Shown: piece by piece, positions 1 to 47,164 of the stretch
How positions within the stretch are numbered: the stretch's first letter is position 1
Layout: the number at the start of each line of letters is the position of its first letter
Assembly: GCA_045535655.1 (NCBI GenBank)
Contig: JAZSMA010000032.1
Span: 1 to 47,164 of the forward strand
DNA: 47,164 nucleotides
From: Candidatus Nanosyncoccus sp.
Lineage (GTDB): Bacteria; Patescibacteriota; Saccharimonadia; Saccharimonadales; Saccharimonadaceae
Reading direction: 5' to 3'
Position numbers and translations under genes: made by a program
Notes under the pieces: generated by a model
The model's input: only the letters and a program-made list of their open reading frames with translations
Told to the model about the DNA's origin: nothing
Databases searched by the model: none

Positions 1-526
1 GTTTGTATTCTTCAGAGTCTTTTTCGTAAGAATCTAAGATGTCTTCAACGTAAGTTTTACCGTTGGAAAGATTGAGGGTTTCGACGTTGGGCATGGAAGT
101 TAAAAGGCGAACGACAGCTTCGTCAGTTTCGATATTAGTCATGGACTTCTTGGGGTCAGAAGAGTGGGAATGGACGCGTAATTCTTTATAAACAAAACGC
201 CTGATGCCGGCCTGGAGACAATGTTTCAAACAATTTTCGCAGGTTGCCACGCGATTATAAAGTGTGCAACCTTCTAAATTTTGGTGAGCAAAAATCAAGG
301 CATTCATTTCGGAATGAATGACAAAATAATATTTCATCGGGCGTTCGCTTAAAGTCATTTTTGCTTCGTCGGCACCTTGGATTAAGCCGTTATAGCCGAG
401 CGAAACGACACGCTTATTTTGATCGACAATCACGCAGCCCATTTTGCTTGAGGGATCTTTAGATTTTGCTGCGACTGCCTCAGCAATATTCATAAAATAC
501 TCATCCCATGCTTTTTGGTTACTCAT
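1..526 (-). CDS. dCMP deaminase family protein (runs off left edge)
   Basis: Manual translation from ATG at 526: MSNQKAWDEYFMNIAEAVAAKSKDPSSKMGCVIV...SLGYNG...HSEMNA...TCENC. This has the HxE and CxxC zinc-deaminase motifs. Not in the ORF track because it is partial. Confidence 0.9.
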   Translation of the reverse strand, partial: MSNQKAWDEYFMNIAEAVAAKSKDPSSKMGCVIVDQNKRVVSLGYNGLIQGADEAKMTLSERPMKYYFVIHSEMNALIFAHQNLEGCTLYNRVATCENCLKHCLQAGIRRFVYKELRVHSHSSDPKKSMTNIETDEAVVRLLTSMPNVETLNLSNGKTYVEDILDSYEKDSEEYK

Positions 527-651
527 ATTTAGTATTATAAATTCATTTGAGATTTTTCTCAACGACAAAATAAAGCGCAAGTGATTTACAGGGGTTGAAT
601 TTTTTTTCGAGTTGTGATTATAATCCTCGCAATACTAAAATAAGGAGAAAA

Positions 652-2346
652 ATGCGAGGTAAAATCCCAACTAGAAATCAGGATGGGCAAAAATCAACTA
701 TAAAATACTGGTATTTATTTTTAATACTAGCTTTAATATTTAGTGCGAGTGTGCCAAGATTAAAAGCGGAAGCGGAAAGTTGTCCAGACGTAAGGATTGT
801 CTTTGCGCGGGGTTCGGGCGGAATAAGATGGGTTGATGATAACTACCAAGAATATAAAACGAAAATCGAAAATAAATTAAAAACTATCGATCTAAATTAT
901 GAGTTTATTGATTTAGACTATCCAGCGATTGCGATTGGTTTTAAACATTTGGGAGTGACGTTAGGAGCTTACGTAGGAGCGGGTGAAGCCTATGAATTTG
1001 GCGAAAGCGTTGATAAAGGAGTTGAGAATTTGACGACAATGGTTAATCGTTCTAGCTGCCCAAATACAAAATATGTGATTGGCGGTTATTCACAGGGCGC
1101 GATAGTGGTTTCGAAAGCGCTCGGAAGCTTAAATGCGGATCGCATTATTTACGCGGCAACTTTTGGTGACCCAAAAATTTATTTACCGGAAGGTGAGGGA
1201 ATTATACCAGCGGCTTGTCGAGGCGAGAATTTATCGGATTACCGCATGTATGTGCCGGATTGTCAGGCTTATAAAGGTTTACTGGGTAGTTATATCCCAT
1301 ATGAGCCAGCGGCTCTGGCTGGAAAGGTGGGGACTTGGTGTAATAAACGCGATATTTTCTGTAGTTCAAGATTTAGCGCGAGCGATCATGTTTCCTATAT
1401 CGCGGACAATTTGTATGAAGACGCCGCGAGGGTAATTTTTGATAAAATTACTAAGGCTTTTAATATTGAGAATAAACTTTCCTCGCCACATGATACGGCG
1501 ATATTAATCGATTCTACTGGTTCAATGTCTAGTATGATTAATCAGTATAAAGCCGAGGCGTTAAGATTGGCGCAAGAAACCTTAAATTCTGGTGGTAGAG
1601 TGGCGCTTTATGATTATCGTGATCTTGGCGACCCTTATGAACCAGTTAAACATTGTGATTTTACAACTTGCACTCTGGAGGTTTTTCAGACGGAACTAGA
1701 AAAAATAAAAGCTAATAATGGTAGCGATACGCCGGAGTCGTTATTATCAGCATCCCTACATGTAATGACAGACCTTGAGTGGAAATATGGCTCAACTAAA
1801 TCATTAGTGGTTTTAACTGACGCTAATTTCTTGTCACCAGACCGCGATGGAGCAACTTTTGATGAGGTAGTGGCGCTGAGTAAACGTATTGACCCAGTAA
1901 ATTTTTACATCATAACCAATGCTAGATATGGTGATGATTATGAAGAGCTGGCGGCCGAAACGGACGGGAAAGTGGTGACGAATTTCGACGAGCTAAGTCT
2001 ACTAACTGATTACATTATGGAGAGATATGATTCATTGCCGCGAGTTGAAGAGGATAATGAACTAAGCGAGAGACCGGTTTTAGAAATTCGAGAGGTGGAA
2101 AATATTTCTGAAACTGAAGTAAGAGTCAGCTTTAAAACTAATGGATTAAAAACTTTAGTAATATTGAATGACGCGATTTTAGGTTGGACAATTGGGGAAG
2201 AAATTACAATTGGCGGTTTAGATAGTTCTAGAGAAAATATTATAACTCTAGCGCCGATGAATGAAGACGTGAGAGGAGAAAGTATCAATATAGGTTTAAG
2301 TTTAAATGTTATCCCGCCGAAAGCCCCGAATACTGGTAGGCAGTAG
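652..2346 (+). CDS. Secreted cutinase-family hydrolase fused to a vWA domain
   Basis: AAGGAG RBS before ATG 652; hydrophobic signal segment; FARGS, GYSQG, TFGDP and DxxC...H cutinase motifs; DSTGSM MIDAS motif; ends in APNTG. Confidence 0.8.
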   Translation: MRGKIPTRNQDGQKSTIKYWYLFLILALIFSASVPRLKAEAESCPDVRIVFARGSGGIRWVDDNYQEYKTKIENKLKTIDLNYEFIDLDYPAIAIGFKHLGVTLGAYVGAGEAYEFGESVDKGVENLTTMVNRSSCPNTKYVIGGYSQGAIVVSKALGSLNADRIIYAATFGDPKIYLPEGEGIIPAACRGENLSDYRMYVPDCQAYKGLLGSYIPYEPAALAGKVGTWCNKRDIFCSSRFSASDHVSYIADNLYEDAARVIFDKITKAFNIENKLSSPHDTAILIDSTGSMSSMINQYKAEALRLAQETLNSGGRVALYDYRDLGDPYEPVKHCDFTTCTLEVFQTELEKIKANNGSDTPESLLSASLHVMTDLEWKYGSTKSLVVLTDANFLSPDRDGATFDEVVALSKRIDPVNFYIITNARYGDDYEELAAETDGKVVTNFDELSLLTDYIMERYDSLPRVEEDNELSERPVLEIREVENISETEVRVSFKTNGLKTLVILNDAILGWTIGEEITIGGLDSSRENIITLAPMNEDVRGESINIGLSLNVIPPKAPNTGRQ

Positions 2347-2347
2347 G

Positions 2348-2551
2348 CTATTTTGAGCTGAGATGCCAATGGTCACCATATTCACACTTATAAACAGTTA
2401 GACCGTTAATATGGTGATCGTGCTCAGCCACCTTAGCGGCAAGTTCAGCTTCATCTTTTGTATCATAAATAATTTTATGGGTATCACCAACCCAACAGCG
2501 TCGAGGTTCGTAGATCTGATTCGGATTTAAATGTTTATTTCGATTAGCCAT
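2348..2551 (-). CDS. Small hypothetical protein with YxC...HWHLS motif
   Basis: 67-aa ORF with TGATATAAT just upstream. Confidence 0.6.
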   Translation of the reverse strand: MANRNKHLNPNQIYEPRRCWVGDTHKIIYDTKDEAELAAKVAEHDHHINGLTVYKCEYGDHWHLSSK

Positions 2552-2634
2552 ATCTTTTGATTATATCACAGGTTAACGATTTTGTCAAGGTTTACCTCTA
2601 GACTTTTGCACGAAAATGTGCTAGAATTACACTT

Positions 2635-4515
2635 ATGACTTTAAATAAAGACAAAATTCGGAATGTGGCAATTATTGCCCATGTTGATCACGGGAAAACG
2701 ACGCTAGTCGATGGTCTTTTAAAACAGTCGCATACTTTTCGCGATAATCAGGCGGAAATGCAACAAACGTTAATTATGGATTCGATGGATCAGGAACATG
2801 AACGTGGAATCACAATTACAGCAAAACAAACTTGCGTATATTATGATGGCTATAAGATTAATATTATTGATACGCCGGGACACGCAGATTTTTCGGGCGA
2901 AGTAGAGCGAACTCTCAATATGGCTGATGGGGTGCTACTAATAGTTGATGCGCAAGAAGGCCCGATGCCACAAACGAAATTTGTCTTAAAGAAGGCTTTG
3001 GAATTAAATTTGAAGCCGGTGGTAATTATTAATAAAATTGATAAGCCGGCGGCTCGAATTAAAGAGGTTTTAAGCGAAGTGGAAAGCTTATTCCTTGAAC
3101 TAGCAACGGATGAATCGCAATTATTCTATCCGGTATACTATGCCATTGCGCGTGAAGGTCGCGCCGGTAGAACTACTGACTTAGACAATGACTTGCATGT
3201 AATATTCGAATCGATTATCAATGATATCCCAGCGCCGGATGTAGATTCGGATTCCGAATCAGCACAACTATTGGTCGCAGCACTCGCAGGAGATAATTAT
3301 CTCGGCAAATATTGCATCGGCAAAATCTTTCGTGGAAAGCTAAAGAAAGGACAAAGTGTTAAAGTTTTGCAAAGGACGAATGTAAAATCCTCTTCGGACA
3401 CGCTCAAGGGCGCTCGCCCAAGCCTACGGTCCTCAGAGGATATTTCCATTCGTTCTGGCAAAATCGATCAATTGTTCTCCTATCGAGGTCTCGGGAAAGA
3501 AGAAGTTGCCGAGGCGATTGCGGGAGATATTGTGGCAATTACTGGGGTTACCGAAGCGAATATCGGCGATACGATTGCGACTGGTGAAAATCCGGAGGCT
3601 TTACCGACCATTGAACTAGAAGCGCCGACGTTGTCAATTTATATTGGCCCAAATACTTCGCCTTTAAAAGGCCGTGAAGGCGAATTTACGACTTCACGAC
3701 AAATTGCGGAAAGATTGGAAAAGGAACTCGAAACAAATATTGCCTTAAAAATCCATCCGGATGGCTTAGGTTATAAGGTTTCGGGGCGTGGTGAACTACA
3801 TTTATCAGTTTTAATTGAAACAATGCGACGGGAGGGCTATGAATTGGAGGCGGGACGACCGGAGGTCGTTTATAGAGAAATTGACGGAAAAAAATGTGAA
3901 CCGATTGAGGAACTCACTATCGAAATTCCTCCGGAATTTATGGGCGCTGTCAGTCAAGAGCTAGGTATAAGAAAGGCGGAACTAAAGTCACAAGAAACTA
4001 CGACGACCGGCTCAGTAAGAATTGTCTATGAAATATCTACTGCGGCTCTGATTGGTTTACGAAATAATTTATTGACGGCGACGAGAGGAACGGTAATCAT
4101 GTCGAGCATTCCGAGTGGATATCGTCCTACTGAGGGTAAATACCGTCCAGAGAGGAATGGAGCGCTAGTCTCGTTTGAGGATGGCGTTTCGACGGCTTAT
4201 GCCCTAGATTCAGCTCAAGCACGAGGAATTCTATTTATCCCGCCAGGAGTAGCAGTTTATCAAGGAATGATTGTCGGTTTATCGAATAAAAAAGACGATC
4301 TTGATATTAATATCTGTCGCGAGAAGCAATTAACTAATATGCGGACTCATGCTTCGGATGGAGCAATTCAACTAACGCCCTATACACAGTTGTCCTTGGA
4401 ACAGTGTCTGGATTTCTTACTGGATGACGAGCTTCTGGAGGTAACGCCGAAATCTTTAAGATTAAGAAAACGCCAACTTGACCCAATTAAAAGAAAACGA
4501 GAAAATCGAAATTAG
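2635..4515 (+). CDS. typA: Translational GTPase TypA/BipA
   Basis: AHVDHGKTT, ERGITI, DTPGHADF, NKID; C-terminal KQLTNMR and EVTPKSLRLRK. Confidence 0.97.
   Translation: MTLNKDKIRNVAIIAHVDHGKTTLVDGLLKQSHTFRDNQAEMQQTLIMDSMDQEHERGITITAKQTCVYYDGYKINIIDTPGHADFSGEVERTLNMADGVLLIVDAQEGPMPQTKFVLKKALELNLKPVVIINKIDKPAARIKEVLSEVESLFLELATDESQLFYPVYYAIAREGRAGRTTDLDNDLHVIFESIINDIPAPDVDSDSESAQLLVAALAGDNYLGKYCIGKIFRGKLKKGQSVKVLQRTNVKSSSDTLKGARPSLRSSEDISIRSGKIDQLFSYRGLGKEEVAEAIAGDIVAITGVTEANIGDTIATGENPEALPTIELEAPTLSIYIGPNTSPLKGREGEFTTSRQIAERLEKELETNIALKIHPDGLGYKVSGRGELHLSVLIETMRREGYELEAGRPEVVYREIDGKKCEPIEELTIEIPPEFMGAVSQELGIRKAELKSQETTTTGSVRIVYEISTAALIGLRNNLLTATRGTVIMSSIPSGYRPTEGKYRPERNGALVSFEDGVSTAYALDSAQARGILFIPPGVAVYQGMIVGLSNKKDDLDINICREKQLTNMRTHASDGAIQLTPYTQLSLEQCLDFLLDDELLEVTPKSLRLRKRQLDPIKRKRENRN
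3365..3463. repeat. In-frame palindromic insertion in typA
   Basis: Arms ttttgc-aaaggacgaatg-taaaatcctct / agaggat-atttc-cattcgttct-ggcaaaa; encodes RTNVKSSSDTLKGARPSLRSSEDISIRS. Confidence 0.7.
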
Positions 4516-4604
4516 TTTTTCCACAATCTCCTCTGTTAAATAATGACTTTTTTTTAAAAAAGTTCCTTGTTAAAATACCCTATAATTGTTATACTTAAAA
4601 TAGG

Positions 4605-7583
4605 GTGAATTGTTTATATTGGAGAGTTGTGGGGAGCCCTAAAGTCATTTTGAAGCGAAAAATTTGCTTAGCGATGACCGTGTTTTTGCTTGCAATAATT
4701 AAGCTAGATGGCTCGGTTTTTGCTACCATCGACCCCAGTTATTACACACTTACTGCGACTTTACAAAACCAAAACCAAGCCATTAGCTACACGCCGGTTA
4801 CATGGAATGAAGACAAATATCTTAGCACGATGCGGACGCTCGTTGTTAATACAAATTCGCCGTCTGGATATAAAGTGTTCTTGGACGTCCCTACGTCAGA
4901 GGCGTCGGCTGGGGTGCTATTATTATCCGGTGGAACTTCTTCTAGCCCCTCTATTGCGCCAATTAATGCTACCCCAAGCACTGCGAACACTCTCACTACT
5001 AACACGTGGGGATTTGGTATCCCTAGTACTACTACTGGCCTTCCAACTAATAATTGGAGCAGTACCTATACTTCTGGAACGCCATCTTCAAGTAACACAT
5101 ACGCTGGAGTTAAAGTTAATCCAAATTACACATTAATTCGCAATAAAACTGGAACTGCCACGAACGACAGCCTTGACATTTATTATGGTATGCGGCTCGG
5201 CACGGATGTTTTGACTAATCCTGGCACATATCGAACGAATATTCAATACCATATTATATCTGAAGCGTCAAACGTGGTTGGTGGCGAGGCTACCATCAGC
5301 CCAACTTCTGGACCGAAAGCTGGTGGAACTAGCGTTACTATTACGACTTCACTGATGGCGGACTTTGTGCCTTCAGATTTAAATGTTATGATTGGTGATG
5401 GTGCTTGTGTCTCGCCAACTGGTAGTGTTAGTAGCGGTGTCCTTGTGATTACTTGCACCACACCAAAGCACCACCCAGGAGTAAATAACGTAGTAGTCAC
5501 TATTAATTCACTAGGATTAACCTACACTATCAACAATGGTTTTGAATGGATTGAAACCGGCGACGTCAGAATCACTGGTGTGCAATATGTCAATGGTATC
5601 AACGTCAGTGGCACGCCAAGTCCATCCGTAGATAACTCCGGCAATATCGACTTTGATCTTACTTTCCTTGGCGGTCAAGATAATACCACCACCCTAGAAG
5701 CAACTTACCGCATAACTGTGACAAATTCTACTGATGACGATTATGCCTTTACGCCGCCTGCTTCAAACTTAACTATCAGAATTTCTCAAACCGAAGTACG
5801 CGATATTACCTATACGCTAAGTGGCATCTCACCTGGTGACACAATTCCGGCAAATTCATCGGTATCATTTAATATTATTCTCAGCGCAGATTATGTTTCG
5901 GGTGAGCACGGCACGGAGGGCGGTATCGAAATAGACCCGGTTAGCCAAGCGACGCCATATCTAATTGGCAGCATCTACGGTAGCAACTCTGGCGATCTCT
6001 CCGGTAATCATACCTTGACCTCATTCCAAGTTGAAGTCGAGAGCACTTTTGACGAGTCTAAAACTTTCATTATTAATTCACTAAATTCTGATTTCGAAAT
6101 TGTTGACTCTAGTGGCAATGCGCTAGGCGCCCAAACTATCGCTGCAAACACTACAAATACTTACACTTTCTACATGAAAAAAGCTAGTGGAGCCGCCTTC
6201 GCTTCAGAAACTACCACCGCCGGCATTACGATTGACTATGATGGTACCTATACTAATGCCGGAGAGGTTAATATTACAGTAGATAGAGACCCGACTTATG
6301 TCGATAACCAAGCGCCAGTAATTAGTGGTGTAACTATTACGAGAAATAATGCAGTAGACGGCGAGGCAACTTTGACTTGGTCCGGGACGGATAATGTCGG
6401 TGTGGCAAGCTACGGAATCTATGTATGTACGAATACCTGCGACAATATGATTTCGGTAAATGGCTTAACCAATACATATACCTTTACCGGTTTGTCGGAT
6501 GGAACTTATAAATTTGTTGTGGTAGGTTTTGATGATGAGGGTAATACTGCTTCACAATCCGAAATAACTGGTGCGACTACCAGCCCAGGTGCAGCTTCGA
6601 GCACCGGTAATCAATCACTGAGTTGGGCTTACTCGGTTACTGGTTCTATTAACAATGGTAGATTGACTAATACGGGTAATACCGCTGCTCGAGCGGGCGG
6701 AACTTGGACGGGAACCATTACTCCGAGTAGTAGCGATTATACTACTCCATCGAGTAAGAACGATGTTACAGTTAAAATTAATGGGGTAACTACTACGAAC
6801 TTTACATATAATTCTGGCACGATAACAATTAATAGTGGCATTAATGGTCCTATCGAAATTACGGCGACTTGTCCAAGCAATGGTTGTTTGATTGAAGGCA
6901 CTATGATAGCTGTTCTAGACGAAAACGGTAGAAGAGCAACTAAGCCAATTGAAGATATTACTTATAGTGATTTGCTAGTAGTTTGGAATCACGAAACTGG
7001 AACTGTTGGCTATGTCCACCCGGCTAGAATCGAGAAAACTAAAGCATTGCCTAGCTATCAACTCACAACATTTAGCGATGGGTCTACACTAGGAACGACT
7101 AGCTGGCACGGAATATTCGATGTTGATACGAATGAGTTTGTTTCGGTAGACGATTTCAGTAGATTTGGGGTTGGTAGTAGAGTTTATAAAGTTATTGATG
7201 ATCAACTAACTCCAGTCACAGTCACAAATATCGAACGTGTAGAGCAAGAGGTTAATGTTTACTACGTCACATCGAGTATGTATTATAATATTATTTCAGA
7301 TGAATTCCTAACCACTAACGGCTACGTCATTACTTCGAACTTCTACGGCTTTGATGATAATATTACTTGGCCGTCTACTCGCGCCGAATTTATTGCCGAC
7401 CCGAATAATCTATACACTTATGCAGATTTTGCCGATATCGGCATACCGCTGAGGATGTTTAACGATCTCCGCCTTGGCGAAGCAGCTTATCTCCAAAGAT
7501 ACGGCATTACCTTACAAATGTTTAAAGATTATCTCGTGGAAAACCGAGTGATAGAAGATATGGTGCCATATGATGACGAGTAA
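4605..7583 (+). CDS. Large Ser/Thr-rich surface protein: IPT/TIG and FN3-like repeats, C-terminal Hint (intein-like) domain
   Basis: Signal-like N-terminus; ISPTSGPKAGGTSVTI (TIG); DNQAP...WSGTDNVGVASY (FN3-like); GCLIEGTMI...KPIEDI...VTVTNIE...FLTTN (Hint). Start codon uncertain. Confidence 0.75.
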   Translation: MNCLYWRVVGSPKVILKRKICLAMTVFLLAIIKLDGSVFATIDPSYYTLTATLQNQNQAISYTPVTWNEDKYLSTMRTLVVNTNSPSGYKVFLDVPTSEASAGVLLLSGGTSSSPSIAPINATPSTANTLTTNTWGFGIPSTTTGLPTNNWSSTYTSGTPSSSNTYAGVKVNPNYTLIRNKTGTATNDSLDIYYGMRLGTDVLTNPGTYRTNIQYHIISEASNVVGGEATISPTSGPKAGGTSVTITTSLMADFVPSDLNVMIGDGACVSPTGSVSSGVLVITCTTPKHHPGVNNVVVTINSLGLTYTINNGFEWIETGDVRITGVQYVNGINVSGTPSPSVDNSGNIDFDLTFLGGQDNTTTLEATYRITVTNSTDDDYAFTPPASNLTIRISQTEVRDITYTLSGISPGDTIPANSSVSFNIILSADYVSGEHGTEGGIEIDPVSQATPYLIGSIYGSNSGDLSGNHTLTSFQVEVESTFDESKTFIINSLNSDFEIVDSSGNALGAQTIAANTTNTYTFYMKKASGAAFASETTTAGITIDYDGTYTNAGEVNITVDRDPTYVDNQAPVISGVTITRNNAVDGEATLTWSGTDNVGVASYGIYVCTNTCDNMISVNGLTNTYTFTGLSDGTYKFVVVGFDDEGNTASQSEITGATTSPGAASSTGNQSLSWAYSVTGSINNGRLTNTGNTAARAGGTWTGTITPSSSDYTTPSSKNDVTVKINGVTTTNFTYNSGTITINSGINGPIEITATCPSNGCLIEGTMIAVLDENGRRATKPIEDITYSDLLVVWNHETGTVGYVHPARIEKTKALPSYQLTTFSDGSTLGTTSWHGIFDVDTNEFVSVDDFSRFGVGSRVYKVIDDQLTPVTVTNIERVEQEVNVYYVTSSMYYNIISDEFLTTNGYVITSNFYGFDDNITWPSTRAEFIADPNNLYTYADFADIGIPLRMFNDLRLGEAAYLQRYGITLQMFKDYLVENRVIEDMVPYDDE

Positions 7584-7601
7584 TATGTTATAATATGCCG
7601 T

Positions 7602-8333
7602 ATGAATTATTTAATTGATTCACACTGCCACTTACATGACCGAGAATTTTTTACTGCCGAGCAGGCTGAAATAATGATAAAAAGGGCACATGAGAAGGGT
7701 ATAAAGAAAATTGTTTGCATTGGAACCTCGCATGAGGATTCGTTGGTGGCGCGTGATTTTGCGGCTCAGCATGAAAATGTTTATTGGGCCTATGGCATAC
7801 ATCCAGAAGAAGTTGGGCGAGCAACTGAACCTACTTTTTCGGATATTCACCCGATTGCTATCGGAGAGGTAGGGTTAGACTATCATTATAATGGGTATGA
7901 CCGAGAAGCGCAGATTCGGTTGTTCGAGAAAATGTTGCAATTAGCGGTAGATAATGATTTGCCGGTGTCCTTCCATATACGTGAAGCTTTTCCAGATTTT
8001 TTTGCAGTGATTGAAAACTTTCCGAAAGTTCGGGGAGTGGTGCATAGTTTTTCGGACAACAAAAAGAATTTGAAACGAATTTTGGAACAAACGGATTTTT
8101 ACGTAGGAGTTAATGGTCTGGCGACTTATACGACCTTACCTTTGCCTCCGCTAGAGCGAATTTTGCTCGAAACAGATGCCCCGTTCTTGACTCCAAAGCC
8201 ATTTCGTGGTATAATTAATGAACCGGGTTATATTTACGATATAGCCAAATGGTTAAGCGAAAAAATGGCAATAGAGTTTAGCGAGGTTGAAGATGAAACC
8301 ACAAGAAACGCAAAAAGATTATTCAACTTTTAA
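7602..8333 (+). CDS. tatD: TatD family DNase
   Basis: DSHCH, GIHP, IGEVGLD, HIREA, HSFS, ETDAPFL. Confidence 0.93.
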   Translation: MNYLIDSHCHLHDREFFTAEQAEIMIKRAHEKGIKKIVCIGTSHEDSLVARDFAAQHENVYWAYGIHPEEVGRATEPTFSDIHPIAIGEVGLDYHYNGYDREAQIRLFEKMLQLAVDNDLPVSFHIREAFPDFFAVIENFPKVRGVVHSFSDNKKNLKRILEQTDFYVGVNGLATYTTLPLPPLERILLETDAPFLTPKPFRGIINEPGYIYDIAKWLSEKMAIEFSEVEDETTRNAKRLFNF

Positions 8334-8457
8334 TATACCTTCTTTTTCGGAAGAAGAGATTTCTGATTTCAACCCAAATAACGATTTTTCGGGTATTTAC
8401 CAAGAACTCAGCCAAATTTCTCAGGAGATAGATCAATGTCGTTTAAGGAATTTGTAG
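8293..8457 (+). CDS. Possible 54-aa acidic small protein
   Basis: Manual ORF MKPQETQKDY...LRNL with GAGG upstream; fills the tatD gap and overlaps both neighbours. Confidence 0.3.
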   Translation: MKPQETQKDYSTFNIPSFSEEEISDFNPNNDFSGIYQELSQISQEIDQCRLRNL

Positions 8458-8822
8458 CTAATCCACTGGCGGTTATAAAAGACACTTTCTTGAAGAATCC
8501 AGAGTATTCAAATCGTTTGGATTATGATGATTTAATTAATGCGGAATCGGAACTAGGGCGAACTTTATTTGGCCCGATTCCAGTTGGTCATCAGAGAGAA
8601 TTCTTTAAACATAAAAATAACGTGTGGATTTGGCATGAAAGCTGGTCTAACCAAATTGGCAATATTGAGCAACTGACTATTCGTTATGAAGTGAGACCAA
8701 ACGGCGTTTTCAAAAGGCTAAATGAAGGAAGCTACAAGAGGATTGAGGGGGCGGAACTTGATAATTTTAGACGAGCCGCGCACTCTTATCTTGAGCTTGT
8801 CAAATCAAAACTCTATTGCTAA
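8436..8822 (+). CDS. Hypothetical protein
   Basis: 128-aa ORF with AGGAG RBS. Confidence 0.7.
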   Translation: MSFKEFVANPLAVIKDTFLKNPEYSNRLDYDDLINAESELGRTLFGPIPVGHQREFFKHKNNVWIWHESWSNQIGNIEQLTIRYEVRPNGVFKRLNEGSYKRIEGAELDNFRRAAHSYLELVKSKLYC

Positions 8823-8831
8823 AATAGAGTT

Positions 8832-9293
8832 ATGAAAAAGAAAGATATAATTTCTCTAATTGTATTTATTGTTGGCATAATTACGCTAATTGTCGGCGTA
8901 GTTTTTTTAGTTATTACTATGTTAAGTAAACCGGGGCTACAAGACGGCGAATATTTAATTTCGGCGAAAGAGTGGGTTTTAGAAGGCGAAGAGACTAATT
9001 GTTTAAGTCCTTCAGATGAAGAGAGTGAAACAAATTGTATAGATGGAGTTAGTAGTTCGAACGTTATTTGGAAATTTACAGAAATTGGTAAGGGAACCCT
9101 AACGACCAACAATCATTTGAATGATTATGATTTTATTTGGGCGCTGGAAGACGGAAAACTAAAAATTAAAACAGATTGGCTTTATGATTTAGAAAATGAA
9201 TATGATTATGATTTAAACCAAAAAGAAGGTATTTTAACTTTAACAGCGGACGAAGACACTTTTAAGTTTGTGGCGAATTTTGAATCTGAATAA
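8832..9293 (+). CDS. Membrane-anchored hypothetical protein
   Basis: N-terminal TM helix followed by an acidic beta-rich domain. Confidence 0.7.
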   Translation: MKKKDIISLIVFIVGIITLIVGVVFLVITMLSKPGLQDGEYLISAKEWVLEGEETNCLSPSDEESETNCIDGVSSSNVIWKFTEIGKGTLTTNNHLNDYDFIWALEDGKLKIKTDWLYDLENEYDYDLNQKEGILTLTADEDTFKFVANFESE

Positions 9294-9314
9294 AAATATG
9301 TTATAATATATTTT

Positions 9315-10559
9315 ATGATTTATCTCGATCATGCGGCAGCAACGCCAGTTAATACAAAGGTTCTCGAAGCAATGGAGTCGTATTTTTCTGATGACTTTTT
9401 TAATCCGTCAGCAGCATATTTACCGGCAAAAAAGGTGGCGCATGATTATGAGACCGCCAAGGCTACTATTGCACATGCGATTGGCGCTAAGGCTTCTGAT
9501 CTTATCATTACCGCCGGTGCAACTGAAGCGAATAATCTCGCGTTCACAAGTGTAAAAACAGAATTTATGTTTCACTCGGCGCCGCGTCGCTCGCGCCCGT
9601 CGGCACGGGGCGAGCGCGCTAATTCTCGCGCTGCCGCGCTCCGAAATGCGCCGAATCAAAACATAAATTCTGTGTTATATCTTGTGACGGAGCATGATTC
9701 GGTTAGAAGAGTGGCGGAGCGATATGGTGGGGAAGCGGTTAAGGTTTTACCGTCGGGATTAATCGATTTAGATGATTTAAGAAGTAAAATTACTGACGAG
9801 ACGGAGTTGATTTCGGTTAGTTTAGCGAACAACGAGCTCGGGACGATTCAGCCGATGGCAGAGATTGCCGGAATTATTCGCGAGGTAAAATTAGATCGGA
9901 TGAAGCGGGGAATTAAGACACAGTTATTATTGCATTCTGATGGGTCGCAGGCTTTAAATCTATTAGACATTAATGTTGCGAGATTGGGAATTGATTTATT
10001 AACTCTAAACGCGGCGAAAGTTTATGGCCCGAAAGGAGTCGGGGCGCTTTATGTTTCGCATGAGGCGAGATTAAAGCCATTAACCTACGGCGGCGGGCAA
10101 GAAAATGGACTCAGGAGTGGAACCGAAAATGTTCCAGGAGTAATTGGGTTTGCTAAGGCAGTAGAACTGGCGAAAGAACATCTGAACGGGAATCGAAAAA
10201 AATATGCTAACTTCCGAAAAATTTTATTGTCTGAATTAACGGATTACGAATTAATTAATAAAAAGCACTCTCTTGACAATTTTATTGTTTTATGCTATAA
10301 TAGTATAGATGCGGAACGATTGGTGTTCCTTCTTGAAGAACAGGGGGTATATGTAGCAACTGGGGCAGCTTGTGCGGCTTCTAAAGGCGTGCGTTCGCAT
10401 GTATTAAAGGCGATCGGGTTAACCGATGAACAAATCGCCGGCTCTTTACGTTTAACGTTGGGTGAAACTAATGACGAAGACCAAATTCATGAAGCGGCAA
10501 AAATCATCAATGAGATAGTCAAAAACGAGCATCAAAGAATTAAGGTTTCGTTACGCTAA
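9315..10559 (+). CDS. iscS: Cysteine desulfurase (IscS/NifS family)
   Basis: YLDHAAATP, GATEANN, NNELGTIQP, KVYGPKGVGALY, RSGTENV, ATGAAC. Confidence 0.92.
   Translation: MIYLDHAAATPVNTKVLEAMESYFSDDFFNPSAAYLPAKKVAHDYETAKATIAHAIGAKASDLIITAGATEANNLAFTSVKTEFMFHSAPRRSRPSARGERANSRAAALRNAPNQNINSVLYLVTEHDSVRRVAERYGGEAVKVLPSGLIDLDDLRSKITDETELISVSLANNELGTIQPMAEIAGIIREVKLDRMKRGIKTQLLLHSDGSQALNLLDINVARLGIDLLTLNAAKVYGPKGVGALYVSHEARLKPLTYGGGQENGLRSGTENVPGVIGFAKAVELAKEHLNGNRKKYANFRKILLSELTDYELINKKHSLDNFIVLCYNSIDAERLVFLLEEQGVYVATGAACAASKGVRSHVLKAIGLTDEQIAGSLRLTLGETNDEDQIHEAAKIINEIVKNEHQRIKVSLR
9544..9687. repeat. In-frame GC-rich palindromic insertion in iscS
   Basis: Arms tcacaag...acagaatttatgttt-cactcggcgc / gcgccgaatc-aaaacataaattctgt...cttgtga. 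Confidence 0.8.
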
Positions 10560-12018
10560 ACTCATAGATTGTCGCGTTTGATAAGTCCTTTGAACTATCT
10601 ACGCCAGTACCACTCAAGATAATAGTTGCATTTTCTAGACTGTCTGGGATATAAGCCATCATATTAGTGTCATTACTGCTAAAACTACTAGAACCAGAGC
10701 GGACTGGTGTAAAGGTGGCGGAAATGCTTTTGTTTGGTGCCGGCGTATATGTAAGATCTAAAGTAAAAGTATTCTCCTGATTCTGGACTCGCCAACCGTT
10801 ATTATTGATGTGTGTACCGAAGCTGGTCCCGGTAATCGAAGACGAAGTAGAAGCGTTAAGATAGAAATACTGTTGACTATAACAATAGAATGTAAATCCG
10901 GCATAGTTTGAGCTACCGCTGTTTTGTTGAAATGCTGAAACGAGCATTTTGCCACCATTATTTTTTGGACTCATTTTGACTTTAAGATGGATTGTAAAAC
11001 CAGTATCATTAAATGCAATAATACCAGTATTGAGAGAGTGGCCAGTAGCAAAGGAAATGCCATTAGTGCCAGTATTGGAATATTCGAATGAAACAATGTT
11101 GCCATCATCATCGGCGGTCACAATTGGGTTCCCCTCAATATTAGGATTATCGAAGTACACTGTGTAGCCCGCCGGCACAGCAGAAGGACTGTAAACTGTG
11201 GTCGTGGTGTCATGAATTATTCTACTCGCCGAACTCCAAATCGCATAAAGGGTAATTGCGTTAGCTTGGGTAGGCTCAAGATCAATAGTATTAGTATTAT
11301 TCTTCGGATAGGTCGGAGTTGTAGCGGAACTACTAGTATCCCAACCGAGGAAGTTATAATTAGCGCGAGTAGGCGTATCACTAGATAAGGTAATGGTGCC
11401 GGTATTAGAAGGGGTGACCGAAATATTACTCGGCATGCCAGTGACCGTATCAGTGCCAGCATTGGCATTATAAGTAATGGAATACTGTGGATTATTAGCT
11501 ACGACCGTAATGACAAAGTTTTTGGTATAAGTGCCTGAACTAGTATTGATATCTGGCAAAGCGCCAAAGTAAAGGCTGTGCGAGCTAGAGCCGGCGGAAG
11601 TTCTGTTGCCTAGTGAAATACTAGAAGAAGAAGTTGGAGCAGGCACATAATTCGTCCCATTAGTACTAAAGCCATAGCCATTAGTAAATTGATTTTGGGT
11701 AATAGAGCTTGAGCCTTGCGGTAAGGTAATAGTTGGAATAGTTTTGGTGTTGTCGCCAACATTAACCAAATCTGTTGAATTGGTTGGATTAGTGAGTTGC
11801 GCCGTATAACCGGTATAATTATCCGTTGTCACGCTGACTGACTGTGAGGTTGCGCCAAATGCACCAGGCATTAAACTGAGAGTTAAAGACGAACTAATAT
11901 TGATTGATATTGAGGCTTCTGTGACACCAAAAACTGGCGTGCCAAAAATTAGTTGTCCGCCTGTTAGAGCCACTAAGGCCAAGACCAAACCAAAGCTGAT
12001 TTGACGCCTTTTCCTCAA
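10540..12018 (-). CDS. Secreted/surface protein with an InlB B-repeat-like domain
   Basis: Signal peptide; ITYNAN...PTRANYNFLGW...TLYAIW repeat signature. Confidence 0.75.
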   Translation of the reverse strand: MRKRRQISFGLVLALVALTGGQLIFGTPVFGVTEASISINISSSLTLSLMPGAFGATSQSVSVTTDNYTGYTAQLTNPTNSTDLVNVGDNTKTIPTITLPQGSSSITQNQFTNGYGFSTNGTNYVPAPTSSSSISLGNRTSAGSSSHSLYFGALPDINTSSGTYTKNFVITVVANNPQYSITYNANAGTDTVTGMPSNISVTPSNTGTITLSSDTPTRANYNFLGWDTSSSATTPTYPKNNTNTIDLEPTQANAITLYAIWSSASRIIHDTTTTVYSPSAVPAGYTVYFDNPNIEGNPIVTADDDGNIVSFEYSNTGTNGISFATGHSLNTGIIAFNDTGFTIHLKVKMSPKNNGGKMLVSAFQQNSGSSNYAGFTFYCYSQQYFYLNASTSSSITGTSFGTHINNNGWRVQNQENTFTLDLTYTPAPNKSISATFTPVRSGSSSFSSNDTNMMAYIPDSLENATIILSGTGVDSSKDLSNATIYEFSVTKP

Positions 12019-12151
12019 TTAAACTCCCTTTAACACTCTACGCATACGCTAAACAGGGCGCAATGCGCTTATTATTATTGTAACATTTATGGTAGTATTT
12101 TGGAAAAATTAGCATTTTTATTTTCATCTGGTTTATGTTATAATATGATAA

Positions 12152-13291
12152 ATGAAAACTGTATATGTCGGGATGAGCGGAGGAGTCGACTCCTCAGTTT
12201 CAGCTTTGCTATTAAAAGAGCAGGGCTATCATGTTGTCGGCATTTATATGAAAAATTGGTCTAAAGATTTGCCAGGAATGAAATGTCCATGGGCAGAGGA
12301 TTTAGCGGATGCGAAGCGTGTCGCGGTTAAACTCGGGATTGATTTTGAGGTTTGGGATTTTGAGGAAGAATACCGAAAGAAGGTTGTAGATTATATGCTG
12401 GATGAGTTTAAAAAAGGTAATACGCCGAATCCAGACATTATGTGCAATCAAGAGGTTAAGTTTAAGTTGTTTTATGAAAAAGCGATGAAGGCGGGAGCTG
12501 ATTTTATCGCTACGGGGCACTATGCTAGAGTACTCCCGACGGGTCCTGCCGTCGCAGCTTCCCCCACCGTGCTCGACATACGTCTGCGCGCGGCGGGGAC
12601 CCCCCCAGCTCCGTCACCCGCCGGTGTAGCTCTTGCAAGGGCCAAAGATGAGAATAAGGATCAGACGTATTTTTTGTACAGGATTAGCGAGGAGGCGCTC
12701 TCTCGGACGATTTTTCCGATTGGGGAGATGAAAAAGCCGGAAGTGAAGAAGCTGGCAAAGGAAAAAGGGTTGCATAACGCCTATAAAAAAGAATCGATGG
12801 GGGTGTGTTTTGTTGGAGAAGTAGGGATGAAGGATTTTTTGAAAGAGTATATTGAAACTGAACCGGGGGAAATTCGCGAGATAGAAGGCGATAAGGTATT
12901 AGGTTATCATGAGGGAGCGATATTTTACACAATTGGCCAGAGGCACGGATTATATTTAAACGGTGAAAAGGGAGTAATAAACGATGGAATGCCATACTAC
13001 GTTGTAAAAAAAGATGTACAAAAAAATATTGTTTATGTTTCGAAAAATCTAAATGATGAGAATCTATGGACCGACGAATTAAAGTTAAAAGATATTTTCC
13101 TAAGAAATGCCCCGGATAAAAATAAGAACTTTCCTGTTTTAGTCCGATTGCGTCACCGGGCGCCATTAGTCCCAGCCGAGTTTGATGGCAAAAAATTAAT
13201 TTTTAAAGAAAAAATTAAACGACCAGCTTCAGGACAAAGTGCGGTCATATATGATGGCGAAGTTTGCCCAGGCGGAGGAATTATTGCATAA
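12152..13291 (+). CDS. mnmA: tRNA 2-thiouridylase MnmA
   Basis: GMSGGVDSS, PNPDIMCN, ATGHYAR, KDQTYFL, ESMGVCF, TIGQR. Confidence 0.96.
   Translation: MKTVYVGMSGGVDSSVSALLLKEQGYHVVGIYMKNWSKDLPGMKCPWAEDLADAKRVAVKLGIDFEVWDFEEEYRKKVVDYMLDEFKKGNTPNPDIMCNQEVKFKLFYEKAMKAGADFIATGHYARVLPTGPAVAASPTVLDIRLRAAGTPPAPSPAGVALARAKDENKDQTYFLYRISEEALSRTIFPIGEMKKPEVKKLAKEKGLHNAYKKESMGVCFVGEVGMKDFLKEYIETEPGEIREIEGDKVLGYHEGAIFYTIGQRHGLYLNGEKGVINDGMPYYVVKKDVQKNIVYVSKNLNDENLWTDELKLKDIFLRNAPDKNKNFPVLVRLRHRAPLVPAEFDGKKLIFKEKIKRPASGQSAVIYDGEVCPGGGIIA
12523..12637. repeat. In-frame GC-rich palindromic insertion in mnmA
   Basis: Arms tgctagag-tac...cgacgggt / acccgccg...gtag-ctcttgca, between GHYAR and KDQTYFL. Confidence 0.7.
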
Positions 13292-13320
13292 AAAATACCC
13301 TCAAAAGAGGGCATTTTTTA
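13291..13320. terminator. Bidirectional intrinsic terminator
   Basis: aaaaaataccctc-aaaa-gagggcattttt between convergent genes. Confidence 0.7.
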
Positions 13321-13329
13321 CAAAATAAC

Positions 13330-13527
13330 TTAGGCCGTCATGAACAGAAGATTCGCGAATAATAGCGTCGCTGCAAGAAAACTCATAGAGATGACAAAGA
13401 ACATATTGGGCTTTTGACCTCTCTGATATTTTTCATAGTGGAGACCGCCTTGTCCAGCTTTTTTCGAAGCTGTCCTAGTAGTTTTTTTAGCGGTTCTCGT
13501 TGCTGCTTTTTTCTTTGCTTGTGCCAT
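13330..13527 (-). CDS. Small basic protein with C-terminal TM helix
   Basis: Lys/Ala/Thr-rich N-terminus, AAGGA RBS, hydrophobic tail. Confidence 0.65.
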   Translation of the reverse strand: MAQAKKKAATRTAKKTTRTASKKAGQGGLHYEKYQRGQKPNMFFVISMSFLAATLLFANLLFMTA

Positions 13528-13610
13528 ATTTTTTCCTTTATGTAATTCTTATGTTTATGTTATCACTAATTGTCTTTCATGTCAACCTTGGTTATGATAT
13601 AATTATTCCT

Positions 13611-15509
13611 ATGAATGCAAATGAGATTAGACAAAAATTTTTGGATTTTCAGATAAAAAACGGCCATAAAATTATTCAACCGGCGCCGTTAGTTCTAGAA
13701 AATGATCCAACGACATTATTTACTGGTTCAGGAATGCAACCGTTACTGCCTTATCTTTTGGGTAAGGAGCATCCTGAGGGAACTCGGGTAGCTGATTCGC
13801 AACCATCAATGCGTATGCAAGATATTGACGAGGTGGGAGATGCGAGACATACGACGGTTTTTGAGATGTTAGGAAACTGGTCTTTAGGAGATTATTTTAA
13901 AGAAGAACAAATTCGCAATTTCTTTGAATTTTTGACTAAAGAAATTGGTCTAGAACCAGAAAAAATCTATGTAACTTGTTTTATTGGAAATGATAAATAT
14001 GGTATTCCTAAGGATACGGAAGCAGCAGAAATTTGGCAGAGAGTTTTTAAGGAAGTTGGGATTGAAGCGAAAATTGCAGAAATCGGTTCAGCAAAGGAAG
14101 GCGATAAGCGCGGAATAAAGCCAGGCGAGAGAATTTTCTTCTATGACGATCATGAAAACTGGTGGAGTAGAGGCGGGGGTTGTGAGACGACGCCGATTGG
14201 TGACCCATGTGGACCGGATTCGGAAGTATTTTATGATTTCGGCGAAGATAAACAAGACATAGAAAAATACGGATTAGCTCATCCAGCTTCGGATGGAGCG
14301 AGATTTATGGAGATTGGTAACCAAGTATTTATGCAATATCGACGCTTAGAGGATGGGACGTTTGCGGAATTAGAGAAAAAGAATGTGGATTTTGGCGGTG
14401 GGTTAGAGAGAATTGCGGCGGCAGCGATTGGCTCGTTTGATGTCTTTAAAATTTCTTTAATGAAACCAATTATTGATAGATTGGAAGAGATTTCTGGGAA
14501 GAAATATGATAATAATACGGATGAGATGCGAGTAATTGCGGACCATATTAGAGGGGCGTATTTACTAGCGGCGCAAGGGCTAACGCCGTCGAATAAAGCG
14601 CACGGATATGCAATGAGAAGATTACTACGTCGGGCAATTTTAAGGGCTCTGGATTTGGGAATTTCAGATAATTTCTTGTCAGAAATCGTGCCGATTGTGG
14701 CGGATAATTATGTAGATTTACCAGATACAATTTTAACGCATCGCGAGAACGCGCTCGAGGTGATGCTACGTGAGGAAAGTGCGTTCCGGAAGACTTTAAA
14801 TAGAGGCTTACATGAACTCCATAAAATGTCATCGTCATCCCACTCGGGGCCGAATAATGACGTTCTGAGTGGTTATGATTTATTTAAACTTCAGGATACG
14901 TATGGATTTCCGATGGAGCTTTCGGTTGAGGAATGCTATCGTGAGGGGATTAAGTTGTCGGCGAATTATCTAAAAGAATTTGACGAGGCTTTAAAAGAAC
15001 AGCGTGAAAGGTCACAAACAGCTTCGAAGGGCATGTTTAAGGGCGGGCTGGTTGACCATGGTGATAAAACTATTAAATATCATACAGCTTGTCATCTTCT
15101 ACTGGCGGCTTTACAAAAAATAGTTAATCCGACTATCTGCCAAAAGGGTTCGAATATTACGGCTGACCGCGTGAGATTTGATTTTAACCTTGATCATAAA
15201 ATGACCGACGAAGAGAAAAAGGCGGTAGAAGACCAAGTTAATGAATGGATTGAAGCGGATTTGCCAGTAGTATTCGATGAATATGAAAAAGACTATGCGC
15301 GCAATACTTTGAAAGCGCACGGAGAATTCTGGGATAAATATCCGGAGATTTTAAAAGTCTATACCATTGGAGATTTTGAAAAACCAATTTCGCGGGAAGT
15401 TTGTGGTGGTCCGCATGTTGAGAAAACGGGAGTTCTAGGAAAATTCAAAATTACAAAAGAAGAATCGTCCTCAGCTGGTGTGAGGCGAATTAAAGCTATA
15501 TTAGAATAA
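13611..15509 (+). CDS. alaS: Alanine--tRNA ligase (short form, ends after the editing domain)
   Basis: DPTTLFTGSGMQ, HTTVFEMLGNWS, GPCGPDSE-like CGPDSEVF, DFGGGLER, HTACH, CGGPHV, GVRRIKA. Start placed at ATG 13611, 7 nt after TGATATAAT. Confidence 0.95.
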   Translation: MNANEIRQKFLDFQIKNGHKIIQPAPLVLENDPTTLFTGSGMQPLLPYLLGKEHPEGTRVADSQPSMRMQDIDEVGDARHTTVFEMLGNWSLGDYFKEEQIRNFFEFLTKEIGLEPEKIYVTCFIGNDKYGIPKDTEAAEIWQRVFKEVGIEAKIAEIGSAKEGDKRGIKPGERIFFYDDHENWWSRGGGCETTPIGDPCGPDSEVFYDFGEDKQDIEKYGLAHPASDGARFMEIGNQVFMQYRRLEDGTFAELEKKNVDFGGGLERIAAAAIGSFDVFKISLMKPIIDRLEEISGKKYDNNTDEMRVIADHIRGAYLLAAQGLTPSNKAHGYAMRRLLRRAILRALDLGISDNFLSEIVPIVADNYVDLPDTILTHRENALEVMLREESAFRKTLNRGLHELHKMSSSSHSGPNNDVLSGYDLFKLQDTYGFPMELSVEECYREGIKLSANYLKEFDEALKEQRERSQTASKGMFKGGLVDHGDKTIKYHTACHLLLAALQKIVNPTICQKGSNITADRVRFDFNLDHKMTDEEKKAVEDQVNEWIEADLPVVFDEYEKDYARNTLKAHGEFWDKYPEILKVYTIGDFEKPISREVCGGPHVEKTGVLGKFKITKEESSSAGVRRIKAILE

Positions 15510-15527
15510 AAAATATTAGCAAACTAA

Positions 15528-16766
15528 TTATTTTTGGAGTAGTTTGGCAATTTTTGAGCGAAGTTTATTTTCTTCGGGAGCGCCAGCTAAAGTATCAACA
15601 CCAACACGAAGTAATCCTAACGCCGTAGCGAAAGAATGGTCTAGTTTACTCATACCCTCAGCGCTTAGGCGGTTAGTAATAAAATCTGGCAATTCGGCGA
15701 CATCAAGAAGATGGATAGTGGGGCGACGAGAAAACGGCAAGTTTTTATACCAGTCGGAAACAGCAAGAGTTTCTTGGAGAAGGGAAAGACTAGCGCCACC
15801 GCCACAAAGTAAAACATCGCGAGGCAAACTACTAGTATTGTTAAATTCTTCGAGCGCTACTTCAACTCCCGTAAGCCAAACTGAAATGTTTCGAGAGAGA
15901 GCAGTCTCAACTTTAGACTTAATACGATCATCGAGTTCTCCAGAATCAAAATCGAGTTTATAATTTTCAGCCGTATCAAAATCCACACCTAGCGATTCGG
16001 CAACTTGGTGAGTAAAACTACGGCCACCGATGCTAAACATTTTTGTCCCCTCGACTCCACCATCTTCAACTACGGCAATATCGGTTGTTCCACCACCAAT
16101 GTCCATAACAATGCTCGAAAAATTTGATTCGAGATCATCACCTAAACAAGCGCGACAAACCGCAAAAGGTTCAACTGCAACGGTTAGAAGATCGAGATTA
16201 AGTTCAGCACAAACTTTTTCAATAGCAGCGACATGAATAAGCGGGGCAAAAGCTGTAAAAAATTGAATAACGATGTCTGAGCCTTTAAAGCCGATAGGGT
16301 TAGAAATTTTATAACCATCAATGGAAAGTGAAACAATGGCAGAATTAATTAGACGGACTTCGACATTGTCATTGCCGGTTTCAAGTGCAACAGTTTTTCT
16401 AGCAACTTCGCCGGATTTTTGCTGAACTTTTTTGACGATTTCGCGCATTTCCGCTTCAGAAATAGGTTTATTGGGATTTTTCCGATTATAATTAACTGTC
16501 GTAGTATTGCCCTTAATGAGTTCCCCCGCAATACCCACTACGGCGAGATTGGCACGTTCGCCAGCTTCTTCTTCGACATCAACTAAGGCTTCTTCACAAG
16601 TCGCGACTACGGCTGGAATGTCCGCTACGGCGCCAGCATGCATATTGCCGTCGGCTTGTTTAGCTTTACCGACGCCTAAAATTTCTAGGTCGCCTTTTTT
16701 GCCGGGTCGAGCAAGAACCGCTTTAACAAATTCAGTGCCAATATCTAAGCCAAGAATTGTGCTCAT
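15528..16766 (-). CDS. ftsA: Cell division protein FtsA
   Basis: GLDIGTEFVKA, DIGGGTTDIA, IGGRSFT, LCGGGA actin-fold motifs. Confidence 0.85.
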   Translation of the reverse strand: MSTILGLDIGTEFVKAVLARPGKKGDLEILGVGKAKQADGNMHAGAVADIPAVVATCEEALVDVEEEAGERANLAVVGIAGELIKGNTTTVNYNRKNPNKPISEAEMREIVKKVQQKSGEVARKTVALETGNDNVEVRLINSAIVSLSIDGYKISNPIGFKGSDIVIQFFTAFAPLIHVAAIEKVCAELNLDLLTVAVEPFAVCRACLGDDLESNFSSIVMDIGGGTTDIAVVEDGGVEGTKMFSIGGRSFTHQVAESLGVDFDTAENYKLDFDSGELDDRIKSKVETALSRNISVWLTGVEVALEEFNNTSSLPRDVLLCGGGASLSLLQETLAVSDWYKNLPFSRRPTIHLLDVAELPDFITNRLSAEGMSKLDHSFATALGLLRVGVDTLAGAPEENKLRSKIAKLLQK

Positions 16767-16814
16767 AGTTAAATTATAACATTGAATGACTGAGGTGAAA
16801 ACCCTTATTTTATG

Positions 16815-16836
16815 AATTCCGGAAATTTCCGGAATT
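16815..16836. repeat. Perfect 22-bp palindrome near the host/prophage junction
   Basis: AATTCCGGAAATTTCCGGAATT followed by a T-run. Confidence 0.8.
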
Positions 16837-16891
16837 TTTGCTTTTGATTGAGGCGAGTTTAGTTTCTGTAAAGTCGTCTCTGAGAACGCAA

Positions 16892-16967
16892 AAAGTTTCG
16901 TTGCAAGTGAGCGAAGGTCATGAAGATAAGACTTCGCCGAGCGAAACCGGAAGCACTAACAAACTTT
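16892..16967 (+). ncRNA. Putative structured RNA element in the early-operon leader
   Basis: Stems aaagttt/aaacttt, agtg/cact, gcgaag.tc/gacttcgc; shares a TGA-GC...GC(G)AAA(C/T)CG(G/A)AAG motif with the elements at 20373 and 20915. Confidence 0.45.
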
Positions 16968-16984
16968 AATGGAAAGGATCAAGA

Positions 16985-17758
16985 ATGAGTGAAAGAGACA
17001 GCTACCACAATCGTCCTGAATGGTCGTATTCACAAATGAAAGTGATACTCGACTCGGGGATTGATTATGCTGTGGCCGCCAAGCGCGGCATGTTGCCCGG
17101 ACCTTCTGGGAAATTCATTGATTTGGGAGAGTTGGCGCACATGTTCGTCCTTGGAGGCGATGCCGAGGCTTTTATTGTCACTCCGTATTCAGACTTTCGC
17201 TCTAAAGAAGCGAGGGATTGGAAAGCGGAACAGTTAGAGGCTGGGAAAACCATCGTAACCAAAGACCAATACGATGCTATTGCCAAGATTGTCGATAATA
17301 TCGAGAACCATCCAATGAGCCAAAAACTACTCAAAGGCGAGAATGTGAGACACGAGATTGAGATGTTCGCAACTGCCGAGGGTGTAAAGCTCAGAGGAAA
17401 GGCCGATGCAATGCTGATAAATGGCGATGCAATGGTGATTACCGACATCAAAACCACCGCTCAATTTGACGAGTGGAAATACCGGTCAATGCGCAGGCAT
17501 TACGATCTGCAGGCCGCAACCTATTCTTTGATAGGCGCAGCTTCGCAGAAGATTAGCTCTGCTCTTGTGAACTTCTACTTCTGCGTAGTGGAAACTGTCG
17601 CGCCATATCGCGTGCAATACCACCACGTAAGTGCGGAGTTCTTGGAGCATGGTGAAGTCAAATTGGCGAACTGTCTGCGAGAGATTAAGGAGTTTGGAGA
17701 CCGCGAACCGAATTTCTTAATCGAGGACGTTAATGAATTGGGTGATTTTAGTTTGTAG
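16985..17758 (+). CDS. PD-(D/E)XK exonuclease, RecE/DUF3799-like
   Basis: YH...SYSQMK, G..AH..VL, LRGKAD, DIKTT, YDLQAATY; adjacent to RecT. Confidence 0.85.
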   Translation: MSERDSYHNRPEWSYSQMKVILDSGIDYAVAAKRGMLPGPSGKFIDLGELAHMFVLGGDAEAFIVTPYSDFRSKEARDWKAEQLEAGKTIVTKDQYDAIAKIVDNIENHPMSQKLLKGENVRHEIEMFATAEGVKLRGKADAMLINGDAMVITDIKTTAQFDEWKYRSMRRHYDLQAATYSLIGAASQKISSALVNFYFCVVETVAPYRVQYHHVSAEFLEHGEVKLANCLREIKEFGDREPNFLIEDVNELGDFSL

Positions 17759-17775
17759 AAAGGAGAGAAAAAACT

Positions 17776-18540
17776 ATGACAAACGAAATACAAGTCAACA
17801 ATAACAAAATAACATCAGTGGCTCAGTTGATCCACAACGAAGCCTTTTTGAAAAAGGCAAATGATGTTCTCGGAAGTGGAACGCAGCAATTTATGTCCAG
17901 CGTTCTTTCTCTGGCGAATTCAAACCCAGAGCTTCAGAAATGCGATCCAATCAAGCTTTACAATGTTTGTTTGATGTCAGCTGCAATTAAGCTACCATTC
18001 AACCAAAATCTCGGTCAGGCTTACATTGTTGCTTACAAAGGCGAACCACAACTGCAAATCGGCTGGAAAGGTTTTGTTCAGCTCGCGCAACGTTCCGGTC
18101 AGTTCAAGACAATTAATTGCACTGATGTTCGTGAAGGCGAGATTAAGAAGAATGACCGTTTGACAGGCGAAATTGAGTTTGAGTGGATTGAAAACGAAGT
18201 AGAACGCCAGAAAGCACCAATAATCGGTTATGTTGCGTTCTTTGAGCTGTTGAACGGCTTCCGAAAAATGCTCTATATGACAAAAGCGGAGCTTGATGCT
18301 CACGCCAAGCGTTACTCTCAGACTTACAAAAAAGGTTACGGAGTTTGGAAAGATAATTTCAACGCCATGGCCCAAAAAACCGTCATCAAATTAATTCTTA
18401 ATAAATATGCACCTCTTTCGGTTGATATGCAAAAAGCCATTGAGCTCGATCAGGCTGGCGATGAAGGCGAATATATCGACAACCAAGATAAAGTCCAAAT
18501 CGTTGATGCCGAGCTCGGCGACTCGGAGGAATCACGATGA
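17776..18540 (+). CDS. recT: RecT-family single-strand annealing protein
   Basis: LGQAYIVAY, QLQIGWKGFVQLAQRSGQ, MAQKTVIK. Confidence 0.9.
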   Translation: MTNEIQVNNNKITSVAQLIHNEAFLKKANDVLGSGTQQFMSSVLSLANSNPELQKCDPIKLYNVCLMSAAIKLPFNQNLGQAYIVAYKGEPQLQIGWKGFVQLAQRSGQFKTINCTDVREGEIKKNDRLTGEIEFEWIENEVERQKAPIIGYVAFFELLNGFRKMLYMTKAELDAHAKRYSQTYKKGYGVWKDNFNAMAQKTVIKLILNKYAPLSVDMQKAIELDQAGDEGEYIDNQDKVQIVDAELGDSEESR

Positions 18541-18824
18541 GAGAGTCGATAATGAAGCTGCATGAAGGCGAGGAAGGTGAGCGTTTCAATCTCAAAAGGT
18601 CATACGAATGGATCCTGAATGAGATGAGCTACAAAGACTTCCGGGCCTTTGCTACCCTACGGTTTGTAGATACAGGAGACGGATACAATTTTAGTTACAA
18701 ATATATGGTGACTGAGGAACACGACACTCCGTCTGCCCGAGAGGACTACTTGAAATACATGATGTATAAGCTAGTTCAGAATATCGAAACGCCAGCCGTT
18801 GAACTGCAGGGGGTTGAGAAATGA
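18537..18824 (+). CDS. Phage hypothetical protein
   Basis: ATGA overlap with recT, GGAGG RBS. Confidence 0.7.
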   Translation: MRESIMKLHEGEEGERFNLKRSYEWILNEMSYKDFRAFATLRFVDTGDGYNFSYKYMVTEEHDTPSAREDYLKYMMYKLVQNIETPAVELQGVEK

Positions 18825-19189
18825 GAAAAACGAGCAAAGAGGAAATATTGGAGCGAAAATACGGTAGCCCATTTCTTAAAATAATGTCTGAAAAAACAGA
18901 AGCAGCGAAATTATACTATGAGCTTTACTTGGAGTCACGAAGGCAGACTCGCATATCCGAGATTGAAGCTCTTGTGGCCTATATCGTAACAGTTATTTGT
19001 TTAGTCGTCTCTATATTTGCGACACCATTTCTTATATCTACTGCTATATTCCTAATAAACGCCGTCCACGCAACAATCAACGCAAGAATCGAGAGGTTGT
19101 GGACTGCAAAATATACTGACAATATTTTCGATAGTGTACGAATCTTCAATTTGGAGGAAAAAGTACATGAGTTGGGAGCCAGTAAATGA
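18821..19189 (+). CDS. Phage membrane protein
   Basis: ATGA overlap; central hydrophobic segments. Confidence 0.65.
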   Translation: MRKTSKEEILERKYGSPFLKIMSEKTEAAKLYYELYLESRRQTRISEIEALVAYIVTVICLVVSIFATPFLISTAIFLINAVHATINARIERLWTAKYTDNIFDSVRIFNLEEKVHELGASK

Positions 19190-19479
19190 GTCTTTCTGAT
19201 AGAGTCACATGGGCCGCACTTAACAGTAAAGTAATGGAAGATAAATTCGAATATAAAAATCCAAATGATTGGCTATATGCCTCTCTCTCGCAGCCACCAA
19301 TCAAAGTTTTAGATAAACATGCTACTGATGACGAGATGGCTTGGGATGTTGAATGCCCAAATTGCGGTTCTAAAGTAAATTATGGCAAACAGATTTTTAT
19401 GATAAGTGGCCGACTTTATTGCTCAACGAAAGGCTGTAGAGAAAAACTACTTAGGGAGGCTAAAAATGAGAAAGCGTGA
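19186..19479 (+). CDS. Phage zinc-finger-like protein
   Basis: CPNC...C-x4-C. Confidence 0.65.
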   Translation: MSLSDRVTWAALNSKVMEDKFEYKNPNDWLYASLSQPPIKVLDKHATDDEMAWDVECPNCGSKVNYGKQIFMISGRLYCSTKGCREKLLREAKNEKA

Positions 19480-19693
19480 ACTGGAAGCTCGGATCGAAAA
19501 GCTAGAAGGGCAAGTTTATGGGTTAAAAATGGACAAAGTCCTTTTTGAAAGCAAGTGGAAAGAGGATGTCCGCAATATGATTGAAGGCAGCATCAAAGAA
19601 CGCATTCGAGTCACGGTAGTCGAGAACCTCGCTGCTTATGAAAAAGGCAAAAGACTAAGAGAGCCTATCAAAAAAATAGAGGAGATTTTATGA
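19466..19693 (+). CDS. Phage coiled-coil hypothetical protein
   Basis: GGAGG RBS before ATG 19466. Confidence 0.6.
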   Translation: MRKRELEARIEKLEGQVYGLKMDKVLFESKWKEDVRNMIEGSIKERIRVTVVENLAAYEKGKRLREPIKKIEEIL

Positions 19694-20049
19694 GTAGATG
19701 GGAACCGTATTTTAGGCCGACCAGACGAGTCCACGACTCCGGCTATCGGTGCTTTGAGTGTGGATATCTTGTAATGGGCGAGGACAGCAAGGCGGCAAAG
19801 AAAGTTGTTATCGCGCGCGGGGTGGATCATATAACGAATTGGTTGTTTAGCCCTACTGGGGAAGCTATCCCGTTTGATATGGATTTGCTACGCGATGGGA
19901 ATATAAGGATCTTTAACCACAACCAACCTCTTTTTTGGAATATCCCAGGCTTTTCTGACGCCAATATAACACCACGGAAAGAGGATCCGTTTTACGAATA
20001 CGACATGTTAGATGAATTATGGGAGAAACAAAATGTGGCTAAAGACTAA
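19690..20049 (+). CDS. Phage hypothetical protein
   Basis: GGAG RBS, ATGA overlap. Confidence 0.65.
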   Translation: MSRWEPYFRPTRRVHDSGYRCFECGYLVMGEDSKAAKKVVIARGVDHITNWLFSPTGEAIPFDMDLLRDGNIRIFNHNQPLFWNIPGFSDANITPRKEDPFYEYDMLDELWEKQNVAKD

Positions 20050-20263
20050 TAAACAGCATACCGACAAAATATCCGAGTTCTACTTGGGCGAATACAACGC
20101 CACGCTCGAAAGCACCATGGGAAACTTGGATGTCTTGATGCATACATTCGTAGGCAAAGAAGTCAATGACGATTTAAGCAGCATGTACCAATATTTGAGC
20201 GAGTTATCTACTGAAATCAAGCAGATTGCAGAAAGGAGGCGCAAAGACCAAAAACGCCCTTAG
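20033..20263 (+). CDS. Phage hypothetical protein
   Basis: GGAG RBS before ATG 20033. Confidence 0.55.
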   Translation: MWLKTNKQHTDKISEFYLGEYNATLESTMGNLDVLMHTFVGKEVNDDLSSMYQYLSELSTEIKQIAERRRKDQKRP

Positions 20264-20281
20264 CACATTAAATATTAAGTG

Positions 20282-20433
20282 GTTTTGCTTCTACTCCGGT
20301 CTTGAACATTGTGCAATTAGTCCGAGTTCAACGAGAGGCACTAAAGCACATTTAGATCGGACTCGCTGGGCTTGACGCTTCAGCAAATCGGAAGGCCCAG
20401 TTTAATCGTTCAAGACCGAATTAGGAGCAAAAC
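20282..20433 (+). ncRNA. Putative ~150-nt multi-stem RNA, antisense to the late-leader motif
   Basis: Closing stems gttttgcttcta/taggagcaaaac and cggtcttgaac/gttcaagaccg; inner stems agtccga/tcggact and ctgggctt/aggcccag; GTGCAATTAGTCC at 20311-20323. Confidence 0.7.
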
Positions 20434-20453
20434 ATAACATGGAGGTAATTATT

Positions 20454-20858
20454 ATGGCAAAGTTTCGCCGAGGGGTGAACCGCGTAACACCCGAACTTTA
20501 CGCGGAATTAAAACCAAAGCTAAAAACTCCAGCAGACCACAAAAAGGTTATGCGCGAGTATAAGATTGGTGATAGCACTTGTCGCTCAATCCGCAACACT
20601 GATTCTTATGAGGAATACCGAGCGCGAGTTGCTGATAAACGCAAAGCCACTCGTGACTTAGAGTCAATCGTTGAGCATGCGACTTATGATCGCGAACCAA
20701 AAGCAACAATGGTTGCTTACGAAAGTTCTAAGGAGCCAGAAGATGATGACAAACCCGGCATTGCAGCGCGCATTGTGGGTGTGTTTTTGGTAATCTGCCT
20801 AATGCTGATTGCAGCCGGCCTTACTTACGCTACTTTGAAATGGGCGTTTGGATTTTAA
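20454..20858 (+). CDS. Phage protein with C-terminal TM helix
   Basis: GGAGG RBS; basic N-terminus, hydrophobic tail. Confidence 0.7.
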   Translation: MAKFRRGVNRVTPELYAELKPKLKTPADHKKVMREYKIGDSTCRSIRNTDSYEEYRARVADKRKATRDLESIVEHATYDREPKATMVAYESSKEPEDDDKPGIAARIVGVFLVICLMLIAAGLTYATLKWAFGF

Positions 20859-20871
20859 CAATTAAATAAAC

Positions 20872-21025
20872 GAGTGGTGCCAGATAACAAAAAATAGCTA
20901 CGGAACTGGTTCAATGAGCGTACCGCAAATCGAAAGCCAAGCCACTCACCCTTGCCCACTGCGGAATTAGTTTTGTTTGTGTTAATTTGTATGACCTTTC
21001 ACAAATGTTCTCCTTCGCAGTGGGC
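20872..21025 (+). ncRNA. Putative structured RNA(s): a junction element and a large-loop hairpin
   Basis: gagtggt/gccactc and gccag/ctggt stems; gcccactgcgga/ttcgcagtgggc stem at 20954-21025. Confidence 0.5.
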
Positions 21026-21041
21026 TAAATGAAAGGATGAT

Positions 21042-21371
21042 ATGAACGATAATGAAATTTCACTCTGGACAAGAGTGCGAATATTGGACAAAAAGCTAGA
21101 TTGTCTAATAGATTTGATAGGAATAAATGGTTCATTGAGTAAGTGCGTGCTGGCCAGTACGGTTGGAGCCAGTGATAAACGCTATCAACGAACAGCCGAG
21201 AAATATGAAAAGCTATTTCAGGATTCAATCGTGAAATGTGGAGAGGAGATAAAGAAGATCGTGGGTGATAGATTCGAGGATTTAAGCGCAGAAGATGCCA
21301 AAAAGTTAAACGAAGCAGCACGTCAGACTTGCGGATTTGAAGCCACTTCGGAGGTTGGCGATGAGGCATAG
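21042..21371 (+). CDS. Phage hypothetical protein
   Basis: AAAGGA RBS, 109 aa. Confidence 0.65.
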   Translation: MNDNEISLWTRVRILDKKLDCLIDLIGINGSLSKCVLASTVGASDKRYQRTAEKYEKLFQDSIVKCGEEIKKIVGDRFEDLSAEDAKKLNEAARQTCGFEATSEVGDEA

Positions 21372-21678
21372 CCAAGCGTATTGTATCCGTCATGGCTATG
21401 GTGTCTTTGCCATACGAAATAAGCGTGAAGCAAAAGCTCTTTATGATTTTTGTGCCGAGCAGATAGTCGAGCTGTTTGGCAGACCGCCGGAGTGCCAGCA
21501 ACCACGGCTAGAAATATTCAAGTGGACAATGGATATTTATGCCAATAATTTTATGCTGGAGCCAGACAAAATACCGACAGAACCGATTAAGTGCCATTGC
21601 GGCCATTGTAGCGGTAGGTATATGCCTTATGATATTTGGTCGTATGCTACAGATCATGCACAGTTCTATTGGAGTTAA
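21361..21678 (+). CDS. Cys/His-rich phage hypothetical protein
   Basis: GGAGG RBS; CxxH and CHCGHC. Confidence 0.6.
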   Translation: MRHSQAYCIRHGYGVFAIRNKREAKALYDFCAEQIVELFGRPPECQQPRLEIFKWTMDIYANNFMLEPDKIPTEPIKCHCGHCSGRYMPYDIWSYATDHAQFYWS

Positions 21679-21679
21679 T

Positions 21680-22150
21680 ATGAGACAATACGAATCATCT
21701 TTACAAACGAGGGTGGCTGAATATCTCTGCCGACAATATCCAGATGTTCAGTTTCACTCCGACTTTGGATCGGGCGTGAAACTGTCTAAAATCCAAGCAG
21801 TCACGCAGCTTCGCCAAAATGGGTATCGCAGAGGGTGGCCGGATATGATTATTGCAAAATCTAAAGTTATAACGCTAGTAGAGCGAAGTGATGAGGAAGG
21901 TGGAAGTACAATTCAAATAAAATTTGGCTTATTCCTCGAACTCAAAAAAGACGGTGAAACGCTGTATCCCGGTCCGAGAGCCAAAAAGCGATTCAAATCT
22001 CTTGATGGCAAAGAATACAAGACTGAGCACCTAATGGAGCAAGCAGATGTATTGTTCAAGCTACGAAAAGCTGGTTACGTTGCCGAATTTGCCATTGGAT
22101 TTGATGAGGCTGTTAGGATAATTGACGAATATTTAGGAGGACAAAAATGA
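21680..22150 (+). CDS. VRR-NUC-like nuclease (putative junction resolvase)
   Basis: ESSLQ, GWPDMII, GLFLELKK, LRKAGY..EFAIGFDEA. Confidence 0.75.
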   Translation: MRQYESSLQTRVAEYLCRQYPDVQFHSDFGSGVKLSKIQAVTQLRQNGYRRGWPDMIIAKSKVITLVERSDEEGGSTIQIKFGLFLELKKDGETLYPGPRAKKRFKSLDGKEYKTEHLMEQADVLFKLRKAGYVAEFAIGFDEAVRIIDEYLGGQK

Positions 22151-22326
22151 ATAAAGTGAGGAACAAAATAAACGGCAAGATAGGAGTGTTCAACCCTCAC
22201 GAGGATAATGATTCCGGCGTGGTAGTTTACGCTTTACCAGAAAAAGAATACGAAATCGCTGGGCCAAAGATTGCCACATATAAAACGCGCAAAGGCTTTT
22301 GGCAAAGGTGGGAGGTTATAAAATGA
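22147..22326 (+). CDS. 59-aa phage hypothetical protein
   Basis: Manual ORF MNKVRNKING...WEVIK; AGGAGG RBS; ATGA overlaps at both ends. Confidence 0.65.
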   Translation: MNKVRNKINGKIGVFNPHEDNDSGVVVYALPEKEYEIAGPKIATYKTRKGFWQRWEVIK

Positions 22327-22517
22327 GAAGAACTTGTGGCGGAATTGAAACGGCCCTCCGGAATAAAAAGACCGGTCTTGTACATAAAATTATAGGTGTA
22401 GAATGTGAGCCGGGCGGTAGATGGAAGTTTCTAAGCTTACTTAATGGCCGGAAATATGAATATGACTCAATGGACCAATTAAAACGAGAATGGGAGTATC
22501 CAGTACGTGATAAATAA
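22323..22517 (+). CDS. Phage hypothetical protein
   Basis: GGAGG RBS, ATGA overlap. Confidence 0.6.
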   Translation: MRRTCGGIETALRNKKTGLVHKIIGVECEPGGRWKFLSLLNGRKYEYDSMDQLKREWEYPVRDK

Positions 22518-22701
22518 AGTCACACAGATTACTTGTGATTATTGCGGCCAGCTCATTGCGGAGTTCCCAGAAATCGAAAATAAGAAGGATGCCCTTCGAG
22601 AAGCTCGGCGGCAAGATAAAGAAATAATAGTTAATCATGGTAGACATTTCTGCGGCAGATATTGCTGGAACGAGTACCAGATTTACAAGGAGGAAGAATG
22701 A
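22507..22701 (+). CDS. Small zinc-binding phage protein
   Basis: TCDYC...HFCGRYC. Confidence 0.6.
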   Translation: MINKVTQITCDYCGQLIAEFPEIENKKDALREARRQDKEIIVNHGRHFCGRYCWNEYQIYKEEE

Positions 22702-22970
22702 TGGAGAAAGAATGGCAAAAAGCAACAATCGGTCAGGTTGTGCAATTTACTGAAAACCATAAATGGTGCGGAGCACTAGGCTTTGTTAGTGAAGTTAAAA
22801 AATGTGGCGATGACTATAGATTTATGATTGGTTGCACTATGCCGAACAACCAGACCAGTTGTGATACGGCTTACATATTTTCGATGTTAAGCGAGAATGA
22901 ATTTGAGCCTTTGTTGAATGGGCGAGTAGTTTTAATGCCTAAAGGAAGTGAAACGGAGGGCGAGAAGTGA
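22698..22970 (+). CDS. Phage hypothetical protein
   Basis: AGGAGG RBS, overlap. Confidence 0.65.
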   Translation: MMEKEWQKATIGQVVQFTENHKWCGALGFVSEVKKCGDDYRFMIGCTMPNNQTSCDTAYIFSMLSENEFEPLLNGRVVLMPKGSETEGEK

Positions 22971-23686
22971 GCAAAGTTCTAGCAATTCCCGACATACACC
23001 TTAAGCCTGTCATATTTGACCGAGCTGAAAAAATCCTCGAATCCGGTCAAGCGGATTTCGCCATTCAGCTTGGCGATCTCGTTGATGACTGGGGCGAGGA
23101 GTTCAATTACAAACTCTATGAGCGAACTATTGAACGAGCCATCAAGTTCCATCAAAAGTTTCCTAAAACGCTCTGGTGCATGGGTAATCACGACTTTGGC
23201 TACTACTTACCGGAATATGGCAGACGAGAAACTGGTCACAGCAGGATGCAAGAGGATACCATGGCCGAGCATATAGCCGAAATGATAGAAGTTGGTGTTA
23301 AACAACAAACAATTCATGTTGTAGATAATGTGATTTTTAGCCACGCTGGGCTAACTGATGACTGGGTTGCCACGCTTACGTTGGACGGCACAAACTACGA
23401 AATGAACGATTATATTGAAGTTCTGGCCAACAATTCAGAACCAGACTTACTTTGGGATGAAAACTCGCCAATTTGGACCAGACCACAAGACACTGGTGAA
23501 TTATTGTTTTCCGACAAAATGCAAGTAGTCGGACACACGCCAGTTAAAACAATCAAATTCGTGGATAATCTTTTGTCTACGGATGTATTCTCTACTTATA
23601 GAAACGGTGCACCATTTGGTGAGCGGCGATTCGCTATCGTAGATACGGTGAAAATGGTTTGGGAATACGCAAAGGAGGATGAGTGA
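22967..23686 (+). CDS. Calcineurin-like metallophosphoesterase
   Basis: DIH, GDLVD, GNHD, SHAG, GHTP. Confidence 0.9.
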   Translation: MSKVLAIPDIHLKPVIFDRAEKILESGQADFAIQLGDLVDDWGEEFNYKLYERTIERAIKFHQKFPKTLWCMGNHDFGYYLPEYGRRETGHSRMQEDTMAEHIAEMIEVGVKQQTIHVVDNVIFSHAGLTDDWVATLTLDGTNYEMNDYIEVLANNSEPDLLWDENSPIWTRPQDTGELLFSDKMQVVGHTPVKTIKFVDNLLSTDVFSTYRNGAPFGERRFAIVDTVKMVWEYAKEDE

Positions 23687-23901
23687 AAATTTGCATAGAA
23701 TATAATGGCCGATGGGTAGAGATGGATAAACCGGATCATAACTATGGTTCGAATATTGATACATTCAGAGAAATAGCCCAACTCGCTTTCGCTGCAGTAG
23801 AGCTTGAGTTCGTCGGTGAGATAAACGAAATACCGCCGGAACGACAACAAAAATACTTCGAGCCGTCTACGAAGTCCGTCGCCAGCAATAAACGCCAGTA
23901 G
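23683..23901 (+). CDS. Phage hypothetical protein
   Basis: AGGAGG RBS, GTGA overlap. Confidence 0.55.
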   Translation: MKICIEYNGRWVEMDKPDHNYGSNIDTFREIAQLAFAAVELEFVGEINEIPPERQQKYFEPSTKSVASNKRQ

Positions 23902-25798
23902 CTGAAAAGCTACTATCAGAAGTCCAATAACCACCGTATAACGCACGTACGTCAGCCGCAGTGGTCAATGTCTTACTGAATATGATCATTCCCACGTGTG
24001 AAGCCATTACAGGCTGATCTTGTGAGTAAATTAAGCCGTTCACGTCCAAATCGGCAGCCGAATTGGTAGGTTTCCGATTAATGCTACACTTATTATTCGA
24101 GCTGATGAAGAATATCGGTTTACCCACGCTCAATGTGATTGATACGGTTGTAGTCGTGAAGGCATCCACAGCGCGTACTTGAATATCCCACTGGTATTGG
24201 TTATCAAAGCTCAATACTAAATCTGTAGCTTGGTATGAGCTGCCACTTATTGTGACCGGCCTGTTCGTCCAGCTTCCCCATGATGAGTCAGTTGATTTCT
24301 TGTATCTGTAAGCGACTGCGAGTGTATTCTTCACGACATTGCTAACTTTGACTTGCGAATATGTACCACTGATTGCGAGTGTGGTTTGTGACTCGAAGTT
24401 ATTCACACGAGTTGCACTTGCGGTAATGGTCGGCACTGACCATGGAACCACTGTCACATTCTTGCTTACGGTCTTTGCAAGGCTCAATGAGTCGTTGGCT
24501 GCCACAGACAATGCGAGAGTTCCGGAAGCAGTTGGAGTCTTATTAGAAAATGTGCCTGAGACCGCCGCAGACGAGCTGTAAGCAATCTGAATGGACTGAG
24601 CGTTCAATGATGCCGTATAGCCGGTAATTGTCGCTCCATCGTTTGCTGTGGCCTTATTTGCGGTTGAAATAGTAACCTTTGGCTGCGATTGGCTTTGAAT
24701 GAATACTTGATTATTACCGGAAACGCTCACTGCAGTTGAATTTACATCTTCGTAGGTGAAGTTTGAGAAGTTCGGCGCGGTGTGAGTTGTTTTGGTGGTA
24801 AACGTCACAGATTTGGTTTCGCTCGCTCCACCATTCGGAGTATCTAACCGAGCTTGCAAAGTAACCGTCTTTGAGGTTGGCAGCGTAACGGTAAAGGTGT
24901 CTGTGGTGTTCGATACGGTACCGAATGAAGTCCAGTCGGTATATGAAGTTCCACCGTCCGTTGTGTAGCGATATTTACCGGTTCTCGTTTCTGCGCCACC
25001 ATCTGTTTGGCGAGTATATGAAAGCACAGCATTTACAGTATTGTAGGTCGCATACGCTTGCGAAGATAGTGAGAGTGCAGAGAGCGGCGGACATGGTAAG
25101 TAAAGCGTACCGGTAACTGTGGATTTGTTGCGCTGCGTATTCGATGCGTAACCACCATACCAGTATTTCTTGTTACCTTGGATAGTGAGCGCTGTTGAAC
25201 CTGTACTTGACGAGTTATTGACCGTAATTGTGGCTGAGGTTGTATTCTTCGATATGGCATACCGGTAACTGTTACCGTATGAGTTCTGAGCGAGAATTGC
25301 TGCCTCGATATATCTACCGGATGCGCTGGACGGATTACCATACGAGCTGATACTTACGCCGAATGTGGCCGAGTTGTAAGTCTTTGATTTCACCGTAACT
25401 GAAGGTGTAGATGGATCCGTATATGAAGCCGGCACTGTAATCGTTGTTGAACCGGAACCGTTGAAGTAGGCACCTACGCCAGACGATGACCAACTAATTG
25501 TAATCGTGCGTGAGTCTCCAGTAAACGTCTTGGAACAATGTACATACCAACCTTGCCAGTCGTTGTTATAACCCGGAATACTCGTAGCGGATGTCGCCGA
25601 AGCCGGAGTTCCGTCAATCGTGACGGTCATAGCTGTGCTCGAGGAATAGGTTTGGCCAGAGTATGTATTCGTTCTACGGAAGTAGAGATAACAATCAACG
25701 GTCTTTGACGAACCATTATCAGTAATCCATGTATCAATACCACCCTGAATGTATGTGGAGGTATTACTAATCGCTAAAACGCCTAATCCTGTCGACAT
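23867..25798 (-). CDS. Minor tail / receptor-binding protein (DUF859-like)
   Basis: Ser/Thr-rich beta protein, last gene of the tail module, C-terminal VYCWRRTS. Confidence 0.7.
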   Translation of the reverse strand: MSTGLGVLAISNTSTYIQGGIDTWITDNGSSKTVDCYLYFRRTNTYSGQTYSSSTAMTVTIDGTPASATSATSIPGYNNDWQGWYVHCSKTFTGDSRTITISWSSSGVGAYFNGSGSTTITVPASYTDPSTPSVTVKSKTYNSATFGVSISSYGNPSSASGRYIEAAILAQNSYGNSYRYAISKNTTSATITVNNSSSTGSTALTIQGNKKYWYGGYASNTQRNKSTVTGTLYLPCPPLSALSLSSQAYATYNTVNAVLSYTRQTDGGAETRTGKYRYTTDGGTSYTDWTSFGTVSNTTDTFTVTLPTSKTVTLQARLDTPNGGASETKSVTFTTKTTHTAPNFSNFTYEDVNSTAVSVSGNNQVFIQSQSQPKVTISTANKATANDGATITGYTASLNAQSIQIAYSSSAAVSGTFSNKTPTASGTLALSVAANDSLSLAKTVSKNVTVVPWSVPTITASATRVNNFESQTTLAISGTYSQVKVSNVVKNTLAVAYRYKKSTDSSWGSWTNRPVTISGSSYQATDLVLSFDNQYQWDIQVRAVDAFTTTTVSITLSVGKPIFFISSNNKCSINRKPTNSAADLDVNGLIYSQDQPVMASHVGMIIFSKTLTTAADVRALYGGYWTSDSSFSATGVYCWRRTS

Positions 25799-25799
25799 A

Positions 25800-27776
25800 T
25801 TAACTCTCCTTCTTTACAAACGCCCAGCCATCTGTTTGGGCTACAATTTTAATCGGTGGCATGTCAATTTCGTCTTTGAATGCACCTGTGTTCGCTGATA
25901 CCTCATCGGAACTCACCATTGCGGCAAGCTGATTATTCTTGAATACCTCAACGGCCTGCGAAGTTTGTCTCGTATATGATCCAGCCAAGTTATTATTCTT
26001 GACGGTCACACCATCTATGTTGATTTGCACCTGTGAGTTTGAGAATTCGCCGTTAGCCTGCGTCCATTGGCTGCGATAATTACCAACTGCGAGCATCATG
26101 TCAGTCACATAGAATTCGATGCCATTATCATTTGAAGCCGTAACGGTCAAAGTAAGTTCTGTGGAGTGCGGCAGAATAGCTTCTATAGCGAACTCGCCGT
26201 AATTTGAGGACTCATTATTGCCGAGTGAAATAGTCCAAACACCCTCCTGCGTTCCATCCGTCAAAGTAATGGTCGCAGAGCCCACAGCGGTCTTTTTGAG
26301 CCTGCATGAGAACGAATAGTAGGTCTTGCTCGCTTCTGCGATGCTATCATCGTCCGGCTTTACTGTGATTACCTGAGAAATAGTTTTGTTAGCCAGCTGG
26401 ATTACTTGACCGGAGAGCGAACCATTCGCACTCGCATCCGCTGAAGGTATCGCCGACCACGTTCCGCCGCCTGATAATGTCCAATAAAGTGGTAAGTTAT
26501 CGGAGTCTACTTGATAGAAAGCCGAGTTTTTTATCAAGTTATTACCACCGGAGTTCTGCACGCTGGTTACAACCGAAGAAATGTTTTGTGTGATATTCGT
26601 AAAATTAGAGTTGGTTTGGTTCTCAAAGCTGGTCTGTTCCTCTACGATTGAGCGGATTTCTTGGTTCTGCTTGTCTACCTTAATCTCGGTATTGTAGATG
26701 GTTTTCATAACACCACCGGCCAGCGCGTAATCTGTCGTGCTTTCTTCCGGAGTCACGCCTTTGAGTTCTTCCTTAATTCCGCCGTCCACTGTGATTTTGT
26801 GGTAGGTGACTATACCTTCGACTTGGTTGCCTTGGTCATCTTCAAACTCAAGGCGATCTCCACATTCATACCAGCCGAGACCAACCGTTGTAGCTTCAAA
26901 GCCGGTCCACTCAATGCCATCTACGGCTGCGAGTAGGTTGCTGATAAACGCTGTGCGGTCATCATCCATAATTTCGTTGTTAGCAAGCTTGACTTCGGTC
27001 AAACCGTTGTTCTCTACGCTTTGCTGGTCAGTAACGGCAATATTATCCTCTTGTGGTAAGCGAGCGAGCACTACGGAGTTCACTGGGCCATAGTGTGAGC
27101 TTACAGTCAATGATTTCAGTTTCTCGTAATCGAGCGAGCCTTGAACTGTCGTTTGATGCGGTCTGAATATAATCTGTTGAGTACGGTTGTCAACAATGAC
27201 CATAGAAGCCGTTGCGCCTGCAATCTCGGCTAAAATGTTGCGGTAGTTCTCGGACGAGATATTGGAATATAAATCTTCTTGAATTGTGTAGTTGTAGTTC
27301 GGCAGCGTGGTCATATCCGCCACTGTTAATCCGAACCTATCACCAATCGCAGCCACCAAATTCGCAATGGTAATCGGGTAGGTAATATTCGCCTCGTAAC
27401 CAACATTCTGCATCTCGCTCATTTTGCCAATGGCTTTGATGGTCGTTGTTTCGGAGCCCTTCTTGGTCGGTGCTTCGGTCACTGTGAAATACCCATAATC
27501 AATCTGCTCGTAGCTGTCATTACCAATGAGCAGGCTGTAAGTAATTTGAATTGTCTTGCCAATTAAGTCATAGTTTGAACCCAGTAACTTGACCGTTGCG
27601 ACTGTAGCCACAGAGCCAAATAGTTCACCGGTACTTTCGAGAGAAAACGAAATAAGATTGTCTGTATCAGAAATCGTTACAGGGCTGCCGCCAAATGGAT
27701 CTACTACTATGCTCGCCGAAACTCTCTTTACTGGAGCGGTTGCGGCTGTCTTAAAGCTATCTGATACATTAATCAT
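25800..27776 (-). CDS. Baseplate hub / Tal-like tail protein
   Basis: Position after the distal tail gene; coiled coil followed by a GGNNLIKNS carbohydrate-binding-like module. Confidence 0.7.
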   Translation of the reverse strand: MINVSDSFKTAATAPVKRVSASIVVDPFGGSPVTISDTDNLISFSLESTGELFGSVATVATVKLLGSNYDLIGKTIQITYSLLIGNDSYEQIDYGYFTVTEAPTKKGSETTTIKAIGKMSEMQNVGYEANITYPITIANLVAAIGDRFGLTVADMTTLPNYNYTIQEDLYSNISSENYRNILAEIAGATASMVIVDNRTQQIIFRPHQTTVQGSLDYEKLKSLTVSSHYGPVNSVVLARLPQEDNIAVTDQQSVENNGLTEVKLANNEIMDDDRTAFISNLLAAVDGIEWTGFEATTVGLGWYECGDRLEFEDDQGNQVEGIVTYHKITVDGGIKEELKGVTPEESTTDYALAGGVMKTIYNTEIKVDKQNQEIRSIVEEQTSFENQTNSNFTNITQNISSVVTSVQNSGGNNLIKNSAFYQVDSDNLPLYWTLSGGGTWSAIPSADASANGSLSGQVIQLANKTISQVITVKPDDDSIAEASKTYYSFSCRLKKTAVGSATITLTDGTQEGVWTISLGNNESSNYGEFAIEAILPHSTELTLTVTASNDNGIEFYVTDMMLAVGNYRSQWTQANGEFSNSQVQINIDGVTVKNNNLAGSYTRQTSQAVEVFKNNQLAAMVSSDEVSANTGAFKDEIDMPPIKIVAQTDGWAFVKKES

Positions 27777-27777
27777 G

Positions 27778-28152
27778 CTATACCCTCTTACTCACTGGGA
27801 TTAAGTTCACACTGAAGGACTTATACAGCCCTCTTGCCTTATCAAGCATTGGCAATTCATAATCGCCGGCGTAATAATTGGCGGTCTTGGTTGCCTTGCT
27901 CTGTGGATCGAAATATGTAACCGAGAAATAATCTTGATTAAGTAATGCAGCAATACTGGAAACTTCATTTTCTGTAAGCCCATCCCTGAATGTGAGCAAC
28001 AATTTCGGGAATACTCCGATTAAGCTGGCCGAGATATTACCGGCCATGTTGCGTTCCGCATCCTTCCAAAGCTTGTTGTATTGGACAGAATACGACCTTA
28101 GTCCAGAAATTGCTGTGCTTCCAATCGTCAACAGCGTTCCACTAAATGCCAT
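27778..28152 (-). CDS. Distal tail protein (DUF6711-like)
   Basis: AERNMAG...FSVTYFDP...YYAGD...FSVNLI. Confidence 0.65.
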   Translation of the reverse strand: MAFSGTLLTIGSTAISGLRSYSVQYNKLWKDAERNMAGNISASLIGVFPKLLLTFRDGLTENEVSSIAALLNQDYFSVTYFDPQSKATKTANYYAGDYELPMLDKARGLYKSFSVNLIPVSKRV

Positions 28153-28164
28153 TATTAATCCTCC

Positions 28165-28242
28165 TTATTTTATCGGTATTTTGATGTAGCGCAAACCAGC
28201 CGGAAGCTTGTTCCGTTGTTTTGCTCTGTGTAGAAATTTCAT
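28165..28242 (-). CDS. Possible 25-aa basic peptide
   Basis: AAAGGA RBS; MKFLHRAKQRNKLPAGLRYIKIPIK; stop codon abuts the next gene's RBS. Confidence 0.4.
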   Translation of the reverse strand: MKFLHRAKQRNKLPAGLRYIKIPIK

Positions 28243-28265
28243 ATAATCCTTTCATCGCCCCTCCG

Positions 28266-29180
28266 CTAATATGAATTTATTAGGTTTCGGTAAAGAATAA
28301 TGGTCTGATTCGGATAAATCAGCCCACGATTCGGGATGTTATTCTTCTCTGCAATAGCCTGTGCCAAACCATCGTCTCCGAATAGTCTGTTTCCGGTATA
28401 TCCGTTATTACGAATGATTCCGCCCAATGTATCACCAACCCTTACGACATAGGTAATATCACCAGAAACCGGCGTTGGTTCAGGTGTAGGTGTCGGAGTT
28501 GGTGTTGGTTCTGGATCCGGAGTATAATCACCCGGCACAACCCATACCCAGCCGCTAATATTCATATTGTGCGTTGCGACTGTAAGCGGCACATAATTCG
28601 CATCGTTCACCATTGCAGTATTTGTTCCGGTAGAGTAGAGATACATGGCTGTGTGGCCATATTGAGTATTAAACCCACCAGAACCAATCGCGCCCTCAAT
28701 AGGCGTGTCAATGTATTTCCAACCATAATTATTCACGAGCCAAGCGGCAATATCTTTTCCGTTTCGCGGTCCGTAATCAGGATGTGCGGACGAATAATCC
28801 TTCTTTCCTGTGGCCAGATAAGCGGTGTATTTGGAGCATTGCCAACCATTCCCATTATCTGTATCGCCATCCGGTTTTCTCCGGCTCTTTACGGTTTCCA
28901 GCGTGACTGAACCACCTTGACCGGTAGCTTCGTCAGCCTCTTGCATAGTAGCTTCATCGGTTGGCCTATCTTCATTCATAATGCGGTACATGGCCGCTTC
29001 TGCATCTTCTATGAACTTCGTGGTTGCTTCTGGAATCTGCGCGTCATTACCATCGAGAGTCCGGTATTGTCCATTCTCCGATGTATGACCAAAGATTATA
29101 AACAAAGCGCAGAGGATTGTTACTCCTCCCACGATAAACCAATGTAGATTTCGTCTGATAAACTTACTTACTGCCTTCAT
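28266..29180 (-). CDS. Endolysin: N-terminal TM, CHAP-like domain, PT linker, LysM
   Basis: WQCSKY...YGHTA...DANY; PTPTPTP; YVVRVGDTLGGI...LIYPNQTI. Confidence 0.85.
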   Translation of the reverse strand: MKAVSKFIRRNLHWFIVGGVTILCALFIIFGHTSENGQYRTLDGNDAQIPEATTKFIEDAEAAMYRIMNEDRPTDEATMQEADEATGQGGSVTLETVKSRRKPDGDTDNGNGWQCSKYTAYLATGKKDYSSAHPDYGPRNGKDIAAWLVNNYGWKYIDTPIEGAIGSGGFNTQYGHTAMYLYSTGTNTAMVNDANYVPLTVATHNMNISGWVWVVPGDYTPDPEPTPTPTPTPEPTPVSGDITYVVRVGDTLGGIIRNNGYTGNRLFGDDGLAQAIAEKNNIPNRGLIYPNQTIILYRNLINSY

Positions 29181-29406
29181 CTTTCTTATCCTCCGTAATC
29201 TTTTGGCTGGTTGAGCCGAAGAAGTACATATTAATCACGGTGTTAGCAGCAAGGAAAGTTGTTACAATCTGTTCTCCTACGCCTGCGAAACCCCACGTTT
29301 TCGAGATTAATGAGACAAATGTCGCAATAGCGGATAGGATACCTGCTGCAAGCGACAGTTTCCTCTGAACTGTGAGACTTGTTTTGATTGGTTGTATATT
29401 GGCCAT
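29164..29406 (-). CDS. Putative holin
   Basis: 80 aa, two TM segments, charged C-terminus, overlaps the endolysin; AAAGGAG RBS. Confidence 0.7.
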   Translation of the reverse strand: MANIQPIKTSLTVQRKLSLAAGILSAIATFVSLISKTWGFAGVGEQIVTTFLAANTVINMYFFGSTSQKITEDKKDEGSK

Positions 29407-29431
29407 AGAAGCTCCTTTCGTTAGGCTGGTA

Positions 29432-29487
29432 ACAAAAAACACCTCTGCTCTAGCAGAAGTGCAATCAGTCTAACTTAATTATATCAC
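29432..29487 (-). promoter_or_regulatory. Late leader A: extended -10 + GACTGATTGCAC + terminator (upstream of holin/lysin)
   Basis: Minus strand: TGATATAAT-taagtta-GACTGATT-GCACTTCTGC-taga-GCAGAGGTGT-TTTTTG. Confidence 0.8.
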
Positions 29488-29495
29488 AATCATGG

Positions 29496-29523
29496 ACGAG
29501 GCACTAACAGCCTAATTATAGCA
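29496..29523 (-). promoter_or_regulatory. Second promoter upstream of leader A
   Basis: Minus strand: TGCTATAAT-taggctg-TTAGTGCCTCGT. Confidence 0.55.
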
Positions 29524-29538
29524 TAAGAGCGATAATAA

Positions 29539-29569
29539 AGCGAGAGACATGGGGGGATTGTCTCTCGCT
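29539..29569 (-). terminator. Hairpin/terminator downstream of the tRNA
   Basis: agcgagagaca...tgtctctcgct. Confidence 0.55.
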
Positions 29570-29628
29570 AAGTATAGTATGGAGTTATTAATGGCTCGTT
29601 TTTGTTTTATGAATAGAGTGTATTTAGG

Positions 29629-29704
29629 TGGTAGGGGGTATTGGAGTCGAACCAATGACATCCATCGTATCAGAATGGCGCTCTACCAATTGAGCTAACC
29701 CCCT
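29629..29704 (-). tRNA. tRNA-Ile(GAT)
   Basis: AGGGGGT TA GCTC AATTGGTA GAGC G CCATT CTGATAC GATGG ATGTC ATTGG TTCGACT CCAAT ACCCCCT A CCA; 76 nt. Confidence 0.92.
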
Positions 29705-29719
29705 GAAATAAGGGGCGAC

Positions 29720-30115
29720 TCACTCGCCACCCCTACGATAATATTTGCTTACGACTTGTTTCTGCCATTCGAGAATGGCTACGGTTGCAGGACATAAGTC
29801 CTTCCACATCTCGATCAGGAAATCAATGCGCTGTTCTACAGTATCGTTCTCAAGGTCAATGAGGCCATGGCGTTCTCTGCGACAGAGTTCCTCAAAGGCC
29901 ATCCGGCATTCTTTCCCATTCGGGCAAGGTATGTCATGAATCTTTGAATGAATCTCACGATGCAGCGTATTCCTCGGTATCATTTTCCCCATATATGAAT
30001 GCTCTCTGAGAGCTTTAGCGTATCCCTGATTCCAATGCCTGCGTTGATAAAGAATATGATGATAGTCATTGCTACTAATGTGGCTTCTCTTTTTCCTACG
30101 CTTGCCCTTGGCCAT
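29720..30115 (-). CDS. Basic His-rich protein, possibly HNH-like
   Basis: DYHHILY...LHREIH. Confidence 0.55.
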   Translation of the reverse strand: MAKGKRRKKRSHISSNDYHHILYQRRHWNQGYAKALREHSYMGKMIPRNTLHREIHSKIHDIPCPNGKECRMAFEELCRRERHGLIDLENDTVEQRIDFLIEMWKDLCPATVAILEWQKQVVSKYYRRGGE

Positions 30116-30148
30116 GCTTCACACCCCCTTCGCGTAAGCTAACGTACA

Positions 30149-30199
30149 ACAAAAAACACTCCAAAGTTGGAGTGCAATTAGTCTAATTCTATTTTACCA
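30149..30199 (-). promoter_or_regulatory. Late leader B
   Basis: Minus strand: TGGTAAAAT-agaatta-GACTAATT-GCACTCCAA-ct-TTGGAGTGT-TTTTTG. Confidence 0.8.
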
Positions 30200-30411
30200 T
30201 TTTGTGCAAGTTTTTCCGGGCAGTTTGGCAATCAACTTGCAGATATTCTCCAATACATAACCAATTTCGTCAAATGGTCAAAATGGGAAAAGTGTGATTA
30301 TTCGCCTACATTTTGTCGGAATAATGTGAAAATCTGCAGAAAATCCGCAAAAATGTAGTTTAATCCGGAAAATATGACCTTTTTCGTGACTTTACGAATA
30401 TGGTCAAACGA

Positions 30412-30493
30412 TGTTATAATTATGAGGTAAGTACACTTACTCGGGCAAAAAAGGCAATCCAACTGCGAGGGCCTTTTTTGTTTGTGTTATAAT
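30412..30493 (+). promoter_or_regulatory. Tandem extended -10 promoters flanking a short hairpin/terminator unit
   Basis: TGTTATAAT at 30412-30420 and 30485-30493; gaggtaagt/acttactc hairpin; caaaaaaggc/gccttttttg. Confidence 0.55.
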
Positions 30494-30520
30494 TTAATTA
30501 AGTTAAACAGGAAAATAAAA

Positions 30521-30916
30521 ATGACAAAGAAAAAGCAGGACAAAAAGAGATACATCATCATTGGTGTATGTGCATGTGTTGCTATTATTGCAGCCATAGT
30601 AGCCGTGGTATTGCTTACGCAGCCACAAAAGAAAGATCCATATCAAGAGGCATACGACCAAGCGGAGGTAATGCGATTGGACGCTATAGCCCAGCAAATC
30701 CGACTTAAGGCAGAAACCTACCATGATACGCATGGAGTCTGGCCGGAATCATTAGAGGATATTCATGAACCGGAAGATCGCCTACCGGGCATGGTATTTA
30801 ACTCATTCTCGAATATGGGCTTCCTATTGAGCTATATCGGCGTAAACGGTGAAAGAATCGTCTATTGTTCCGAGGATTTAGCCAAGACATCGCTTGGCCA
30901 AAATAATTGTCCTTAG
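30521..30916 (+). CDS. Moron: membrane-anchored pilin/GspG-like protein
   Basis: Opposite strand with its own promoter; TM helix followed by AETYHDTHGVWPESLEDI; C-terminal Cys pair. Confidence 0.6.
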   Translation: MTKKKQDKKRYIIIGVCACVAIIAAIVAVVLLTQPQKKDPYQEAYDQAEVMRLDAIAQQIRLKAETYHDTHGVWPESLEDIHEPEDRLPGMVFNSFSNMGFLLSYIGVNGERIVYCSEDLAKTSLGQNNCP

Positions 30917-33900
30917 ACGTTAATTACGGATCTATTACTTAGCTGGCTTAAATCATTAATGCCAGAAACAATTCTATCTATGAGCGTATCTTCGCCAACC
31001 TTTACGACTACATGAACCGGAGTTTGTTCGGCATCTACTAATAATTCTTGCGTTGCTTCGCCAAGTGATGCGAGAGAAGCTCTACTGAGTCCAGCACTTA
31101 TATTTGTGTCAATCGCATAATCGTTAAATGCACCAAATGTGTCTTTTGCTAAATTGCCAACCGTTTCCGTTACGGCTGAAGCGTCACTCTCGATACCATT
31201 CGCGAGACCTTTATCAATCCAACCGCCAAATTCAGCGAATACTTTTGATGGTGAGGCAATGCCTAACATACGCTTAAACGTATTCATGATGTTGCTACCA
31301 AGCGAACCAATCACGCCCAGTACGCCACTTTGTCCATTTTGGATACCTTGAGAAATGCCAGCCGGAATTTCGGAACCGTAGGATTTCGCATCCACGCCCA
31401 AGTTCTTCATAGCGTTTCGGATGTTCGTAGTTGAATAATTTGCCGATTCCCAAGCACGAGACCACGCTCGGCTCTGGTCTGTGTCCATATCTTCGAGCAA
31501 ATCACCGAGATAATCGGCCATGTTCTTCATATCTTCACCGGTAATCTCGCACATCTTGCCATTTTCGTCTGTATAGGTAATCGTTGCGTTGGAGACTTCC
31601 TCGAGCGCGTCCACCACGTCCATGTAGCTACCCTCGTTGAGTTTATTCTGCATTTCAACGAGTTGTTGCATTGCATACTCTTTCCAAACTTGGCTGCCCA
31701 AATCATACGAGGCTTGGTTCTGCTTTTCTTTACTTTTAGTCACAGCGTCCTGAGCGTCGCGCAATTTGCCTTCTTTGCTTTCGAGGTCGAGCACTGCGTC
31801 TGCTAACTCTCTATCTGTTTCTGTGAGGTTTCCGCTCATAACATCGAGGTTGTGGACGTACTCTCTGGCCTCGTCTAATGTCATATTGTACTTACGAGCG
31901 ACAATCTCCGCAGCGCCTCTCGCCGCAGTTTCGTTATCTTGGGCTTGTAGCAAGCTCAATGTAGCATCTGCGAGCTCTTTCTGAATACCGAGAAGCTCGT
32001 CTTTTAGATCCAACTGTGCCTGAATCGCATCGTTGACCGCTTGGTGCGCTTCTTCCTCTGTAAACACTCGCATGTTGTATTCAGCAAGCGCTACGGCTGC
32101 TTCCATGTCTTTGAGCTTGATGTATTCAGTAATAACCTGAACGGCTTCCATAACTGCGACAAGACCAAGCATAGCGATTGTAGTCGGACTAATCACGGCA
32201 TCTAACACGCCCTTAAGCGTAGTTCCGAATGAACCAACCGAAATACCAGCCATTTGCGTTGCGGCGGCCATCATCTGATAGTTATTTGTCGAACTACCTA
32301 CAGCAAAGGCGAGTGAGCTCATTGGAGTAATAACCGAGCTTGCCTGTCCTTTGAGTGCTGTGAGTGCGCCGCCGAAGATATTAATTGCATCGGACACTGC
32401 GCTCACCACCTTAAACGATACGAATGCTTCCAATAGTATCTTTAGTGAGCCAGCAATCGCGTCTACTGCACCTTGGTTTGAAGCGAGCCCACGCAAGGCA
32501 TCGCCAATCCAGTTCAATACATTCACGATCACACCGCCGGTCCATTGTGCGATAGGTTTGAGGAAATCATCAATAAACGGTCTGAGGCACTTATCCCAGA
32601 AGGTTCCAATCACGGTACCAACCAAGTTAATCGCGCCGCCTAATGCGTTGAGGAATGCCGGCAATAGCTCATTACCAGTCCAGTTGACCAATGGTCGCAA
32701 GTATTCATTCCAAATATCACTTAAAATGCGAGTGAGTGGCTCGGTGAACTTCTTAATATCTTCAACAAACCGTTTGATTGCTTTGCCAATCTTCTCAATA
32801 TCAAACTCGCCAAATAATTCCTTCAGCTTCTTTTTGAGCTTATCCACAATCTTTGCAATTTTATCGCCAGCCGACTCAACAATGCTCGTATCCCAGTCGA
32901 AATTGTAACCACCGGCTCCACCGCCGCCCGATCCACCGCTTCCGCCTGAACCACTCCCAGAAGCGTCTTGTTCTCGGAGTACATTCATTTCATCAAATGC
33001 GGAAAGCTGTTTGTTGAGCTTTTTGGCAGCGCCAGCCGCATCTTCCAACCCTTCGGCTGTTCCTGCCGCGCCTGAAGCCATTGAAGCCGTATTATCTGCA
33101 GCCGAACCAGTCTCTTTGACTATATCAGCCGTAGAGCCCGAACCGCCACCGAATAAGGCAGAAATCCAAGCAAATGCTTCCTTCAAAATCCTCACAAACG
33201 CTGCCACATAAGTACCAGCCTTGTAGATCGCATCACCTACATTGTTGACGAAGGTGTAGATATTCTTCCAACCGATTTCACTGGCCACAACTGCGACAGC
33301 CTTACCTATGTTGGTTTTGAACCTCGTAATTGCGGTATCAATACCGGCCACAGAGTTCATTGCACGCTTGCTCCAGCTCTCTAATCCTCCGACACCATGC
33401 TCGTCCAGATAGACCATAGCATTGACCATGTCGTAGGTGGTTACGGTGCCATTCTTGAGTGCTTCCCATAAGTCGTTGAAGTTCTTGCCTGCACCGAGCA
33501 ATCTTTCGGAGATTTCATTGACAGCCTTTGCGTTGGCTACGACCATTGCGTTAAACTCACGCTCAATATCGAATGAGCCACGGACGATTGCCTGTGACCA
33601 CTGATAAAGCGCCGTGCTCTGCACATCCGCAGATTGAGCACCGGAAACAATCGCGTCATTCAACGCTTCGAAAATCTTGATAGATTGCCATACATTATTG
33701 GTTGAGGAAGTAAAGTATTGTACTTTCTCCGCAGCATCGTTCAATGTCGTAGGTAAGTTGACCGTATATTCGGACAATGTGTTAATCGCATTAGATGCGT
33801 CCTCAGTACTAATACCGAGGTTTTCCATTACGATTGGGAAACGATTAAGCGAGTCCAAACGCCTTACAGCATAATCAATATTGGAGGATACAGTCGATAC

Positions 33901-34086
33901 TACTTTTTCAACGGCCTTCGCAATCAAATTACCGGCTGCAACGGCTGCAGTAGCCATCCCAGCAGTAATTCCGTCAAAACTCTTTGAAAAAGTATTAAGC
34001 TGTTTCTGAGTTTTCTGCATCTCATTCTGGAATTCCTCAGAATTTGCGCCGATTACTACTTGTAATTCGTCAACGGTAGTTACCAT
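30913..34086 (-). CDS. Tape measure protein
   Basis: 1057 aa, Ala/Gly-rich helical; LSAFDEMNVL; LGIASPSKVF. Confidence 0.92.
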   Translation of the reverse strand: MVTTVDELQVVIGANSEEFQNEMQKTQKQLNTFSKSFDGITAGMATAAVAAGNLIAKAVEKVVSTVSSNIDYAVRRLDSLNRFPIVMENLGISTEDASNAINTLSEYTVNLPTTLNDAAEKVQYFTSSTNNVWQSIKIFEALNDAIVSGAQSADVQSTALYQWSQAIVRGSFDIEREFNAMVVANAKAVNEISERLLGAGKNFNDLWEALKNGTVTTYDMVNAMVYLDEHGVGGLESWSKRAMNSVAGIDTAITRFKTNIGKAVAVVASEIGWKNIYTFVNNVGDAIYKAGTYVAAFVRILKEAFAWISALFGGGSGSTADIVKETGSAADNTASMASGAAGTAEGLEDAAGAAKKLNKQLSAFDEMNVLREQDASGSGSGGSGGSGGGGAGGYNFDWDTSIVESAGDKIAKIVDKLKKKLKELFGEFDIEKIGKAIKRFVEDIKKFTEPLTRILSDIWNEYLRPLVNWTGNELLPAFLNALGGAINLVGTVIGTFWDKCLRPFIDDFLKPIAQWTGGVIVNVLNWIGDALRGLASNQGAVDAIAGSLKILLEAFVSFKVVSAVSDAINIFGGALTALKGQASSVITPMSSLAFAVGSSTNNYQMMAAATQMAGISVGSFGTTLKGVLDAVISPTTIAMLGLVAVMEAVQVITEYIKLKDMEAAVALAEYNMRVFTEEEAHQAVNDAIQAQLDLKDELLGIQKELADATLSLLQAQDNETAARGAAEIVARKYNMTLDEAREYVHNLDVMSGNLTETDRELADAVLDLESKEGKLRDAQDAVTKSKEKQNQASYDLGSQVWKEYAMQQLVEMQNKLNEGSYMDVVDALEEVSNATITYTDENGKMCEITGEDMKNMADYLGDLLEDMDTDQSRAWSRAWESANYSTTNIRNAMKNLGVDAKSYGSEIPAGISQGIQNGQSGVLGVIGSLGSNIMNTFKRMLGIASPSKVFAEFGGWIDKGLANGIESDASAVTETVGNLAKDTFGAFNDYAIDTNISAGLSRASLASLGEATQELLVDAEQTPVHVVVKVGEDTLIDRIVSGINDLSQLSNRSVINV

Positions 34087-34361
34087 TTATTTTCCTCCTT
34101 TATTGGCCATCGCGACTATAAATGCATCAAGTTCGTTGTCTGATGTCATAACCGTTTTGTCGCGACCAAGTTTCTTTGCCATTACTGGCTCTTTCGGGTA
34201 TTTCTTAGGATTATTAACCCCAACACCGATATAATTTCCGAGTATGAGATTCAATCCATCAATATCTAACAAACGGTCATCGTATCCATCTATGCAATCG
34301 TAAAATTCGCCGAGAGTTAAATCCCAGTATTCTCTAATATGGAGCCCAATCTTGAACGCTA
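34087..34361 (-). CDS. Tail assembly chaperone -1 frameshift extension (gpT-like)
   Basis: The -1 frame is open across the upstream stop: LAFKIGLHIREYWDLTLGEF...KKYPKEP. Confidence 0.65.
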
Positions 34362-34694
34362 ATTTTTGGTTGCTTCGCCAGAACTCTGTGAAGTTTTTTG
34401 GGTTGTCTTGATGTCCTCCATGGCTTTTTTGACTTCCTCTACGGCTTCTTTTGGTAAAAAACCGCCATTTTCCAGACCGTCCATAATTATGACCATTAGT
34501 GCATCTGCGCCCTGCTTGAATAATTCATCGAATTGTTCGTTGGTGCCTCCGCCGGCCCTGAATAAGAATAGTAGGCCAGACATTGAAGGTCTTGCCGCAA
34601 GTTTAGGCAACTCATCAAAGAAGTTCATCTTGAGTTCACGCTCTGCAAACGCGATCTTGCTCGCAGTATAATTCAACGTTGGTTTAGTTTCCAT
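34359..34694 (-). CDS. Tail assembly chaperone (gpG-like)
   Basis: Between the major tail and tape measure genes; ends ACC AAA AAT TAG. Confidence 0.75.
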   Translation of the reverse strand: METKPTLNYTASKIAFAERELKMNFFDELPKLAARPSMSGLLFLFRAGGGTNEQFDELFKQGADALMVIIMDGLENGGFLPKEAVEEVKKAMEDIKTTQKTSQSSGEATKN

Positions 34695-34747
34695 ATTATT
34701 TCCTCGCTTAAATTGATAAGGTGGGGAGATACCCTCTCCCCGAGGGT

Positions 34748-35176
34748 TTAGCTTTCGCTACCGGGGGTGAAGGTTACATCACCGCTCACACGAAGTGTAA
34801 GGGTAAATGTATCAAGACCATCGGTAGTCTTTTCGCCGTATTCAAAGGTTTGGATAAACGCATCAAATACGATGGTGTGACCAGCCGGAGTCTCAATCGT
34901 CCATTCACGAGTTTTCTTTGAATCAAAGACAGCACGTAAAGCAGCAAGCTGTTCGCCGTCCGTAACGTTGCCTTCAATGTCTACCGTGCCCCAGTCAACA
35001 GCGCCTTGGATATACTCTTTGGCACCGTTTGGAGAATCAAGGGTAGTTACATCAATTTCATCACCCTCGCCAGACACAGAGCCGATGGAGGTGAGTGACT
35101 TAATTACGGTATCCGCAGCTTCAGAACCAGCCTTGGTCATCGTAAGGGATGTACCCATAGTAAGCTTTCCAGCCAT
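34748..35176 (-). CDS. Major tail tube protein
   Basis: EIDVTTLDS...KEYIQG..DWG...TLTLRVSG. Confidence 0.85.
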   Translation of the reverse strand: MAGKLTMGTSLTMTKAGSEAADTVIKSLTSIGSVSGEGDEIDVTTLDSPNGAKEYIQGAVDWGTVDIEGNVTDGEQLAALRAVFDSKKTREWTIETPAGHTIVFDAFIQTFEYGEKTTDGLDTFTLTLRVSGDVTFTPGSES

Positions 35177-35191
35177 TGTAATTCCTTTCTA

Positions 35192-35539
35192 TTAATTTGG
35201 TTCTTTAATCGCACTGAACCTCAGGTTCGTGTGATATAAACATCCATCAGGTGCAGGAACATCTGTGGAATATGTCAGTAGATAATCAATATCGAGCATT
35301 GCGGCCTCTACCTCGTCAACAATGCCACTCGCGGTAACACTATCATTTGCCCACACATCCACTACTACTTCTACATCATAGACACTTGGCTTCTTGTCTA
35401 GCTCATAACGAGCCGATTTGCTGCCTAACGTGAAAGTGATCGCCGGAAGCTTTGTAAACGTTTCCTGACTGCCTTGGATGCAGGTATAACCCAAGCTTTT
35501 CAACTTGGCGTAGATTTCAGGTTTTGGATTATAAGTCAT
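35192..35539 (-). CDS. Tail terminator/completion protein
   Basis: Synteny; PAITF...VVVDVW. Confidence 0.65.
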   Translation of the reverse strand: MTYNPKPEIYAKLKSLGYTCIQGSQETFTKLPAITFTLGSKSARYELDKKPSVYDVEVVVDVWANDSVTASGIVDEVEAAMLDIDYLLTYSTDVPAPDGCLYHTNLRFSAIKEPN

Positions 35540-36021
35540 CGTTTGATACCTTCTTTTAATGCGTTAGTAATTAGCTTCTTGATTTGGGCTTTATTCTGAT
35601 TCAATGCTGGGTACATAAACGGTCTTGCGCGGTAACCCTTGGTTGTGTAGAAGTGTTCGCCGCCGTCCGGAGTGTAGGTCCAGCTGTATTGAGCGTATTT
35701 CAGCCCCAATTCACCTGCTTTCGGGTAATTTGAAGCTTCGCCCACTACACCTGTTCCGAACTCCACGTACATGGCATGGCCTCCACCTGCAAATACTTTG
35801 CCGACAAATCCGTCTCCATTCTGCTCAACTGTCATGTGAAGTGAGTTACGGAGACCGCCGCCGCCTTCTCGTCCAACCGGAACGTAATGCTTCGCAGTGT
35901 TAAGCACGATGGCCGTGCTATTCACTACAGCTTCACGAACTTTGGCTGGGTTGGCTATCTTTGCGAAGTGTTTTTGGATGCTTTCGACACCCTTTATCCT
36001 GATCGTTAATCCGCGCGCCAT
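35536..36021 (-). CDS. HK97 gp10-family protein
   Basis: PV...GLRNS...YVEFGTG...ARPFMYPA. Confidence 0.85.
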   Translation of the reverse strand: MARGLTIRIKGVESIQKHFAKIANPAKVREAVVNSTAIVLNTAKHYVPVGREGGGGLRNSLHMTVEQNGDGFVGKVFAGGGHAMYVEFGTGVVGEASNYPKAGELGLKYAQYSWTYTPDGGEHFYTTKGYRARPFMYPALNQNKAQIKKLITNALKEGIKR

Positions 36022-36353
36022 TTCGCCCCCATAATGTATTTATGGGAATCCCTTGGCAACGAATCAGTCACAAGATAGGTAATACTTGAATATCGCAATA
36101 GATCGCCTACCTCAACTTCAGTATCAGTTGGGCAAGAAATCGCAATGTCAATATTCTGCGTAAGGCCTAGCTCTGTTTGCAATTCGCCAAGTGCGTTGAA
36201 TCGAATATTACCTTTGAATGTGCCTTTGACGGTTGTCATATTCTTTACTATCCCACCTTCGGCATCCACATTCTCCGTAGCGTCTAAAATCTCAATCGTT
36301 TTATCATAAAACGCATCTTTGATTTTAGCTTTTGCGCTATCTGGAAACAACAT
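36006..36353 (-). CDS. Head closure protein
   Basis: Synteny and size. Confidence 0.6.
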   Translation of the reverse strand: MLFPDSAKAKIKDAFYDKTIEILDATENVDAEGGIVKNMTTVKGTFKGNIRFNALGELQTELGLTQNIDIAISCPTDTEVEVGDLLRYSSITYLVTDSLPRDSHKYIMGAKWRAD

Positions 36354-36741
36354 GGACTCTCCTAAATGGTTTTAGTAATTCGGCAAATCCGCCAAACAAT
36401 TCGCCATCCGTTGCGGAGGCCAAGTAATTCTTGGTTTTCTCTCCGTACGTAATGGATTGACCGTTATCTGATAGAGACTTGACTTCGGTATCGTCATTAT
36501 CTCCCTCGATATTGGCTTGGGTTTGAGTAAAGATGCCGCTTACGATCCGCGCAGCAATCCTTACGAGCCTACGGTCAAAGCATTTAGCTTCTTGCTCAGC
36601 CGGTAAGTTTAGGTAGAGCGAAATACGGTCAGTAATTTCCTCACACACGCTTTTGAGAAGTGTTTCATCTTCAGCCGCAGCATGATTAATTTCCTTAGTC
36701 GCATTTGCCACCTCGAGTGTGAACGTATCGTAAGCGTACAT
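36337..36741 (-). CDS. Head-tail connector protein
   Basis: VKSLSDNGQSITY...LKPFRR; follows the capsid gene. Confidence 0.7.
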   Translation of the reverse strand: MYAYDTFTLEVANATKEINHAAAEDETLLKSVCEEITDRISLYLNLPAEQEAKCFDRRLVRIAARIVSGIFTQTQANIEGDNDDTEVKSLSDNGQSITYGEKTKNYLASATDGELFGGFAELLKPFRRVHVVSR

Positions 36742-36756
36742 ATTCTTTACCTCCTA

Positions 36757-37596
36757 TTAGCTTTCGCCACTTTCATCGCCACCGTAGGTCCAGATGAGGT
36801 CAGGCATAACAGCCTTAGTACCGTAGTGGAGATAGGTTTCGGTAGCAAAGCTTTCGGATAGAGGGATTTTCTCCGCAGTGTAATCCGAAATAGCAACCGG
36901 CTGGCCAACAGCGCCCTTATACATGAGGACAATGTCAGCGTTCTGGCGGAAGTTGCTGTAAGCGTCTACACCATGAATTTTGTTCACAGCGCCGCTTTCT
37001 GCGCCACCATCAGTCGTATCAATGTACTTGCGTAGAGCATTGAATACGGTTGGTTTGATAGCAAGTGCAAGGTCGCCACGATCCACACCATCCACGAACT
37101 CGTTGACGGTAGATTCAGCGTTAGCAATCATCTCGTCTACGATGTCGATGTAATCGGTGGAGCTGGTCGTAACCTCAGTACCTGCAGCTTCTGCGCAAGC
37201 GAAGAAAGCGCGGTCAAGGTGAGCGATAGCTCTTTTGTCGTGGTTAGCAGTCCTTCTGTCGAGCAAACCGGTGATACCAAAGAGTTTAATATCTTTGAAT
37301 TCGATTTCGGTTGTGATCTCTTTGTCTTGGTCGAGGTTGATAGTAACCTTACCAGAGTTCATCAACGCATTGCCTTTACCAGCTGCGCGTGCAGTTCCGT
37401 AAGCATCTACCGAAGCGTTAGCAAAGCGGTTGATTTCAACAGAACCGGTTGTAGGATCACCAGAATAGTCAGTATTCTTCAGGTAAGAAGAAACAGCATT
37501 TTTCTGGATAGACTCGATGAGTTTGCCACCGAGTTCGATGAGTTTATCCTTGGTATCTTGTGAAGCAAGGATAGATAAAGCATCAGTTCGTGCCAT
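36757..37596 (-). CDS. Major capsid protein
   Basis: Follows the scaffold; NTDYSGD...GSVEI...TINLDQDK...YGTKAV.P. Confidence 0.8.
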   Translation of the reverse strand: MARTDALSILASQDTKDKLIELGGKLIESIQKNAVSSYLKNTDYSGDPTTGSVEINRFANASVDAYGTARAAGKGNALMNSGKVTINLDQDKEITTEIEFKDIKLFGITGLLDRRTANHDKRAIAHLDRAFFACAEAAGTEVTTSSTDYIDIVDEMIANAESTVNEFVDGVDRGDLALAIKPTVFNALRKYIDTTDGGAESGAVNKIHGVDAYSNFRQNADIVLMYKGAVGQPVAISDYTAEKIPLSESFATETYLHYGTKAVMPDLIWTYGGDESGES

Positions 37597-37616
37597 TTTA
37601 ATACCTTTCTAAATTA

Positions 37617-38189
37617 TTAAAATGCTCTATAACCATCTTTGGAAATAATTCCATTACTGGCCGAGCCTTCAGTGGTTTTGCCACTTGTGGTTGTCGAGCC
37701 TTTGTCAGTCGGAGTCCTACCAGCGAGTTTAGATTTGACTCCTTCCTCGACTGCTTTGTTGAACTCTGCCTTTAGCGTCTCGATATTTTGGTCGGTTTTA
37801 TCCGAGTCGGCATCTACCACAAAATCTACGAGTTTGGTCGAGATACCGGCCTCATTTAGCTTTTCAATCGCCTCAGACCTGCGCTCACGCATTGTGATTT
37901 CGTGTTCGCGTTTCTCAAGCTCTTTGATTTGAGCTTCCTGAGCCTCTTTCGCTCTTTGTTCCTCGGTCAATTTGGATTGGCGTTCCCACTCGGCCTTTTC
38001 AGACGCAAGTGCATCGGCCTTCTCCTTCTCGAACTCGTCACGTAATCGCTTACGTTCCTCCGAGAGCTTCTGCCCGAGTTGTTCTTGAGTGAAAGTTTTG
38101 CTACTACCCTTGTTGTCTTTAACATCAGACTTCTCGGCACCGGTAGCTTCATTGCCATCTGATGTTGAGTTGTTAGCTTCGTCAGCCAT
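37617..38189 (-). CDS. Capsid scaffolding protein (DUF4355-like)
   Basis: GGAGG RBS; KTFTQEQL, charged coiled coil, AVEEGVKSKLAGRTP. Confidence 0.8.
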   Translation of the reverse strand: MADEANNSTSDGNEATGAEKSDVKDNKGSSKTFTQEQLGQKLSEERKRLRDEFEKEKADALASEKAEWERQSKLTEEQRAKEAQEAQIKELEKREHEITMRERRSEAIEKLNEAGISTKLVDFVVDADSDKTDQNIETLKAEFNKAVEEGVKSKLAGRTPTDKGSTTTSGKTTEGSASNGIISKDGYRAF

Positions 38190-38234
38190 ATTACCTCCGA
38201 TTTTTACGTGTCGCCACGAGTTAATAGTTAAATA

Positions 38235-38315
38235 ACAAAAAGCACCCACAGCGTGTGGGCGAAAAGAAACACTCACAAAACTGTGAGTGCAATTAGTCTT
38301 ATGATTATTATATCA
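38235..38315 (-). promoter_or_regulatory. Late leader C with a tandem second terminator (upstream of scaffold/capsid)
   Basis: Minus strand: TGATATAAT-aatcata-AGACTAATT-GCACTCACA-gttt-TGTGAGTGT-TTCTTTT, then GCCCACA-cgc-TGTGGGT-gcTTTTTG. Confidence 0.8.
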
Positions 38316-38332
38316 TATCAAAGCAAACAAGC

Positions 38333-38590
38333 CTAATTTTCCGGCATCCCCCAATTGATGCCAGCTTCACCAGACTTCTTGTTCACGAACCATGGTGGAC
38401 TGATGGCGTATTTGTCGGCGATCTGCTGATTAGTTTTCCAGTCAATCCGGGCTTTTTCGGGGATTACGCACACTTCGTAGTAGTAATTCGTCTTATCTTC
38501 GTCCAATAAAATGAGATACAATCGGCCAGCCGGTTTATCTACCAGCTTCACCGCGTGCTTCAGTATTTTTTCAGCTTCAGCTCTGTTCAT
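38333..38590 (-). CDS. Probable immunity protein for the MuF toxin
   Basis: 85 aa, ATGA-coupled directly after the toxin-bearing MuF gene. Confidence 0.55.
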   Translation of the reverse strand: MNRAEAEKILKHAVKLVDKPAGRLYLILLDEDKTNYYYEVCVIPEKARIDWKTNQQIADKYAISPPWFVNKKSGEAGINWGMPEN

Positions 38591-40164
38591 TTTCTACCTC
38601 GCATGAATATCTTAATTATATCATCATTACCGGTAATCTGCATGTTATCCATCCGATAAAATGCCAAACGTTCAGAGCGGCTTAGGTATTCTTCAATACT
38701 TACTACCTTACCGGGCTGTGGATCGATAAACTTGACCTTCCCATTCTTTACTTCAGCAACCCACGTATGACCGAAGTTTTTGTTCTTGTATTTATTAAGC
38801 ACTGCATAACGGCCATCTGGTTGTTTCTTGAGTGTATTGATAAACTTGCTGCCAGAAATAAAATTTGGGGAGACTTTTGGAAAATCTTTTGTCTTTGGAT
38901 CTACAAAGAATTCCTTACCCATCAACGATATACCGCCATTATTCGGGTTAGCGGCTACATCGTAACCACGTCTGCGCATTTCATAAGTTGGAACACAACG
39001 CTGACAATTAATCTTATATGAGAGGTCGAGATTGTAACGCGGATTCGCACCCTTCATGGCTTCCGTTTGAGTCATCGGTAGGCCCTGCTTCACACCAATA
39101 GCGTCCAAATTATTGTTGCCGAGCACTGGTTTAAGTCCGCTCCTCGTTATACGTGACATCTCTTGGAGAATGCCATGTTCTTTTTGCCATTCGTAGTAGT
39201 TCGTATTCTCGACTAATCTGGTTTCGTCAGTCACGCCATCACGCATACTACGCTGCCTTGATTCAAACCCATCTACAACTGGTACGATAGTTGATCGGCA
39301 ATATGGATGGAGCGGAGTTACATTCTCGCCTTGCTCTGCGTCTTTGACATTGAACACTTTGCTATCCATGCTTCGGCAAATATCAGAGGTCCGTTCATCC
39401 AGTGTGGCCAGAAACTTAAACTTCTTGATGCCAAGCTCTTTATATGATTCTAGCTCACCCTTGTTCTCGAAATAATTGGTTTCTGTACGGACCAAACGGC
39501 TGGCGTTAGAAAATCCAACGTCAAATCGTTCCATAACTTCGCGAATTGTCTTTTCTGGAGCTTGACCAGTAGCGACTGCTCGTGCAAGTATGTCTTGTAG
39601 TGAATTCGCCAGAACATCGGTATTCTTCCAAATCCTCTCGGAATAATTACTGCCTTCGAACTTGGTCTCTAGTATCTTCTCAATGGTCCTCTGGTTGAGC
39701 GTAGCAAAGGCTGTATTCGTTCCGGTGCCACTCAATACATCGTAAATGGTCCGGTAATAGGTATTTGTGAGCGTCTTTTCGTATGACTTGGTAGAGATGT
39801 TACGCTCTTGCATTGCCACCTTTTTCGACTCAGCCCAAAGCTGCGCCTCAAGCATGCGCAGACGGCTCATTCGTCCTTTGAAGTTTTCAGGCAATGAAGT
39901 ATCAAGCCCAGCTTTCGCCATGTCATTGAGAAACTTGGTGATATTGCCTTTCGGTTCAATTTCCTCTAGGAGTTCTTGGTTAAATGTCTCATCGTTCCGG
40001 TAGTAGCTCGCATAAGTCTCTTTGACGGTATTCACTACCGATCTGGCGGCTGAACGATAAGTGCTCTGGATTTTCTTGAGATACTGAATGGAGGATTTTT
40101 CAGCACTCGTCAATCGCTGCAGTGACCTTTTCTCCCAGTATTCTTCAGGCTGATACTTTGGCAT
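38587..40164 (-). CDS. Minor capsid protein MuF (SPP1 gp7-like) with C-terminal papain-fold toxin domain
   Basis: RLVRTE, ATLDERTSDIC, PLHPYCRS; then NCQRC...RRRGYDV...GHTW...IDPQ. Confidence 0.85.
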   Translation of the reverse strand: MPKYQPEEYWEKRSLQRLTSAEKSSIQYLKKIQSTYRSAARSVVNTVKETYASYYRNDETFNQELLEEIEPKGNITKFLNDMAKAGLDTSLPENFKGRMSRLRMLEAQLWAESKKVAMQERNISTKSYEKTLTNTYYRTIYDVLSGTGTNTAFATLNQRTIEKILETKFEGSNYSERIWKNTDVLANSLQDILARAVATGQAPEKTIREVMERFDVGFSNASRLVRTETNYFENKGELESYKELGIKKFKFLATLDERTSDICRSMDSKVFNVKDAEQGENVTPLHPYCRSTIVPVVDGFESRQRSMRDGVTDETRLVENTNYYEWQKEHGILQEMSRITRSGLKPVLGNNNLDAIGVKQGLPMTQTEAMKGANPRYNLDLSYKINCQRCVPTYEMRRRGYDVAANPNNGGISLMGKEFFVDPKTKDFPKVSPNFISGSKFINTLKKQPDGRYAVLNKYKNKNFGHTWVAEVKNGKVKFIDPQPGKVVSIEEYLSRSERLAFYRMDNMQITGNDDIIKIFMRGRK

Positions 40165-40169
40165 GAGGA

Positions 40170-41522
40170 TTACTCCTCATCTTCGTTATCGTTTGGTTTG
40201 TCTGTTCCGTAATTTCCGAGGTCCATATCCTCACTGGCTTCTGCTTCGGCCAGCTCAACAGTTTCTTTGGCATCTTGCACGAATGAAAGTTGCGCTGCCA
40301 AAGTTTCTTTGTCTACGATACCGGAGCCAACGAGGTTGTTAATCATCTGGCTGGTCTCAAGGTCATTTTGTGGCAATGCGCGCTTAAATACAGCGTCTAT
40401 TTCTTCAGTAGGTACTTTGGACATACTGGACTTTGTTACGAGGAAGTAATTGTAGATACGAAAACGATCCATGAGTGCATCCTCAAAGTAACGCTCTTTG
40501 TCTTTGATGTGCTGCTCAAACGCCAGCAATTTATAGAGAATAGCTACACCAGAGGAATTACCAGCGAATTTCTCATCGCTCATGTCCGGAGTCATTGAAA
40601 TCTTGTGAATATCGGTTGCGATAGTCTGACGCAATACATCCGCATCCGCTTCGTCAATATTCTTAATAATATATTCAATCTTCGAATCCGGTGGTAAGTT
40701 CGAGATAATTCGGCTCTCTTTGAGTTCTTTGCGCTGTTTATCATCAAAATCGGAACCGTAGAATGCAAGAATTGCATCTACCAAGCGTTCGCGGTCAATT
40801 ACGCGGTCACTCTGCAAAATGTTGTAGGCATCAATGAGCGAAATCACCGGCTCGAAATCGCCTACGCGGTCTGAGTCGTTTGGATACTCAATGATTGGCA
40901 CTTCACCGAATGAGTGCGTTGAGTCATCTTCTTCGTTGCCAATGAGCTCGCCATTCTTCAGTGTTCTCTCCATGACCATTGTAGAAGTGAGAATGGTGGC
41001 CTCGAACTGATTGCTGATTACCTCGCCCTTTTCATCGTATGAAGGCACGTAGACAATAGCGAACATCTTCTCGTGCTTTACGGTGTCATCGTAAACCAAA
41101 ATCACATTGCGTGGATCCACACGAGTAGACCAGCTTTCCGAGTTCTCATCGGTATAGATACGCTCAAATGCGTGACCAAATACGGAAGCATCTTTCGCTA
41201 GTTCAACATCCAACTTGGAGATTGTCTGCTTGCGGTATAGGTCAGTAATCGCTTTAATGTTATATTTTTCGGCTGCGAGATATTGCACCGGATTACCGAG
41301 TAAGTAACCGACATTTGTCTTGCTAATGTAACGAGCGAAGTTTGTGACGGCTAGAATTTGATGTGGCGCTTCACGACTCACGACTGCCTCGTTCATCATG
41401 TAGGCGTATAGTTTGTTATAGTGCTCAATCTGTTTCTTGCGAATGTTGCCGGTCAGCAAATTGTTCACGACTTGTGCCGTAGGTTCCGTACCTTTTGGCA
41501 GATAATAGACTTTTGTTATCAT
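40170..41522 (-). CDS. Portal protein, SPP1 gp6-like
   Basis: GYLLGNPV, HSFGEVPIIEY, GDFEPVISLIDAYN, GNSSGVA. Confidence 0.92.
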   Translation of the reverse strand: MITKVYYLPKGTEPTAQVVNNLLTGNIRKKQIEHYNKLYAYMMNEAVVSREAPHQILAVTNFARYISKTNVGYLLGNPVQYLAAEKYNIKAITDLYRKQTISKLDVELAKDASVFGHAFERIYTDENSESWSTRVDPRNVILVYDDTVKHEKMFAIVYVPSYDEKGEVISNQFEATILTSTMVMERTLKNGELIGNEEDDSTHSFGEVPIIEYPNDSDRVGDFEPVISLIDAYNILQSDRVIDRERLVDAILAFYGSDFDDKQRKELKESRIISNLPPDSKIEYIIKNIDEADADVLRQTIATDIHKISMTPDMSDEKFAGNSSGVAILYKLLAFEQHIKDKERYFEDALMDRFRIYNYFLVTKSSMSKVPTEEIDAVFKRALPQNDLETSQMINNLVGSGIVDKETLAAQLSFVQDAKETVELAEAEASEDMDLGNYGTDKPNDNEDEE

Positions 41523-41531
41523 TTTTCCTCC

Positions 41532-42980
41532 TTAAAATCCGTTTGAGAACACCGTTCTCTGAGTCCTGCCGAAGCCTAAATCGGCTTCTGTAATTATGCG
41601 AGGCTTACCTCGTGCTGTTATTGACTCGTAAATGGCCGCCAAGACATCTACGGAGTCATCGTGTGCGTTCTTGCCTTTACGCTGGTAACTCATTACCTGC
41701 TTATAGAAGTCAGGGAAACGAATGTGCCAGTTATGCGGCATGTAAACGTGGTTCTGCACCCAAGCCGAGCTAGCGAGGATTCGGCTCTCCTTGTTGTGGG
41801 TTTGAGTCTGCGAGGTTATGACTGTTTTGTTTGAATTGAATGTTTCTTTCAATAAACGTTCCACATTCCGCGCAAAACCACGTCCGCCATTATTGCTCTC
41901 AATCACAGCCTTTGACACTTCGCCACTAAAGAGCAGAGTGGCGACTTCGGGTTCGGTCTTTTCCATTGACTCGTCCGAGAATACGAGGTCGGTAATGTAT
42001 GCCTCGTCCTCATAGACGATATAGTTAATTGAACATAGGTAATCGGTGCCGGTATCTGCAGTATCCGTATAGTTGAGCGTTTCGCCCTTTGGTAATTCTT
42101 CCCAAATCTTGAACTCGCTATACAGCCGGCCAGTAACATCAATGGGTTTCTGGTTGTAGTTTGCCTCCACGATGTCTACGTTCATTTCTTGCTTTAGAAA
42201 TTCGTAATCACCTTTGCTCAATATTTCCTCACAGAGCATCTTTCCTTTGTCGTCTTGGGCTCGGTAGGCTATCAGCTCTACATCATCGCCAAATGCGCCC
42301 AGAATGCGTCCTGCGAGGTCTTTTTCGCCCCACCTCGTCATAATGATGATCGCTTTTCGCTTGCCCTCTAAACGTGAGAGCATCGTATTTGTAAACCAGC
42401 TCCAAGTATCGTCCAGAGCGTTCTCATTGTACGCTTCTTCGGCTGAACGTACCAAGTCATCGCAAATCAGATAATCGCAACCGAACCCTGTGGCCGTACC
42501 GCCCGGACTGGTTGCGAGATAGGATACTTGCGTTTGCCCTTCAATCGTCCACATCTGCGCGGCTGCTTCGCCATACTTCACAGTGGTGTCGAATATATCG
42601 GAGTAAACAATGTTTTCGCCAACCTTTTCCGTCTGGATCATATTTCGGACTGAACGTGAGAAAATGCTCGCCAGCCGTTCATTGTAGGATGCCGTCATAA
42701 TGCGAGTGCTGGGCTCTCTACCGAATAGCCACGCTGTCGTATCTTGCGCTGTGAGCGACTTACCATGGCGAGGCGGAGCGTTAATCACTAGGAAATGCTT
42801 TGGCGACTTCTCAATGAAATCCTCGATTTTGTCAGCCATATCACGTAGAAATGTGCGGTCCTCTTTGTAGAAGCTCGGATGCATAACGCGGCAGAAATCC
42901 CACAGCGTCTTGCGAGCTAATGCAATATCAAGCTCACGCTCTGGCACTCGGTCCAATATCTTCTGCTCGTCCGTTTTCAT
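41532..42980 (-). CDS. terL: Terminase large subunit
   Basis: APPRHGKS, TGFGCDYLICDD, MTRW...DL.G, HDDSVD. Confidence 0.92.
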   Translation of the reverse strand: MKTDEQKILDRVPERELDIALARKTLWDFCRVMHPSFYKEDRTFLRDMADKIEDFIEKSPKHFLVINAPPRHGKSLTAQDTTAWLFGREPSTRIMTASYNERLASIFSRSVRNMIQTEKVGENIVYSDIFDTTVKYGEAAAQMWTIEGQTQVSYLATSPGGTATGFGCDYLICDDLVRSAEEAYNENALDDTWSWFTNTMLSRLEGKRKAIIIMTRWGEKDLAGRILGAFGDDVELIAYRAQDDKGKMLCEEILSKGDYEFLKQEMNVDIVEANYNQKPIDVTGRLYSEFKIWEELPKGETLNYTDTADTGTDYLCSINYIVYEDEAYITDLVFSDESMEKTEPEVATLLFSGEVSKAVIESNNGGRGFARNVERLLKETFNSNKTVITSQTQTHNKESRILASSAWVQNHVYMPHNWHIRFPDFYKQVMSYQRKGKNAHDDSVDVLAAIYESITARGKPRIITEADLGFGRTQRTVFSNGF

Positions 42981-44476
42981 GACTTCCTTTCGAACCTGCT
43001 CGGCCTGTTAAATCTGTCCTGCAACCACTTTCCGACATCGCCATCGTTGAAGCTTGCATCTGAGGTTGAGATGAAATCCCAATCCTTTGCTTTGTCGGCA
43101 ATGTCTGGAATGTGCCTTTTCATAATCTTTTTATCAGGGGAATCAACTCCGCCAATCTCCCAATAATTCCCATACAACGCCCTTATCATAGGCTCGTACG
43201 GATATTTCTCTAATACTTCCAGCATCTTCTTGCGGTTAATCAGCATGGGTTTGTGGACTGCGTAATTGAGTTCTGGCTTGCCAGCTTCAACGAGCAACTG
43301 CTGGAGCTTGCGTAATTGTCTTGTCCAATCAATCGACTTGCCTCGGCTGGCTTCGGTTGATTCTATCTTTTCCGACAATGTTCCGTCATACTGAACCGGC
43401 ATGTCCTCACGCATCGGCTGCAATACGAAGAAATCGTCATTGAATAGCCAAAAGTCCTCTGTAATCTTGTCATTCCTGCATACCATCTCCATCATCCGGC
43501 GGACGTTCTGCCACTTCGTAGGCGCGCCTTGAAGCACTCTAACATTCTCGTCTGGGTTCATACCATTTGGACATCCACCATAGAACCAAAGCTTGTGGAA
43601 CTTCAGGTTCTCACAAACGCTGCGTAATGAATAGCGCAATTCTTCGTTGTATGGAGTCTCTTTGAGGAAGTAGACTACATCGTATTTGCCAGCTTCTCTC
43701 GTGCCAACGCCGTACTTTTGGAATATCGGTTTATCGTAGTTTCGCTTGATGGCCCAGTCAATCCAGCCAAAACGCTCTGGATCCGTCTGCTTTTCGCGTA
43801 GCTTGCATAGCTCTTTGTCTAATCCGGCCAAATACTCTCGGCACATACCACCACGACAAATTGACTTGTTATCATCTAAATAATGGCGCATTAGCACCTG
43901 TGGCGCATGATAGAGCCCTCTATTCGCCAATATACACTCGGCATTGAATAGCTCATCCTCGCCGAATGTCATGCCTTTTTTGAACTTGATTTTGTTCTCG
44001 TCTAGGAAACTCTTTTTGTACATCTTATTCCACACCATTGAGGTATACGCTGGCGTATAATCCAGCCCATAGAACTTCTTTGGAGCACATTTTCGGACTG
44101 GTCTGAAGTTCGGGCCATGCATATAACGATATTGTCCGAACTGAATAACGTTGAAATCATGGCGCTGCATTTTGGTCATGACATCTATTGCGTCATTGGT
44201 GAGCGCGTCATCTCCGTCTAGGAAAGCAATGTATTCACCCTTGGCTTTGGCCATCCCGAAGTTGCGAGCTTCCGAAACACCGGCGTTCTTTTTCTTGTGG
44301 TAGATCTCCCAGCCGTATTTCGCAGCGTAACTGTCGCAAATCTCACCGGAGCCGTCTGTTGAGGCATCGTCAACCATAATCACCTGCATGTCGGTATTGG
44401 TTTGGCTCACAACGCTATCGAGACAGCGTTTCAGAAATGGAGCTTTGTTGTAGACCGGAATAATCAAGCTAATCAT
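42977..44476 (-). CDS. GT2 glycosyltransferase fused to a Stealth-like phosphotransferase domain
   Basis: ISLIIPVYN, VDDASTD, GVSEARN, FLDGDD, GEDELF; then YDVVY...EELRYSLRS...LFNDDFF. Confidence 0.8.
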   Translation of the reverse strand: MISLIIPVYNKAPFLKRCLDSVVSQTNTDMQVIMVDDASTDGSGEICDSYAAKYGWEIYHKKKNAGVSEARNFGMAKAKGEYIAFLDGDDALTNDAIDVMTKMQRHDFNVIQFGQYRYMHGPNFRPVRKCAPKKFYGLDYTPAYTSMVWNKMYKKSFLDENKIKFKKGMTFGEDELFNAECILANRGLYHAPQVLMRHYLDDNKSICRGGMCREYLAGLDKELCKLREKQTDPERFGWIDWAIKRNYDKPIFQKYGVGTREAGKYDVVYFLKETPYNEELRYSLRSVCENLKFHKLWFYGGCPNGMNPDENVRVLQGAPTKWQNVRRMMEMVCRNDKITEDFWLFNDDFFVLQPMREDMPVQYDGTLSEKIESTEASRGKSIDWTRQLRKLQQLLVEAGKPELNYAVHKPMLINRKKMLEVLEKYPYEPMIRALYGNYWEIGGVDSPDKKIMKRHIPDIADKAKDWDFISTSDASFNDGDVGKWLQDRFNRPSRFERKS

Positions 44477-44988
44477 TTCTTATCACCTTTGCTTAAGTTT
44501 TTCAGTGCCTTCAATGTTCGCAGTTCTTCTACGGAAAGGCTATCGAGTGGCGTTTCGATGTGTCGCACCGGAGTAACATCTTTGGTCTCCTGTGGATCGA
44601 AATTACCGTTGAGTTTAATCTTAATCTCTAACGCCTTCGCAATCTCTGCCGGAGTAGAGTTCGGATTGTCGATAATCTCGTCCAGCCGGTTCAAGTCCTT
44701 CTGAATACGCTCTGGATCTTTCTTCGCTCGTATCTTTGCCATAGCGCGATATGAAAAATCGTTTTGTGGACGGCCACCACAAGTATTGTTTGGCTGATAC
44801 TCTGACGTGAAAGGTTTCCCAATTACTCGCGGTTTCTTTGCGTTTTTCTTGACAGCTTCCACTTTTTGTGGCGTTTCCACTTTTGGCTTAGGTTTCGGAG
44901 GCTGAACCGGTGCTTTCGGGGTAACTTTTGCAGCAGAAATCGAGATCGGTTTCTTCTTCCTACTAATATCAATCTTTTTCTCTGCCAT
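44473..44988 (-). CDS. Putative terminase small subunit
   Basis: Basic protein; KPF...QP...GGRP; LDSLSVEELR; upstream of terL. Confidence 0.6.
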   Translation of the reverse strand: MAEKKIDISRKKKPISISAAKVTPKAPVQPPKPKPKVETPQKVEAVKKNAKKPRVIGKPFTSEYQPNNTCGGRPQNDFSYRAMAKIRAKKDPERIQKDLNRLDEIIDNPNSTPAEIAKALEIKIKLNGNFDPQETKDVTPVRHIETPLDSLSVEELRTLKALKNLSKGDKK

Positions 44989-45005
44989 AAAAATTACCTC
45001 GCTTA

Positions 45006-45323
45006 TTATTTAGTTATTTGCTTTTCAATTTGCCGATACCAATCATCATATTCTTTGATTTTCTTCGTCATGAGACCATTGCCGCCATTGTCATGATAAA
45101 TATCGTATTCTTCGTGAATCCGGGAATAATTCTCGGGTAGTTTATGATTCAAATGGTAATCTACTTTATCCTCCACCATCATCTGTAAGATGGACTGCTT
45201 TGCATCGTTTCTTGCTGATGTCGTTTTGTGTTCGTCTAGCTTTTGGTTGGTCTTGCGACTTTGCCAAACTATCGTGAATATTGTTGTTATTGCGCCGATT
45301 AAGGCCACTATGATTTCAATCAT
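45006..45323 (-). CDS. Small membrane protein (holin-like family)
   Basis: N-terminal TM; Y..YH..GGNG motif; start placed at ATG 45323. Confidence 0.6.
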   Translation of the reverse strand: MIEIIVALIGAITTIFTIVWQSRKTNQKLDEHKTTSARNDAKQSILQMMVEDKVDYHLNHKLPENYSRIHEEYDIYHDNGGNGLMTKKIKEYDDWYRQIEKQITK

Positions 45324-45381
45324 TTGTTTGTTACGCTCCGAAGCATTAATTCGTCTCCTTTTTCTAGGTGAATGATGGGCA

Positions 45382-45440
45382 CAAAAAACACTTGCCAATC
45401 AATCTTGACAAGTGCAATAGTCCTTGAGTTAATTATAGCA
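45382..45440 (-). promoter_or_regulatory. Late leader D (upstream of the packaging operon)
   Basis: Minus strand: TGCTATAAT-taactca-AGGACTATT-GCACTTGTCAA-gattga-TTGGCAAGTGT-TTTTTG. Confidence 0.8.
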
Positions 45441-45441
45441 C

Positions 45442-45592
45442 AAAAAACCACCTACCTTAAGTTACCAACATTGCTGTTGCTGTTCGGTTGGTGGCCGAGG
45501 CTGATTAGGTTGCCGATAGAGTTGAATAGTATCGCAACGGCTACTTAAAGCAAGTTTTTCCTGCCAGCCGTAAGCCTCTCAGCTGTAACTTT
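45442..45592 (-). ncRNA. Putative structured RNA / terminator downstream of the RT
   Basis: Nested complementarities aagttac/gtaactt, gaggct/agcctc, ggct/agcc, gttgc(c)gata/tatcgcaac; ends in ggtgg-TTTTTT on the minus strand. Confidence 0.4.
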
Positions 45593-45595
45593 ATT

Positions 45596-46615
45596 TTACC
45601 ATAAACTCTTGTAATATGCGTCCATGCGGCGCAACAACTTAGCTGAGTCACCTCTCTCGGCGTGAGCACGCCAGCTCCGGTAACATTCGTCTACTTTGTC
45701 TTTGGTTATGCGACCTTTCTTGGCCAACTTCACCAGCCGGAATAGTTTGCGCCGGTAGTTTTTCACATTCCTTGGTAAGACGGTTTTGACTACCTTGCCG
45801 GTGTCTGTGAGCTTGTAAATGAAGCCGAGATATTTGATGCCTTCCGTAATGGGATATATTCTCGTTTTCTTAGGATGGAGTTCAAAGCCCATAGGTTCGA
45901 GCTGAGCTGCAATTTCTTGCCAGCAATACTCGAGGTAATCCTTACTCTCATGAATGAGAATAAAATCATCCATGTATCTCGTATACAATTTGATACGTAG
46001 GCGTTCTTTAATGAAATGGTCTAAATCGTTGAGGACTGATATACCAGCAATCTGGATCATCTGGCTACCCGGCAGGAAACCCACTTCGCCGGGGTATTGG
46101 CTATACATTATTTCACAAGCCATTCCATGTATTTCAGGAGGTAAATGCTTACTGAATGTTTTCTCCACGACATCGTGCCGCATATTTGGATAATAACCCT
46201 TAATATCGCATTGTAGGACGTAGCCGTCTGTACCATGCTTTCGGTAGTATCTCTGTAAAAAGCAAACAAGCCTCCCTCGCGAGAAGTTCGTTCCTTTATT
46301 TTTCCGACAGGCTCCGTTGTCGTAAATCAGACTTTTTTCTATAGTCGGATATATCACATTATCGTTGAGGCTTCGTTGATAAACTCTATCTCGGAAGGCC
46401 ACGCCCATGACAGTCCGTACTTTACCAGAACTAATGACCGTAAATGGGCGCAATGGTCTGGAAACATACGTGCCATTTTTTAGCTGTTCTTCTAGTTTCA
46501 GCGTCTCCTCAATTATATTCAAAATGTAGTGGGCTACACTGTCTTTCCAAATTACACCCTTTTTGCATTTCATTGCGCTCTTATAAAGCGCCTCAAAACC
46601 TATAACATTATCCAT
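45596..46615 (-). CDS. DGR reverse transcriptase
   Basis: FRDRVYQ, QCDIKGYY, PGSQ, RYMDDF, YLGF; compact 339 aa with no maturase or endonuclease domain; adjacent TR and avd. Confidence 0.9.
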   Translation of the reverse strand: MDNVIGFEALYKSAMKCKKGVIWKDSVAHYILNIIEETLKLEEQLKNGTYVSRPLRPFTVISSGKVRTVMGVAFRDRVYQRSLNDNVIYPTIEKSLIYDNGACRKNKGTNFSRGRLVCFLQRYYRKHGTDGYVLQCDIKGYYPNMRHDVVEKTFSKHLPPEIHGMACEIMYSQYPGEVGFLPGSQMIQIAGISVLNDLDHFIKERLRIKLYTRYMDDFILIHESKDYLEYCWQEIAAQLEPMGFELHPKKTRIYPITEGIKYLGFIYKLTDTGKVVKTVLPRNVKNYRRKLFRLVKLAKKGRITKDKVDECYRSWRAHAERGDSAKLLRRMDAYYKSLW

Positions 46616-46789
46616 ATTTCCACCCTAGGCGCGGTGCTTATAGTGATACTGACTCGTAAGTCAATCACGTCACCGCGCAGTTGTTTGATGTTGAGGACAT
46701 AAATGTCACCAACATACAGGAATTCGGCTCCTTGTATCATACCAATAGTCCAGCGCCTTATACTATGTAACGGGCGTAAGCTGGTGCCG

Positions 46790-46925
46790 TAAGATACGAT
46801 CTGGAGCGAAGCGATTACCGGCGTTGGTGTTGTTCTGGTCTAACGAACCGTTGTTATTGCCCTGCAGCTGATTATTCGCGTTGCCATAATTCGCCGAGCG
46901 CAACCACACCACAATCACCAGCTAC
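46790..46925 (-). ncRNA. DGR template repeat (TR), ends approximate
   Basis: No start codon; conceptual translation VWLRSANYGNANNQLQGNNNGSLDQNNTNAGNRFAPDRI with 11 AAY codons; lies between avd and RT. Confidence 0.85.
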
Positions 46926-46945
46926 TTTCTAGCCTACATCCTACG

Positions 46946-47164
46946 CTATGATGAGTCATAGCGCTTTTTATCGGCATTGCGCCACTTTCTAATATAGTCG
47001 CGCGCTTCTTTTGTTATTTTTCCCCAATAAGCTATCCGTTTAGCGGATAGATGATATGTGCCGTAGGCCATATCTATACAAATCAATAATTCAGTGCATG
47101 CTTGTATGGCTTGAGTTTGGAACCTATACCTAGCCTCTTTCGCTTCTTCGTCAATTTCGCCTGT
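46946..47164 (-). CDS. avd: Avd-like DGR accessory protein (C-terminal part)
   Basis: Manual translation ...ARYRFQTQAIQACTELLICIDMA...RIAYWGKITKEARDYIRKWRNADKKRY; basic and helical, directly upstream of TR. Confidence 0.8.
   Translation of the reverse strand, partial: TGEIDEEAKEARYRFQTQAIQACTELLICIDMAYGTYHLSAKRIAYWGKITKEARDYIRKWRNADKKRYDSS

Follow-up and report, generated by a model that had tools for sequence, protein, structure and literature searches.

RNA-1, a structured RNA encoded in the early operon of a prophage of Candidatus Nanosyncoccus sp., is probably a natural trans-acting RNA antiterminator that replaces a Q protein in the control of the late genes. A 12-nt segment in a loop of RNA-1, the guide, is complementary to the 5′ ends of five late leaders of this prophage, and in related prophages guide and leaders have changed together. 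We found no description of such an arrangement in the literature searched. Coordinates refer to the window, the whole 47,164-nt stretch of DNA that was analyzed.

Late leaders and the RNA-1 guide loop

Four minus-strand leaders lie in the window where the initial annotation had placed them, each with an extended –10 box, a common motif 7–9 nt from that box, a hairpin whose 5′ arm starts within the motif, and a U tract. Leader A (29432..29487, target 29459-29470) precedes the holin-like and endolysin genes, as proposed, but also the distal tail genes. Leader B (30149..30199, target 30172-30183) precedes a 131-aa gene and tRNA-Ile. Leader C (38240..38315, target 38287-38298) precedes the scaffold, capsid and tail genes, and has a further hairpin with its U tract behind the first one. 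Leader D (45382..45440, target 45412-45422 with one bulge) precedes genes for 130-aa and 171-aa proteins, a glycosyltransferase, terminase and portal. All four are real, but the set comprises five, since leader E lies outside the window on contig C54 of the same prophage (G000:C54 7468-7520, + strand). Contig C54 is the remainder of this prophage. As read from the sequence, an intrinsic terminator sits close to the promoter ahead of the late genes.

The antisense copy of the leader motif reported in the early operon is present on the + strand at 20311-20322/23, inside a stable fold (–59.8 kcal/mol, z –6.9; none of 200 shuffles was equally stable). RNA-1 (20282..20433, +) is intergenic and is supported by its fold, the z-score, the architecture shared by relatives and covariation of its closing stem. 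This stem, P1, pairs 20282-20307 with ~20408-20433 and encloses the guide (20311..20322) and two hairpins, P2 (~20323-20365), which bears a conserved apical motif, and P3 (~20366-20400). The minimum-energy fold of the window RNA hides the guide; the open-loop form lies 3.6 kcal/mol higher, and it is this form that is common to the relatives. The single change in target A is an A>G that gives a G-U pair with the guide, and target D is one base shorter, its guide duplex having 12 bp and one bulge, both as first described. Four motif matches with at most one mismatch were observed; 100 shuffles gave 0.31 on average, and one of them reached four. In the 628 kb assembly the layout of promoter plus motif occurs five times, always within this prophage, and the scan of that assembly gave no further motif targets elsewhere in the genome.

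RNA-1 lacks a U tract, and no ribosome site lies within it. No early-operon promoter was identified, and a terminator sits upstream; G000 and G138 are the only prophages (2/22) with an antisense promoter behind RNA-1. The Rfam search over 20200-20520, a region that excludes RNA-2 (see below), gave no match for RNA-1 at E values up to 10, and tRNA was the sole match in a gathering-score scan of the window.

Conservation of the fold and covariation of guide and leaders

RNA-1 belongs to a conserved fold of ~130–175 nt with a long closing stem, a loop of 11–15 nt and two hairpins, which we located in 22 of 31 related prophages; the misses are eight without the early region and G032, in which the leaders and the full early region are present and the RNA-1 element is degenerate, with two mismatches. 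P1 shows two-sided changes in all 21 pairs, and these are lost in slid controls. A covariance model trained on five families recovered five of seven held-out RNAs in the same places and on the same strand (E 0.07–3.8) and missed those of G193 and G333. A scan by structure alone produced 38 candidates in 32 regions, nine of which are known guides (9/22), the known guide being the lowest-energy candidate in eight of its nine regions. Neither of these recoveries uses the leaders, and both are weak, with E values as high as 3.8 for the covariance model. In only 13 of 18 cases does the early strand fold better than the opposite one.

Proteins encoded next to RNA-1 are not common across families; the flanking genes differ and in some prophages are absent. 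In G161, G376, G213 and G279 RNA-1 ends within ~10 nt of the stop codon of a convergent gene, so no gene on the same strand follows it, which argues for action in trans with no cis target.

The leader motif is shared within each prophage and specific to it, and is borne by 2–5 leaders per prophage; a third candidate leader in G213 was removed before counting. At least two leaders sharing 8 nt occur in 17 of 30 Saccharibacteria loci and in none of 50 other-host loci with a homologous capsid. The search for RNA-1 outside the clade went via capsid homologues only and gave two cases, one of them weak, among 400 further genomes of the order. Searches for related loci with the 139-aa protein returned none, and with the 643-aa tail protein a single locus without the early region. 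Six of 12 viral-contig matches (L002, L003, L007, L009, L011 and L012) were set aside as chance, with neither leader hairpins nor likeness to a prophage by eye.

Covariation of guide and leaders had been proposed as a check in the initial annotation, and the two do co-vary over nine sequence families, each leader motif having its own matching RNA-1 loop. All 22 of 22 leader sets pair best with the guide of their own family, at a mean energy of –16.8 kcal/mol compared with –6.1 ± 2.7 kcal/mol across families; guides were initially chosen by complementarity, which makes this cross-matrix partly circular, as well as the permutation value derived from it (1 in 362,880). In all 18 distinct differences between loop and leader, either an A facing U is replaced by G or a C facing G is replaced by U, and pairing is broken in none (binomial p 5e-5 among transitions; 12/12 outside the stem, p 1e-3). 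Ten of them lie inside the core, whose ends were set by hand for this count. Between G057/G035 and G319 the guide has been exchanged on the same RNA-1 scaffold. Exact-motif searches in G057/G035, G051/G060 and G032 found the leaders but missed the guides, whose pairing there spans just 10–11 nt or includes wobbles, and in several prophages (for example G057, G060, G283, G193, G270 and G333) the guide is not the top duplex match. A first guide candidate in G065 was dropped, as it is located in a host gene.

Terminator invasion, alternative explanations and RNA-2

The match between guide and leader begins at about +1 and usually spans 3–5 nt of the terminator stem. Overlap with the 5′ arm amounts to 3–5 nt in 30 of 42 distinct cases; in four there is none with the hairpin chosen by the script. 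Invasion is calculated to be neutral or favorable in 33 of the 42 and unfavorable in nine, one of them a scoring artefact. The predicted gain is small (~0–3 kcal/mol), leaving a residual hairpin of 4–7 bp, and equilibrium co-folding of whole RNA-1 with the finished leader shows no gain. In free folds the guide is unpaired with a probability of 0.36–0.83, and RNA-1 would have an interval of ~25–30 transcribed bases in which to act. The overlap with the terminator base is retained while spacer and sequence change.

We propose that host σ70 polymerase would fire constantly from the late promoters and stop after ~35–45 nt. RNA-1 would appear upon transcription of the early operon, perhaps freed from the mRNA by RNase III cutting the long stem. 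It would first bind 6–9 free bases at the 5′ end of a leader and then displace the lowest 3–5 terminator pairs, whereupon the polymerase would read through. Winding into a closed loop would demand a free 5′ end of the target, which would explain its position at +1. Short terminated RNAs may titrate RNA-1 and so set a threshold, and a protein might help, either host Nus factors or a conserved 128-aa late protein. RNase III was found in 30 of 30 relatives and was not found in this assembly, which is 82% complete; Hfq and Rho were not found in the 31 genomes of the genus searched. The hosts of these prophages are small gut bacteria (Saccharibacteria) of the reduced-genome CPR.

An unlikely alternative is that the terminated leader RNAs are themselves the regulators and, like the P4 immunity RNA, bind the RNA-1 loop to silence or degrade the early transcript, with late read-through brought about by a protein. 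The short RNAs would be plentiful in the lysogen, given promoters that look constitutive; no CI-like repressor was found among the ORFs of the window and C54 scanned; terminated late RNAs of lambdoid phages can become sRNAs (PMC7547250); and the direction of control is less settled for RNA-2. Yet one copy would suffice for such a role, whereas each prophage has 2–5, every one overlapping its own terminator base. RNA-1 moreover lacks a U tract and overlaps no ribosome site, four relatives have no gene behind it, and a Q-like protein is neither annotated nor conserved in the set of early genes.

It is quite unlikely that RNA-1 acts at the promoter by pairing with non-template DNA or with the initial transcript from +1 to +12 and guiding or modifying the polymerase, possibly together with a protein such as the 128-aa product. 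Such action would suit the start of the target 7–10 nt past the –10 box in most leaders, the G-U type of tolerance, which also fits RNA-DNA hybrids, and the P2 apical motif as a possible protein site. Against it, the terminator-arm overlap is kept despite changes in spacer and sequence, and no RNA-guided effector family is annotated among the window and C54 ORFs scanned. The 128-aa protein itself lies behind a leader, and its predicted fold (pLDDT 82) has no Foldseek match in PDB or BFVD.

Very improbable is a role of RNA-1 as a sponge that neutralizes short leader RNAs repressing something else, with termination unchanged. A completed short RNA is easily paired at its free 5′ end, and the small invasion energy and short time available fit this role, but the motif has no other target in the genome and the late genes would still require an activator. 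That the 12-mer is a DNA operator of a phage protein, with the early copy as another site, an option raised in the initial annotation, is hardly credible: its location just past each promoter is typical of operators, but the early copy invariably runs opposite to the transcript that carries it and sits in a conserved RNA fold, within the loop, the motif keeps the orientation of the transcript where lysis cassettes are inverted, and an operator does not explain the co-variation, guide–leader differences that are only G-U compatible, or the retained terminator overlap.

Besides the proposed antiterminator, the early operon encodes RNA-2 (16847..16950, +, ends approximate), a hairpin with a second hairpin domain. 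Its loop (16855-16869) is complementary without mismatch to the initial 15 nt of the leftward HTH-integrase leader on C54, its 5′ arm matches an anti-Shine-Dalgarno element of that leader, and RNA-2 and the leader of the HTH-integrase operon co-vary. RNA-2 is predicted to free the ribosome site of the HTH gene, and would act in a similar manner to RNA-1 but earlier. Between the prophage end, marked by the attachment-site core (16773..16782), and RNA-2 lies a terminator-like hairpin (16814..16837, +), which the examined relatives also have at this position. Junction contig L004 matches C54 as far as the attachment core and the window beyond it; by this reading of the contigs, excision joins the HTH-integrase operon to the early operon bearing both RNAs. 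A further RNA that would control the terminator upstream of the early operon was also sought, and the best matches were of 11–13 nt in unrelated places. In G222 this search gave one 16-nt match at the other prophage end.

About as likely as not is a broader reading, in which the developmental program of the temperate phages of this clade would consist of two re-targetable guide RNAs from one early operon. RNA-1 would be a protein-free antiterminator of all late operons, and RNA-2 would serve the HTH-integrase operon as a natural toehold switch. Orthogonal regulatory groups, akin to repressor–operator immunity groups, would arise as loops and leaders are exchanged.

Significance and relation to known systems

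The targets are 40 nt long and have a standard σ70 promoter, so the mechanism is directly testable in E. coli or in vitro. There are apparently at least nine natural orthogonal guide–leader pairs on one scaffold, of potential use as a compact programmable transcription switch, and they give an early view of gene timing in phages of CPR bacteria in which Hfq and Rho were not detected.

To our knowledge, late genes of studied phages are activated by proteins, namely antiterminators, activators and sigma factors, and the cases known to us of a short trans RNA that directly activates read-through at an intrinsic terminator are mainly engineered STARs and the tRNA of T-boxes. In a T-box, tRNA base-pairs with a long, structured nascent leader that contains an antiterminator and prevents intrinsic termination. 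The pairing of a trans RNA is shared, but the leaders here are ~40 nt and lack an antiterminator; the T-box model has no Rfam match in the window. TnpB/TldR, Cas12f and the IS110 bridge RNA are guided systems with a dedicated effector encoded beside the guide, whereas no dedicated effector adjoins RNA-1, its flanking genes being variable or absent. The C4 RNA of P1/P7 is a phage antisense RNA that is cut from a longer transcript and represses. RNA-2 resembles P4 CI and P1/P7 C4 in having two separate antisense segments, and in both RNA-1 and RNA-2 short loop segments pair with phage leaders, as in CI and C4. The P4 CI and P1 C4 Rfam models have no match in the window, and none at E up to 10 over 20200-20520.

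P4 CI RNA is likewise a phage RNA cut from a longer transcript whose short loop segments pair with phage leaders; CI promotes termination (PMC4825925), whereas the geometry here predicts activation. IsrK of Gifsy-1 is a prophage sRNA that opens a sequestered ribosome site in trans, as predicted for RNA-2; it is, however, the terminated leader of its own target and works via a protein antiterminator (PMC4825925), whereas RNA-1 and RNA-2 are encoded in a different operon from their targets. As a cis-acting element (PMC13401043), the pLS20 zipper attenuator was set aside. The lambdoid pR′-tR′/Q system shares a constitutive late promoter, an adjacent terminator, a short RNA in the off state and a switch by an early gene (PMC7547250), but here there are several late promoters instead of one and the predicted switch is a base-pairing RNA. 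No PHROG or Pfam match to a Q-family antiterminator was found among the window and C54 ORFs scanned, of which many are small and without a family, so that a remote homologue is possible. STARs are synthetic RNAs, and what they bind is the 5′ half of the hairpin (PMC5648800). Their geometry, a trans RNA complementary to a linear 5′ region and the 5′ arm of the terminator, is found here in a match that is natural, covers 10–12 nt with only 3–5 nt of the stem among them, and is presented by a loop within a structured scaffold.

Late leaders and the RNA antisense to them

Late leaders A–D, minus-strand units of promoter, 12-nt motif and terminator, lie in the window where the initial annotation placed them, as does the antisense copy in RNA-1, a structured early-operon RNA (20282–20433, + strand). 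Four copies of the 12-mer with at most one mismatch occur in the window versus 0.31 expected; leader D deviates by an indel, the 1-nt bulge described earlier. The set of four stands but is incomplete: a scan of 628 kb found five copies of the promoter-plus-motif layout, the window's four and one on C54, the contig with the rest of the prophage (leader E, 7468–7520, + strand). The hairpin interiors differ in close IMG/VR relatives, which retain the motif. The sole match in an Rfam search was a tRNA-Ile.

Within the genus, the capsid protein has matches in 36 of the 368 other genomes, 33 of them strong, and in two of 400 genomes drawn from the order; the records of its closest homologues are named Candidatus Saccharibacteria or, in some cases, Ca. 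Nanosyncoccus. We retrieved prophage regions for 30 relatives: G053, G065 and 28 of the 33 strong matches. Each contains one to five detected promoter-leader-terminator units, whose motif differs from group to group, giving about twelve families. At least two leaders sharing 8 nt were present in 17/30 Saccharibacteria loci, compared with 0/50 other-host loci with a homologous capsid. A repeated ~55-nt promoter-hairpin unit with a nested stem, unlike the late motif, precedes the scaffold leader on the late strand in G213, G013, G028, G161, G280 and G376; yet another promoter-hairpin unit recurs in G270, G333 and L174.

An element complementary to its own leaders was located in 22 of 31 prophages (own included), on the early-operon strand and nearly always intergenic. 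For eight of the others (G013, G020, G028, G051, G053, G113, G215, G320) the fetched contig does not include the early region. G032 has this region, yet just a collapsed element with two mismatches, which argues against universality of RNA-1. Folded with the guide unpaired, most of the 22 share a closing stem P1 of 19–33 bp, a guide loop of 11–15 nt (20311–20322 in the window), and hairpins P2 and P3; one family has a longer loop, the G280 fold is aberrant, and G193, G188 and G270 deviate internally. Measured against shuffled sequences, 17 of the 18 non-redundant RNAs reach z-scores of −4.7 or below. All 21 modelled pairs of P1 show two-sided changes, counted in an alignment that was fitted to the model and is thus biased toward it. 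Runs of further strong hairpins follow RNA-1 in L038 (8565–8720; G060) and the degenerate element in G032 (C22, 30730–31180). By eye, a Shine-Dalgarno sequence and a frame of 3–6 codons lie ~130–250 nt upstream of RNA-1 in G279, G213, G280 and G376. An antisense −10 box (20852–20860, − strand), 550 nt beyond the guide, is shared with G138 alone.

Mean duplex energy is −16.8 kcal/mol for own pairs versus −6.1 across families, and 22/22 leader sets prefer the guide of their own family, a partly circular comparison because guides were chosen by complementarity; hence we carried out two leader-blind checks. A covariance model trained on five families gave 21 matches in 1.32 Mb. Outside these families it hit G270, G278, G223 and G222 at the exact guide positions; the remaining matches were one reverse-strand self match and one probable chance match. 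A smaller covariance search recovered G065 too, and the G193 and G333 RNAs were not recovered by these searches. Nine of the 38 candidates from a structure-only scan of 32 regions are the guides. G319 retains the recognisable scaffold of G057 and G035 but has another loop and correspondingly other leaders. Together with the own-family preference, this change bears out the expectation that guide and leaders co-vary across relatives. We regard it as almost certain that the RNA-1:leader pairing is real and under selection.

RNA pairing and probable action in trans

The initial annotation had also considered the 12-mer as a protein operator. A comparison of 62 leaders, from 18 prophages after omission of four near-duplicates and without leader D because of its indel, gave 18 distinct departures from the perfect complement, eight at hand-set core ends and ten internal. 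All are A>G opposite a guide U or C>U opposite a guide G. Every departure therefore keeps pairing. A DNA operator would not be expected to show this bias, which argues for RNA pairing.

Pairing starts 7–10 nt past the −10 box in most leaders, which would be about +1 to +3 by usual promoter spacing, and ends 3–5 nt into the terminator 5′ arm in 30/42 distinct cases. Terminator invasion is neutral or favourable in 33/42, with a gain in most of just 0–3 kcal/mol. Engineered small transcription activating RNAs (STARs) are built on the principle that an intrinsic terminator no longer stops transcription once its 5′ arm is occupied (PMC5648800).

No conserved protein neighbour of RNA-1 was found among the prophages compared. 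In G161, G376, G213 and G279, RNA-1 ends ~10 nt or less from the stop codon of a convergent gene; upstream, at most one small ORF precedes the apparent tRNA integration site (G279, G213, G280; by eye). The early operon of these relatives is thus reduced to little more than RNA-1. Such a location, with almost no other early genes, is consistent with RNA-1 acting in trans rather than as a cis switch.

Equilibrium folding of whole RNA-1 with finished leaders gives no energy gain, and the equilibrium fold of the window's own RNA-1 buries the guide; these models are unable to represent pairing within a closed multiloop. The kinetic window for RNA-1 binding is short. Consensus scans for an early-operon promoter returned 15 sites versus 14.1 in shuffles, no excess. 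Excision would bring the leftward HTH-integrase promoter upstream of the early operon, though behind a terminator. Antitermination in trans is the best-supported function of RNA-1, and we consider it probable.

Among proteins that might take part, a 128-aa protein (C54 7535–7921), whose gene opens the first late operon in 17/20 prophages, is the only non-structural protein common to these 17. Its structure model is confident, and it has no family or fold match. RNase III is present in 30/30 near-complete relatives and was not found in the own assembly (82% complete); searches of 31 genomes for Hfq and Rho found neither.

Prophage ends and RNA-2

Host genes up to an ftsA-like gene (15528–16766) precede the prophage in the window. 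Its + strand carries the early operon (RecE-like, RecT, small ORFs), its − strand the late genes (terminase, portal, scaffold, capsid, tail, endolysin), and the series within the window ends in a reverse transcriptase. C54 carries the integrase, a 96-aa weak HTH protein, two tRNAs and the first late genes. Comparison with the related viral contig L004, which has the excised order HTH–integrase–att–RecE, placed the att core at 16773–16782. Read on the opposite strand, the core is an extended −10 box, and it shares bases with the predicted ftsA promoter; in relatives including G138, G188 and G057 the prophage occupies different host sites whose cores are of this kind too. Thus, the integrase appears to target host promoters.

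A putative diversity-generating retroelement spans window 45596–47164 (reverse transcriptase, 45596–46615) and C54 8992–10955. Its template repeat (46801–46906) is 86.8% identical to C54 10480–10585, located where a 537-aa gene ends. A probable accessory gene is divided between the ends of the two contigs. Elsewhere, 38587–40164 encodes a minor head protein (MuF) whose C-terminal domain resembles a papain-fold glutamine deamidase, and a 144-aa moron-like gene (30412–30916, + strand) with its own extended −10 boxes lies within the late region.

The early operon starts with a terminator (16814–16837, + strand), directly followed by the hairpin of RNA-2 (16847–16950, + strand). Over 14–16 nt, the RNA-2 loop is exactly complementary to the 5′ start of the leftward HTH-integrase transcript. 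This match is present in 11/16 prophages examined, in eight sequence versions; three of the other five do not include that prophage end, and the promoter pattern missed the remaining two. One of these two, G057, has the pair, visible by eye, with one G-U. The RNA-2 5′ arm matches a second leader element, which by prediction masks the HTH gene's Shine-Dalgarno sequence. Co-folding of RNA-2 with the leader gains 9–21 kcal/mol; in 7/9 structures both segments are bound, and in 7/9 the unpaired probability of the HTH ribosome site rises. Since the hairpin between the two leader segments has a weak U tract, these models suggest that RNA-2 is likely a translation activator of the HTH gene, whose product may function as a repressor, as an excisionase or in replication.

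Comparison with known systems

RNA-1 falls outside the named natural families with which it was compared, C4, T-box and RNA-guided effectors among them. Large structured-RNA screens may list it, unnamed, in their supplements. No description of the arrangement was found in full-text literature searches, which covered few subscription papers and included PMC5648800, PMC7547250, PMC4825925, PMC12281614, PMC8632103, PMC13401043 and the phage sRNA review PMC12197685. Saccharibacteria are absent from main-text portions of two preprints from 2026 that mine non-coding elements. According to PMC12281614, antitermination is one way in which natural sRNAs can activate; the natural case cited there and in PMC8632103 concerns Rho. 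By analogy, RNA-1 would work like a STAR, in the role that the lambdoid late antiterminator protein Q has.

Follow-up and report, generated by a model that had tools for sequence, protein, structure and literature searches.

A co-varying second antisense site at the lysis leader of a Saccharibacteria prophage and its partner loop in an early structured RNA

Results

Genes and features of the locus

The window, by which we mean the whole stretch of 47,164 nucleotides analysed here (contig C24 of a 628-kb genome, 82% complete), contains a Saccharibacteria prophage, with siphovirus-like prophage sequence from 16985 onward. Early genes lie on the plus strand, and the minus strand carries those for tail, lysis, head and terminase. 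Of 369 genomes of the genus, 30 contained a homologous Dit gene, and the hosts of this phage family are gut Saccharibacteria. The left end of the prophage is found on another contig (G000:C54, 5522-10605), where the integrase and tRNAs lie, together with the first of the late leaders (at 7482). A scan of the prophage ORFs, many of them without a family and with the prophage extending past the window, returned no Q-family antiterminator or other late-activator family. Among five host genomes searched, RNase III was found in four (it was not found in the phage's own, 82% complete genome) and Hfq in none, four of the five being 97-99% complete.

The lysis genes, the late leaders and the early RNA considered below are listed in Table 1. 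Upstream of the lysis leader lies a tRNA-Ile(GAT) insert, which we place outside the mechanism because the sister phage G229 lacks it; the tRNA itself occupies 29629-29704 (minus strand), and just one other Ile tRNA was called in the genome, with the anticodon TAT. Further upstream, a small membrane-protein gene on the opposite strand (30482-30916, plus), with its own extended -10 motifs (30412 and 30485), is moron-like and varies between relatives. At the far end of the window (45596-47164, minus) there is a reverse transcriptase (PHROG 1423) with a structured region upstream and a small ORF, an arrangement that we take to resemble a diversity-generating retroelement.

Table 1. Coordinates in the window of the features discussed in the text.
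Feature	Position	Strand	Remarks
Early structured RNA (predicted activator)	20282..20433	+	Fold z -5.8
Site a (seed)	20311..20322	+	Antisense to late-leader 5' ends
Site b	20335..20344	+	P2 loop of the conserved fold
Endolysin	28266..29180	-	PHROG 291, CHAP and LysM matches, all weak
Likely holin	29164..29406	-	Phage_holin_Dp1 match weak, below cut-off
Lysis-leader intrinsic terminator	29434..29462	-	5' arm starts within a'
Lysis-leader site a'	29459..29470	-	Pairs with site a by 11 Watson-Crick pairs and one G-U
Lysis promoter extended -10 (P-down)	29478..29486	-	Start predicted near 29471
Site b'	29498..29507	-	Predicted 5' end of P-up RNA; complementary to b
Upstream extended -10 (P-up), TGCTATAAT	29515..29523	-	Start predicted near 29508
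tRNA-Ile(GAT) and its downstream hairpin	29532..29704	-	Insulates P-up; absent in sister G229
Late leader	30150..30199	-	Extended -10, a' (30172-30183), terminator
Late leader of scaffold/capsid operon	38265..38315	-	Extended -10, a' (38287-38298), terminator
Late leader of terminase operon	45385..45440	-	Extended -10, variant a', terminator

Late leaders share a seed with an early structured RNA

The late leaders are 35-50 nt long and have a common order of elements, namely an extended -10, a 12-mer common to the leaders (site a') some 7 nt further on, a hairpin and a U-run, with the promoters being motif predictions throughout. Four leaders with this anatomy lie in the window (-10 elements at 29486, 30199, 38315 and 45440) and one lies on contig C54. 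The exact antisense of the common 12-mer is carried by an intergenic structured RNA of the early region, which has a long closing stem (P1, 20282-20307 with 20408-20433), the seed (site a) in the junction, a hairpin bearing site b (P2) and a further hairpin (P3).

Many related prophages have the same leader anatomy with other common seeds, and those with the early region carry the antisense seed at the same place, just 3' of the long closing stem, in a similar fold. The 19 RNAs that we aligned contained 15 distinct seeds, each antisense to the leaders of its own phage. Several related prophages (G445, G403, G316, G004, G154 and fragments) had no such leaders, and distant viral loci were mostly without a common seed; searches with the exact seed in 401 family genomes and in viral and metagenome contigs gave close kin and chance matches only. 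Rfam models matched only tRNA in the window, and nothing in 20150-20550 up to an E-value of 5. We also noted prophages with new seeds (L246, L247 and L250), in which the lysis leader has a tandem promoter and a hairpin.

Across 66 leaders from 20 phages, seed pairing always covered at least 2 nt (median 4) of the 5' arm of the terminator, and in 59 of them the paired stretch began within 3 nt of the predicted start. Blocking the seed-paired stretch raised the mean energy of the terminator hairpin from -13.2 to -4.3 kcal/mol over the 66 leaders. Since site a overlaps the terminator arm in every leader, activation is the predicted outcome. The early RNA thus very probably switches on the terminator-blocked late leaders by antitermination, and is likely to be a natural small transcription-activating RNA that would stand in place of a Q-type protein.

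A second match between the early RNA and the lysis leader

The original prediction was that the lysis leader has a second antisense site behind a second promoter. The 10-mer on which it was based, GAGGCACTAA, is indeed identical at sites b and b', and occurs exactly twice in the window and nowhere else in the 628-kb genome. It begins 7 nt after an upstream extended -10, as claimed, and the two matches are colinear in RNA and target, although separated by gaps of different length (12 nt in the early RNA vs 27 nt in the lysis leader). The placement of b in a hairpin loop held in part: in the lowest-energy fold of the window RNA, site b is partly paired with the seed (unpaired probability 0.46), while it is looped only in an alternative fold about 3 kcal/mol higher, which is the one that matches the relatives.

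Besides the two seed copies, the window contains eight other exact matches of at least 10 nt to the 175-nt RNA region, the flagged one being among the 10-mers. In 224 out of 20,000 shuffles (1.1%) we obtained a 10-mer antisense to the first 20 nt after any of the 16 TGnTATAAT sites. In the window, where chance alone would give such a match about 1% of the time, it is suggestive, and it is the relatives that show it to be real.

Sites b and b' co-vary across relatives

The sister phage G229 has the same seed a as the window, and its b' (TTAGCGTCTC) likewise sits 7 nt after the upstream -10, while its RNA bears GAGACGCTAA. Between the window and G229 there are two changes in each partner, all of them compensatory. 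Compensatory positions in b and b' were also found in other sister pairs with a common seed a, namely one each in G057/G035 and G315/G260 and two each in G060/G343 and G315/G434. In L165 the 10-mer of the window is retained although both flanks have diverged. The conservation in relatives on which the original prediction had been staked is thus present, with the second site kept through compensatory changes.

To score this more widely, we defined b as the 7 nt preceding a conserved column of the RNA alignment, a column picked after the first cases had been seen. The 18 phages scored were those with a lysis leader (G082, which has none, falls outside), and 16 of them had a perfect 7-nt complement of this alignment-anchored b within 125 nt upstream of the lysis -10, with 14 different b sequences represented. 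G319 has one uncompensated mismatch, and G435 matches at 6 of 7 positions. In controls, a perfect b complement was present in 2 out of 182 non-cognate combinations and in 1 out of 42 of the phages' own other leaders. The mean energy of the cognate b-b' duplexes was -11.7, compared with -8.6 ± 0.44 for permuted ones, and none of 200,000 permutations was as good, a value which overstates the significance because the relatives are non-independent and the first 14 phages had served to define the loop window.

This duplex comparison and three further counts still include an RNA candidate from G439, since dropped (it lies within an ORF and is without b), and a false window leader (20788). With these included, the lysis leader had the best duplex energy among a phage's own leaders in 18 of 21 cases (6.5 expected), an upstream -10 motif stood ahead of 18 of 21 lysis leaders vs 5 of 49 others, and a' was weaker in the lysis leader than in the other leaders in 11 of 21 phages. 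The last figure amounts to no systematic weakening, and we rejected the idea that the lysis a' is weakened.

We then took a' and b' from seven further lysis leaders and searched for the RNA, which was recovered in four of the seven phages. The G254 RNA was the single exact match in the whole genome (control: 0) and the G361 RNA was also an exact match, while the G438 and G437 RNAs had an exact b and a seed with one mismatch; the relaxed search, with one mismatch allowed per site, gave four spurious matches besides. No RNA was found in G436, G439 and G448, the records of which seem to be without most of the early operon.

These comparisons show the common anatomy of the leaders, complementarity at a and at b, and co-variation of both sites across the phage family. 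Pairing between b and b' is almost certainly real. That the 10-mer is a chance match had in its favour the shuffling result and the several other 10-mers that match the RNA; with compensatory changes in sisters, cognate complements in 16 of 18 phages and forward recovery of the RNA, we consider it already refuted by the co-variation, with a negligible residual probability. The observation is real and conserved, and is part of an RNA circuit that, as far as our literature search extends, is undescribed.

Anatomy and position of the b' module

In the window and in G229, the P-up RNA is predicted to have b' as a tail at its 5' end. Most relatives have b' in a small hairpin, where it occupies the loop at 11-22 nt from the predicted start. 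This hairpin rests on single-sequence folds and our model R1 is sequence-only, because no consensus pairs were obtained with RNAalifold from 17 b' modules aligned by MAFFT. Model R1 found none of the short-type modules (window, G229, G057, G035 and G347). A YUNR motif, which is short and common, occurs just 5' of b' in 13 of 18 phages, and is absent from the window with its 5' tail.

The position of the module is variable. The distance from b' to the lysis -10 ranges from 13 to 74 nt, and the spacing between the P-up and P-down -10 elements is 36-37 bp in the window and G229 and reaches 117 bp elsewhere. By a loose rule, and with doubtful cases included, b' and the lysis promoter are set apart by a terminator-like signal in 11 of 21 cases. 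A consensus P-down -10 was present in every lysis leader examined. In L048 the b' module sits ahead of a non-lysis leader facing the lysis cassette, in G435 it is found by itself in the early region and no a' leader follows it, and G151 and G053 have a similar candidate tandem promoter at a non-lysis leader. In G082, b' was not found by the promoter pattern. In another clade, seen in G082 (C23, about 13150-13260) and L259 (2577-2660), there is a separate promoter-hairpin-terminator unit and, upstream of the scaffold leader, a second hairpin, after which comes a candidate b'.

The second site had been proposed to provide extra or delayed control specific to the holin-endolysin operon. The site has an upstream promoter motif of its own and is tied to the leader of the lysis genes in 16 of the 18 phages scored. 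We, too, prefer the reading of extra lysis control, while strict specificity fails, given the modules away from the lysis genes in L048 and G435. Variable distance, intervening terminator-like signals and these two modules also favour a separate RNA, so that b' RNA is likely to be an antagonist in its own right rather than half of a bipartite target.

A possible third pairing

We scanned 30 leaders generally for a third RNA pair and obtained a single convincing case, involving 16845-16870 (plus) of the window and about 6950-7010 (minus) of G000:C54. Here a leader with promoter and terminator, placed upstream of the integrase and an 87-aa ORF, contains a 15-nt stretch antisense to the structured region before the first early gene and, after the hairpin, a further 7-nt match. 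The arrangement was seen only in this phage and in G086 (C6, 80379 and 113259). These two regions could possibly form a third RNA pair, an early switch separated by integration; if so, it would extend the RNA-only late switch considered below to a lysis-lysogeny circuit made entirely of RNA, in hosts where no Hfq was detected. Just before the ribosome site of the first early gene, positions 16950-16959 (plus) match site b at 9 of 10 positions, and b' RNA could therefore also pair with the early mRNA.

Discussion

A model for late gene control

Taken as a whole, we give a probability of about 0.5 to a model in which the leaders are opened by the early RNA and b' RNA from P-up acts as its brake. 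The sigma70-type late promoters would fire constantly, with polymerase stopping at the terminator. The early RNA would be made only with the early operon, perhaps excised by RNase III at P1, and would pair with the emerging 5' end of the leader, taking about 4 base pairs off the base of the terminator and thus allowing read-through. The short P-up RNA would expose b', either at its 5' end, as in this phage, or, as in most relatives, within a hairpin loop of the U-turn type. In what is a less sure step, this RNA would capture the P2 loop of the activator and have to be out-titrated. We propose that b' RNA would be present first, because its promoter is unattenuated, and that, as it is made at the lysis promoter, the lysis operon would be the one best protected against leak in the lysogen and would open after all the others.

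As for the sign of the b interaction, we infer a brake in preference to a booster for three reasons: P-down bypasses b' and is nevertheless kept everywhere, b' is frequently found on an RNA of its own, and lysis is the step that has to be restrained. A more general picture, in which an RNA-only late switch has a multi-target antiterminator RNA replacing Q and a loop-kissing anti-antiterminator setting the threshold and timing of lysis, is tentative and falls a little short of even odds.

Alternative readings

The b-b' kiss could instead load the activator onto the nascent P-up transcript, after which a would pair with a' in cis, making lysis read-through efficient or two-step; this comes nearest to the bipartite target of the original prediction and to T-box logic. 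One RNA can carry both sites in the window and in 9 others of the 21, since no terminator-like signal intervenes, and for these a tether fits equally well. In nearly all cases the module is upstream of an a' leader by no more than about 120 nt, the window has both sites on a single 74-nt RNA whose 5' end can mask a', and in the G458 clade b' can form a terminator-like hairpin that pairing with b would break. Against this, P-down with its consensus -10 bypasses b', terminator-like signals separate b' from a' in about half of the cases, and the G435 module is followed by no a' leader. A related idea, that b' unlocks a self-paired seed, works in the window fold (0.42 to 0.69) and was rejected as a general explanation, as binding at b opened the seed in just 3 of 18 RNAs. 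We consider a tether or booster rather unlikely.

Promoter interference, with P-up occluding P-down and b pairing deciding whether polymerase from P-up enters P-down, would mean that the activator itself delays lysis (an incoherent feed-forward). The -10 spacing in the window and G229 is such that polymerase footprints would overlap, and the L048 module points convergently at the lysis cassette; the longest spacings, as well as terminator-like hairpins 30-50 nt from b' in G152, G442 and G438, which pairing would leave untouched, make this quite improbable. Finally, a phage protein, Q-like or operator-binding, could use the 12-mers as its sites in DNA or RNA, with the RNA matches as by-products. 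Many early ORFs are without a family and may include a protein partner, and the ORF adjoining the early RNA has a homologue in G060. We find this highly improbable, as every early copy found is antisense to the leaders and has the same place in a conserved fold, the second site co-varies letter for letter, no late-activator family was matched among the ORFs scanned, and single substitutions in a' were G-U-compatible in 8 of 14 cases (a weak indication).

Significance

Phage late genes are known to be switched on by proteins. If the brake model is true, the family would present a new kind of viral switch and a natural counterpart of the STARs discussed below, in which one RNA opens several terminators and another RNA acts as counter-regulator. 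With at least 15 seed and 14 loop specificities, it would offer possibly orthogonal RNA activators and inhibitors, as well as a first handle on gene control in Patescibacteria phages.

Comparison with known systems

In a literature search directed at main texts, mostly outside subscription journals, we found no paper describing such a system. The nearest known natural cases are sRNA antitermination of Rho-dependent termination and T-boxes. In the latter a trans RNA, the ligand tRNA, pairs with the leader at two sites and prevents formation of an intrinsic terminator; a T-box leader, however, is a large conserved fold, whereas the leaders here are 35-50 nt long and gave no T-box match in Rfam. 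The early RNA also differs from Hfq-dependent sRNAs in that the host Hfq on which these rely was found in none of the five genomes.

The original prediction likened the two matches to the a/b double sites of the C4 antisense RNA, for which Rfam contains models. C4 of P1 and P7 is, like the early RNA, a trans-acting structured phage RNA with phage-specific sequences (PMC12197685). Both have two pairing segments. Two colinear sites on one RNA are present in the window, while across the family they are frequently divided by a terminator-like signal and in G435 they are detached. The comparison breaks down over the sign of control: C4 represses an antirepressor (PMC12197685), whereas the early RNA, which overlaps the terminator arm when paired, is predicted to be an activator of late operons. 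It is furthermore about 150 nt long and closed by a long stem, and a separate hairpin often carries its second site. With no Rfam match, other targets and the opposite predicted sign, the early RNA is not a member of the C4 family.

Lambda Q is a protein that acts on polymerase at one promoter. The PR'-tR' region that it controls resembles the present one in having an always-on late promoter, a short terminated leader and an activator made early; these elements are all present here, with the exception of a Q-family protein, which was not found. The antisense aQ RNA restrains Q (PMC12197685), much as b' RNA is proposed to restrain the early RNA. It is cis-antisense to the Q mRNA, whereas here activator and restrainer would both be trans RNAs, pairing over 7-12 nt.

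A YUNR U-turn motif has been reported for loop-loop antisense recognition, and loop changes in such systems create new specificity groups (PMC4485353). In most relatives b' is similarly placed, 3' of a YUNR motif and in a hairpin loop. The pairs described there are cis-encoded and fully complementary, unlike b and b', which lie about 9 kb apart and pair over 7-10 nt.

The predicted mechanism at site a resembles that of the engineered small transcription-activating RNAs (STARs), in which a trans RNA keeps a leader's intrinsic terminator from forming by pairing with its 5' side (10.1101/022772), as the early RNA, complementary to the terminator's 5' side in all 66 leaders, is predicted to do. 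According to this text of 2015, no small RNA that activates transcription, whether natural or synthetic, was previously known (10.1101/022772). STARs are engineered with one target each, whereas the early RNA is natural, would serve 3-6 late promoters and has a second partner.
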